Assembly (NCBI GenBank): GCA_950097015.1
Contig: CATNEN010000001.1
Location: 8,308,001-8,372,000, forward strand
Reading direction: 5' to 3'
Source of the DNA: Macrostomum hystrix
Taxonomy: Eukaryota; Animalia; Platyhelminthes
DNA length: 64,000 nt
Shown here: positions 1 to 64,000 of the stretch, in pieces
How positions within the stretch are numbered: the stretch's first letter is position 1
Layout: the number at the start of each line of letters is the position of its first letter
The notes under the pieces: model-generated
Told to the model about the DNA's origin: nothing
Databases searched by the model: none
Seen by the model: the letters and a program-made list of their open reading frames with translations, nothing else
Position numbers and translations under genes: made by a program

Positions 1-2017
1 GGGGGATCATTGTGAACTGGGGGATCATTGTCAACTGGGGATCATTGTCAACTGGGGGAACATTGTCAACTGGGGGATCATTGTCAACTGGGGGATCATT
101 GTCAACTGGGTGATCATTGTCAACTGGGGGATCATTGTCAACTGAGGGATCATTGTCAACTGGGGTATCATTATCAACTGGGGGATCATTGTCAACTTGG
201 GAATGATTGTCAAATGGGTGTTCATTGTCAACTGGGGGATCATTGTCAACTGTGGGATCATTGTCAACTGGGGGATCATTGTCAACAAGGGGATCATTGT
301 GAACTGGGGGATCATTGTCAACTGGGGATCATTGTCAACTGGGGGAACATTGTCAACTGGGGGATCATTGTCAACTGGGGGATCATTGTCAACTGGGTGA
401 TCATTGTCAACTGGGGGATCATTGTCAACTGAGGGATCATTGTCAACTGGGGTATCATTATCAACTGGGGGATCATTGTCAACTTGGGAATGATTGTCAA
501 ATGGGTGTTCATTGTCAACTGGGGGATCATTGTCAACTGGGAGATCATTGTCAACTGGGGGATCATTGTCAACTGGGGGATCATTGTCAACTGGGGTATC
601 ATTATCAACTGGGGGATCATTGTCAACTTGGGAATGATTGTCAACTGGGGGATCATTGTCAACTGGGGGGATCATTGTCAACTGGGGGATCATTGTCAAC
701 TGGGTGATCATTGTCAACTTGGGGATCATTGTCATCTGAGGGATCATTGTCAACTGGGGTATCATTATCAACTGGGGATCATTGTCAACTGGGGGATCAT
801 TGTCAACTGGGGGATCATTGTCAACTGGGGGATCATTGTCAACTGGGTGATCATTGTCAACTGGGGGATCATTGTCAACTGGGGGATCATTGTCAACTGT
901 GGGATCATTGTCAACTGGGGGATCATTGTCAACAAGGGGATCATTGTGAACTGGGGGATCATTGTCAACTGGGGATCATTGTCAACTGGGGGAACATTGT
1001 CAACTGGGGGATCATTGTCAACTGGGGGATCATTGTCAACTGGGTGATCATTGTCAACTGGGGGATCATTGTCAACTGAGGGATCATTGTCAACTGGGGT
1101 ATCATTATCAACTGGGGGATCATTGTCAACTTGGGAATGATTGTCAAATGGGTGTTCATTGTCAACTGGGGGATCATTGTCAACTGGGAGATCATTGTCA
1201 ACTGGGGGATCATTGTCAACTGGGGGATCATTGTCAACTGGGGTATCATTATCAACTGGGGGATCATTGTCAACTTGGGAATGATTGTCAACTGGGGGAT
1301 CATTGTCAACTGGGGGGATCATTGTCAACTGGGGGATCATTGTCAACTGGGTGATCATTGTCAACTTGGGGATCATTGTCATCTGAGGGATCATTGTCAA
1401 CTGGGGTATCATTATCAACTGGGGATCATTGTCAACTGGGGGATCATTGTCAACTGGGGGATCATTGTCAACTGGGGGATCATTGTCAACTGGGTGATCA
1501 TTGTCAACTGGGGGATCATTGTCAACTGGGGGATCATGGTCAACTTGGGGATCATTGTCAACTGTGAGATCATTGTCAACTGGGTGATCATTGTCAACTG
1601 GGGAATCATTGTCAACTGGGGGATCATTGTAAACTGGGGGATCATTGTCAACTGTGAGATCATTGTCAACTGGGGGATCATTGTCAACTGGGGGATCATT
1701 GTCAACTGGGGGATCATTGTCAACTGGGGGATCATCATCAACTGGGGGATCATTGTCAACTGTGGGATCATTGTCATCTGGGGGATCATTGTCAACAAGG
1801 GGATCATTGTCAACTGGGGATCATTGTCAACTGGGGGTTCATTGTCAACTGGGGGATCATTGTCAACTGGGGGATCATCATCAACTGGGGGATCATTGTC
1901 AACTGGGGATCATTGTCAACTGGGGGTTCATTGTCAACTGGGGGATCATTGTCAACTGGGGGATCATCATCAACTGGGGGATCATTGTCAACTGGGGGAT
2001 CATTGTCAACTGGGGGT
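1..2017 (+). repeat. 18-bp tandem satellite (consensus GGGGGATCATTGTCAACT) with higher-order structure
   Basis: Directly visible monomers. The pattern of variant monomers recurs at offsets of 287 bp and 647 bp (near-identical translated strings start at 28/315/962 and 484/1131). Confidence 0.98.
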
Positions 2018-2088
2018 TTATTTTAGCTTTAAAAAGCTGTAAATTCAGCTGCTAAACAGTATATACAAGACGAATTAAAAATATTTCT

Positions 2089-2118
2089 GCTCCCCGAAGG
2101 GGGGCAAAACATGCTAGT
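2089..2118 (+). mobile_element. Helitron 3' terminus (hairpin + CTAG|T)
   Basis: GCTCCCC-GAA-GGGGGGC hairpin at 2089-2105, followed by CTAG at 2114-2117 and then T. This is the canonical Helitron 3' end. Confidence 0.85.
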
Positions 2119-2520
2119 ATATATACTAAAAATGAAATGGTTGCTTGCTTGCTTGGTTGCTTGTAATTGATTTTCTCCCGAACGGCTCAGCTGATTTTCA
2201 CCATTTCTTCACCAAAAGATGCCAAATATGGGGACAATTATACACGTATTTTTATTAAGCTTTAATTTATTTCTAAGGGGATTAAATATTCGAAAAACTG
2301 TTTTAGATAGGATTTTTAATGCATTACATCAGAGCCAGTTTTGTCAACGTGCATTTCGCTGCCAATTTTAATGATTGCATCAGGGCCAGAATTTCACTGA
2401 CTGCCGCTGAATTGGAATTGCATCGTCAACTTGCGCATCACCCCCTCGCTGACTGAGTTAGAAGCCTGCACAATCTGGTCACAAATTTGAAATAAATGTA
2501 CACACCTAAGTGTACTCTAT
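2119..2520 (+). mobile_element. Helitron 5' region directly abutting the previous 3' end
   Basis: TATACTAAAAATGAAATG, then a (GCTT)n tract, then GAACGGCTCAGCTGATTTTCACCATT, the layout of animal Helitron 5' ends. Homologous in inverted orientation to 7757-7970 and 16650-16738. Confidence 0.75.
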
Positions 2521-2701
2521 TGATGATGTCACTGATATCAGTGATACTGGTAAATCTGATAAGAATTTCACTGTGTCAAAAGTACATAGCTGTGTCAAAA
2601 GTGCATAGCTGTGTCAAGCCCCCTGGCGAGACAGTCAGTGCAAATTTATAAATAGATTACATCACAGCTTTCTCACTGGCTGGCGCAGACCAGCGTACAT
2701 T

Positions 2702-2974
2702 GTGAACCCTCTGCCCCGGAATTTGGACGCACGGGATGCTCAGCGCAGAGATGCTGAGACTGAGGCAGAGTGGGCTGCACGACTGGAAGAACAGCGGCAG
2801 CGGGATGCTCAGCGCAGACATGCTGTGACTGAGGCAGAGTGGGCTGCCCGACTGGAAGAACAGCGGCAGCGGAATGCTCAGCGCAGAGAGGCTGAGACTG
2901 AGGCAGAGTGGGCTGCCCGACTTGAAGCCGATCGGATTCGTCGCCGTGGATGCCTGCAGTGGATACAGTGGTGA
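2702..2974 (+). pseudogene. Fragment with three 20-aa ETEAEWAARLEEQRQRDAQRR-type repeats, resembling the charged N-terminal repeats of Helitron ORFs (STPR-like)
   Basis: 60-bp tandem repeat that keeps frame, lying just inside a Helitron 5' end. Confidence 0.5.
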
Positions 2975-4589
2975 ATCATGTGTGCTAAAATGTTTTGTGT
3001 CTATAGTTTATTTATTTCGCTATTTCAGCTCTGCGGGCCACGGCATGGCGAAGACATGATTGACCAATAACTGCATTATGATTGACCAATGACTGCATTA
3101 TGATTGACTAATTACTGCATTATAATTTACTAATAACGGCATTATGGTTGTGCAATTTTGTTTGACTATGCTATGCTTTGTGAAATATTTACTATGAATA
3201 ATGATAAAAGCCTTACCTAACAGCCTTATGTAAATAAATTGTGAAAAAGAGGCACATGTTTCAGTAAAGCCAATACCGTAAAAAGTTCTGACGGGTGAAT
3301 ATTTCTACTGACAGTAGAGTAACAGACATCAGGATGTAAATGTGTTATTATATAAAGTCCACACAGTGGAGTGTGTATACATAAAAGTTTCTTTTATGTA
3401 TTTATCTACGTGTCTATCAATCTGTCTATCAGTCTAGCAGTCTGTCAATGTATCTGTCAACTATCATACAAATCTGTCATACTGTCATTCAGATCTGTCT
3501 TCGGTCATACAAACTGATTTAGACACAGCTGCGAAACTGATTTAGGCACAGCTGATTTAGGCAAAGCTGCGAAACTTATATGAATCAAACTGGTTGAATC
3601 AGCCATTGATATTAGCTAATACATTGCAAACTATCAAGATGGGATCTGATTTGAAATGCACTCGTATTCAAAAAGGGATTTGATTTAAAGTGGGATTTGA
3701 CAATGCGAATGAGGCATGTGAGAAAATAAAAAAGTTTGCTGAGGAGTGTGACTAGAAAGGAGAAGGGGAAATAATGTGAAAATTGAGCAATGAAACTATA
3801 GAATAAAAAGAATCAAAGGAGAAAAGGTAGAACTGAGCTTCTGAGATTAGATTTAAACTGGAACAGCATAGGACAACAATTTATTACCGTAGATATTATT
3901 TGATATATCTACAAGCAGAATGGGATCTGATTGAAAATAGGATATGATTCAAATTGGGATTTGATGAGAATGAGTACCTCTGAGTTCTGCAAATGTATGA
4001 AGTTTCAGATCAGCAGATCTGTAAGTCTTTAAGACTGATTATCGCTAGCTGACAAACTGACTATTGTTGTGACAAACTGATAGTCTGCTCAGTTCCTGAA
4101 ATGCGCCTTCTCTGTTCTATGCAGTGTATTTTAAATCGCATGAAAGTTTGCAACGAAATGGTTCCTCTGGCATGAATCAATTTTCCCTTCCTGTACTTTG
4201 ATTATAAAACTTCTCAGTTCAACAAATAATCACTGTGAGATCTGCATAGTGTGCTATTTTCACTCTAAGATTAGCCAATATCTCCCAGTTTAGCAAGTAT
4301 CCTCAGATCTTGAAATGCGCCTTCTTTGTTCTATGCAGTGTTTTAAATCGCATGAAAGTTTGCAACGAAATGGTTTCCCTTGCATGAATTAATTTTCCCT
4401 TCCTGTACTTTGATTATAATACTGTGTTAATCCAAGCGAAAAAAATGAGTCTGTAGTAATCGTAAATGTAAGCAAATAATAATTTAAATTATCACTAAGA
4501 TTTATTTTGAGTTCATTTTATTTTAACTAAATGAATTATTTAATTAAGTATATTTAATTTATATTTAATTTAATAAATTAATTAACAAG

Positions 4590-5100
4590 TTAATTTTTTC
4601 GTGGCTTTGTGCTGTTGCTGCTGTGGTTGCTGCTACTTTTTGTGCTGTTGCTGCTGTTGTTGCTGCTACTGCTGTTGCTCTGCTGCTGCTGCTTCTGCTG
4701 CTTCTGCTGCTCCTGCTGCTTCTGCTGCTCTTGCAGGCGCAAACTACGGAGCTGTTCCTGAAGCCGTAATTCTTCTTGACGTTCTTGCTGCTGTCTTTCA
4801 TGCTGCTGCCGGTGCTCGGCGACGGCGGGGCAGCGGGCGATGCGGTGAGGTCCACCGCAGAGGTAACACGAGACTGTTTTGAGTGTTAAGAATGTTGCAA
4901 TGAGTGTTAGAATTCTACCAAGTTTAATGTCTAACTGAATGCCTGACGGAAGGACTTCGTAAAAATGAATGACCAAGTAAGGCAGATGTATAGAAGTATA
5001 GGCAGACACAATGTTACTTACTGGGTCCTCTGCGATGGCCTCCTCGACCGCGACGCCCGCCGCCGCCGCCGCCGGCGTAGTAGTTGTGGTTGATTTTCAT
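4590..5100 (-). CDS. Predicted 2-exon gene, about 120 aa: Gly/Arg-rich (RGG-like) N-terminus, CCHC zinc knuckle, Gln-rich tail. Exons 5100-5022 and 4873-4590
   Basis: ATG at 5100. GTAAGT donor at 5021, CTAAC-like branch site, and ACAG acceptor at 4874 join in phase 1 to give MKINHNYYAGGGGGGRRGRGGHRRGPISCYLCGGPHRIARC...QQQ. Confidence 0.65.
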
Positions 5101-5783
5101 CCAGAGCCAATGTTGATCAATTGACAATTTGACAATTTGAGGTGCGTAGTACTTGTGGTTGATTTTCATGGTTGTGGGGCTATTCAATGTTGTACGTCAT
5201 ATAAATACACTCCGCCGTAAGGGCTTGATTTTAAACAGTGCTCAAAACCCTGCAGATAAGCTTGGTCCATTCTGATTGGCTTAAAACTGTTAGGCAGTCC
5301 AAAGTTGTCTCAGCCAGTTTGCGTCTAGAAGTTTTTTGTATCGTCTAGACGTTACGTTGTTGTTGAGGTAGGACAGCTTAATGCTGTGTTATTTGAGATT
5401 GGTGTATATAGTGGGTGGTGTTATGCCATTTTGACTGGCTTAGCTTTATCAGCTCATTAGGGTTTGGAATTGTACCATGGTTAATATCAAAGCTGTTTCT
5501 GATTGATCAGCAGCTTTTGGGCCCACTCCTCACTTATGTTATTGGGGGTGGTGGATTTGAGGGGTCTGGAAGCCAGAGGAGGTTGCCACACCCAATTGAA
5601 AGTGGCGTGACTCATCGCACTTTCAAGTGCACGGTGGGTTGTTGTTTTGAAATGAATAGAGTTATAAGCGACAGCGTTTGTTTTCCACCGACTTTTATAT
5701 CAAAGTAAACAGCCCTGTCTAAGTGCAAAATTTTTGTTTTGTCATTTCCTATACTTTTCTGTATACTTAATAGCAAACGAACG

Positions 5784-6090
5784 ATGGAGTCGCCTGCCGG
5801 ACAAGCCAAGAAGAGCAAAATGTGCGTATCTGCTCTGCTTCCGGGCCTGATGGAGGTTGCTGTCGTCAGCCTGGTGAATATGCTGACGACCATCAAGGAC
5901 TTTGTCGGCAAGGACGGACCGGGCCAAGTGTTCTCCTTCGTCTAAGTGATGACACGGGGGACATTCGAGTGAGCGTGTTTTGCACAGATCTGAGGCCACT
6001 TCTGGACGTCTGCCAAGCCGACGAGGCCGTGCGCATAACCGGAGGTTGGGTGAAGAAGGCAAATTCGGCCTACAACCGTACGGGTAACCC
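5784..6090 (+). pseudogene. RPA70 (RPA1) DBD-A-like OB-fold, 1-bp frameshift near 5942, cut off by satellite
   Basis: Joined frames read VSALLPG..TIKDFVGKDGPGQVFSFV/LSDDTGDIRVSVF..VRITGGWVKKANSAYN, paralleling the RPA70 DBD-A pattern GEGKLFS.ELVDESGEIRATAF..KGTLKIANKQF. Confidence 0.7.
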
Positions 6091-7245
6091 CAGTTGACAA
6101 TAATACTCCAGTTGACAATGATCCCCTTAGTTGACAATAATCCCACAGTTGACAATGATCCCCGAGTTGACAATGATCCCCCCTTGACAATGATCCCCCA
6201 GTTGACAATGATCCCCCAGTTGACAATTATCTCCCAGTTGACTTTGATCCCCCATTGATGATGATCCCCAGTTGACAATGTTCCCCCAGTTGACCATTAT
6301 TCCCTAGTTGGCAATGATCCCCCAGTTGATGATGATCACCCAGTTCACAATGATCCCCAAGTTCACAATTATCCCCCAGTTGACAATATTCCCCCAGTTG
6401 ACCATTATTCTCTAGTTGGCAATGATCCCCCAGTTGATGATGATCACCCAGTTCACAATGATCCCCAAGTTCACAATTATCCCCCCAGTTGACAATGATC
6501 CCCCAGTTGACAATGATCCTCCAGTTGACAATGATCCCCCAGTTGAAAATTACCCTCCCAGTTTACCATGAACACCCAGTCGACGATTATCCCCAGTTCT
6601 GGTTTAGCCATGATTTTAACGCTGGGTTAGCCATGATTCAAACTCTGGTTTTGCCATGATTCAAGCTCTGGTTTAGCCATGATTCAAACTCTGGTTTAGC
6701 AAAAGTGAATTAAAAGTTTCCCCCCTTATTTTCAAAATTAAATAAAAATATGTCGCTTCGCTTCCATCACTACTGACTGACAATTAGTTTAAATGATTTT
6801 ACGCAGTGCAGAGTCGAACCAGGGACACTTCGCCTTGCCTAGCCTAACCTATTCCTAGTGCCTACACATCGGCTACTCCGACTGACATTTACAATGATCC
6901 CGCCCGTTGACAATGATCCCACAGTTGACAATGAACCCCCAGTTGACAATGATCCCCCAGTTGATGATGATCCCCCAGTTGACAATGATCCCCCAGTTGA
7001 CAATGATCATACAGTTGACAATGATCCCCCAGTTGATGATGATCCCCCCGTTGATGATGATCTCCCAGTTGACAATGATCCCGCCCGTTGACAATGATCC
7101 CACAGTTGACAATGATCCCCCAGTTGATGATGATCACCCAGTTGACAATTATCCCCCAGTTTACCATGATCCCCCAGTTGACGATTATCCCCCAGTTTAC
7201 CATGATCCCCATTTTGATGATGACTCCCCAGTTGACGTTGATTTT
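6087..7245 (-). repeat. Two more blocks of the 18-bp satellite in reverse orientation (about 6087-6597 and 6888-7245)
   Basis: AGTTGACAATGATCCCCC monomers, more diverged than the block at 1-2017. Confidence 0.95.
6745..6883 (-). ncRNA. tRNA-like Pol III unit (A box, B box, oligo-T); second copy at about 7590-7683
   Basis: Minus strand reads AGTCGGAG-TAGCCGATGTG...GGTTCGACTC, followed by a TTTTT run. It does not form a full cloverleaf. Confidence 0.45.
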
Positions 7246-7254
7246 TCAAACGCT

Positions 7255-7513
7255 GGGTAAGCCAAGATTCAAACTCAGATTTCGCCATGTTTTAAACCCT
7301 GGTGGGCTATGATTCAAACTCTCGTTTTGCCATGATTCAGACTCTGGTTGACTATGATTCAAACTCTGGTTGGCTATGATTCAAACTCTGGTTTTGCCAT
7401 TATTCAGACTCTGGTTTAGCCATGATTCAGACTCTGCTTTAGCCATGATTCAGACTCTGGTTTAGCCATGATTCAAACTCTGGTTTAGCCATGATTCAAA
7501 CTCTGGTTTAGCC
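7255..7513. repeat. 23-bp tandem repeat AGCCATGATTCAAACTCTGGTTT (second block at about 6598-6700)
   Basis: Directly visible. Confidence 0.92.
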
Positions 7514-7756
7514 GGTGTGCTATGATTATGATATTTTAATTACGAAATGAAAAAAATAAATTAAAATAGTCTTCAATCACTACTGGCTGAAAATTAGTCT
7601 AAATGATGATTTGACGCAATGCAGAATCGAACCCTAGCCTAGCCTAACCTATTCCTAGTGCCTACACATCGGCTATTCCGACTGTTGGTTAGTGGGTGCA
7701 AAAATCTGCCTTATAAAATGAATTCTCAAAGACCTGGCTTTGCACAATGAAGTAAG

Positions 7757-8000
7757 AAAATAGAGTACACTCAGTCTCGCGGTTGGTTGTGTAAATTTAT
7801 TTCCAATTTGTCTCCAGAGTGCAGGCTTCAAATTCAATCAGCTAGGGGTTGTTGCGCAATTTGACGATGCAATTCTAATTCAGTGGCAGTGAGTAAAATT
7901 CTCAATAGTCCAAGATTCTCAATAGTTACAACCAACCAAGCAAGCAAGCATTTCATTTTTAGTATAGTGGACTAGCAAGTTTTGCCCCCCTCCGGGGAGC
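7757..8000 (-). mobile_element. Minus-strand Helitron 3' terminus (hairpin 7984-8000, CTAG 7972-7975) fused to the next Helitron 5' end (7970 downward)
   Basis: Reverse complement GCTCCCC-GGA-GGGGGGC AAAACTTG CTAGT CCACTATACTAAAAATGAAATG(CTTG)n mirrors 2089-2160. Confidence 0.85.
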
Positions 8001-9134
8001 ACAAATATTTTTAATTCGTGCAGTGTATACTTTTTAGCAGCTGTATTTTTTTAAGCTACAATGATGGATGGAGGATGGAATGGAGGATAGCAATTTAGCC
8101 CCCCGTAGGGGGGCACATTTTACAACATGGTGTAAATAGCAATTCAGTGATTTGAGCTAGCAGTATACAATTCGTACTCAATTGTGTTAAAGTACGAAAG
8201 CTAGGCCTTTTGACATTGATAGCTTTCAGCAAAATTTTATTCAATTCCCTCTCGTCGTGACTCAGAAGCGGACAGTCGCATGGCTGCTTTAGGTAAAAAC
8301 CGATTGACGTTGACAACATTGACAAAACATCAACATTGACAAATGATTCAAAAAATCGATGCAAGTGGATAGCAACGTAATTGTTTATAATGAGGTGCGG
8401 TTCTAGTCATATTTTTTACAACATGCAAACTGTCTGCTTCCGTTTTGCATTGGCGTCTATCCATCAGGGTTTTTTGTTAACCGAGAGGGAGGCCCTTCCC
8501 TGATGCAGCAGCAAGCAAATCATAAATCAGGAACCTTTAAAAAATTCATTTGCGAATTGCGTCCTTGAGATTTGAATAGAAAAATGCTTGCTGCTTAGAG
8601 ACCAAGGCAGTCACCAAGTAGAAAAATAGGCAGATAACATTAAAATAGTATAGAAACAATAGCAAAGTTTACTGAATTGGACTTCGCCGAAAAAACAGCA
8701 CTTTACGAAAAACTGTCCCTTGAAGACGGAAGTCTAAACATTGAAAGTAATTGGAAGCATGTGGGCCAATGAATTCGCTGTCATCGTCGATTGACGGCAT
8801 GTCTGTGCGGACAGGTGTGAAAAAATGTCCGTTAAAGACATAAGTTTATAAACATTGGAAGCATGTGGGCCAACGAATTCGCTGTCATCGTCGATTGACG
8901 ATTAAAACGGGATATTTTTAACGGGCACATTTTAGCTTTGGATTAGGCTTACATTCCATTCCTAAACCCACGTGGAATTGTTTATGAGTAGCGTTTATGA
9001 GCTCCGTTTCCAATTGTACATAATTGCTTCCCAAAAATTCAGCTCTCTGTACGAGAATGAGCTATCCCACTGACATTTACCGCTGATGAAATCAAGGGCA
9101 CTCCAACGATAAGTTTCAGAAACTGTTGGTCAGC

Positions 9135-11372
9135 CTAATCTTCAGAAAGCACCTCTGGGTACACAATGTTTCTCGTATTGTTACCGGAAATCCGGATGCG
9201 AACATTGGCTGCATCTTTGGCCCGGGACAGAGCGGTGTACAGCTGGCCGTGGGCGAAGCAGCCTTCCGCCAAGTCGATGCCCACGGTCTCCAGAGACTGG
9301 CCCTGAGCTTTGTGAACCGTCAGGCAGAAGCTGGCCCGGACGGGAAACTGCAGCCTCTTGAAGCACACTGGCAGGTCCGCATTGTTCGGCTGTAGCGGAA
9401 TCCGGGGCAGCAGAATCTCGTCACCAGAGAATTGGCCTGCCGCAACTTTGCACCGCAGCACATTGTCCCCCAGTGCCAGGACAATCAGTCGCGTTCCGTT
9501 GCACAGCCGTGGCGGGTTGATATTTCGCAGAAGCACCACCGGCATGCCCACTTTGAACTTAAGCAGGTGCTTCGGCAAGTTCGGTGCCTCCAATCGGTTG
9601 AGCAGCTCAGGAGGGAAGTGCGTGGCAGAATCCTCATCAGACACGCTGTCGATCGACTTGATCTCCCGCATGCTGCCCGGGAACATGGCCAGGCACTCAT
9701 CGTTGATCGCATCAACGGCCTCGTTATACGGAGCCAAAATTACTCTGCTGGCAAAGTAGGCGTCTCTAGCGTCAGTTGCTTCGAACGAAGGGTAAACGAA
9801 CTCGATCAGGTCCTTCAGGGAGGCACCTGCCGGCATCAGGATCTCAGGCGGAAGCGAAACGTTGCCATCAGAGTCCTCCTCAATAGAACCTGAGCCGATC
9901 TGTGAGGTAAATATTGGTATAAAGCAATCAACTATACTTTCTGTAACTCAAATTAGGAGAAAATTTAGCAAGAGAGTTATATCAAACAAAAGTGCATCAA
10001 AGCAGTGTGTAATTGTAAATAAAAAATTAAGTTTGTGTATTTTTACACCTAAACAAGACGCCTACTAAGAAGCACAAATATACTCTACCAGCTCAGCTCT
10101 AGTCTAGCTACTAAATCCTTGAAAAACGAAAAATGCTCACCTGCATCAGCAACTGCGAGTAACGCTGGCATAACGCAGAAGCGAAACTGCTCTGCAGCCG
10201 AATGTTCCTTTTCAGGCGGTGCCGTCGGAACGATTTCCACAACCTGGACCTGCTAACGCACGCTGCGACGCTGTTTGCCCTGGTTCCATTTTTAACAACT
10301 GGAAGCAACTGACGGAAATCTCCGCTACACACGACGACAATTCCTCCAAATGAAGCATCATTCTTCCGAATGTCTTGCAGAGTCCGGTCCACGGCCTCCA
10401 AGTTGGTCATGGAGACCTCATCCCAGACAATGAGACGCGCGCTCCTGAACACGCCAGCTTGTCGCGACTGGGCACCGACAGAGCAGACGCCTCTTTCTGA
10501 CCTCACCAAACACACCGGAATCTTGAATCTACCAAACAAATATTGCAAGACTTTTAAGTATACGATTTTCACAAAAGTGATTAAATATGCATGATGCCAC
10601 CGATCAATTCATCAACGGAACTCACGCTGAATGCGCCGTCTGTCCTCCCGGCAGCAGTGTGGCTGCAATACCAGACGAAGCGACTGCAATGGCAATTTCG
10701 CACCGGCTGCGCACGAAAGCCAGCAACACCTCTAGCAGAAACGTCTTTCCAGTTCCAGCCGGCGCATCCAGAAAGTGCAGGCCGCCAGAGCCGGTAATCA
10801 CGTCTGCAGTGATGAATTCATACGCAGCTCGCTGCTCGTCAGTCAGCTGTGGCACGCGCATCTCGGCGATCTCGGTCTGTTCGACCGTGTCAGGACCACT
10901 CAGGAATAACTGCAAGCAGGTGCCTCACAGCTCTGGGCATTCGTGACTGCACAGCCTCTGTCAAGCATCTGTGCCAGTGGTCGTCTCGCTGCAGCAAGCC
11001 GAGAGCTATACACGCAGCCCTGGCGTCGTACAGCACGCCATCTACAGTTTGCAGTGCCTCGTAGCTGGTCGGTCCTCGCACGTGCAGCAGCAGGAGGCGG
11101 ATGAAGAAGAGCTCTCCTGCTCTCGGAGATACGGTATACATGCGTGAAATGTTGGTGTTTCGCTTCACTCCCGGATATCCTTCAACATCATCGCCCCGCT
11201 TGGCGCGGCGCCACTCCCTGGCGCTCTGGTGCCAGATGAAGAAGGAAGGCACCTCAGTGTAGAGGAGGCTCCAAGCGAACTCGTCAGTTCGACACAGCTT
11301 AAAGAAAGCGGTTAGCGTTGAATCTCTTGGCGCCGTTGCCCTGGCGCTCGCAGTTGCCTCGTTGAAGTACAC
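9135..11372 (-). pseudogene. Helitron Rep/Hel C-terminal half (PIF1-family SF1 helicase); introns 10625-10529 and 10140-9900; frameshift/deletion near 10900; 5' part replaced by BEL/Pao sequence
   Basis: Motifs TLTAFF, RLLLLHVRGPTSY, Walker A DAPAGTGKT, TAHSA|FKIP across intron 1, Walker B IVWDE, GDFRQLLPV, LLMQ|IGSG across intron 2, LCNGTRL, QFPV..TVHKAQGQS, HGQLYTALSR. Confidence 0.93.
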
Positions 11373-11374
11373 CT

Positions 11375-13195
11375 CGGTGATCGATTGACTGCAAGAACGC
11401 TGGTCCCTGCTGCCACATTGAATTGTTCACAAGCCTTTCGGGTAGGCAGCCTCTTGATGGAATGTCAGCGGGGTTACTCTCCCCCGGGACATGTTGCCAC
11501 TCGGACACCAAAGAGAGCTTGCGAATCTCTGCGACACGATTCTGAACAAAGACTGGACGAATCCGAGTTTCCTGAGTTATCCACTGCAAAGCATTCATGC
11601 TGTCTGTCCACAAGTGTCTTTTAACTCCAGGAAATTGAGTGGAAACAAAGTCCATCAGCCGAGTCAAAATAAGCGCACCGAGGAGCTCCAGACGCGCAAT
11701 GCTGATGTCTGCTAGAGGAGCGACACGTGATTTGGCCATGATGAGCACAGATGAGGCGCAGCCGTGATCATGGTCCACCACCCGAAGATAAACAGCAGCG
11801 GCGTAGGCACGCTCACTGGCATCAGAGAAGCCATGGAGCTGAATCTCCATGCTGTTGGCCTTGACAGCCTCTGGCATGACGCAGCGCGGAACCTCGAGGT
11901 GAGTCTTCCGGAGCGAGTCAAGCCAGCGGGACCACTGCGACGCAATATCCATCGGTAGCAGCTCATCCCACCCCAGCTTTTGTGCGCACAACTGTTGAAA
12001 TAGCACCTTGACTAGCGTCACTGCTGGGGAGAGGAGGCCAAGTGGATCAAACAGTTTAGCAAGTACTGCTAGCATCGATCGCTTCGTGTGTGGCCGCTCT
12101 GGAATAGAGCTTAGAACTGCCCGAAGGTCAAAATGCAGAGTGTCCTTTGCGGCATCCCACGGAAGCCCCAAGACTTTGCTAGACTTGCTTAGATCATTCT
12201 CAGGTAAACTAGATGTAAACTGCTCCGAGTTTGAGTGCCACTGTCTTAAATTCATTCCAGCTAAACTGAAAATTCGTTTTGACTTTGAGTAGAGTACTCG
12301 TAATTTAGCATCTTCTATGGAGTCGCAGCTAGTGACAAGATTGTCCACGTAAAGATCCTGTTTAAGAGTGTCTGTGACCTCAGGGAAATCTTTTTTGTTA
12401 CATTCGAGGTGGCGCAGGATGGTAGCCCTGAGTATTCCAGGTGAACACGTAAGCCCGAAGGGCAGACGGCAAAATCTGTAGTGAATGACTTCCTGCTGAG
12501 CACCTGACGAACCCTGAGTCCACAGAAAACGAATTGAATCACGATCGGACTCCTCAATGCCGATTTGGAGAAAGGCTTTTTCAATGTCGGCTAGGATAGC
12601 GATCTGCTTCAGCCGAAAACGAATGAGAATTTGCGGTATTTGCGGAAAATTCGTCGGACCAACTTGGAGAAGGTCGTCGATTGAAAAGTCGGCTGAATGA
12701 GTCCTCGCCGACACGTCAAAGACAATGCGGAGCTTCGTACGTTCACTGTCCGCTTTGAAGACGCAGCTGTGTGGGAGATAGTGAGTTATGTTCTGAGAAG
12801 CACCCTCAGAGACTCTCTCGATGATGCCAAACGCTTCTTGCTCAGCGATTATGGCCTCACACTGAGCTAGTTGAGATGGGTTACGTTCCAGGTGACGCCT
12901 AGTTGATTGCAATCGTCGGAGTGACAAATCAAATTGATCGTTAAAGACAATTTATTGCTTCCGAAGAGACCAGGGTAACTGGACTGAGTAACGTCCATTC
13001 TGCCTTCCATCCATTCCACACAGCCTTGGGTCTTTGCAGTGAGTGGCTAAGTGACCCTGGCGCAAGTACCTAAAACAGCGAGTGTCGGATGCCAGAAAGG
13101 CTCGTCGCTGATCTAGAGAAGTGACCTTATTGCAGGACTCAGTTGAGTGTGATCCCTTGCAATAGGTGCAGAAGACCTTTGATGTCTTACAGTGA
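11375..13195 (-). mobile_element. BEL/Pao LTR-retrotransposon fragment: Gag zinc knuckles, RT and RNase H (ORF 11299-12927)
   Basis: CTYCKGSHSTESC; KLRIVFD; ADIEKAFLQ; RLPFGL; LYVDN; FDPLG; LHGFSDAS; KSRVAP; RLELLGA; NPADIPSRG. No integrase is present. Confidence 0.95.
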
Positions 13196-13520
13196 CAGTC
13201 ATTTTTTAATTCACACGCTCGCTGCAACGAGCTTTTTTGTGAACTCTAATTATTGAGAGGTCCTCAAAGAATTGTGATATTTTTGTGACTGTCGAGCTGC
13301 TGCTGAATGGCTCAGCTAAGACTCAATCTGCGGCCATAAGCTTCTGCTGCAAGTCTTCGGCCTCATCAACGGTGTCGGCTTTGTCCACTGACGAAGAATC
13401 TAGCCAGTCGATGGACCAGCATCAGCATCAGCATCAGGAGGGAGCCCAGCCTGTGTGGCGTCCTTGGTAACCGGCCCCTGGCAACAGCATGCGGCATTAC
13501 AAGTCAACTTAGTGAATTTG
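13195..13520 (+). pseudogene. hes: Internally deleted HES copy: 35 bp of upstream sequence plus the C-terminus ending WRPW; bHLH missing
   Basis: 13195-13229 matches 32662-32697. 13285-13470 matches the 3' half of 32922-33290, with an extra HQHQHQ. Confidence 0.9.
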
Positions 13521-13720
13521 TTTCGTTGTTTTGCTATTCAGTTGTGCTCAGTGCTCACGTGCTCATAAATATGTGTGCTCAAGTGCTTATAAATGTGTTC
13601 AGACTGTCAACGCACTTTTATGGCCTTCCGGTTGGTCTTTCTCGACGTGCTTGGTGTCGTTGGAAGACTCTAGAGATGCTCTATCGATTTGCTATTGTTG
13701 TACCTGTGGCTGTGGTAGCG

Positions 13721-14224
13721 TGGCACACACAATTGGTGAAAATAACCAAGACAAGGACGCTAGATTCTGAGAGGATTTATCCGGCCTCAACTCTGATGCT
13801 TCTTCGCAGTGGAACAATCTGGTAGTCAGGCTACAGATTGTCAAGTTCCCTCGTGTTCTACTCAGTAAATAGCGTACCTTAGTCTTTGGGGACTAGGCAC
13901 GAAGCAAAGTTAGAACCAATGCTTAGAAATGCAGTTCCTAACTTTAAAGGCAGATACTAGTCGTAACAGTAACCGCAACCGAAAACACATGAAGAAACGA
14001 GAGACTGAAATGTGCTATCAAAGTAGAGAAAGTGTGCTTCCACAATGCTAACACCACCCGGTGTATTCGTCAGACTGTGCTCTACTTATAGTAGGATCAT
14101 TTGAGCGATATTCTGCCAGTCTTCTTCCGAACCGAAGCGATTGCACCGTGGCGTGCAATATGACTCAGTGCGCAGACAGAGCTGGAACGAGAGAGAAAGA
14201 GGAGGGGGTGGCGAGCGGAGGTGA
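13721..14224. repeat. About 500-bp dispersed repeat, probably LTR-derived; second copy at 39486-40013
   Basis: Collinear similarity from TGGCACACACAATTGG to GAGCGGAGGTGA. Both copies sit next to or near LTR-retrotransposon remnants. Confidence 0.7.
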
Positions 14225-16110
14225 ATGTCGGCCGGATCTTGTAGACTGTCTCGCCTTTGCTCTCGAGCACCACGTAGACCGATTGACGGGGCCGATGAAA
14301 CTTGCTGATCTCGCCGGATTCGATCACCGGGTTGTTAAGTAAGACCAGCTGGCCCGGGCGGAGTGGTTTCGCCTGCAGCCTCTCTTGGTAGTGTTCTTCC
14401 CGCAGCACCTGATACCTCTCGAGCTTGTCCCGGGCGCAGTCAACAGCCTGGTTGATGCGCTCCTGGAACAGTCGGAGATATTCTGGAAGGTCTGCGTATT
14501 CAGCCAGTGCAGTCAACGTGTTGTCCACGGGCAGCCGGTACTCTCGTCCGAAGACCAGGAAGTACGGCGTGTACCCGGTCACAGGATGGACACTGGTGCG
14601 CAACGCGATTAAGCACGCGGGCAGCATCAGGTCCCAATCCCTATGATCCTTTTCCAACAAACACGTGAGCACTGACTTAATCTGGCGATCGCCAGAGTAA
14701 TCTGGCGATTCAGATTCTCAACCTGGCCATTGCTGGCTGGGTTATAGGGGCACGTGTGTGTGTGACAGATTCCGATCAGCTTGCAGAATTCCTCAAACTC
14801 TGCGCTCATGAAGTTCGTCCCCTGGTCCGTGTGCAACCAGGCTGGTGCACCGTACTCGGGAATAAACCGATCTAGCAGCAGTTTGAGCACTGTCTTGGTC
14901 TTCTGGTTCCTCATCGGGTAGGCGAACGGGTACTTCGATGTTGCATCACACAGGGTTAGGATGTACCGATGTCCTCGGGCACTCGGCTGAGACAAAGGCC
15001 CGATCACGTCGGCATGCACCCTTCCCAAGACCTCACACACTGGAAAGTTCTGCGGTGGGACCACCTCCTTTCCGCCTCGACTTACTCTCCAGGCATGTCC
15101 TGCAACGCGCAACGTACCCCGTCGCCTCCGTCCAGAGACCGGGTCTCCAGAACCTGTCTCTCACTCTCTGCACTGTCTTGGACTGGCCGAGATGACCCGC
15201 CAAAGGTGAGTCATGCAAGGCATCAAAGACGCGCGAGTCTAATGCTCTCGGTAGCACCGGTCGCGGCGGCCGGTTTTCATCAAAGTCAATGACGAGTAAC
15301 CCGTCGCGCACTTCCAGCTCCTCAAATGCACCCAGCAGGTCTCTGACCTCCTTCGGCATCTGGAGTCGCTGATCGAACCTGGGCTTTACCCTTCCTGACA
15401 GCTTCAGTTCCGTCAGGTACCTGATTGCTGGGTCTTGGTGCTGAGCTTCTAGCAACTCGATCTGGCTAACCGGCACCTTCAGGAACTCTGTCACCACTGC
15501 TCTTACCGGAGGCAGCTCTCCACTGTCTTCGTCCTCCTTGTCCTTGGACCCAGGAGCCCTGGCAGCAGGGGGTGTCCTTGACAGGCGAGTCTGGTCGCAA
15601 CGAGTCTGACAACACCCCTCTACCTCTGCTCCCTGTCCCACGGAGAGACCAACAGTGGGCAGGCAAGACTGGCTGTAACGAGCTGACTGCTGATCTTCCT
15701 GACGCGAGGACACTGACACAGCGGGATCTGTCGCTCGCAGGCAGGACTTGCTGCATCGAGCCAGCGACTTCTCCCCTGTTTCTGAGAACTCCTCGACAGC
15801 AGGATTCGGTGTCTGCAGGCAGGACTGGCTGCAACGAGCGGAATCTTCCTCCTCTGTCTCCGGACAAGCCAGAAGCTCTGGATCCGGCGCCTGCAGGCAG
15901 GACTGGCTGCAACGAGCGGGCACCTTTCCCTTTACCTCTGAGCCTTCCGCCACCACCTGAGTCTGCACCTGTGCCTTGGCATCACAGCCCCGCACCCAGT
16001 GCTCCTCCCTTGTGGCTCCCTTGCGGCGGCATCTACAGTCTGCAGGCAGAACTGGCTGCAACGAGCTGACTGCGGAGCCCCGTAGACAGGTGCTTCGCGC
16101 CTGTGCTTCC
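14225..16110 (-). mobile_element. Ty3/Gypsy integrase region, frameshifted, with upstream ARCSQSCL peptide repeats
   Basis: HHCC finger HDSPLAGH..FWRPG..CRTC; VHADVIGP; HTDQGTNF; YNPASNGQVENLN; TGYTPYFLVFGRE. Confidence 0.93.
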
Positions 16111-16645
16111 CATGATCTCCCATTTAATGATGACTCCCCATTGATGATGATCCCCAGTTGACAATGATCCCCCAGTTGATCACCCCGTTGACAATTTTCC
16201 CCCAGTTGACCATGATCCCCAAGTTGACAACGTTCCCCCAGTTGATGATGATCACCCCGTTGACAATGATCCCCAGTTGACAATGAACACACAGTTGACA
16301 ATGATCCCCCATATAATGATGACTCCCCATTGATGATGATTCCCAGTTGACAATGTTCCCCCAGTTGACAATGATCCCCAAGTTGACAACGTTCCCCCAG
16401 TTGATGATGATCACCCAGTTGACAATGATCCCCCAGTTGACAATGATCCCCCAGTTGACAATGATCCCCCAGTTGACAATGATCACCCAGTTGACAATGA
16501 TCCCCCAGTTGACAATGATCACCCAGTTGACAATGATCCCCCCGTTGACCATGATCCCACATTTAATGACTCCCCATTGATGATTATTCCCAGTTGACAA
16601 CGTTCCCCCAGTTGACAATGATCACCCAGTTGACAATGACCATGA
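16111..16645 (-). repeat. 18-bp satellite block
   Basis: Same monomer as 1-2017, reverse orientation. Confidence 0.95.
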
Positions 16646-16649
16646 TCCT

Positions 16650-16738
16650 CGGCTGAATGGTGAAAATCGGTTCAGCAGTTTTTTCTCGTGGAAAATTGAA
16701 CCCAGAAGACACAAGATTTTCATATTTAGTAAATAAGA
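16650..16738 (-). mobile_element. Helitron 5' terminus (A|TC) leading directly into the satellite
   Basis: Minus strand A|TCTTATTTACTAAATATGAAAAT...AACTGCTGAACCGATTTTCACCATT, similar to 2119-2205. Confidence 0.7.
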
Positions 16739-17735
16739 TAGCCAGTATATTTTGTTGTCTTTCAGAAAGTCTTTAAAAGCTTAAATGAAGTAGCTACTTT
16801 GGACTTGTACTTGTACTTTATGCATATGCGGAATTCAATATTAGGTGTGTATCGTAGATGTACAATTGGTTTTAAAAGCGAAGCAAGCCTTTTAGTGAAT
16901 CACTTCCTAATTACAGTAGCTAATAGATGGTCACTGCAGTGACTCTGCGACTCTCGAAAAATATTCGATCACAAGTGAAAGTACTAGCTGAGTCAGCATT
17001 ATGTTTCGCTGCGTAGCTTTCTGGAATTGACTTTCCAATTGCGAAATAAAAGAAATAAGAGTCAACGAAAATGAATTTTGATTTTTTAGCGCATTTATGT
17101 ATAAATAAGTCTGACTGTGTGTGGCTGCTCAATTGCTCGCACAAAGAACGTTTAATTTTGTATAAAAATAGTAAAATGATGCATAGCGGGAGAAAAAATA
17201 AAGACTAGTTATCTGTATATATACATGTCGGAAGTAAGCCATATTATAGGCAGATTGCATCCAAACCGCAATTTTTTTTGTACAATTGAATAGTTGCAGG
17301 GTACTAAATGCAAAGCGAGTGAAGAAGTGTGAGATTGAACAGACTAACAGTATATTACGGAACTAAAAATGGGAAAGCTCAAGGAGCCAATATAAAAGAG
17401 CACACAGGTTTCCTGATAAAGGCACTTAAAGCTCTTCTCTCGTATAAAATGCCTGTTGGACTGTTTCGTCTAATAATTAATAAAAACTTATCTTAATAAT
17501 TATTATATTTTCTTGGTAGCTAGCCTATAGCTAGAAAAGACAGTTACTATAGCAACACTGTTTATTGCAGAGAGCGGCTAGATTGTCTGGCTATGGGAGA
17601 CCGTGTCTAGATTGATTGTTCACGGACGACAATGTAGGCTCTTGGAGATCTGGTGATAGAGATGATCGCAGATAGTGATGGAATATTGTGCAGTGGAAGT
17701 TGGTAGCTAATCGCAAACCCATTTCTTCTTACCAG

Positions 17736-18687
17736 CCCGTCGATGACCTGAGCGGTCTAGACACCTTCGACTTCGCCGTGATGCGCTGCGAATTCGGTGA
17801 CCTCCAGTCTTACGACAGCGCTGCCCTCTTCGATTTGTACAAGCCGGTTGCCAACGAAGATGCCACTGGGGCCATGAGCGCATCAGAGTGCTTCGACTTC
17901 GCAGGCAAAAATGAGCAGCAGAAGCAGGGAAGTCGGTCCTCTAGCGATTCCATCAGGTCCATCGGACAGCAACAGCATCAGCAGCAGCGACTGAATCATC
18001 TGATTGCTTCCTTTGCTTGGTTCCTTCGCTTGATCCGCCCACTTCGCGTCTCCCAACGCATGTGCAGCCGCCAGGCGTCAGAAAAAGAATAAGGGAGCAG
18101 CGTTGCGGTTAGTGTTTTTGAGCTGCAAATACTTGGGATTTGGGAATCTTTAGTATTTAGGATCTTTATTGTATTGGGGATTGCGGGATATTAGCTAGTC
18201 CAGATTCAGGGGCGGTTTACAGATTTATGGAAATGGCAAGTGATTCTGGGGCTTAAGATTCAAGGTGTTAGCTATTCCATGGAACATTTTTGCATTGTCG
18301 AAACAATTAGCTATCAAAACTTAACATTGCCCAACCACAGACAGGAATTTGCAGCTGTGGGAGTTCCTGTACCAGTTACTCGAAACTCCGTCTGTCGCTG
18401 ACCTGTCGCCACCCAGCTTGCTCTGGGAGAACAAGCTGGAGGGCACTTTCCAAATACTAAATCCAACCGGCCTAGCAGAGGCATTGGGCAGTTACAAGCG
18501 GCGGGACAATATGAACTTCGCAAAGATGCACCGAGCGCTGAGGTACTACTACAAGGAAAAGCTTATCACCAAGACCCACCCAAGACCCAAGCACTTGTAC
18601 AAGTTTCACTTCGACCACGAGAAGTTAAAATTGTTTTTCCCGAATGACAGACAAAATTACACCCAAATCAGAAATCTCATAATCTAA
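17736..18687 (+). CDS. ETS-domain transcription factor gene. ETS exon 18341-18687; probable upstream exon 17736-18107 needs one frame correction
   Basis: LQLWEFLYQLL..LLW..EGTFQI..K.RDNMNFAKMHRALRYYY..YKF is an ETS domain. Donor G|GTTAGT at 18108 and acceptor CACAG at 18340 join in phase. Confidence 0.85.
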
Positions 18688-19284
18688 TAAATGTCTCACA
18701 AATCCCAACAATACCCTAGAAATCACATGATCCAGACGATGACTCAATTACTGTACGGATTGTCTGATTGTCAGATGCGCTACTTCACTCATGAAAACTA
18801 TTGTTTCTTACGGCCATGTTTTGTTCTGTTTTCTTGTGTTTTATCATATTGTCCATGCATGACTTATCATCTGTAATTAAGCCTTGATTTTGAAGACATG
18901 TAATTGATACAGACTGTTTCCTATAAAAGTATGAGATATACGAGTACTTATAAATGCTATACAATAAATGAACTAATAGTTGCTGCACATTATTTCATAA
19001 ACTAAAGCAAACAAAACAAAAAGCACACCCAACGTTGTTGCGAGTGCAGCCGTGGAACTCCATTGACATGACAAGGAGTCCGTAAATGTCGCTGTCGTTC
19101 TCTAACCTGCTTAACTCGGCCAGATGCAGCTAGCCGGGATGCTGGGTCAACTTGTGCTCGACGCTGACTGAATTTCGCCCGTGCTGCGAAGAGTCATGAA
19201 TTCGTTCATCTCATTTTGAACTCCTAATGTGATTTTAAACTTAGATCTAAGCACAGATCTAAAATATTGCAATTAAATCACAAC

Positions 19285-21270
19285 TCAACTCGGATTAATA
19301 AAATCCGCAGACGGGGCAGTGCACACGCCTCTACAGCAACGCCAAGGCGACTCTTGATGACCAGCTGCAAAGCACTTCGGTGGGTCTCCACTCGCTTGAG
19401 TAACCGTAGTCGTCGGCCAATTCAAGGACGTAGTACACGGTTGTTTGGCGATGGGCAGTGTCTTAGTTGGGGAAGTAGACTTGCTGACCAGGCCGGTAGC
19501 AGCTGTCTGTCGGCTCCGGGGACCGAGCGGCGACCATGCAGCTGTCGCTAGATGTTGGCCTCTATACCAAGGGCATGACTTCTCAGCGAAGGATCGGTTG
19601 GCAGATATGAGCTTACATTGTTGTCCGAACATAGCAGTTTGGCTTCGGTCCGGGAGGACTGCTGAAGCGGTGGCCTCCGGGTCTTCGTCCAGGTGCTTCT
19701 TCGGACTGATAGGGTTGACATGTTGAGCAGTCGGCTGAAGTTCTGCATGAGCGTTGGCCTTCAGGTTCGTGTTCAGGTCAGCCTTGCGTACATTGGTGAG
19801 GTGGGCACTGCGCAGGTGGGCTGCTGTCGCGGTGGCCTCCGGGTTGTCGTCCAACTCTGGGTTGAGGCGTCGGTTGGCGCGGTGGATGCTGGGCTGGAGG
19901 GCTGCTGATGCGGTGGCCTCCGGATCTTCATCCAGGTCCGTTGATGCCTCGGAGTAGCGAGCTAGGTCCTTCAGCGGGAGGGCTGCTGTTGCGTCTACGT
20001 AGGGCAGCTTTAGAAGCTGCGCTTCGGATTCCGCTGGCTCCTCCGGACAGACGAAAAAAGCGTCCGTGTCGGACGCAGAACCAGTCGATATGTTCTGTTA
20101 GGTCGGATAAATTAGGGGATAAGTAAGTGAGGAAAAAGTTGGGGTTACTGGCATCGGATAACAGTGATTGATTATCGATTCGGATGATTGAAATTAGATA
20201 ACAGTGATCGATTATCGAATCGGATGATTGAAATTAGATAACAGTGATTGATTATCGATTCGGATGCTTGACATTGGATAACAGTGATCGATTATCGAAT
20301 CGGATGATTGACATTGGATAACAGTGATTGATTATCGATTCGGATGCTTGACATTGGATTACAGTGATTGATTATCGAAATGGTGATTAAAATTCAATAA
20401 TATATTTTTGATGGACAATCGTTGTTAGTGATTGATAATTGATGATGTTGACTAATAATCGACTGAGGTGATTGATTGTACTGAGATGTCTAAATGTTTG
20501 TGCGTGAGAGAGAGATAGAGAGTGGACAGACAAACAGATTGTAGCTTACACCACACTGAAACTTGCGTCGCGCCTGCCGCATATCTTCAGCGCAGAGCAC
20601 CCTCGGTTTCAATTGCCGAATTATATCGACAATTGACCGTCTTTTTTCGATCATGTTGCGGACGAAGCGTAGGCTGGGTGGCTCCAGAGAGTCATCCAGG
20701 TTTACCTAAATTGGTCATTTTTAGAAAATATATTTTAGAGAAAGAATTAAACCAAATTGTCGGACAAACTGACCTAACTGACAGACATTTTTCTCACTCC
20801 ACCTCTCACTCTACCTCTCACTCAACCTCTCACTACCTCTCACTTCACCTCTCACTACCTTTCACTCCTTCTCTCACTCTACATTTCACTCCACCTCTCA
20901 CTCCACCTCTCACTCCACCTCTCACTCTACCTCTCACTCCACCTGTCACTCTACTTCAGTTTAACATAACAGACAGAGACGGGGCCTAAATGCAAGGAAT
21001 TAACTCTCACTCTACCTTTCACTCCACCTGTCACTGGCATATATATGCGGCATATATCGTAAAGCAAAAATGTGCATTCGATCTCACCTGGAGGACTTCA
21101 GCTGCGTAGACTCTGCCTGCATATTTGGCCGTGCAGCGCCACCTCTCATCACTGTCTCTTAACAGTGACAATTCAGAAACTGTCCGATTTTTTAATTCAC
21201 ATTCACCTGCATCACTCTCATTTGCTTCGATAACCTGCCTGTCGGCTTCGAATACGACTAAAAACTTCAT
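19285..21270 (-). CDS. Predicted 3-exon orphan gene, about 380 aa (exons 21270-21088, 20705-20550, 20094-19285)
   Basis: All three exons are open and join in phase 0 via CAG|GTGAGA, TTTAG|, |GTAAGC and CTAACAG|. Exon 3 has LD(E/D)(D/N)PEATA repeats. Confidence 0.6.
20155..20380. repeat. 40-bp tandem repeat (GATAACAGTGATTGATTATCGATTCGGATG...), intronic; also a 12-bp CTCTCACTCCAC repeat at about 20792-20950
   Basis: Directly visible. Both repeats fall inside the predicted introns. Confidence 0.9.
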
Positions 21271-23552
21271 GTCTGTAGAATATGCTTGAAAATTTTGAAA
21301 ATTTGAGAACGACAGGAGGTTAGGGGAGCGAAGATAAGCTAAAGCTTTACTTATATGTCAGATCAAACTGCACGGCCTAGACAGTGGGAAGGCTCGTCGC
21401 GCGCTCATTGGTTAGTTATGAAAAATCCTGTAACCCACTATCCGCTAGCTACCGATTGTGCCATTGGTGCCGACTATGGAGAGTGGAGTCAGTTTGTTTT
21501 GGTGGATCTTTGTACTGTAGCTATTGAAAGTATATTTAATATACAAATATTTCCCATTTTTCCTAACACAAACATTAGAGCTACTGCTTAACAGTTACAT
21601 AGTGTACAAATTGAAAATGGAAACGCTATTGCTACTGTGCGAATAATGTCACGAATGTTAAAAAATGCTAATTTTGCAACAAATAAATTCTCGGTTCGGT
21701 TTGTACACAGTAATAATTGTATGTACACAGCAAGCTAAGTGTCAATAATTGTATGTGACTGAAAGTTTCTAAAAGCTTTTAAAAGGATTTAAAAGCTTAT
21801 ATGTACTTTGAACTTTGTATTTGCACTTTGACCACATCCGGAAATTCCGCATATGCGGAATTCAATATAAGGTGTATATCGTACATGCACAAAAAAGCAA
21901 TCGAAGCAAGCTAGCTCGTACGAGCTCGTACGAGCTATACTCGTACTTTCGAATTTCGAGAAGCAAGAGTCAACGAAAATAAATATTGATCGTCATTAAG
22001 TTCATATTTATTCAAATTTTATTTCTGGCAAAATTTTTTGCCTGTAGAAATGAGTGACATAAAAAAGCAAAGGAAAAATATGGTAAAGTAGGAGGAATTT
22101 GAAAGTACGAGTAGAAACGTAGTAGAAAGTTATGACTTAAGCAAAGTACTGAGAAGGATACTCATATTAAACATTAGGCATGTGAAACACGATTCAACGA
22201 GAAAGGGGACTTCTGTTAAACCCACTTGTCAAATATTAGCAATAGCCTATACTCCTACTGTGCTAGAACTGAATGGGAGCTTTCAAAACTATGATGCTGT
22301 CAAACTATAACCCTCTTTGTCAATTTTAGACCACCATCAACTTTCTTAGCTCCAATCACGTAATGCACATAATCGCCAAATCGTCAATCTATCTAAAAGT
22401 TAGCAAATGAAAAATTTGTTGATAAAACGTTAGAAACTTTATGCCGTCTTCAGGGATACATTGAAAAATAGTGTTGTAGGCCTAATTTATTTGTTATGTA
22501 TTTATCCCAATGATGCCACCAAAGTTGTTGTAGGGCTATTTTATAATATTTAAGATCCCTACTGAATGTCACCAAAGTTGTACCAGGTCTTTACTTCTTA
22601 AGCTAATTATTTATCTAATTTCACCGAATGCCACCGAAGTTGTTGCAGGGCAAAATTATTAATTAAGATCCCACCGCTGTTGCCTTAGTTTAATAGATAT
22701 TTAACTGGCGGTCCTTAAATGGGCCGTTTTAACTTCTCAAATGGTAGCGTATGAATTTGCACGAGTGGTATTTAGGCAACTATATGCGTCTCCAGTCAAT
22801 TAAGCGTCCCCGAGATTAGAGTTTAGCAGTTTCCCTTTTGTAATATTCTTAGTATAATTCTGAGTATAATTCTTAGTATAGTTCTGAGTATGGTTCTGAG
22901 TATAGTTCTGAGTATAGTTCTGAGTATATTTCTCACTACTATCTTCTCTTAAAATGAATAACACAATGTAACACTTCAAACTTCGAAATTTGCTTTAAAA
23001 CACACACTTAACACTTAACACTTTACACTTTACACTTTACACTTTACACAACTTAACACACAACTCACAACTTTATTTTCTTGGTCAAAAATCGCAGCTA
23101 TATATATACAGTAAAACTTAGCGTTTTTTTAAATAGAAACATTTTACATAATATTGTGCATACGGTACAAATTAAAACAAAATATTTATATACAGTATTC
23201 TTTTTGTTACGGTGAAAAGTTAAGCAAATTGTTTTTTGGCGCGCTTTTAATTTTTATATATTTTTACGCATTTTATAGAAAACATATTTACAAAGAAACG
23301 TATTTACAATAATGAAATTATTGAACTAAACTAAAAATACACTGTTATAATAGAAAATGCCTTCCCTAAAGCAAACCCAGAAAGCACCTTGTTAAAAAAC
23401 TATTATACGCTGGTGAAAATTTGAAAATAAGATATTGTTATTGCACCCCAAATGAAAATTAAACTGAAACAGTTCCAAATTCCGATAGTTCCGAACACAG
23501 ACTGCTGGAGTAGCCTTTTTGCCGTCTGATAGAGTTAACAAAAAGCATGACT

Positions 23553-25193
23553 TTACGAATCTGTGACTGCTGGCGATGCAGTCCTCTGATTTCGCGATCT
23601 GCGAAGCCGACCGCCATCTCGATCGGATGCGTTTTTGAGAGCAGCCTTGATTCCACTTTTGATCAACTTTTCCTTTGCGTCTGGAAGGGACTGCCAGGCT
23701 GCCGATTTTACAAGATCTTCTAAAGGACTGATAAATCGTAGCTTCCCTACCGTTCCATGCCTGTTGAATCTGCACTGCATTTTGTTAGTGAGCAACATTT
23801 TGACTGATGTGCTATCTCCGGGCTTCATTTTCCGAAGCATTCGTTCTCGAAAGTTGCAGTTCTTTAGGTTTTCTATTAAGTGTTCGACGTCATTCGTGCT
23901 TGAGCAAGGTTCAAAATCAAATTCTTCTGATTCCAAACCAGTAGCCGTAGCAGCTTGGCGATATAGAAGATTTTGAAGCACAATAATTCGCCTGAGAGCC
24001 AAAGAAGCGACATAGTAAATAGCCTCTTGAGAGCCAGGTTGATATCCCTTTTGCAACATAATGGCATCAACCTGGGCGTTACCAACAGTAGGCACTGCCG
24101 GCAACTTAGACATGGCCACATGATTAGCTGCTTGCCGGGCGTTGACATGCAGCATCGGAACAGTTGGTGTGCGTTGTGTTTGGGCTGTCGCTAAATTCGA
24201 ATTATTGCCCCGGGGACTGAACCCTGGAATCGATTGATGATGCGGTCGGTTCGAGATCGTTGATGCATTCTGCATTGCTGGCTTCTTGGGTCTTCGACTA
24301 TCCTCGCTCGGCTTCGGAGTATTTGCCATGTGACTTGCACCGCCGGCTTCCAACGTCACTATGTTGTAATTGACACGATCCATCAATGGCTAAAGTTCGG
24401 GTGCCGAATCCTCGTCTTCTTCCTTTGACGATGCTAACGATGGAGATCGACGTGGACTTCGCTCATCTAGATTTATTCGTCATCAGCTGAGGAATCCTCC
24501 AACGCAGTAGTTTCTTCTACGCTGCTAAAAAACTGCTTCACTCGGAAGTCGCAGTCGTCCTATTCCCGAAGAAAAGCGAGGAAGTGAAGCGACGATTTTT
24601 TGCAGTGGTACATGCCTGCGTCTTTTGAGCGACTCATAGAACTTTGATGTTTCAGAAAGCAACCTTTCTTCGGGGGAAACTTGCACCTGTTGCCTCGGAC
24701 TCTCAAGACAAGCATAAAGCACGGGTATCAAGACAAATCAACTGAAATCTTAGTTTAGTAAGCTGTCTCGCATTTGCCGTCAACTGAGTTTATTTTTTCG
24801 TTAAAAAGCATACGCTTCAAAATTCAATAAGAAAGATGTATGTCGCTTATTAGTTGATTGGGGTGGGTGAGAAAATGGGGAGGGTGAGACGACCAACCTC
24901 TCAGGGGTAGAAAGCGTGCAAGGTTAGCATACATGTACAGACTGATCTAAAGTAGAAACAGGCATGACATTTGGCGAAGCCTTCTAAACAGCACCAGAAT
25001 CCCCTTGATCGTCAAGTCGTCCCACTCAACATCCAAGACGATTTTGCAGGATTTTGTCACTCAATAGTTTTTCGTACTCATTGCGTGACCAGCTTGTGGC
25101 GCTGAGTGGATAAGTCGAAAATGGAGAAAAAATGTTTTTCTTATCACTCGGAAAGTAGATAAGGCCAAATTTGACGTTGTCAAACGGTTCCAT
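23553..25193 (-). pseudogene. DUF4806-like gene: open C-terminal ORF 23553-24386, upstream part with stops and frameshifts
   Basis: C-terminus PCSSTNDVEHL..LLTNKMQCRFNRHG..KLRF..IKAALKNASDRDGGR matches the DUF4806 pattern ending A.DR.GGR. Confidence 0.6.
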
Positions 25194-26300
25194 TGATCTG
25201 AAATAAAAAGTTAAGCAAGAGGGAAACCATTTGTATTAAAATTATAGGCTGTGGCTAATATACCATCTTTAGGATGGTATAGCATACGAGATAGCACTAG
25301 AGTTTTATCATTGGCCCAGTTTTAAGGGAAAATTAATTTACTTAACTTAAGGGTTAGAGGTTAGTTAGAATGGGTAACATAGCTAAAGTTAGCAAAGTGA
25401 CTAATGATATATAATGCCACCAAATGAAATGCTCTCTATAAACTGTATAGACGGCTAGCAGCTATAGCTAGCTATACATTCTAGTATCTTCTGACTCCCT
25501 GATATCACCTTCTTTGTCTTAGCATGGAAGACATTTCAGAAAATTTTAGATTTAATAAGATGCCATTTCATGCAAAATAAGAAAGTGACGACCTAAAGAT
25601 ATCGATCCAGAAAAGTAATGATCTGGTCCTAGTTTATTGGTCTAGGCAAAAAGTAATAGCATTGTTATTAATTTACTAAAAAATTAAGCTATTAGTAACT
25701 AAACATATTATATTAAACATTGTAACTAAACCATAATAAAGTACTTATTTTGCTACAAGCTTTATTATAAGTTTTATTGACCAGGTGGCCATGAACTATG
25801 CCATATACAATTATTTTGTCTATTTCATTTGACATACAGCTATATATATAATTCTATGAATATGAAATTATCATAGGGCCTATTATCATTTTCATTCTAT
25901 TTTTAATATCATTCACTTTCATTTTTGGATATAATGTCAAAAATATTTAACTCTATCATTGATTTAACTATAATCCTAATCTCGCTATCCTAGCTAACCG
26001 AAACAATAGAAAGATAGGCCTTAAGATTGAAATTTTTTAGTTTATTATTAGAACTTAAGTAAAGGAAAGGGGCCTACCCGGTGGGACATTTACTATGCGC
26101 CCCTCTGTACGCCCCACTATGCGCCCTCCCGCCGGGCGCCGGTGGGGAGGCGTACGGTTTGGCCAAGCGCCCCGCCGGCGGGGCGTATAGCCAAACCGGT
26201 GGGATCCCGCCGGTGGGAGGTGGGTGAGAAGGGTAAATTAAATTCGGGGCATATCCTCAAAGTCTACTGTTAGTAGGCTGCGCTGTATTTTTTAAGCTTT

Positions 26301-26630
26301 GACTTTCCAGGTTAATAAGTTCGAGTGGAAATCATTTGAAATCATGAAACCAACTCAGTCGTGTAGAACATCATTTATAGATTGATTTTCAATTGAATCC
26401 CACTCGATAAACTGTGCTCAAATCTATTGGGACACCGACGACAGCCATATAGTGTACTGACATAGTCAGAGTCAAGATAAAATTTTCTAGGTGACTTTCC
26501 AGGTTAATAAGTTCGAGTGGAAATCATTTGAAATCATGAAACCAACTCAGTCGTGTAGGAAATCATTTCTAGATTGATTTTCAATTGAATCCCACTCGAT
26601 AAACTGTGCTCAAATCTATTGGGACACCGA
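26301..26630. repeat. About 190-bp tandem unit inside the inverted arms; inverted copies at 34346-34740 and 55680-55984
   Basis: GACTTTCCAGGTTAATAAG recurs at a period of 190-192 bp. Confidence 0.9.
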
Positions 26631-26945
26631 GCAGTAGGGTGAGAGGGAGAGCAGTAGGGTGAGAGTGAGAGCAGTAGGGTGAGAGGGAGATCAGTAGGGT
26701 GAGAGGGAGAGCAGTAGGGTGAGAGGGAGAGCAGTAGGGTGAGAGGGAGAGCAGTAGGGTGAGAGGGAGAGCAGTAGGGTGAGAGGGAGATCAGTAGGGT
26801 GAGAGGGAGAGCAGTAGGGTGAGAGGGAGAGCAGTAGGGTGAGAGGGAGAGCAGTAGGGTGAGAGGGAGAGCAGTAGGGTGAGGGTGAGAGCAGTAGGGT
26901 GAGAGGGAGATCAGTAGAGTGAGAGGGAGAGCAGTAGGGTGAGAG
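26631..26945. repeat. 20-bp tandem repeat GCAGTAGGGTGAGAGGGAGA; related inverted block at about 59440-59690
   Basis: Directly visible. Confidence 0.95.
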
Positions 26946-27189
26946 GAAGTGTGGTAGTTAGATGCAGTAGATTTCGCAGGAATCCGAGTTGAGTTGTATT
27001 TACGAATGTTCCCAGGTGTACAGGGAAGTCAGTTATTACAAAGCGGAAGCGGCCAAGAGTAATATTAACTGCTTCCTCTTAGAGGCTGTGCCAGACACTG
27101 GGACCATGAAGTTTGATAGCCGAAATACAACTGAATCCCTAAAGGTAAATCTATGATTCAAGACAGTGACTGGTAGTTCTATGGGAGAC

Positions 27190-28430
27190 AGTGGGTATCT
27201 CGTAGATTTTCTAGGTAGCTAGCTTATAGCTAGAAAGACAGTTACTATAGCAACACTTTATTGCGGAGACTGGCTAGATTGTCTAGCTATGGGACACGCT
27301 GTCTAGATTGATTGTTCACGGGAGACAAGCTAATCGCAAACTCATTTATTCTTACCAGCCCGTCGATGACCTGAGCGGTCAGCCAAGACTCAATCTACGG
27401 CCATGAGCTTCTGCTGCAGTTTCATGATGCTCGAACTTCTGGGAAGCAGTCTTAGAATAGACATAAATATCAATGTCATCCGCAGCTTCCGTTTGTAAAA
27501 GTACATTTCCGCAGCTTCCAAATCTGTAAAGCGATAGGTGTCCAGACTAAATAAACACAGCAGTGATAAGAAAAACTAGAGTCCAGACTAGACAAACAAA
27601 GCGTTTCTTAGAGTAGCATATAGATAGCTAGCTTATTGTAACTTGGCTAGTTGTCAATAACTGAGACACCCACCATAATTGTTTCTCTGTAACTTTTTCT
27701 CTGTTTCCTCTTTCCTCCTTCTCGCTTTAGAAGCCGTGCCAAATAATCGGGCCATGAACTTTGATCGCGGAAACGGAAATGCAACTGAATCCGGAGAGGT
27801 AAAACTATAAATCGAGAAAGTGGCTGGTTGTTCTATGGGAGACAGTGGGTAGCTACTACGAGTAGATCAAAATCTTGTAGATTTTCTAGATAGTTAACTA
27901 TAGCTAGAAAAGACAGTTACTATAGCAACACTGCATATTGCAGAGAGTGGCTAGATTGTCTAGCTATGGTAGATGGTGTCTAGATTTATTATTCACGGGA
28001 GACAATGTAGGCTCTTGGAGATCTGGTGATAGAGATAGAGATAATCGCAAACCCATTTCTTCTTACCAGCCCGTCGATGACCTGAGCGGTTTAGACGCCT
28101 TGGACTTCACCGTGATGCGCCGTGAATTCGTTGACCTCCAATCTTACGACAGCACTGCCCTCTTCGATCTCTATAAGCCGGTTGCCGACGAAGATGCCAC
28201 GGGGGCCATGAGCGCATCGGAGTGCTTCGCAGGCAAAAATGAGCAGAACAAACAACAGAACAAACAATAGAACAAACAAAACAAAAAGATTATTCAACCT
28301 TGTTGCGAGCGCAGCCGTGGAACTCCATTGACATGACATGGAGTCCGTGAAGGTCGCTGTCGTTATCTAACCTGCTAAACTCGGCCAGATACAGCTCGCC
28401 GGGATGCTGAGCCAACTGCTACTCGACGCT
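27190..28430 (+). pseudogene. Two 5' fragments of the ETS gene: the first fused to 39 bp of HES coding sequence (27380-27418), the second with the ETS domain deleted and joined to the 3' flank
   Basis: Similarity to 17513-17920, 33149-33188 and 19011-19170. Confidence 0.85.
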
Positions 28431-29488
28431 GAGTAGCTGACTGAATTAGAATAGACACTAATATCAATGTCATCCGCAGCTTCCGTTTCTTGACACGCCT
28501 GACCGTGTACCAGGCGTCAGGTGTTCATGGAAAACGTCTGGAAAAGATATGGAATGTTTCAGACCCAATTTACATATTTATCTTAATATTACATATTTGT
28601 CTATAACGATTGCCTGTAATCAGATGGGAAGCATGCGAATCTTTTAAGTGAGCTAGCTTAAGGGTCGGAGTGTAAATGTTAGTAGCAGCTTAGTATAAAT
28701 GTTAGTAGAAATGAAAAAAATGTACTTTTGCTACGAATTGTAGCAAAGCAGGCAAGCAAAGCTAGTGAGCAAGTGCAGGAACACGAAGCAAGGAGTGCTC
28801 GATAAATATGTTGGTTATCATGCTAAGCTAAAGCTAAGAATGGGTATTTAGCTAAAGCTAAGCTAAAGCTAAACATTTAGGCTGTGCATCAAGCTAATAA
28901 ATAAATATGAGTGAAATAAAGGAAGACAACAAGCAAAGATGTATTCCTAAATAATCCTAATAAATCCAATTAGGATCCAATTAAATCCAATCAGGATCCT
29001 TTCGTCTCGAAAATCGAAATGCGTCTGCGTCTGAAATGACGAAGCGGGAGGTTTCGAGGTGTGTTAGCAGCTCGTTATTGGACAGCATGAAGGTGGAGTG
29101 AGGGGTTTATCTTCGTACGCAGTTGTTATCTGCTTCTTTAAATTTGCAGATAAACTTGCTATAGGGCTTGAAGGATGGCTCATGCAATTTTCTGGTTAAA
29201 CATGAACACGACAAGACACGACATATGGCATTATGGCTACAATCATATTGAATGTGAGTACATTTTGCTACGTTGTAATATTGCATTAGCATTGCAGTGT
29301 GACAATCGCATTTTGATAAATGGTTGCTGTAATGGCTAAAAGTAAATGTTGTTTTACCAGAGTCAATGAAAACTTACACCTGCAAACGGGTATAATTTTA
29401 CTACTATAGCGCTTATTTAAAGAATTAACGATTAAGGATTAAGAATTAAGGAATAAAGGTATCACATATAGGTAGCTTAGACAAACCT

Positions 29489-29732
29489 TTATTTTTTTGC
29501 TGCTGGGGGAGGGCACCGGGGCCTGGGTGGCGTAAAGTTGGTGGCCGCCCCGGCCCCTCCCTTTTCCTTCCACCACTGGACCTTCATGTTGTCCACCATG
29601 GTGGGTAGCAGCTGCCACGGGCTGCTGCTGTTGCTGCTTCTGCTGCTGTTGCTGCTTCTGCTGCTGTTGCTGCTGCTGTGGCTGCTGCTGCTGCTGCTGC
29701 TGCTGCTCTTTTGCCTCTTTATCACGATCCAT
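29489..29732 (-). pseudogene. PolyQ microprotein copy 1, frameshifted at the end of the CAG tract
   Basis: MDRDKEAKEQ(n), then a 2-nt loss relative to copy 2 before SSPWQLLPT..VQWWKEKGGAGAATNFTPPRPRCPP. Confidence 0.6.
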
Positions 29733-30118
29733 ATTCAAGCCTAAAAGTCTGAAAATTGAAAAGTAAATAAGTAAAAGTAAAGGTAAAGCAAAAGTAGAAG
29801 TGAATAAGAGTAAAATAAGTGTATCAAAGGGTGTTTAAAATGTTCAAATGGATTTAAGGTTGTTAAAAGGATGGTAAAAGTGTATAGCTTGGTTTCACTA
29901 GCTAGAGAAACCTAGCTTTTAGCTCAATGCTCCTGAGCTACAGCTCATTGCTCATGGATGATGCCAGAGGCATTTCAGCTGAAAGCTTAAAGGAGAAGTG
30001 AAATTTGGCTACAAATAAATGAAGAGCCTGAAAGGAATTAAGGATTCAAGAAAATGAAAGCAGTTAAAATGATGGTAAAATCTTAGCAAACTGTAGTGAG
30101 GTGTAGTACATCTTAACA

Positions 30119-31330
30119 GGTCCTTATCACACAAGCTGGAATGGTGGCTTTGCTTGCTATCTTCAGGCTGGCATCTGAGAACTGGTAAGGCTTGGCTAAT
30201 CATTTGTTGTAAAGTGTTTGCTAGATACCCAATTTAGATTTGCTAAATTGTTGGTTAGCTCCTGCAAAGCAATAACAATTGATCCCAGTGTACACTAACT
30301 AGAGTTATTTGGTCTGGTACAGTTATATAACTTTGCTATGAAATTTCCTTATAATGACTATTTATTTATCAACTTTATTTTACCAGGTCTTTATCACACT
30401 GGCTCACTAGCTGGAATTGTGGCATCTGGCTGTCTTCACTCTCATGGCATAGCTAAGGGCATATGAGAACTAATCACATATGATTAAAGGCTATGGTAAG
30501 TGCTTGAGTACATAATCATTTTTGGTGTTAGCCCAACCCAGCCCAAGATACCCAACACACAATTGCTGGTTGCTTGAGCTCTTAGTTTTGATAATGCATG
30601 CACAGTAGTTTGCCTTGAGCTATTGGTTTTGATACTGCATGAGCAGTAGTTTGCCTTGAAACTGCTGTTTATGAAATTCTCTCCTCTCCTCTTCTCCTCT
30701 CCCCCCTCCTCTTCTCCTCTCCTCTCCCCTCCTTTCCTCTGCTCTTCTTTCCTCTCCTCTTCTCTCCTGCCTTTATTCTCCTCTTCTCTTCTTGTTTCTA
30801 CAAGCAATATAAGTGATCCTAGTGTACACTAGAGTTATTTGGTCTTGTACAGTTATATAACTTTGCTATGAAATTTCCTTATAATGACTATTTATTTATC
30901 AACTTTATTTTACCAGGTCTTTATCACACTGGCTCACTAGCTGGAATTGTGGCTTCTGGTTGTCTTCACTCTCATGGTATAGCTAAGGGCATATGAGAAC
31001 TAATCACATATGTAAAGGCTATGGTAAGTGCTTGAGTACATAATCATTTCTCAGTGTTAGCCCAACCCAGCCCAAGACACCCAACACACAATTGCTGGTT
31101 GCTTGAGCTCTCAGTTTTGATAATGCACGCACAGCAGTTTGCCTTGAGTTATTGGTTTTGATACTGCATGAGCAGTTGTTTGCCTTGAAACTGCTGTTTA
31201 TGAAATTCCTCTAGCTAGTGACTATTTATTTATGAACACTATTTTCCCCAGGTCTTTATAACACTAGCTAGAATTGTGGCATTGCTAGCTATCTTTACTG
31301 AGTTATCTGATGTACTAGAGTGTACACTTG
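30119..31330 (+). repeat. Tandem 0.4-0.65-kb units, each with an exon-like segment (TTTTACCAG|~109 nt|GTAAGT), the longer units also with a CT microsatellite; two full units here, five at about 48725-51600
   Basis: Directly visible repeats. Example exon 30387-30495 has stop codons in all three frames. Confidence 0.85.
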
Positions 31331-32651
31331 AGCTATCAGATCTTGTACATTTATGCTCAAGCCCCATACACAGTTCATACCAGCCATGTATAATTACCTC
31401 AATTGTGGTCCTATTTAACCTAATATAGCTAACAATCCTTTATAAGCTCTTATCAGCCTTCTGCCCCTTCTTGCCTAGCTATAGATCTAAATACAAACAG
31501 CAAACCAACTGTCTCACCTCTCACACCTAACAGGACAAGGAGAGCCTATCTAACAGGACAAGGAGTCCCAAGAATGTGAGTCTGGTGTTGAAGCTGAATG
31601 GCCAACAATCAACAACAGCCTGTTGAGTGCCAACCAAAAAGACATGATTGACTTAAGTGTGAATAAACTAATCTTGTTCTGAATGCCTTTATGAATATTG
31701 ATTAAACTGAGGCCCTCTTTTTATCCCTAGTTGACATTTCAAAATTTGCTAATATAGATAAACACAGAACTTGAGCTGCTATAAGAGACTTAAAGGTAAA
31801 AAGGTAAAAATGTGCCTTCTGTAAAAACTGTAGCTACAGTGCATAAATATTTCAGAACCTATACACAAACTTCATAAGAACACACTTTGCTGCTGTATTC
31901 ATATAACATACTCTAAATACAAATGCCAACTCAAATAATTATGACATGGCTGAAATTCCTAGCAATTAAATGCTTGAAATAATAATTAGCTTTGCAAAAT
32001 AAACTTTCCAGCTATGTTTCGTAAAGAAATGGCAGGAAAAAATCTTATGAGTCTTTGTATTTATTTCGTCTTGTCTAATTATTTTCAGTGTCAACTTATG
32101 TTTATCGGTTTGAAATTTCACACTTGCATTAGATTAACGGAGAAGTGAAAGTGAAAGTGAAAACAAAGGTTTGCAGTGCATTGCAGCTTAAAAAGTGATT
32201 TGCTCAAGCCAAAATAAATGTAAATTCTCAAATTCTACGTTTGAGAAGTATGTGATATATGAAATATGTTTATGGTTTTCTAACTATTGCTGTGTGACTG
32301 GCTTTTTGAAGGACAAAAACACTTTTTCACTGGCTGTTGTTAAGCCAAAGTGGCGTCAAGACTGACAATGCCGTAGGAAATTAGCGCTGTACATTATGAA
32401 AATTCTAACTACAACTGTATAATGCTGCTGCAGTTCTAAATATCAATTCGGTTTTGGTTTTCTCGCTTTTTAATTTTATAAAACAAAATATTTTTACGAA
32501 GATCAAGCTGCTGGCTGCAGAAGTGTTCAGTCCATGGACTGGGTTACGCCATGCTGACCCTTATCTAAAAATTCTGAAGTTTGTTTTCTCAAAGGGAACA
32601 ACGACTCAGAGAACTTAAAGCCCGTCAGAACTTCAGAATAAGCCGCCTGTC

Positions 32652-32898
32652 CACCTGTGTTGACAGTCATTTTTTAATTCACACGCTCGTTGCAACGAAG
32701 ATGATCTATCTTGTTTGCTTATGAGGTTTGTTTTTAGATAAGGCACATTTGGGAGAATCTAGGCTGAACATGACAGCTAAAACTGCAGAACATTCTAGAA
32801 CATTCTGGAACAGAATTCATTTCACGAGTGAAGCGGGGATAGAGGAAAGGAAACAGGGGGTTGGCGGTGCAGGGGGGTACTTATAAAATTATAAACTC
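32652..32898 (+). promoter_or_regulatory. Putative HES promoter: E-box CACCTG 32652, CSL/Su(H)-type TTCACACG 32678, N-box CACGAG 32823, TATA 32882; same in copy 2
   Basis: Short motif matches of the types known from HES promoters. Not tested statistically. Confidence 0.4.
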
Positions 32899-32921
32899 GG
32901 CCGGTCGATTTCAAAATTTCG

Positions 32922-33290
32922 ATGGAGCTCCGAATTAAAAAAACACAAACCACGCGCCCAGTAGAGTTGATGGAGCATAGGAGAATCAGCAAGCAGGTGA
33001 TGGAGCAGCAGCGCAGAGCCAGAATTCATGCCAGCTTGGACAGACTCATAGAGCTGCTGCAGGCCAACAAGGTGATAAAACCGTACCGGATTAAGCGCCT
33101 AGAAAAGGCCGACATCCTGGAGCTGACTGTTAAGCTGCTGCTGAATGGCTCAGCCAAGACTCAATCTACGGCCATGAGCTTCTGCTGCAAGTCTTCGGCC
33201 TCATCAACGGTGTCGGCTTTGTCTACTGACGAAGAATCTAGCCAGTCGATGGACCAGGAGGGAGCCCAGCCTGTGTGGCGTCCTTGGTAA
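32922..33290 (+). CDS. hes: Intronless Hairy/E(spl)-family bHLH repressor with C-terminal WRPW and no Orange domain (122 aa)
   Basis: RRISKQVMEQQRRARIHASLDRL..KRLEKADILELTVKLL, terminal VWRPW*, TATA box upstream. Confidence 0.93.
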   Translation: MELRIKKTQTTRPVELMEHRRISKQVMEQQRRARIHASLDRLIELLQANKVIKPYRIKRLEKADILELTVKLLLNGSAKTQSTAMSFCCKSSASSTVSALSTDEESSQSMDQEGAQPVWRPW

Positions 33291-33384
33291 CCGGCCCCTG
33301 GCAACAGCATCCGGCATTCCAGCATAAGTCAACTTAGTGAATTAGTTTCGTCGTTTTTTTATTTAGTTGTCATGGACTGATTGT

Positions 33385-34100
33385 CCCCAAACTGAGGATC
33401 TGGGATTGTCACGAAACTGAGAATCTGGGATTGTCACCAAACTGAGGATCTGGGATTGTCACCAAACTGAGGATCTGGGATAATTGTCATTAAACTGAGG
33501 ATCTAGGATTGTCCCGAAACTGAGGATCTGGGGTTGTCACGAAACTGAGAATCTGGGGTTGTCACCAAACTGAGGATCTGGGATTGTCACCAAACTGAGG
33601 ATCTGGGATAATTGTCATTAAACTGAGGATCTGGGATTGTCCCAAACTGAGGATCTGGGATTGTCACCAAACTGAGGATCTGGGATTGTCCCAAACAGAG
33701 GATCTGGGATTGTCACCAAACAGAGGTTCTGGGATTGTCACCAAACTGAGGATCTGGGATAATTGTCATTAAACTGAGCTTTAAATGTTTATATATTGTT
33801 GTATCATTGTATCGTTGTATCGTATCAATGTTGTATCATTGTTGTTGTGTTGTATCAGTGTTGTATCAATGCTTAGTTCATTTCATTGTTTAAAACTTTT
33901 TATCTGGGGGATTATCACCAATCTGGGATTGTCCCAAACTGAGGATCTGGGATTGTCACCAAACAGAGGATCTGGGATTGTAACCAAACTGAGGATCTGG
34001 GATAATTGTCATTAATCTGAGCTTTAAATTTTTATATATTGTTGTATCATTGTATCGTTGTATCGTATCAATGTTGTATCATTGTTGTTGTGTTGAATAC
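33385..34100 (+). repeat. 25-bp repeat AAACTGAGGATCTGGGATTGTCACC interleaved with TTGTATC-rich blocks; expanded at about 53690-55460
   Basis: Directly visible immediately 3' of both HES copies. Confidence 0.95.
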
Positions 34101-35339
34101 AAATCATTAAATAAATAAATCAATATATGCTCAGTTAAAGAGTGACTATAAGCATGCCAAACTTAGCTGGTACCTACGAGAGTCAGTTCCGATGTCGCCG
34201 CATTAGAAATCAACTAATGCGAAACAAAAAATTTAAATGCTTTCACTGTCGATCAATTATTTTCTTTGATCTCTTTCTGACTTGCTCATGCCATTTTAAA
34301 GAACTGACTTACCTGTATTACGTATTACGTATTATGACTTACGTATTAACCTGGAAAGTCAGCTAGAAAATTTTATCTTAACTCTGACTATGTCAGCAGT
34401 ATATGGCTGTCGTCGGTGTCCCAATAGATTTGAGCACAGTTTATCGAGTCGGATTCAATTGAAAATCAATATAGAAATGATTTCCTAAACGACTGAGTTG
34501 GTTTCATGATTTCAAATGATTTCCACTCGAACTTATTAACCTGGAAAGTCACCTAGAAAATTTTATCTTGACTGTGACTATGTCAGCAGTATATGGCTGT
34601 CATCGGTGTCCCAATAGATTTGAGCACACTTTATCGAGTCGGATTCAATTGAAAATCAATATAGAAATGATTTCCTAAACGACTGAGTTGGTTTCATGAT
34701 TTCAAATGATTTCCACTCGAACTTATTAACCTGGAAAGTCAAAGCTTAAAAAATACAGCGCAGCCTACTAACAGTAGACTTTGAGGATATGCCCCGAATT
34801 TAATTTACCCTTCTCACCCACCTCCCACCGGCGGGATCCCACCGGTTTGGCTATACGCCCCGCCGGCGGGGCGCTTGGCCAAACTATACGCCCCCCGCCG
34901 GTCACCGGTGGGAGGGCGCATAGCGGGGCGTACAGAGGGGCGCTAGCGCCCAACCCGCCGGTGTACCACCGGGTAGTCATAAGTTAAGAAAAACTTTTCA
35001 ATTACCATATAACACGCATATTCATAAAACATCCACATTTTGCCATAATTCTATAAACCTAATATAATTAATCAAGGCGATAATACCCTCGAGGCGGCCA
35101 AGGCCTAATACTAACTAATAGCAACAGGTCAAGCTATATGTTGTTAAAGGTCAACTACCAAGCCCAAGACACAAGAATGATAAAATAAGCTCTTTGGTTC
35201 TATCCAAGAACAGTTGAAACAACAAAAGAATATAAAAGTTCCTAAGCCAAAAGACAGGCCAATTTTAAGTTTAGTAGACTTCAGACACTGCCCTGGTAAG
35301 AAACAAAATATATTACTAAGTTCTTATTCATACTGTACT

Positions 35340-35635
35340 TTTTTTATTACACCTGCCCCAATCGGGCCAGATGTGCAGCCGACAGCACAGCCGCAGCTAT
35401 TGCGCGGCGCATCTGAAGGCTGCGTACAGCTGTTCAGTCCATGGACTGGGGGGACGCCACACCCACCTTCAATTATCCCAGCTGATGCTGGTACCCATTT
35501 AGCAGCTGGGTGAACTGAAGCAATGCAGAGTTAAGTGTCTTGCTAAAGGACACAAATTGTTTCAGTGGAGTCAGGAATCGAACCCCCGACCTTCAAGTCG
35601 TTAGTCCGACGCCCTAACCACTAGGCTACAACCTC
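35340..35635 (-). mobile_element. tRNA-derived SINE, next to a (GTACT)n microsatellite
   Basis: Head GGTTGTAGCCTAGTGGTTAGG...GGTTCGATTCC (A and B boxes) runs into GTGTCCTTTAGCAAGACACTT...CACCCAGCTGCTAAATGGGTACC, a SINE2-type central domain, and ends in an A-rich tail. Confidence 0.85.
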
Positions 35636-36495
35636 TTCAACTACTGTACTGTACTGTATTGTACTGTACTGTACTGTACTGTACTGTATACTGTACTGTA
35701 TATCCATAATAAATGAGCTACAAGATATAGCACAAATTATTGATAAAATTGCAAAAAGATGTGAACTACAAAAACAACCAAGGCATTTTGCAACTCCCTA
35801 TTGGACTTTCTCGATCCCGCAATCTCTGTGACTATTGATTCAGACTGATGTTGAATGTGGAACTGTTAATTGACTATATATCTATAAGTTTCCTAGCTTA
35901 GAAGAAGTAATAATTGGCTCAGGTAATGAACCTGTCAAGCCAATGTACGAGTATATTTAAGGCGTCAAAAATGAGGAAGGTAAACAACGATGAATGGAGT
36001 AAGCAGAAGACGCTAAAAACCAAGGACCACTAGAAGAAGATCTGTATATTTTCTTCTAGTGGTCCTTGGCAAAAACATGTAAAGCATGTAAAAGACAAAA
36101 AATGTTAAATACCCTTTCTTAGCGAGCTTTATGAAAATATAAAAAAGAAAAGAAAATTATTACTGAGTAACAAAGATACTCTCCTTCAACTAAAGTGAAA
36201 AGCTTTTGTTAAGAATCGTTCAAGCCGCAATTGCACTTCCGTAGCTTCTTGTCCGCTGACGCAGCAGCAGCACGGTGACTTGCCGAAAAAATACAAAACT
36301 GTCTTTTTGCATCCAAACGCTTAAATTTAGCCAATCTAGGGCTGCAAATTGTTCTTTAAGGTTTAAAGTTAACGTTAAAGACTTCATTTTTAAAGTTTAA
36401 AAAATCCACTCCTAAAGCGACTGTCGCACACGGGCCACGCGCGGGCCGCCGATTTCTTTCCCAGTGGGAAGCTGCAGATAAAATAATCAGTTATA

Positions 36496-39371
36496 ATGAG
36501 AAACATTGTCATCAAAAGCAACCATGGTGAAGGTATTTTTAGTGATTTTCTTTTTTAACTTGAATCACCTCTTTTCCTGGATAGAAATGTGGACTATGAG
36601 GCAGCTCTTGTCGAAATCCATCTGCCTGCTGCATGGCTTAATCTTGACAAAGCTTACTGCATCTCTGTCTTAGATGGAAGAGAGCATGAAGCCCTAGTTC
36701 TTCAACCTGGATGCTTTGGCAAAGTGGAGGAGCTTGTGGAGTCTCTGAATAAGCTGCTAGCCAACTCGCAGCTGCAGTTATTTGATGTTAGAAGTGATAG
36801 AGATGCTGCAATGGAGGCTGATCAGTCAGGTCTGTTGGGACATCTGCACCGGCTGGAGACTATGGAATAAGGTTTAAAATTCACGACTCAATGAGAGTGT
36901 TGCAGAATGGCACAGCTCAGGTGGAGCTGTATCTCCTGCCTCACAGGATTCTGCAGTGGCTTTGATTCAGAAGTCAAGGAATAAAAGTCCCACCTGGACG
37001 TCTCGTATCATCGTATCAGGTACATTCTTTGTCGCGTTGTGAGATTTGATGCCCTGATCAGGGAGGATATTGTGACTGATGGTGCTGTTACTGAGCGCAG
37101 AGACAGCCAAGTGCACCTGGAGAATTTTTTCTAGCTACGGCCTTCTAGGATGTAATTGTCAGCATCAACCAGCGCATTGTCTCTGTAGGAGACCAGCTGT
37201 ATCCCTACCATGCCTACTTAAAAGCTCTCATGAGCTCATCCGATGCCCAGCAGCTCAAGTTTTACCCCGCTGGATTACTGGAACCCAACTCCGTCGATGA
37301 GAGCCACACCGAAAGGTACATGATCTACAACTGGGTGGAACATGCGGGACCCCTCAGCGAAATTTTTCAGTCCCCCGTGTTCCTGCTCAACAACTTGCAC
37401 CTGCACATCAAACTAGTGCCCAGCGATGGAGCCTTTGCCATTAGAGCTCCTGCCCTTAACACCACAGCTTACCGAATGGAAATATCCCACTGCACCCTGA
37501 ACCTTCGCCGTGTCATGGTGGTGCCTCACATCAGCCTGGCTCACGAGCAGGGACTAACGAATCAAAATTGCTCTCTGCCCGATCGAGCGAACTGAAATGC
37601 AGAACTTCATCCTGCCCCATGGAATTCAGTCGGAGAACATCGAGGGATTCACGCATTTGTGAGCAACCGAGCCTTCAACGGTCATCACCACTTCAGCCCG
37701 TTCCAGTTCCAAAGCTTTGAGCTGAGCCAGCTAGCTCTCAAGAAAGGGAGTGAATCAATGTGCCACGGGGCATTGATTCACTCGCCCGAGAACAATTCGT
37801 TTGTGAGTTATAGATACCTGCACGATTTTAAAAGCTGCCAATCTGCAAGCTCCAGCGGTTCAGTTCCCTGGATTCTTTACCAACTTTTCCCGAACAAGAA
37901 CAGTGTTCGCATTCGATCTCACGCCCGAGGGAGCAGCTGTCGTGCGGCCAGAAGGAGGGAAACCTGCGGCTGGAGATTCGCTTTCGACGGGCGCTGGATG
38001 AAGCCGTGTCGCTGATTGTTATGTGCGTCTATTACTCACTGATTGAAGTAACCAAGCACAGGGAGCTCTTGCTGGACTATTTATCTTGAGAGTACTGAAA
38101 GATGGACTCAACTTAACTGTTCTCTCCAACACGGGGCTTTTTGCCCAGCTCCAAAATCGTTATAGTCACTCTCTGCTTTAAGCAGAAAGCTGTCACTGTA
38201 AATGCGGGCCAGAAGAATTTGATAAAAAAATGCTTCAACCAAAATAAAATATACTTCATTCTGCTAAAACACAGCGTCAGTTTTAGACACTGGGTTGTAT
38301 GCCACTTTGCGGATTGAAATACAGTGGATTTATTCAATTCTCTTGGTTGGGATAAATAATCTTTAGCTGCAATTCCTGAATACTTAAAGGCTATAGGTGG
38401 AATGGATCAATTTCAATTGATTTGCAACGTCAATAAAATCCAAAGCGCTCAGAGACTCACAGAGTGCCAGTGAACCAACTGGGTGGAAAGAATTCATTGA
38501 TTTACTAAGACAAAAGAGCCTAAATGTCGCTAAATGTAGGGAAATTTAGGGACCTAAATGTAGTAAAGCAAATTCTACAGCCCACTGCCGATGGCGCTGA
38601 TAGAGTTACCAATGAACAATCCCTAATCAAGGGTTTAGACTGAGTGTGCGTGGCTAAGGCTTAACAAAGGCAAAAGGAGTGGATCTTAGACTGACTGGAG
38701 GCAGGGGCGCCCAGCTTCCTCTCAGGGAGCTGGCTCTCAGCATGGCTAATGTGATCTACCCGCTCGTTTGGCCCCGAGGGCTCATCAAGCAGATGCGTTA
38801 ACCCAGAGTCACCCTGCTGCTCAACCCAACTGGCCAACTAAGCATCTGTGGCGCAAAGTGCTACTCTAATGTCGCGTCTCTTACTAACATTTTACTTTGT
38901 CTTGCCAAACAATGCGTTGTTTTTCAGTTTGCAAAAATATTTTTCAAAGCTGTTTGATGCAGCAGCTAGCTTTGCACTATTTTTCTCGACATACGAAGCA
39001 AATACGGGCTCTTCTCGGAACTCAATCATGCGATTGATGCACTTTATTCTCATTTCATGTCGTAAGTCAAATGCCAGTATGGAAGAATATATAGTCGTGT
39101 CGTGGCAGATGAGCATTAGCTTCTCGGTTCGATTGTAGGCAGAGTCCTCTTTTCCAAATTGCTGCTTCATGTATGCAGGAAACTCGCTGCAACTCGGCGC
39201 CATCTTTTCTGGCGCAAATGGCAAATCTTCAGTGCTGGTATAAATCTCTATCGGGTACAGAAGGTCATCATCAATAAGGTAGGCAACAGAATCTGTCGTT
39301 TGCAGTCCTTGAATACGATCATCTGTCCATAGTTTATTATAATCTAGAAATATTTTATATCTCTCCTCCAA
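36496..39371. mobile_element. Decayed Polinton/Maverick: minor capsid-like (36496-36870 +), major capsid (about 37200-38088 +), adenain-like protease (about 38100-38470 +), protein-primed PolB (38850-39371 -)
   Basis: YEAALVEIHLP..WLN; FLLNNLHLHIKL..LRRV; SNRAFNG..PFQF; FDLTPE..GNLRLEIRF; HWVV..FNSLG..IQ; DLPFAPE..NSFEKYFCKLKNNALFGKT. Many stops and frameshifts. Confidence 0.85.
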
Positions 39372-40475
39372 TCATCGAACCCATCCACATCAACCAGCAA
39401 TCCGAGTTGTGTGCTCATTTATTTATCCTCTGCATTTACAGCTTCTAACGCCTGCACCATGATCATGTGCAAATTCAACTTAATCTGGCACACACAATTG
39501 GTAAAATAACCAAGACTATTTGAACGCTAAGACTCAGAAAGGATTTTACCGGCCTTAACGCTGATGCTTCCTAGCAGTGGAGCAACCGGGTAGTCAGGCT
39601 TGTGATTGCTAAGTTCACTGGGGTTAACTCAAGGATCGGGAATTCTCCAAGTCTAGAGGAATCTCAGACTTAGTTCACAAATAGCGTATCTTCGCCGCAA
39701 GGACTAGATAAAAACTGAGTTAGAAGCAGTGACTTCAAAATTTCGTTTTGACTCAAGGAACTCAAGGAAAACGCAAACGCATGAAGAAAATTAAGCCTAG
39801 GTGAGCGACTAGGGTACACAAAGTGAACTACCACGATGCATACACCATCCCATGTATTCGTCGGACTGTACTCTACTTACAGTAGGAGCATTTGAGCGAT
39901 GTTCTGCCAGTCTTCTTCCGAACCGAAGCGATTGCACCATGGCGTGCAATATGAGTCAGTGCGCAGACAGAGCTGGAACGAGAGAAAGAGGAGGGGGTGA
40001 CGAGCGGAGGTGAGTGTGCACGGATAACCACAGACTTACTTCTCCCAAGCCCTCCCACAGGACCAAGGCAGCGCTGACTCCACAGATTGCCTAGAGGCTG
40101 CTCAGCAGACTACAGCACATCACATGCAAATTATACATACAAGAGGTGGATATCGATAGATCAAATTCTAGTCTGGTCCACATACGAGCTAGAGTCAAGA
40201 GTTGAATTCAATCCTAAAAGCAAAGCGTTAGAGTGAGTGATTGAATCCTAGCTGCTATAGAACTAGATGTAAAAACCGTGAATTCAACAAAATTTAATGA
40301 TAGCAAATGCGTCAGCAGCATAATTTCAATCCATTTTATTTCTTCAAAAAACACATCACAGAAAATAAAAAATAAAACACGGACCCCGACTTTGAATGCT
40401 GTCACTCGAGACACAACGCTTATGGTAAATTGGAATTAATAGTAATCTACTATTCGATCTACTGCTTAGAACTAC

Positions 40476-41090
40476 TCAATTTAATGCACACGCCACCCCA
40501 AAGTCAATGGTGCACTCGCCGACAACGCTGCTGGGAAGCACGAGCTGCATGAAGACTGGGAATTTGACTGCCTCTTGCATAACGGTAGGCTGAGCAGCTG
40601 GCTCACCCTGCTCTAGTTCATGCAGAATGTCTGTTAAACTGATGTCCATGTTTTCAATCACTCTTGCCTGCTCCAGATTTTTGCAGCAATTGAAGGGGTT
40701 TGTTGCTGCTGCTGCTGCTGCTGTCCTTCTGTATTCACGGAATCTTACGAGTACAAGTCAAACTCGAGGTCTTCGAAGAATGCCGTGTTCAGCTCCTCAG
40801 CGGGTGAATCAAGCTGAATAATTGGAATACCATCTTTATTCTTATCATCATTATTGTGATAGTTTATGACCTGATCAGGCATGAATTCAGCTGCAGTAAG
40901 CTCAACTACATCAGCGGAGGCTGCAGTGGCAGCTGCAGCGTCGAGGACATCAGGTGCGGCGGTGATGGAGGGTCGAACATCGGCTGCAGCGGCGGAGGCT
41001 GCGACCACGACAAAGGCGACAGGGGCATCAGGGGCGGCGGCAGAGGAGGTATCAGATTTTAGTGCATATCCATTAAATAGTCTGGCTAAG
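40476..41090 (-). pseudogene. Ala-rich/acidic ORF remnant with a premature stop; origin unknown
   Basis: Consecutive ORFs 40745-41008 and 40476-40661 with protein-like composition. Confidence 0.3.
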
Positions 41091-41249
41091 CGGCGGGCGC
41101 ATTAGCTCAGACTCTGCGGGCTTCGTCGTGCCGAGCAGCTTCGAGGGCAGCAGATCGGGACGCATCCATGTCAGGCCACCGGTCGCGGGTAGTCAGGCCA
41201 CCGGCAGTGGTGCCAACCGACGAGCCAACCGAGAACCTCGAGATTGGAC

Positions 41250-41870
41250 ATGCGGTCGAGAAGCTGATCAACTGATCAAGGCGTAATCCACCATCGCTGA
41301 GGTAGGCATTGGCGACGAAGATTTAAGAGGAGCCGAGGAAGCCATTGATGCGACGGGTGCTCATGCTATCGAGGGAGCCGTTGAGAATTGCGCCGAATGG
41401 TGTCAGGTAGGCCGTGAGGGTTGGTCGTAGCGCCAAAGCAGGAGGGGTGGGCCGATGAGGAGCTGATTGACGTCGCCACCGAGGATATATCCGTGCCACG
41501 TGCTGGTGGGAGGTTACAGATGCCGTTTGCGACGCTCTTGAGGGTTTTGACTGTCCTTCGGCAGATCGACGGCAGACATGTAGATCGGAGCTGCCAGCTG
41601 ATCAAAATGCAAGCGCAGTGATCGGCCAGCGGCAGCCATCGGGAGCCTGAAAATAAAAACTCACCAGGTCCGCAGTGACATGGCTTCTGGAGTCTGTATG
41701 GAAGGTGGAGGTGGCGATTGAAAGCCTCCTGGTGGCCTTGAGAACAAGCTTTTTAGCGATGGCGCCGTCGATGTGTGAATAGGAGCAGCCGGAGTCGAGG
41801 AGAATATTACACTCGACAGTGCGGCCATCCTTCGGGTTGACGGCCGTTGCGCGGAGAGTCGCCATGATAG
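41250..41870 (-). mobile_element. BEL/Pao-type aspartic protease fragment
   Basis: MATLRA..NILLDSGCSYSHI motif. Confidence 0.75.
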
Positions 41871-42296
41871 TCCCAAGTGAGTTTGTCGCCTCCTGGGACT
41901 CCGCATCTTCCGAGGCGGGCGTTGGAGCTGGGGTTCAGCGGGCGGTGACTGGAGCTGATGTTCTCGCTCCGTGAAGAGTAGTATGATGCGGCGTGTCGCA
42001 CTCTCGGCATCGTGGGCTGTAACGGCTCCAGATGGCCCTGCCGCGACCTCCGCGCTCTCCTTGGCCTTGTCAGCGTCGGATGCGCCGGCCTTGGGATGTT
42101 GGTGGCCGGCGCGGCGGATCCAGGTGGCCCGGCCGCGTCCTTCGCTCCCGCCACGTAGGCTGGCGTTTGGCGCCCACCAGTCGCAGCCGCCGCATTGTGG
42201 CGGCGTTCGTTGCGCTTCTGGTTGCGCCGCAGACGCGCCTCTTCCAAGCGCTTGCGGTTCGGCTTGCGCCGGTTTTTCTCGTCGGTCCTGGGATCG

Positions 42297-44330
42297 GCGA
42301 CGCGAGTCTAAAGCTTTCGGTAGCACTGGTCGAGGCGGCCGGTCGTCATTGAAGTCAATGACGAGAAGACCGTTGCGCACCTCCAGCTCTTCAAATGCAC
42401 CCAGCAAGTCTCTCACCTCCTTCGGCATCTGGATCGAACCTGGGCTTTTCTTTCCCTGACAGCTTCAGCTCAATCAGGTACCGGATTGCTGTGTCCTGGT
42501 GCTGTGCTTCTAGCAACTAAGCCTGGCTAACCGGCACCTTCAGGAACACTGTTACCACTGCTCTTACCGGAGGCAGTTCTCCACTGTCTTCGTCCTCCTT
42601 CTCCTTGGACCCAGGAGCCCTGGCAGCAGGGGGTGCCCTTGACAGGCGAGACTGGTCGCAGCGAGTCTGACAACACCCCTCCACCTCTGCACCCTGTTCC
42701 ACGGAGAGACCAACAGTCGGCAGGCAGGACTGGCTGCAACCAGCTAACTGCTGATCTTCCTGACCCGATGACTCTGACACAGCGGAATCTGCATCTCATC
42801 CAGCATCTTGTCTAGCTGTTCTATCAAGTGAGGCGGGTTTCTCCTCGGTGGAATGCGGACTAGGGTAGTAATGTGCCGTGCATATGCACTTTGCCCTGCT
42901 GTGTGTGACCCGTGTTTATGTCTGCCCCACCCCTTCCTGCACCCGTGCCTGCCTAGGTCAGGGTTTGTAAGAGGCTTACGCCTCAACCCTGGCCTAGCCC
43001 CTCTCTCTGCTCTGCGCCCACCTGCCGATGCCCAAGCGTTGCGCAAGCCCGGCCACCCCACCTCTCCACCCCTCCCCCGCCTGGACCATTCGCATTGGCT
43101 GGGGGCCGGTAAGTCCTGTGGCCCAAGGCTTTGTGGATCGTTTTTCTGTCTCACTTCTCTACCCCTGTACCGTAAGTATATAAGCTTGTTTTTCTATCTG
43201 CAAATCCGAGCGCGTGTGTTATCTATCTGCCAGTCCGGGTCTTGTTTATTATTCACGCACCGTCAATACACGCCTTTCCGCTATCAGCTTGGGTGAGAAA
43301 GCATAGGTGAGTTCGTGTCTTCTTTCTTCCGGGAGTGCCGCGTTGGGCGGGTGGGAAGACTGAGTGAACTTTCGCTCCGTTAGGGACCTGAGACGAGTGA
43401 ACTCTCGCTAGTCCTAGGGTGGTTGGTTCTGCGAACTCTCGCGGAACCAATCAGACTTGTTAGGCCTAGGCAGGGTTGGACTGGGACCTGGGTGTCTCGG
43501 GCGGTGGACCCAATCCCATCTCCCTCCGTCGGCCATTAGGCCAAGACAACAGTAGGATCCGGCACAATGATCTCATGAGTAACCAAGTCAGTGACACCAT
43601 GGTCCAGAGGAAGCATTGCGAATGCTTCGCGGCACTCTCTCAACATCTCCTTAACCCGATGCCACTGTTCCTCACTCAACATCTCACAGATCTCCACATC
43701 ATCGCTCTCTAGCCCTTCTGCCTGAACCTGCCTGACTGGCGTCTCCTCTGGCTCTGGTAGATACTCAAAATCATCTGCCTTCAATGGCCTTGCCAGCCCT
43801 ACAAGTCCATTGCAACGAATGACAGCCGGAAAGCAAGAGGTGTTGATGATTTTAACAAATACTGTCCCTTCCGCCATTGTCAGCAATGTCGGAGCTATCT
43901 TTACCTGAGACGCCCCTTGCTTCAGTTCTGACTTAAGGGGGACTCAACAAGCAGCGGCGTGCCATGACAGTCTGTCCGGCCACCCGCTAGCTTCACCGCC
44001 ACGAGCATCGAAGAGCGCGCTGGCACAGTGGTCTGCTTATGTGAGTAAACACGACTGGCCCTCGCTTCTCGCCTCGTGAATCTCAGCGTCACTCTGTTTC
44101 CTGACTTCATGGTCAGCGTTTCCTTCGGAAAGTCAATCTTCTGGGTGTGCTGGCGCACGAAATTAATTCCTAAGATGTTCTCGTGCTCGCCCTTTTTCAC
44201 ACAGAAATCGACGTCTACTGCGTATTCGCCGAGCCTGATCTCAAAGGCGACGACTCGCTCTAAGACAGGCGACCAAGAAACATCAAAGTTTCACAGGGTA
44301 CTTTCTCCATAGCATAGCGTGTGGTACTAC
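42297..44330 (-). mobile_element. Rearranged Gypsy pol fragments (protease-adjacent region, RT N-terminus, and a second copy of 15230-15720)
   Basis: ILGINF..IDF, TTVPARS, VTHEII, PPRRNPPHL..KMLDEM, plus direct similarity to 15230-15720. Confidence 0.8.
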
Positions 44331-44422
44331 ATGCCGAAGAGATGCAAGCGTCTCACTTCCAATCAGACAGCGCCTGCTCCCTGAATCTAGGAGAAAAGGC
44401 AGTTTTCTTAGAAACCATCGCC

Positions 44423-44523
44423 GTCACATAGAGGTCAGCGTTGGATCCGCGTCACATAGGGGTCAGCGTTGGATCAGCGTCACATAGGGGTCAGCGTTGG
44501 ATCAGCGTCACATAGGGGTCAGC
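44423..44523. repeat. 28-bp tandem repeat CGTCACATAGGGGTCAGCGTTGGATCAG
   Basis: About 3.5 visible copies. Confidence 0.9.
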
Positions 44524-44957
44524 ATCTGGCATGACATGTATCTATCTATCATGATCTGGTACCAGATAATTGTTATTCTAACTGTTATTATAACAGCGGT
44601 GACGGATGCGTTAAATGAGGTTTAGTGGAACCATCCACAACAGCGACATCTAGGTGCGAGGGAGCAACAGGAGGCCAGTGCCCGGTGGGACATTACTATA
44701 CGCCCCCTCTGTACGCCCCACCCTGCGCCTCCCGCCGGGCGCACAGCGCCCGGGCGTATAGAATGTCCGTGCGCCCGCGACAGCGCCCCGCCGGGCGCGG
44801 GGCGCAGGGTAGGTGGAAGGGGGGTGGGGGTGCAGTGTAAATAAAATTCGGCGCATATCCTCAAAGTCTACTGTTAGTAGGCTGTGCAGTATTTTTGAGC
44901 GCCGTAAAAAGCCTAGCTTTTTAAAAGGTCCGCTCCTACCCAGCAGCTCCGCTACTG

Positions 44958-45142
44958 TGGGTCATCAGTGGGTCACAGCCTATCACTGTCTCATCAGTGG
45001 GTCACAGCCCATCAATGTCTCATCAGTGGGTCACAGCCCATCACTGTATCATCAGTGGGTCACAGCCTATCACTGTATCATCAGTGGGTCACAGCCCATC
45101 ACTGTATCATCAGTGGGTCACAGCCCATCCTGCACTGTATCA
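44958..45142. repeat. 29-bp tandem repeat CATCAGTGGGTCACAGCCCATCACTGTAT
   Basis: About 6 visible copies. Confidence 0.92.
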
Positions 45143-45804
45143 TGAAAGTAATGGGACGCAGATAAACAACAGTTTTTATAAATCGCAGTTTTCTAAATAA
45201 ATAATGACTCCGCATTCTCTACAGTGCTGCTCTTGTAATTTTCCGCCCTACTTTATTGTATAGTTAATATTATTATTCATATATTTTGTTATACTCCACT
45301 TGTAGTTCTAACTACCATAGTAATTCGTACCTTACACTTCTACCCGGTGGGACATTACTATACGCCCCCTCTGTACGCCGCTCCGCTACTGCCCCAGCAG
45401 CTCCGCTCCTGCCCCAGCAGCTCCGCTCGCCACGCTGCCCCCTCCCTCCTGACCATGTACTTTTCATACGTATGTTTCATTTTTTTGTATGCATGCCGTA
45501 TATATAAAGCTTTACTTTGAATTTAAAGTCACTTTAAATAAATAAAATTGAACATGCTCATGTAATTTTTCTATTCGTCACCGCTATAAATGGTTTACGA
45601 ATATGTTCATTCTAGTCTCATTAAATACTTTTGACGCTGCTAAAGGTACAAATTTATTATCAATTTCAAAGCGAATATGCAAGCCATGATTGAAAAGAAA
45701 AGTAAAGAATGCTTTACAGTATCATCAAGCAAAGACAGTACGGTATAAGTGATTCAAAGTACAAAAATTAGTCCACATTTTGTCGCTACAAAATGACCTT
45801 CTAC

Positions 45805-46770
45805 AAGATGCACCGAGCGCTGAGGTACTACTACAAGGAGAAGCTAATTACCAAGATCCACCCAAGATCCAAGAACCACTTCTACAAATTTCACTATAAC
45901 CACGAGAAGTTAAAATGTTACAATGTCTCACAAATCCCAACAATACCCTAGAAATCACATGATTTCTATTGATTACATCACTCAGAATTACATCACGGAT
46001 TGTCTGATTGTCAGTTGCGCTACTTCACTCATGTAAACAAGTATGAGATCTGAAATGTCCAGCTAGCGGTGTACTGCAGTATTAAATATGAATTGGGTTT
46101 TGTTTTTCTTGCTTTTTTATTTTAAGTGTAACACTACCTGTGCTAGCTTGTTTGCTTATGAGGTTTGTTTTTAGATAAGGCACATTTGGGGGGATCTAGG
46201 CTGAACATGACATCTAAAACCACAGATAGGAATTCTAGAACAGAATTCATTTCACGAGTGAAGCGGGGATGCACATTACCCAACAATACCCTAGAAATCA
46301 CATGATCCAGACAATGACTCAGAATTAAAGTACGGATTGTCCGATTCTCAGTTGCGTTACTTCACTCATGAAAACTATTTTTTCTTACGGATATGTTTTG
46401 TTCTGTTTTCTCGTGTTTTCTCATATTCCCCATGCATGACTTATCATCTGTAATTAAACCTTGATTTTGAAGACATGTAATTAAGACAGACTGTTTCCTA
46501 TAAAAGTATGAGATAACTACAAGTACTTATAAATGCTATATAAATGCTACTTATAAATACTATAAATAAACTAATTGTTGCTGCACATTATTTCATAAAC
46601 TACAACAAACAAAACAAAAAGATTATTCAACCTTGTTGCGAGCGCAGCCGTTGAACTCCATTGACATGAAATGAGTCCGTGAAGGTCGCTGATCGTTATC
46701 TAACCTGCTAAACTCGGCCAGATACAGCTCGCCGGGATGCTGGGCCAACTGCAACTCGACGCTGAGTAGC
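45805..46770 (+). pseudogene. 3' fragment of an ETS gene (KMHRALRYYYKEKLITKIHPRSKNHFYKF) plus its 3' flank, with a HES-promoter piece inserted at about 46148-46270
   Basis: Similarity to 18523-19170 and 32711-32840. Confidence 0.88.
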
Positions 46771-47928
46771 TGATTGAATTAGAATAGACACTAATATCAA
46801 TGTCATCCGCAGCTTCCGTTTCTTGACACGCCTGACCGTGTACCAGGCGTCAGGTGTTCATGGAGAACGTCTGGAAAAAATATGGAATGTTTCAAAACCA
46901 ATTTACATATTTATATTTGTCTATAACGATTGCCTGTAATCAGATGGGAAGCATGCTAATCTTTTAAGTGAGCTAGTTTAAGGGTCGCAGAGTAAATGTT
47001 AGTAGCAGCTTAGTATAAATGTTAGTTGAAATAAAAAAATGTACTTTTGCTACGAATTGTAGCAAACTCTTAGCTACAGGGACACAGAGGTCAGATGGTA
47101 AGCATGCGAATCTTACAAGTGTTAGCCAGCTTAAGGGTCGGAGTGTATATGTTAGTAGCAGCTTAGTATAAATGTTAGTAGAAATGAAAAAATGTACTTT
47201 TGCTACGAATTGTAGCAAAGCAGGCAAGCAAAGCAAGTGAGCAAGTGCAGGAACACGAAGCAAGGAGTGTTGGATAAATATGTTGGTTATCATGCTAAGC
47301 TAAAGCTAAGAAGCTAAACATTTAGGCTGTGCATCAAGCTAATAAATAAATATGAGTGAAACAAAGGAAGACAACAAGCAAAGATTTATTCCAAAATATG
47401 ACTCAAATGCATGACTCAAATGCGTCCCTCGCATGAGTAGCAAGCGTCCCTCAAAGTCAAAAATGCGTCTGAAATGACGAAGCGGGAGGTTTCGAGGTGT
47501 GTTAGCAGCTTGTTATTGGACAGCATGAATGTGGAGTGAGGGGTTTGTCTTCGTACGCAGTTGCTATCTGCTTCTTTAAATTTGCAGATAAACTTGCTAT
47601 AAAGCTTGGAGGATGGCTCATGCAATTTTCTGGTTAAACACGAACACGACACGACACGACATATGACATTATGGCTACAATCATATTGAATGTGAGTACA
47701 TTTTGCGACGTTGTAATATTGCATTAGCATTGTAGTGTGACAATCACATTTTGATAAATGGTGCTATAATGGCTAAAAGTAAATATTGTTTTACCAGAGT
47801 CAATGAAAACTTACACCTGCAAACGGGTATAAATTTACTACTATAGCGCTTATTTAAAGAATTAACGATTAAGGATTAAGAATTAAGGAATAAAGGTATC
47901 ACATATAGGTAGCTTAGACAAACCTCAT

Positions 47929-48138
47929 TTATTTCTTCTGTGAGGGAGGGCACCGGGGCTTCGGCGGCGTGAAATTAGTGGCCGCCCCGGCCCCTCCCTT
48001 CACCTTCCACCACTGAATCTTTTCTCCGACTCCGACGGTCGTGGGCTGCAGCGCCCAGGGGCTGCTGGGCTGTTGCTGCAGCTGTTGCTGCTGCTGTGGC
48101 TGCTGCTGTGGCTGCTGCTGTTGCTGCTTATTATCCAT
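47929..48138 (-). CDS. PolyQ microprotein copy 2, intact, 69 aa
   Basis: ATG-to-stop ORF. Differences from copy 1 in the TNFTPP core are all synonymous in this frame. Confidence 0.65.
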   Translation of the reverse strand: MDNKQQQQQPQQQPQQQQQLQQQPSSPWALQPTTVGVGEKIQWWKVKGGAGAATNFTPPKPRCPPSQKK

Positions 48139-51100
48139 ATTTGCAGATAATCTATAAGTAGCTGCAGAGAGTAAGCAAAGTAGAATCTCCGAATTCTCTG
48201 AAAATTAAAAAGTAAATAAGTAAAAGTAAAGGTATTGCAAAAGTCGAAGTGAATATGAGTAAAAAAAGTGTTTTTAAAAGGTGTTTAAAATGTTCCAATG
48301 GAGTTAAGGTAGTTAAAAGGATGGTAAAAGTGTATATCTTGGTTTCACTAGCTAGAGAAACCTAGCTTTTAGCTCAATGCTCCTGAGCTGCAGCTCATTG
48401 CTCATGGATGATGTCAGAGGCAATTCAGATGAAAGCTTGAAAGAAAAGTGAAATGTGGCTACAAATAATTGAAAAGCCTGAAAGGAATTTAGGATTTAAG
48501 AAAGTGAAAGCAGTTAAAAGGATGGTAAAAACTTAGCAAACTGCAGTGAGGCTTTGTACATCTTAACTGGTCCTTATCACACAAGCTGGAATGGTGGCTT
48601 TGCTTGCTATCTTCAGGCTGGCATCTGAGAACTGGTAAGGCTTGGCTAATCATTTGTTGTAAAGTGTTTGCTAGATACCCAACCCAAAATTGTTGGTTAG
48701 CTCCTGCAAAGCAATAACAATTGATCCCAGTGTACACTAGAGTTATATAACTTTGCTCTGAAATTTCCTTATAATGACTATTTATTTATCAACTTTATTT
48801 TACCAGGTCTTTATCACACTGGCTCACTAGCTGGAATTGTGGCATCTGGCTGTCTTCACTCTCATGGTATAGCTAAGGGCATATGAGAACTAATCACATA
48901 GGATCAAAGGCTATGGTAAGTGCTTAAGTACATAATCATTTTTAGTGTTAGCCCAACCCAGCCCAAGATACCAACACACAATTGCTGGTTGATTGAGCTC
49001 TTAGTTTTGATAATGCATGCACAGTAGTTTGCCTTGAGCTATTGGTTTTGAGACTGCATGAGCAGTAGTTTGCCTTAAAGCTGCTGTTTATCAAATTCTC
49101 TCCTCTCCTCTTCTCCTCTCCCCCCTCCTCTTCTCCTCTCCTCTCCTCTTCTCCTCTCCCCCCTCCTCTTCTCCTCTCCTCTCCCCCCTCCTTTCCTCTG
49201 CTCTTCTTTCCTCTCCTCTTCTCTCCTGCCTTTATTCTCCTCTTCTTTTCTTGTTTCTATAAGCAATATAAGTGATCCTAGTGTACACTAGAGTTATTTG
49301 GTCTAGTACAGTTATATAACTTTGCTATGAAATTTCCTTATAATGACTATTTATTTATCAACTTTATTTTACCAGGTCTTTATCACACTGGCTCACTAGC
49401 TGGAATTGTGGCATCTGGTTGTCTTCACTCTCATGGTATAGCTAAGGGCATATGAGAACTAATCACATAGGATCAAAGGCTATGGTAAGTGCTTAAGTAC
49501 ATAATCATTTTTAGTGTTAGCCCAACCCAGCCCAAGATACCAACACACAATTGCTGGTTGATTGAGCTCTTAGTTTTGATAATGCATGCACAGTAGTTTG
49601 CCTTGAGCTATTGGTTTTGAGACTGCATGAGCAGTAGTTTGCCTTAAAGCTGCTGTTTATCAAATTCTCTCCTCTCCTATTCTCCTCTCCCCCCTCCTCT
49701 TCTCCTCTCCTCTCCTCTTCTCCTCTCCCCCCTCCTCTTCTCCTCTCCTCTCCCCCCTCCTCTCCCCCTCTCCCCTCCTTTCCTCTGCTCTTCTTTCCTC
49801 TCCTCTTCTCTCCTGCCTTTATTCTCCTCTTCTTTTCTTGTTTCTATAAGCAATATAAGTGATCCTAGTGTACACTAGAGTTATTTGGTCTAGTACAGTT
49901 ATATAACTTTGCTATGAAATTTCCTTATAATGACTATTTATTTATCAACTTTATTTTACCAGGTCTTTATCACACTGGCTCACTAGCTGGAATTGTGGCA
50001 TCTGGCTGTCTTCACTCACATGGTATAGCTAAGGGCATATGAGAACTAATCACATAGGATCAAAGGCTATGGTAAGTGCTTAAGTACATAATCATTTTTA
50101 GTGTTAGCCCAACCCAGCCCAAGATACCAACACACAATTGCTGGTTGATTGAGCTCTTAGTTTTGATAATGCATGCACAGTAGTTTGCCTTGAGCTATTG
50201 GTTTTGAGACTGCATGAGCAGTAGTTTGCCTTAAAGCTGCTGTTTATCAAATTCTCTCCTCTCCTCTTCTCCTCTCCCCCCTCCTCTTCTCCTCTCCTCT
50301 TCTCCTCTCCCCCCTCCTCTTCTCCTCTCCTCTTCTCCTCTCCCCCCTCCTCTTCTCCTCTCCTCTTCTCCTCTCCCCCCTCCTCTTCTCCTCTCCTCTC
50401 CCCCCTCCTCTCCCCCTCTCCCCTCCTTTCCTCTGCTCTTCTTTCCTCTCCTCTTCTCTCCTGCCTTTATTCTCCTCTTCTTTTCTTGTTTCTATAAGCA
50501 ATATAAGTGATCCTAGTGTACACTAGAGTTATTTGGTCTAGTACAGTTATATAACTTTGCTATGAAATTTCCTTACAATGACTATTTATTTATCAACTTT
50601 ATTTTACCAGGTCTTTATCACACTGGCTCACTAGCTGGAATTGTGGCATCTGGCGGTCTTCACTCTCATGGCATAGCTAAGGGCATATGAGAACTAATCA
50701 CATGATTAAAGGCTATGGTAAGTGCTTGAGTACATAATCATTTTTAGTGTTAGCCCAACCCAGCCCAAGATACCCAACACACAATTGCTGGTTGCTTGAG
50801 CTCTTAGTTTTGATAATGCATGCACAGTAGTTTGCCTTCAGCTATTGGTTGTGATACTGCATGAGCAGTTAGTTTGCCTTGAAACTGCTGTTTATGAAAT
50901 TCTCTCCTCTCCTCTTCTCCTCCCCCTCCTCTTCTCCTCTCCTCTCCCCCTCTCCCCTCCTTTCCTCTGCTCTTCTTTCCTCTCTTCTTTCCTCTCCTCT
51001 CCCCCCTCCTCTCCCCCTCTCCCCTCCTTTCCTCTGCTCTTCTTTCCTCTCCTCTTCTCTCCTGCCTTTATTCTCCTCTTCTCTTCTTGTTCCTACAAGC

Positions 51101-53222
51101 AATATAAGTGATCCTAGTGTACACTAGAGTTATTTGGTCTGGTACAGTTATATAACTTTGCTCTGAAATTTCCTTATAATGACTATTTATTTATCAACTT
51201 TATTTTACCAGGTCTTTATCATACTGGCTCACTAGCTGGAATTGTGGCTTCTGGTTGTCTTCACTCTCATGGTATAGCTAAGGGCATATGAGAACTAATC
51301 ACATATGATTAAAGGCTATGGTAAGTGCTTGAGTACAAAATCATTTCTCAGTGTTAGCCCAACCCAGCCCAAGATACCCAACACACAAATTTTTTGCTGG
51401 TTGCTTGAGCTCTCAGTTTTGATAATGCACGCACAGCAGATTGCCTTGAGCTATTGGTTTTGATACTGCATGAGCAGTTGTTTGCCTTGAAACTGCTGTT
51501 TATGAAATTCCTCTAGCTAGTGACTATTTATTTATGAACACTATTTTCCCCAGGTCTTTATAACACTAGCTAGAATTGTGGCATTGCTAGCTATCTTTAC
51601 TGAGTTATCTGATGTACTAGAGTGTACACTTGAGCTATCAGATCTTGTACATTTATGCTCAAGCCCCATACACAGTTCATACCAGCCCTGTATAATTACC
51701 TCAATTGTGGTCCTATTTAATCTAATATAGCTAACAATCCTTTATAAGCTCTTATCAGCCTTCTGCCCCTTCTTGCCTAGCTATAGATCTAAATACAAAC
51801 AGCAAACCAACTGTCTCACCTCTCACACCTAACAGGACAAGGAGAGCCTATCTAACAGGACAAGGAGTCGCAAGAATCCTAGTCTGGTGTTGAAGCTGAA
51901 TGGCCAACAATCAACAACAGCCTGTTGAGTGCCAACCAAAAAGACATGATTGACTAACTGTGAATAAACTAATCTTGTACTGAATGCCTTTATGAATATT
52001 GATTAAACTGAGGCCCTCTTTTTATCCCTAGTTGACATTTCAAAATTTGATAATATAGATAAACACAGAACTTGAGCTGCTATAAGAGACTTAAAGGTAA
52101 AAAGGTAAAAATGTGCCTTCTGTAAAAACTGTAGCTACAGTGCATAAATATTTCAGAACCTATACACAAACTTCATAAGAACACACTTTGCTGCTGTATT
52201 CACATAACATACTCTAAATACAAATGCCAACTCAAATAATTATGACATGGCTGAAATTCCTAGCAATTAAATGCTTGAAATAATAATTAGCTTTGCAAAA
52301 TAAACTTTCCCTATGTTTCGTGAAGAATTGGCAGGAAAAAATCTCATGAGTCTTTGTATTTATTTCGTCTTGTCTAATTAATTTCAGTGTCAACTTATGT
52401 TGATCGGTTTGAAATTTCACACGGGCATTAGATTAACGGAGAAGTGAAAGTGAAAGTGAAAACAAAGGTTTGCAGTGCATTGCAGTTTAAAAAGTGATTT
52501 GCTCAAGCCAAAATAAATGTGAATTCTCAAATTCTACGTTTGAGAAATATGTGATATATGAAATATGTTTATGATTTTCTAACTATTGCTGTGTGACTGG
52601 CTTTTTGAAGGACAAAAACGCTTTTTCACTGGCTGTTGTTAAGCCAAAGTGGCGTCAAGACTGACAATGCCGTAGGAAATTAGCGCTGTACATTATGAAA
52701 ATTCTAACTACAACTGTGTAATGCTGCTGCAGTTCTAAATATCAATTCGGTTTTGGTTTTCTCGCTTTTTAATTTTATAAAACAAAATATTTTTACGAAG
52801 ATCAAGCTGCTGGCTGCAGAAGTGTTCAGTCCATGGACTGGGTTACGCCATGCTGACCCTTATCTAAAAATTCTGAAGTTTGTTTTCTCAAAGGGAACAA
52901 CGACTCAGAGAACTTAAAGCCCGTCAGAACTTCAGAATAAGCCGCCTGTCCACCTGTGTTGACAGTCATTTTTTAATTCACACGCTCGTTGCAACGAAGA
53001 TGATCTATCTAATTGTTTGCTTATGAAGTTTGTTTTTAGATAAGGCACATTTGGGAGAATCTAGGCTGAACATGACAGCTAAAACTGCAGAACATTCTAG
53101 AACATTCTGGAACGGAATTCATTTCACGAGTGAAGCGGGGATAGAGGAAAGGAAACAGGGGGTTGGCGGTGCCGGGGGTACTTATAAAATTATAAACTCG
53201 GCCGGTCGATTTCGAAATTTCG

Positions 53223-53591
53223 ATGGAGCTCCGAATTAACAAAACACGAACCACGCGCCCAGTAGAGTTGATGGAGCATAGGAGAATCAGCAAGCAGGTG
53301 ATGGAGCAGCAGCGCAGAGCCAGAATTAATGCCAGCTTGGACAGACTCATAGAGCTGCTGCAGGCCAACAAGGTGATAAAACCGTACCGGATTAAGCGCC
53401 TAGAGAAGGCCGACATCCTGGAGCTGACTGTTAAGCTGCTGCTGAATGGCTCAGCCAAGACTCAATCTACGGCCATGAGCTTCTGCTGCAAGTCTTCGGC
53501 CTCATCAACGGTGTCGGCTTTGTCTACTGACGAAGAATCTAGCCAGTCGATGGACCAGGAGGGAGCCCAGCCTGTGTGGCGTCCTTGGTAA
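53223..53591 (+). CDS. hes: Intronless HES bHLH-WRPW gene, copy 2 (122 aa)
   Basis: Differs from 32922-33290 at 3 residues and keeps the canonical RARIN. Confidence 0.93.
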   Translation: MELRINKTRTTRPVELMEHRRISKQVMEQQRRARINASLDRLIELLQANKVIKPYRIKRLEKADILELTVKLLLNGSAKTQSTAMSFCCKSSASSTVSALSTDEESSQSMDQEGAQPVWRPW

Positions 53592-55532
53592 CCGGCCCCT
53601 GGCAACAGCATCCGGCATTCCAGCATAAGTCAACTTAGTGAATTAGTTTCGTCGTTTTTTTATTTAGTTGTCATGGACTGATTATCCCCAAACTGGGGAT
53701 CTGGGATTGTCACGAAACTGAGGATCTGGGATTGTCACGAAACTGAGAATCTGGGATTGTCACCAAACTGAGGATCTGGGATTGTCACCAAACTGAGGAT
53801 CAGGGATTGTCACCAAACTGAGGATCTGGGATAATTGTCATTAAACTGAGGATCTGGGATTGTCACGAAACTGAGGATCTGGGATTGTCCCAAACAGAGG
53901 ATCTGGGATTGTCACCAAACAGAGGTTCTGGGATTGTCACCAAACTGAGGATCTGGGATAATTGTCATTAAACTGAGCTTTAAATTTTTATATATTGTTG
54001 TATCATTGTATCGTTGTATCGTATCAATGTTGTATCATTGTTGTTGTGTTGTATCAGTGTTGTATCAATGCTTAGTTCATTTCATTGTTTGAAACTTTTT
54101 ACCTGGGGGATTATCACCAATCTGGGATTGTAACCAAACTGAGGATCTGGGATTGTCATTAAACTGAGCTTTAAATGTTTATATATTGTTGTATCATTGT
54201 ATCGTTGTATCGTATCAATGTTGTATCATTGTTGTTGTGTTGTATCAGTGTTGTATCAATGCTTAGTTCATTTCATTGTTTGAAACTTTTTACCTGGGGG
54301 ATTATCACCAATCTGGGATTGTAACCAAACTGAGGATCTGGGATTGTCATTAAACTGAGCTTTAAATGTTTATATATTGTTGTATCATTGTATCGTTGTA
54401 TCGTATCAATGTTGTATCATTGTTGTTGTGTTGTATCAGTGTTGTATCAATGCTTAGTTCATTTCATTGTTTGAAACTTTTTATCTGGGGGATTATCACC
54501 AATCTGGGATTGTCCCAAACTGAGGATCTGGGATTGTCACCAAACAGAGGATCTGGGATTGTAACCAAACTGAGGATCTGGGATAATTGTCATTAAACTG
54601 AGGATCTGGGATAATTGTCATTAAACTGAGCTTTAAATGTTTATATATTGTTGTATCATTGTATCGTTGTATCGTATCAATGTTGTATCATTGTTGTTGT
54701 GTTGTATCAGTGTTGTATCAATGCTTAGTTCATTTCATTGTTTGAAACTTTTTATCTGGGGGATTATCACCAATCTGGGATTGTCCCACACTGAGGATCT
54801 GGGATTGTCACCAAACAGAGGATCTGGGATTGTAACCAAACAGAGGTTCTGGGATTGTCACCAAACTGAGGATCTGGGATAATTGTCATTAAACTGAGCT
54901 TTAAATGTTTATATATTGTTGTATCATTGTATCGTTGTATCGTATCAATGTTGTATCATTGTTGTTGTGTTGTATCAGTGTTGTATCAATGCTTAGTTCA
55001 TTTCATTGTTTAAAACTTTTTATCTGGGGGATTATCACCAATCTGGGATTGTAACCAAACTGAGGATCTGGGATTGTCATTAAACTGAGCTTTAAATGTT
55101 TATATATTGTTGTATCATTGTATCGTTGTATCGTATCAATGTTGTATCATTCTTGTTGTGTTGTATCAGTGTTGTATCAATGCTTAGTTCATTTAATTGT
55201 TTGAAACTTTTTATCTGGGGGATTATCACCAATCTGGGATTGTCCCACACTGAGGATCTGGGATTGTCACCAAACAGAGGATCTGGGATTGTAACCAAAC
55301 AGAGGTTCTGGGATTGTCACCAAACTGAGGATCTGGGATAATTGTCATTAAACTGAGCTTTAAATGTTTATATATTGTTGTATCATTGTATCGTTGTATC
55401 GTATCAATGTTGTATCATTGTTGTTGTGTTGTATCAGTGTTGTATCAATGCTTAGTTCATTTAATTGCTTAATTTTTTTAATTAACTAATACAAACCATT
55501 AAATAAATAAATAATTAAATAAATATATGCTC

Positions 55533-55633
55533 TTGACTTACTTGACTTAGCGGCAGGGAGCCTCCATGACGGACGCAGCGAGGAGGCGGCCGGTGCCGCC
55601 CATATCGGAAGCTTAGACTTAGAAGCTTATCGG
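55533..55633 (-). mobile_element. 101-bp insertion with 11-bp target-site duplication, likely a 5'-truncated non-LTR retroposon
   Basis: AATATATGCTC at 55522-55532 and 55634-55644, but only once in the paralogous site (34122). TAAGTCAAG-type tandem tail. Confidence 0.7.
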
Positions 55634-56621
55634 AATATATGCTCAGTTAAAGAGTGACTATAAGCATGCCAAACTTTATCGGGTCGGATTCAATTGAAAA
55701 TCTATCTAGAAATGATTTCCTACACGACTGAGTTGGTTTCTATTCTCAAATGATTTCCACTCGAACTTATTAACCTGGAAAGTCACCTAGAAAATTTTAT
55801 CTTGACTCTGACTATGTCAGTACTATATGGCTGTCGTCGGTATCCCAATAGATTTGAGCACAGTTTATCGAGTCGGATTCAATTGAAAATCTATCTAGAA
55901 ATGATTTCCTACACGACTGAGTTGGTTTCATGATTTTAAATGATTTCCACTCGAACTTATTAACCTGGAAAGTCACCTAGAAAATCCCGGGCTCTATGAG
56001 CAATGGGATATTGCATGCATGCGACTTTCCCAGTGCTATTTTTAGAGCAGCACATGAACAAACAGAGCTGGGAATTGCCGTTCGAGCTGAGCATGACAGC
56101 TAGGACTGATAAGAAGTTTCTAGAACGGAAATCAGCGGAGCGGGGATAGAGACGTTTTCTAGCACCGAAAATGTAAAGGAAAGACATGCGTTCACGCATG
56201 TACATGTTGGCAATAAAGCTATTTAGAAAGCAGCGAAAAGTGACGTACAGTCACACAGTTTTAAAGCTCACCAGAACTCTAGAGCAGTGTCTCGTTGGCA
56301 CATTGAGGATCTGGGATTGTCACCAAACTGAGGATCTGGGTTGTCATTAAACTGAGCTTTAAATTTTTACTTGTTGTATACCGACTGAACACATGCGGGA
56401 TGAAGGCTTAGTTCATTTCGTTGTTTCAAACATTTTAATTAACTAATACAAATCTTAAAACAAATATATGTCTATAAATATATGGTCAGTTAAAGAGTGA
56501 CTAAGCATGCCAAACTTAACTGGTGCCTACGAGAGAAATCAACTAATGCGAAACTAAAAATTTAAACTCTTTCTGTCTCAAATCTTTTCTTTGATCTCTT
56601 TCTGACTTCTCATGCCATTAA

Positions 56622-59394
56622 CCTCTTCAAACCTAAGCTCTAACGCCTACACAGTCAGTTCTGCCGGATGGCCAGCAGGACTGGCCATAGACTATTTTTG
56701 CTCGCTTCTTCACTCTCTTAACCTCCGGTAAACAAAAATAAGCCCAGACCTTCCCTATTTTCAGTCTCTTTTTCTCTCCAAAAAATGGCTTTAGCCCCCA
56801 GACGCTCTTTAAGAGTTGCGGCCTTAGAAGCCAGACGCGCTCTAGGCTTGCACAGTGATTCAGAAAGCAGCTCAGACGGCGAAACGGAATCTGACAATTC
56901 TGAATTTGAAGAAGGAACTGGAGATGAAGGAATGGACGAAACACAGCAGACTCCAGAGGTTCAAGCAACGCCATGGCAAATCGTAAATGAACATACTGAT
57001 GCGATTCATGTCCAACAGCGAGAGTTTTTGGGCACCCCGGGAATCAACCCTGGCTTGAATCCGTCGGACAACATCGAAGACAACTTAAATCTTTTTTTAA
57101 CACCAGAGTTGTTTGAGCATCTGGCCCACTGGACCAACAACCGAGCTCAGCGAGCTAGACAAGAATTTGAATCTCATCAGGACGCTGAAGATCCACTCCC
57201 AGCTAAATTGAGCGCGTGGTACGACTGCACGGCAAACGAGATAATGAAGTATGTTGGCATGGTGCTCTACATGGGGCTTAACAGAAGGGTGGAATTACGG
57301 CAGTACTGGTTTATTGATGCGTTCTACGCTACTCCGTACTTTCAACTACCCTGTTGTCTGTCGCGGGATCGCTTTGCAAACATCTCATCGTTTCTGCGAT
57401 TTTACGACTGCCAATCAGAGGACGAGGAAGACGTCCTGGGGAAAATCCGACCGTTTATGAACATCCTGCAGGGCTGCTTCAAGAGTGTCTATATGCCAGA
57501 GAGAGAAGTCGCTGTTGATGAAACCCTGGTGCACTTCAGGGGACGATTCAAGTGCAAGCAGTACATACCAACCAAGCGAGCCCGCTATGGTATCAAGATG
57601 TACTGCTTGTGTGAGTCGTCAACAGGCTACCTCAGCAATTTCGAGGTTCACTCCACGTTGGAAGCGAATCAGCAAGTAGGGGTGGAGCTTAATGACGGAA
57701 CACTAACCTTTGGCGGAAGGGTTGTTGCCGAGCTCTGCCGAGAGATCTTGGGCCTGGGATACCATGTTTACTGCGACAGCTACTTCGGCTCCTTGTCCCT
57801 AGCAGAGTTCCTGGACACCAGAGGCACCCTGCTGACTGCAACAGTTAGGGCCGATCGCGGAATTCCAGCAGAGCTCAGGGACTTAAGGCTTACTGCGCCG
57901 GGCACTGCCTTCATGCGCAACGAATCCATACTCGCCGTAAAAATCACGGATAGGAAAGCCAGCGGAGTTAAGCAGCTCTATATGCTGGACTCAGCGAATG
58001 TCGCCGCAGAACATGAAGTAACACGGGTTGGACATGGTGGGCGCCAGGAACGAGTGCGGAAATCACGGTCTGTGCTGGACTACAACAAGCATATGGGTGG
58101 CGTGGACCGCCTAGATGCAACCGTGCAACCCTATAGACCTGATCGAAAGACCTTCCGCTGGTTCGTGCGCCTCGGTGTCCACATGATGTTGGTATCATGC
58201 AGGAATGCTTGGGTAGTGTACACGCGCTGTGGAGGAAAAAAGGTTTTCGGGCAGTTTCTGGACTCAGCAGTGCGACACATGATCGAATCGACCGGTCCCG
58301 GTCGTAAGAGGAAGCTTCACCTGGGTCCTGTGAGAGTCGGAACCGGGCACCTGCCAAGAAAGTTGCCGCCAACGGACAAGCAAGCTCACCCGACAAAGCG
58401 ATGCCGAGTGTGCTTCAAAGGTCAGTCTGCCAGGAAAACAGTTTTCTGCTGCCCTGAATGCGTCGGCCAGCCTGGGTTGTGTCTTGAAGGCTGTTTTGAA
58501 CGTTGGCATGCGGCGGCTGAGATGTAAGGATAAACAATTTTTTCTATGTTAAATACTTTCAAATCTGGAAAAGCGTACAGTCTAGGGCACACGTTTTTAG
58601 TAAACTTTTTTATATTTTGCGCATGCACACATGTAAAACCTGTTTAAAATGAAAAAAACTGCAGCAACGTTACCGCTTCATGTGTTTTTGTTCAGTTGTT
58701 TGTATATTGTTAAATGCGCGTCAAATTTTGAAATTTCTCCCACTAGAAGATGATCTCGTTTTGATTTGATCTATTTTGATTCGCCTAGACAACTGATTGT
58801 TCACAGTAGAATTTTAGACCATTTTATTACGTCTTAAAAGCTATAGTCGTATCATCTAGCATATTTATATTTTTGGAATTAAAATATGATTGTGATGAGT
58901 CTTTATCTGTAAATAGCTCGTGCATTTACTGGTAATAGCTGCGTAATGTCTCGAAATATATGGAGAAAAAAACTTTTCTTGTACATGTGTCTCCTTAATA
59001 CAGAATTTTAACCATCACGTTCTACATGTACACACGTATTAGGTATTTAAATTTTTCCGCTGCAAAACTATTCCAATATGTTTTTTGCTCGTAATATATG
59101 CCCAAAATCAACAGTTTTGTTGGAGGTTGTCTGAAAAGATCATCATATTTTATACACCCGTATTAGCACTTGTTGATTTACATGTAATAAACGGTATACC
59201 ACTGTTAAATATCTTTTGTCTGAAAGGTTACGCCAAGAAATGCAAAGCTATTTTCGATTTTGTTTCATGGCCAGCTGGGCTGGCCATTCCGGCAGTTGGG
59301 ACCGTGTAGCTTTTCAACATGAAACTCCCATAGACTATGGGCAGTTTGCTTAGTGAGCCATGGCCAGCAGGGATGGCCATCCGGGTTTTCGGGG
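56622..59394 (+). mobile_element. piggyBac transposon
   Basis: TTAA|CC at 56618-56623 and GG|TTAA at 59393-59398. Subterminal inverted repeats CCGGATGGCCA..CTGGCCA at 56648-56690, 59267-59309 and 59361-59384. Confidence 0.8.
56785..58527 (+). CDS. piggyBac transposase, intact 580 aa
   Basis: AVDET, YIPTKRARYGIK, YCDSYF, YNKHMGGVDRLD (DDD triad) and the C-terminal Cys-rich domain CRVC..CPEC..LCLEGCFERWH. Confidence 0.96.
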   Translation: MALAPRRSLRVAALEARRALGLHSDSESSSDGETESDNSEFEEGTGDEGMDETQQTPEVQATPWQIVNEHTDAIHVQQREFLGTPGINPGLNPSDNIEDNLNLFLTPELFEHLAHWTNNRAQRARQEFESHQDAEDPLPAKLSAWYDCTANEIMKYVGMVLYMGLNRRVELRQYWFIDAFYATPYFQLPCCLSRDRFANISSFLRFYDCQSEDEEDVLGKIRPFMNILQGCFKSVYMPEREVAVDETLVHFRGRFKCKQYIPTKRARYGIKMYCLCESSTGYLSNFEVHSTLEANQQVGVELNDGTLTFGGRVVAELCREILGLGYHVYCDSYFGSLSLAEFLDTRGTLLTATVRADRGIPAELRDLRLTAPGTAFMRNESILAVKITDRKASGVKQLYMLDSANVAAEHEVTRVGHGGRQERVRKSRSVLDYNKHMGGVDRLDATVQPYRPDRKTFRWFVRLGVHMMLVSCRNAWVVYTRCGGKKVFGQFLDSAVRHMIESTGPGRKRKLHLGPVRVGTGHLPRKLPPTDKQAHPTKRCRVCFKGQSARKTVFCCPECVGQPGLCLEGCFERWHAAAEM

Positions 59395-62300
59395 TTAATG
59401 GCATTAATGAAATTAATCGTAATTAAAATTTAAACATTCTACTACATCTCACCACCCCACTTCCCCTCACTCTACTGCATCTCACTACCACACTTCCTCT
59501 CACTCTACTGCATCTCACTATCCCACTTCCTCTCACTCTACTGCATCTCACTATCCCACTTCCTCTCACTCTACTGCATATTACTACCACACTTACTCTC
59601 ACCCTACTGCTCTCCCTCTCACCCTACCTGATCCCCCTTTCACCATACCTGCTCTCCATCTCACCCTACTGATCTCCCTCTCACCCTACTAATCTAGGGA
59701 ATCTAGGGATTCTAGGGAAGGCACGGAATCGATTTTGGGACCTCCCTTAATCCAGATTGATCTCGACGAATTTTGAGTCCCTATGCTCTATGATAAATGT
59801 AGAGGAAATTGAAAATTAGAAGCAACCGTGTTAATTTATATACTAGCTAGCTATTATACTAAGTTGTCATGCAGAGTCATATAATTTCAGTCTACATGAG
59901 CAGGTCTTTCGGAAAGAATGAGCTATAGGATATGACTGAAACAGTATCCTATCGTTTCTACTAATAGTAGCACATGGCGAATTAATCTTCCTCCAAATAT
60001 TTTCGCATACGAAAAAAAAGTTGGAAAATTTAGTAGAAAATTTCGAAAATGATGCAAACAATATTTCCAAATTTAAGAGCAACTAGACATGTTAAAAGTG
60101 AAATAATAATATTTTTCTGCAACCATAAGTCACGTGTACTACACGAAAAGAAAAAAAACCGCGTAAAAAGTGATGTTTACAAAACCGTGCGCCCAGGCGG
60201 CGGGAGGCGTATAGCAAGGGCGTATAGGAAAATTGCTATGCGCCCAGGCGGCGGGAGGCGTATAGCAAGGGCGTATAGGAAAATCACTATGCGCCCCGGC
60301 GCCGGCTGGGCGTATAGCGGGGCGCACGGCGCCCCACTCTGCGCCCCAAAAAGCTGTCCCACCGGGTGGGTTACAAAATCGACACATGAATATGGAACGT
60401 CCGGAATATCGAGCCGTGACGGATCTTCAACAAAATCAACACAAGCAGTCGGCTAAAAGATCACGAATGCAACAATTTAACGGCGACGAACGCAGCCGAT
60501 GCTGACAACGAGCTGCGGACAAAATTAATAAACGATTGGAAGTTTTTTCAATTTTATTATACTGCATAAAACCTGAATTTGAAAGTGCAACTAAAATGAT
60601 AGCTGAGATAAAATGCTTTTGCTTAATTTATTGTTTGCCAAAAGAGTGCGATTTTTTCGCTCCTGCGCTTGTTGCCAGGCAGCATCGACGCCAGCGTTGT
60701 CGAGAACCCACCGCAACGCGTGCGTCTTGCGGTCCTGCAAAGTCAAGTTGTGTGAAAAGAAGCCTAGATCAGGAGAATCTGACTTTGTGCTGACTTAATT
60801 TTAAGGTATAATGAGAATTCTGTCAAGAAAGTAATGTCAGATTTTAAGCAGCCGTACTGATTTCACATTTAATTTGACATTTCGCTATTTTCTTCGTACC
60901 GACTTTATAATAATTCATTCCAATTGCAATTATCATAAATACCGACTATTTACCTTATCCATTTCACGATTGGAGCCCTACATTTCACGTAGGAGCCCAT
61001 TTGATTGACTATAGGTTCACTCGCTCATCGAATGTCTATTCACAATCTGTGTCAACAATGGAAGGCCTGTCAGTAGACAGAGCAGGACAGGTGACATCAG
61101 CCCTTAATGTGGTGCTTAACGTCATCTGACAGGCCAAAGCTGCGAGTTTAAGGAAACTGCGAGTTTTTGACTATCAAGTTTTGCTCAAATTTTTATATTT
61201 GTCGAAGTTTCCTTACGTTCGCTGTGAATTTTTATGTCAATACTAAAGCAGAAAAAAGACGCCAAACCATTTGTTAAATCTACATAACGACTTAGTAGTT
61301 TTACACTTATGACTTCAACTTAAAAGAATTACAACACAAAAACAGTGTTGTTTTATAAAACTTACAAATATGAAGTTAAGGTACTGCGTTTAAATAAAAA
61401 TATATATATATAATACCAAAATCTCAAACAAAGCTGAGCTTGTTTTATACCTTAAAATTCGTGTCGATGTTCGATCTACCTAATTACTTAAGCTCGATTT
61501 ACTTAAAAAACACTGATCGAATAGCAGACGGGACTTTCACTACTCGTCACTACACATGTACTCGTACGTTGATTATAAGAACCAGACTCGAGAATCTCCA
61601 TTCGATAATAAGTGTCCTATAAGTCTCCTGTTATCCACGACCTTGCGTCTTAATAATCACAGTTGTAAAAACGGCCTCCCTCGGGGCCACCTACACCGAG
61701 GACAAGGTCACACCCGCCTCTCTTCCGAAAAGAAGAGGGCCGCGCAAAAGAAAAAGCCAACACGCGGGGTGACGGCAAAACACTACTATAGGAAAAAGCA
61801 GTTTACAGGAGTATAGTGTCTATGACGAATAACAGCGTGGTGATAGGATAAAAAGGTTAGGTGGTTACAGGAAGTTTTAAAGTTACAAATCCTTCTGAGG
61901 CTTACTTTAGACGAAATTACATTGGCGTTACAGATGACATTACAGATGAATAGTTACGTTAAAGTCACGGTCATAACGACAGGTTACATTGGCGGTTTAC
62001 GACATTACGGAAAGCCAATTTTAGTTTCAACATTACATTGACATTAGACGGGCCGAGCGGGAGGCGTTCGAGCTACCGTGTGATTACAGGAAATTACATA
62101 GGTTACAAGGCGGCGCGGCGATTACAGAGATTGGCATTCTACTCGAAAGGCGGTGATACAGAAGGCAGAGGTGAGAGGCACGAGTCCAATCAACCGACGC
62201 CAAGCGTCAGGGCTGGCGGGACACGGCGCGGCAAAAGTCTTCCTCTGATCTTTTTACTTCATTTAATTCTACATGTACTACATCATTACACATGATTGCG

Positions 62301-62943
62301 CCATAATAAACCGTAACTGTAGCTAACACATGTGTAAGTTCTCTATGGTTTTACATTGGCGGGCGTAATACGAAATTGTTTCGAGAATTAATTTTATTTG
62401 TACTTCTGTGTATATAGTTTGGCCTAGCGTTATATGCACTAGTATATTGTGCATTTGACTTCCTGTAACTCTGTAACTCGTTAGAAACTTTTCATGATGC
62501 TATAATCTTGTAAGCGGTTATAGTTGCAGTTATCCTTATCGGCGGCCTTAGTGACTGCCACCAGTGAAGGTCAATTAGCTCGTGCCCAGGCCCGCAAGTC
62601 ACTAGTGTCTCCGCTGGCCAATTGGCGGGCCTGCTGATAATTTCATCGATTGAGAGATGTGCCGTGGCCTGATTGGCTGATGGCGTTATATTATGCTCGT
62701 ATGGTATGTTTTTTTATTATATTAATTTATGCTGTAGTATGATGCTTATACATTCCAGTGGCCTTTCGCAACTTGTAGTTATGGTACCGTATAAATGTTT
62801 CTGTTCCTGTATTACTGGCATGTATCAGGGGGCGATCTTTCTTTCTCTCTCCCATTTCCTATTTCCTAACCCCCGGAGTAACACGTGGCCGCCTAGTGCT
62901 GCCACGTGAGGTAGTTTAACGCCTTGCCCGGGGCGGCGGCGAT

Positions 62944-63610
62944 TTATTGAGGGTTGCCTACCAGCTGGAGCAGGTCGGACACTTGACACGTCCGGTACCT
63001 GACGGGCGGGCGGATTGGGCGCCCGTACCTGGATCTGGGCACCGCAGCTTGGGCTGGCGGTTCGACAACCGTGGCGACTGAATTTGCTACAAGTTCGGGT
63101 GGTTCTATCGGCTCGGATGCAGATAGGGAAGAATTCCCCAGCGAGACTGTGGGGTGATTCCGGGCTTTCTTGGCTGTGATCAAATAGCAGACGGGACTTT
63201 CACTACTCATGTCACTACACATATACTCGTACGTTGATTAGAAGAACCAGACTCGAGAATCTCCATTCTCGTTACTGAACTGAACTGGTGACAGTGCTGT
63301 CAGCGCTGACTTCGGCGGGGGGCCGTTCTTCAACGGCTACGGCCTCACCGGCTTCGGCGACCTGCTGCCCCTCTCCAGCTCCAGCTCCCGCCTCCTCCTC
63401 AGAAGCGCCTGAAGCCAGCGATGGCGTCTCGGGCCCTAACTCTTCACTCGGGCTTCTTGGCCGGACGGAGGGACTCTGGGAAATGGTCACAAGGCTGGGC
63501 TCGAGTGTCGCTCGTCTTATGGATTCGCCAGAGCTAGAGGAGCTGTCACTAAGAGACGATGAGGACCGAGCCTGGATTGCCTCACTGTACCTGTCTACTA
63601 CACCCTGATA
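62944..63610 (-). mobile_element. Probable Gypsy remnants; an 85-bp segment (63183-63268) is also present at about 61521-61603
   Basis: RSRYGRPIRPPVRY is typical of Gypsy integrase C-termini. Otherwise weak. Confidence 0.45.
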
Positions 63611-64000
63611 GGTGGGCTGCCTGATGCATGGCTTGAGGCTGTGAATCCACAGGACTCAGCAACTGTGGCACGAACTGACTGGCGGCCAGGCGGCTGGCCA
63701 GAGGCCAATCACACTGCCTCTCAAGACAGATTGCTCTGATCTGGACCTTCACGGTCTAGATCATCCTCTCAGCCTTGCCATTAGCCTGAGGGCGGCGGGC
63801 TGTGATCCGGCCTATATCAATTTGCAAGAGCCTAGTCAGTTCGGCCATTTATATTTATTGCTATTTATAAAGGCTGTCCTATTGTGAGACACCAGCTTCT
63901 CCATCACACCATACCTGGCAATCCGTTCAGTTAGGATGGTGGTGGAAGTGGTCTCGGCACTGACATCGGAGACTGGGGTGACCTCGACAAACCCGGTGAA

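Follow-up and report, generated by a model that had tools for sequence, protein, structure and literature searches.

Does a flatworm DNA transposon carry a complete developmental regulator gene through its host genome? The question arises from a 64,000-nucleotide stretch of Macrostomum hystrix DNA (the window; positions 8,308,001 to 8,372,000 of contig CATNEN010000001.1), in which an earlier note, made without database searches, had delimited two elements with matching dinucleotide borders, TA and TG. Each was said to contain pieces of an ETS gene, a polyQ microprotein and an intact HES gene with its promoter, and to lack a transposase of its own; the proposal was that an animal 'Pack-CACTA' family moves and amplifies a whole HES gene. 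Our analysis supports this main reading. With a probability of about 0.88, both stretches (elements 1 and 2) are non-autonomous members, with internal deletions, of one animal CACTA-related family of the TRC type, and the HES gene is their cargo.

The borders of both elements held to the base (Table 1). Their exact ends read CCCGGTGG(G/T)ACA, with which all verified ends of the family start, and the flanks give TA-CCCGGTGGGACA…TGTACCACCGGG-TA for element 1 and TG-CCCGGTGGGACA…TGTCCCACCGGG-TG for element 2. Only 2 bp agree on the two sides of element 1; a 3-bp match is absent. The core CCCGGTGG occurs five times in the window (26077 +, 34966 −, 44681 +, 45343 + and 60359 −), against 0.55 expected. 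TATRCGCCC was indeed found at all four ends and in both orientations (14 copies vs. 0.46 expected), none further than about 150 bp from a terminus except at an inner copy (45359), and a second subterminal motif, CCGGTGGG, occurs ten times, confined to element ends. The two arms of element 1 are 95% identical (26093-26630 vs. 34946-34413). Its right terminus has one substitution (CCCGGTGGTACA), so this copy is perhaps immobile now.

An extra left end at 45343, previously raised as a caveat, is real but is an internal copy in the same orientation as the outer one. Doubled termini with similar spacing (632 and 662 bp) recur at C1:14179426/14180058 and 19416002/19416664, and the inner end is probably an inherited feature of the subfamily and not a partner end. 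The pairing of L2 with R2 ends seen in element 2 is likewise found at C1:3506459/3543857, C33:5132352/5165673 and C1:9036087/9009410. Single-copy genomic DNA lies directly outside both ends of element 2; because of this, a search of the genome with both adjoining sequences yielded no paralogous empty site for that element. The two window elements differ in end subtype and in duplication, and there is little doubt that they represent two independent insertions, 9.7 kb apart.

Table 1. Features of the window under the preferred reading (positions count from the first base of the window).
Feature	Position	Strand	Details
Element 1, non-autonomous CMC/TRC transposon	26077..34973	+	8.9 kb; L1/R1 end type
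Element 1, 2-bp duplication	26075-26076 and 34974-34975		TA
Element 1, left long inverted-repeat arm	26077..26630	+	12-bp terminus CCCGGTGGGACA; TATRCGCCC and CCGGTGGG motifs
Element 1, 20-bp tandem array	26629..27008		directly inside left arm
Element 1, ETS fragment	28100..28234	+	aa 1-45 of the family's 208-aa ORF; tblastn 76% identity, E 9e-17
Element 1, heat-shock element	32788..32818	+	five alternating GAA/TTC units plus GAATTC
Element 1, HES-like gene copy 1	32922..33290	+	intronless, 122 aa
Element 1, right long inverted-repeat arm	34413..34973	-	
Element 2, non-autonomous CMC/TRC transposon	44681..60366	+	15.7 kb; L2/R2 end type
Element 2, 2-bp duplication	44679-44680 and 60367-60368		TG
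Element 2, 29-bp tandem array	44933-45158		precedes internal terminus copy
Element 2, internal copy of terminal 38 bp	45343..45380	+	'extra left end', oriented as 44681
Element 2, ETS fragment	45784..45948	+	aa 154-208, C-terminal part of ETS domain; 95% identity, E 4e-31
Element 2, cargo block	46601..55431	+	collinear with element 1 (28268-34095), 87-97% identical
Element 2, heat-shock element of HES copy 2	53090..53120	+	
Element 2, HES-like gene copy 2	53223..53591	+	122 aa
piggyBac nested in element 2	56622..59394	+	independent, self-contained 2.77-kb unit
piggyBac, target duplications	56618-56621 and 59395-59398		TTAA
piggyBac, transposase ORF	56785-58527		intact, 580 aa
Element 2, R2 terminus	60180..60366	-	~51-bp subterminal repeats with TATRCGCCC, both orientations

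The termini define a genome-wide family. The 12-base terminus had 82 genomic matches, compared with 12 for a control, and 51 of the 82 lie on contig 1. At 12 terminus loci the outside flanks are mutually unrelated and homology ends exactly at the termini, which shows directly that the ends are sharp. The 2-bp duplications are also shown: of 17 candidate end pairs, 13 had identical flanking dinucleotides, where about one match is expected by chance, and the matching pairs include ten kinds (TA, TG, TT, AC, GG, GT, TC, AA, CT and AG). Minimal derivatives of 70 bp and 561 bp retain matching duplications as well, and the 70-bp one suggests that ends of roughly 35 bp are enough. The other four candidate pairs lack a dinucleotide match; one left end adjoins the truncated end of another element; and one terminus pair with identical flanks, on C39, is a segmental duplication. 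Copies outside the window were read only as termini, ORFs and a few loci of 3-4 kb, and not every terminus was paired.

The absence of a transposase from either element held for the CMC type: tblastn with the family's 646-aa ORF found no CMC transposase in the window, so neither element encodes its own. A piggyBac transposase nested in element 2 had been overlooked. An autonomous partner with the same termini exists elsewhere, in a copy spanning C1:14179426-14203495, where an intact ORF for a 646-aa DDE transposase of the CACTA (tnp2-related) type (C1:14184566-14186506) is bracketed by L2/R2 ends resembling those of element 2. In another copy, C38:21951122-21966876, the backbone is 97-99% identical to that of element 1, the 20-bp tandem array is shared, and transposase ORFs occupy the place of the element 1 cargo. 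Neither HES nor ETS was found in either of these two copies.

The case for placing the family in the CMC superfamily is built on profiles and homologues, and does not formally rule out the related KDZ group. Neither the transposase pieces of the family nor the full 646-aa ORF gave a direct Pfam match. A profile of homologues of the 646-aa ORF aligned with a protein carrying PF02992 and PF13960 (hhalign 99.7%, E 1.5e-25, 349 columns), and 3-4 of 23 homologues matched PF02992 (Transposase_21) or PF13960 (DUF4218) directly. The closest named atlas clusters carry Transposase_21, and D186, D263 and E509 are invariant in the transposase family. Among the CMC/TRC criteria, CCC-type termini, short duplications and subterminal arrays in both orientations are satisfied; a transposase of the Transposase_21/DUF4218 kind is present in the family, though not in the window copies.

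Pieces of an ETS gene do occur in both elements, and fragments are all that these two copies contain, the one in element 1 within an ORF at 27938-28270. The domain is recognised by Pfam Ets (5e-20) in a 208-aa ORF adjoining the transposase of another copy, and in one copy the ETS ORF follows the transposase, on the same strand, after a gap of 90 bp. The genome holds at least 30 ETS copies. Within the window, a Pfam Ets match (4e-20) was also obtained at 18325-18684, a third HES/ETS stretch, degraded, occupies 13-21 kb, and retroelement-like ORFs at 35-44 kb had no Pfam matches. The cargo blocks of elements 1 and 2 are collinear and about 20 kb apart, with the internal tandem arrays expanded in element 2. 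The polyQ microprotein did not survive scrutiny as a conserved gene. ORFs do overlap a CAG/CTG repeat in both elements, but the frames of the polyQ part and of the conserved C-terminal part differ between the two.

The order of genes is fixed: left end, transposase (where present), ETS, HES and right end. The L-ETS-HES-R orientation was constant in 8 of 8 elements with typed ends, and each of the three end subfamilies (L1/R1, L1'/R3 and L2/R2) has HES at the same position and in the same orientation. This order implies that the cargo was inherited and not packed separately by each element, so the proposed packaging holds only in part. Almost certainly the cargo came from a common ancestral element, and the complete HES gene, with pieces of ETS, has been carried to more than 20 genomic places. 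The label 'Pack-type' fits only loosely, because some transposase-bearing copies also hold HES and ETS.

Both HES ORFs in the window are intact, as previously claimed, and differ by four nucleotides; the true start of copy 1 is possibly the second ATG (32970). The protein has a bHLH domain (Pfam HLH, 30-35 bits vs. a cut-off of 20.7) with the motif RRARI (RRARIN in most copies), and its named matches are nearly all HES-3, hairy-related or E(spl). Both window copies and most others end in …PVWRPW, of which we take WRPW to be the Groucho-binding motif. No Orange domain was detected (no PF07527 match at E ≤ 0.01), and after the bHLH there remain only some 50 residues of low complexity. The conserved proline of the basic region is missing: Hairy and HES proteins have P at this position, and the cargo protein reads SKQVMEQQRRARIN, with Q. 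The same unusual basic region (SKQVME…RRARIN), Q included, occurs in a bHLH-WRPW protein of 149 aa from Macrostomum lignano.

Upstream of each window HES ORF lies a TATA box (32882-32888 in element 1, downstream of the heat-shock element), which confirms the reported promoter, and in addition a heat-shock element. The 32-bp block that forms the canonical heat-shock element is missing from one copy of an older subfamily. In M. lignano, heat-shock elements drive the heat activation of LTR retrotransposons (PMC12801592).

At least 23 genomic copies of the HES gene were found, nearly all on one contig, with the ORF open in at least 15. The gene lies inside nine end pairs verified by matching duplications, at loci megabases apart, so that carriage of the cargo between paired ends is shown. 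One 27.5-Mb contig holds all nine pairs; 'unlinked' therefore means megabases apart here, not on different chromosomes. Genomic HES matches of at least 74% identity all belong to the amplified set and mostly lie close to family termini, and the next-best matches, away from such termini, reach only 31-43%. No host parent gene for the cargo was identified among the genomic HES matches.

We propose that the 646-aa DDE transposase of full-length relatives would recognise the 12-bp CCCGGTGGGACA termini together with the TATRCGCCC/CCGGTGGG arrays, excise the whole element and reinsert it, duplicating 2 bp of target without sequence preference. The matching of enzyme to end type is inferred, as is any current activity. 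A small HES-like bHLH-WRPW gene, free of introns and equipped with a TATA promoter, would have been taken up by an ancestral element, as would an ETS-domain gene; in the young subfamily the HES promoter bears a heat-shock element as well. As the cargo genes ride along, each transposition that raises copy number would duplicate HES and ETS too. Local reinsertion, again an inference, would account for the concentration of cargo copies on one contig. Expression and function of the cargo are likewise inferred.

Could the locus instead have arisen when a host HES/ETS cluster was duplicated, in tandem or as a segment, with the ends of short independent MITEs paired by chance? The two collinear blocks about 20 kb apart, together with the degraded stretch at 13-21 kb, would fit such a history, as would the short derivatives (70-561 bp) elsewhere and the C39 pair with identical flanks. 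Against it, homology stops at the termini and the flanks are unrelated or single-copy; the window elements differ in end subtype and 2-bp duplication; and dinucleotides match in 13/17 pairs vs. about one expected, so that agreement no better than chance, which the earlier note would have taken as a refutation, is not what we see. The same note would have yielded to short MITEs with a nearby partner end, but no inward-facing partner lies near the window termini, the end at 45343 being oriented as that at 44681. Co-duplicated sequence outside the termini, the support this account would lead one to expect, was not found, and we consider it most improbable. It is also conceivable that the piggyBac transposase inside element 2, whose ORF is intact (DDE_Tnp_1_7, PF13843, 6e-67, plus zf-Tnp_2), mobilises the outer elements. 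However, it belongs to a self-contained unit bounded by TTAA duplications of its own; three other contigs (C34, C41 and C10) hold copies that are 99.5-99.9% identical, share its exact end bases and have no CCCGGTGGGACA termini around them; and the outer elements duplicate 2 bp and not TTAA. Nested boundaries and duplication type together rule out piggyBac as the mobilising enzyme, leaving next to no room for this account; its insertion would have come later than element 2 itself.

A third possibility accepts the transposon and disputes the word cargo: the HES and/or ETS genes may be maintained by the transposon lineage for its own use, for example as a heat-inducible Groucho-recruiting repressor, or as an ETS protein that binds CCGGTGGG in the manner of TnpA in En/Spm. 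In its bolder form, for which there are no expression data, these would be functional, element-kept bHLH-WRPW and/or ETS regulators and not decaying passengers, and might act on host genes or on the element's own CCGGTGGG/TATRCGCCC repeats. In its favour are the constant position and orientation of HES in three end subfamilies and in transposase-bearing copies, the ETS ORF 90 bp after the transposase on the same strand in one copy, the many open HES ORFs, the M. lignano protein with the shared basic region, and the 32-bp heat-shock block that separates the young amplified subfamily from the older copy. Sequence evolution speaks against it. Among young copies (8 synonymous and 15 non-synonymous variants) HES dN/dS was 0.56-0.7, and comparison with two intact older copies gave 1.1-1.6, vs. 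0.28-0.56 for the family's transposase. When elements 1 and 2 are compared, the HES ORF has diverged at least as much as adjoining non-coding DNA, and in older copies the gene is missing its start or its WRPW end. The HES copies thus show no clear purifying selection. The intact-transposase and C38 copies lack both genes, which also weakens the case for ETS as an obligatory TnpA-like partner. We regard maintenance, in either form, as unlikely, and prefer to read HES and ETS as passive cargo of a CACTA-related family.

Cut-and-paste gene capture is well documented in plants, and in animals mostly concerns short, single-copy fragments in hAT or mariner elements. Here, a flatworm CACTA-related family carries a complete, promoter-bearing repressor gene of the Notch-pathway type, which it has multiplied more than 20-fold, and an ETS gene, a possible route to lineage-specific expansions of developmental regulators. 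Judged from sequence and without expression data, a promoter of the heat-shock-responsive type may have been placed beside a predicted Groucho-recruiting repressor at many loci. If the bolder form of the maintenance account were true, HES/ETS dosage in Macrostomum would be undergoing active rewiring by transposition. The genus lends itself to experiment: in M. lignano, transgenesis and heat-shock reporters are available, so expression, selection or harm of the cargo can be tested directly. The repeats of the M. hystrix genome have not yet been described (PMC10468722), and the termini, 2-bp duplication and transposase reported here give repeat annotators a concrete family definition.

In the literature searched we came across no description of a transposon that carries HES or ETS genes. 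The nearest known elements are SmTRC1 and the insect TRCs, which have CCC termini, 2-bp duplications, Transposase_21 and internal tandem repeats (DeMarco et al., 2006; PMC1636069). The Macrostomum family resembles SmTRC1 and other animal TRCs in its flatworm host, the CCC start of its TIR, its 2-bp duplications and Transposase_21 (tnp2)-related transposase, and also in its internal tandem-repeat region and many truncated derivatives. SmTRC1, however, is about 4.7 kb with no cargo genes described (PMC1636069), whereas the Macrostomum elements reach 9-37 kb, have long (~540 bp) or asymmetric subterminal regions, and belong to a family that carries complete HES-like and ETS-like transcription-factor genes.

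With plant En/Spm (CACTA) and Pack-CACTA elements the family shares short conserved termini, subterminal arrays running in either direction, the mobilisation of non-autonomous derivatives in trans, and the capture and relocation of chromosomal DNA (PMC6379663). The plant elements have CACTA ends and duplicate 3 bp of target. Pack-type elements usually hold gene fragments, in contrast to the whole HES gene with its own promoter found here, also in transposase-bearing copies. Cargo-bearing giant transposons (reviewed in PMC6431247) are similarly large and amplify host-type regulatory genes alongside a transposase, but belong to another host kingdom or use another recombinase. Fungal KDZ elements with TET/JBP genes and Starships are examples. 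Like the Macrostomum family, animal Pack-TIRs are TIR DNA transposons that duplicate non-TE sequence and become multicopy through repeated transposition (PMC8277862). The survey of Tan et al. (2021) lists 370 cases in 100 genomes, 87% of them hAT or Tc/mariner, with a median capture of 224 bp and few multicopy; the words 'CMC' and 'flatworm' are absent from its main text (PMC8277862). Against that background, the Macrostomum elements differ: here a CMC family holds, in over 20 copies, a cargo several kilobases long (~6 kb in element 1) that includes an entire gene.

Five copies of the terminus CCCGGTGG lie in the window (26077+, 34966-, 44681+, 45343+ and 60359-; 0.55 in shuffles), and TATRCGCCC occurs 14 times (0.46 expected), always at one of these ends and in both orientations. 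In element 1, the right terminus carries a G-to-T substitution (CCCGGTGGTACA), and the two ends form long inverted arms (26093-26630 vs. 34946-34413, 95% identical). The two elements share a collinear interior block (28268-34095 and 46601-55431, 87-97% identical) in which tandem arrays are expanded.

Features of the family in the window and elsewhere in the assembly (bare positions refer to the window; C, contig; L051, L057, L099 and L101, stretches of other family loci)
Feature	Position	Details
Element 1	26077-34973	Flanks and ends TA-CCCGGTGGGACA…CCACCGGG-TA, direct reading
Element 2	44681-60366	Flanks and ends TG-CCCGGTGGGACA…TGTCCCACCGGG-TG, direct reading
HES-like ORF	32922-33290 and 53223-53591	122 aa; Pfam HLH, 30-35 bits
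ETS remnant, element 1		aa 1-45 of 208-aa ORF
ETS remnant, element 2		aa 154-208 of 208-aa ORF
piggyBac nested in element 2	56622-59394	TTAA both sides; 580-aa ORF with DDE_Tnp_1_7 (6e-67)
Mini-element (L101)	C37:487885-487954	70 bp; two ends only, AG duplication
Mini-element (L099)	C1:8066369-8066929	561 bp; two ends only, CT duplication
HES-bearing verified pair	C1:8270821-8282379
HES-bearing verified pair	C1:9009410-9036087
HES-bearing verified pair	C1:17794322-17803647
HES-bearing verified pair	C1:19957940-19982181
HES-bearing verified pair	C1:27086569-27103949
HES-bearing verified pair	C1:27112392-27134782
HES-bearing verified pair	C1:3506459-3543857
Conserved small ORF	L057:22-384(-)
Conserved small ORF	L051:4274-4705(-)
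Conserved small ORF	20541-21267(-)

Across the assembly, which comprises 220.45 Mb in 42 contigs and includes the window as contig 1, 8308001-8372000, the 12-mer CCCGGTGGGACA was found 82 times, compared with 12 for the reversed 12-mer used as a control. Homology broke off precisely at the first C of 12 different termini, with unrelated outer flanks; sequence directly outside element 2 (~235 bp and 400 bp) is single-copy in the genome. Pairing plus and minus termini yielded 17 candidate elements: the window's two, twelve large and three small (70, 144 and 561 bp). Flanking dinucleotides were identical in 13 of these pairs (chance expectation ~1; binomial probability ~1e-12), with ten different dinucleotides represented (TA, TG, TT, AC, GG, GT, TC, AA, CT and AG). 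Three of the four remaining pairs lie where several termini crowd together, and were therefore probably mis-paired; the other is the contig 24 element of 144 bp. Thus, the family consists of cut-and-paste elements whose ends are sharp and whose 2-bp target-site duplication shows no sequence preference. Because the ends-only mini-elements carry matching duplications, ~35 bp per end may suffice for mobilization.

Two further arrangements were observed. At C1:14179401-14179437, additional to the four mismatched pairs, an R2-type (right) end lacking its last GGG directly abuts an L2 (left) terminus (…GCTGTCCCACC-CCCGGTGGGACA…) with no duplication between them, a head-to-tail arrangement of two elements. 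On contig 39, the sequence outside two L2 termini 23.8 kb apart (16410407 and 16434224) is identical, so segmental duplication, not transposition, copied this locus.

Neither window copy encodes the family's transposase by tblastn, and both are therefore non-autonomous. A contig 38 copy (C38:21951122-21966876, AA duplication) has the backbone of element 1 (26076-27037, 27038-27917 and 34267-34973, 97-99% identity), with 12.6 kb between the backbone parts, in which two ORFs overlap and carry …SDGLPLY…WP… and …CDTPAR… motifs. Related copies have longer open frames, the best being an intact 646-aa ORF (C1:14184566-14186506) between L2/R2-type ends resembling those of element 2. A Pfam scan of this protein gave no direct match, but its database homologues include M. 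lignano proteins (84% identity) and proteins with DUF4218 or Transposase_21. A 23-sequence profile aligned with a PF02992+PF13960 protein (hhalign probability 99.7%, E 1.5e-25), D186, D263 and E509 are invariant, and the nearest named clusters in a language-model atlas carry Transposase_21 or DUF1258. SmTRC1 of Schistosoma and its insect relatives combine a Transposase_21 transposase, CCC-starting TIRs, 2-bp duplications and internal tandem repeats (DeMarco et al.; PMC1636069), all common to the Macrostomum family. Taken together, these homologues, profile and resemblances make it very likely that this is an animal CACTA-related (CMC/TRC) transposon (probability ~0.88 for the overall reading). 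Full-length copies also have a conserved 120-144-aa ORF (MKFLIVFEADRQVIE…; no Pfam match), which immediately precedes the transposase and is encoded on the other strand.

The 122-aa cargo ORF has a Hairy-type RRARI(N) motif and a C-terminal WRPW, but lacks an Orange domain (Pfam) and has Q in place of the basic-region proline usual in HES proteins; by these features it is a HES-like but minimal protein. The best protein matches are from M. lignano. The genome holds at least 23 HES copies (74-98% protein identity), of which only two lie off contig 1, and 14 are 97-99% identical over 701 bp that take in the promoter. Nine duplication-verified end pairs, including both window elements, each enclose a HES copy, which faces the R-type end in 8/8 elements with typed ends. 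The checks proposed in the earlier note held for the genome-wide abundance of termini, the excess of matching dinucleotides, HES copies between such pairs (all nine on contig 1), and an autonomous element with the same termini; its observation that both window copies lack a transposase of their own also held.

The HES promoter carries five GAA/TTC units in alternation (32788-32818 and 53090-53120), with a TATA box (32882-32888) following ~65 bp downstream. Precisely this 32-bp heat-shock block is missing from an older-subfamily copy, as is the 4-bp insertion that gives rise to the first ATG. Since canonical heat-shock elements give LTR retrotransposons of M. lignano strong heat induction (PMC12801592), heat inducibility of the HES gene is plausible by analogy, without expression data. 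Among 13 intact young copies, HES dN/dS was 0.56 by variant count and 0.71 pairwise (8 synonymous, 15 non-synonymous variants), not significantly below 1, and was 1.1-1.6 against two older intact copies; the same family's transposase, as a control, gave 0.28-0.56. The HES ORFs of elements 1 and 2 differ at 4 of 369 bases, a level of conservation that does not exceed that of unique non-coding DNA nearby; in older copies, the upstream start or the WRPW end is gone. The HES copies thus look like young passengers, although, as usual for transposon copies, such data do not exclude selection on the active lineage.

The earlier note had inferred that an animal Pack-CACTA family moves and amplifies a whole HES gene with its neighbors, and had seen ETS pieces and a polyQ microprotein in both elements. 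A mobile, amplified HES held, and ETS pieces are indeed retained in both elements; packaging by each element was not supported. At another family locus (L057), a decayed transposase is followed 90 bp downstream by a 208-aa ORF containing a Pfam Ets domain (5e-20), and several of at least 30 ETS-domain copies on contig 1 lie within verified HES-bearing elements, near the L end. Because the order L, (transposase), ETS, HES, R is constant across three end subtypes (L1/R1, as in element 1; L1'/R3; L2/R2, as in element 2), the cargo was most likely acquired once, anciently, then inherited and variously deleted. The polyQ microprotein failed: the ORF overlies a CAG/CTG repeat, and its polyQ stretch and conserved C-terminal stretch occupy differing frames in the two elements. 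The additional left end at 45343, raised as a caveat, is real, a 38-bp internal terminus copy in the orientation of element 2's left end. Doubled termini with 632-662 bp spacing recur at two other loci, which favors an inherited end over a MITE partner. Finally, the piggyBac in element 2, unrecognized earlier, was rejected as that element's own transposase; with TTAA on both sides and 99.5-99.9% identical, same-ended copies on three other contigs, it inserted later and independently.

Contig 1, 12.5% of the assembly, carries ~80% of verified family members (51/82 termini, 30/33 HES matches, 32/48 ETS matches); unlike the family, piggyBac copies are spread across many contigs. Upstream of element 1, a third, degraded family stretch (13252-13545, 17766-18678 and 20541-21267) contains a fragment of the HES C-terminus, an older ETS copy that is complete (Pfam Ets 4e-20, 18325-18684) and the conserved small minus-strand ORF that full-length copies have before the transposase; there is no CCCGGTGG terminus close by, and a single intact element would not have this order. 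An 18-bp satellite forms large arrays at 1-2016, 6088-7236 and 16112-16639 (85-92% identity between blocks, the first oppositely oriented), and a 40-bp array lies at 20109-20418. The spacer between the elements (35000-44445) is GC-rich (52-58% at 40-44 kb), and its several 90-255-aa ORFs have no Pfam match; one (38892-39371(-)) ends in …KLKNNALFGKTK, which we take to resemble a family-B DNA polymerase motif. A repeat present at least 25 times in the genome has its edge at 44281-44445.

The closest known family is the animal TRC/CMC group. The M. hystrix assembly paper left repeat content undescribed (PMC10468722), and the literature searched reported neither this family in Macrostomum nor HES or ETS genes as transposon cargo. 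CACTA elements capture genes in plants (PMC6379663), and a survey of 100 animal genomes found 370 Pack-TIRs, mostly hAT and mariner; the captured sequence had a median length of 224 bp, and few cases were multicopy (PMC8277862).
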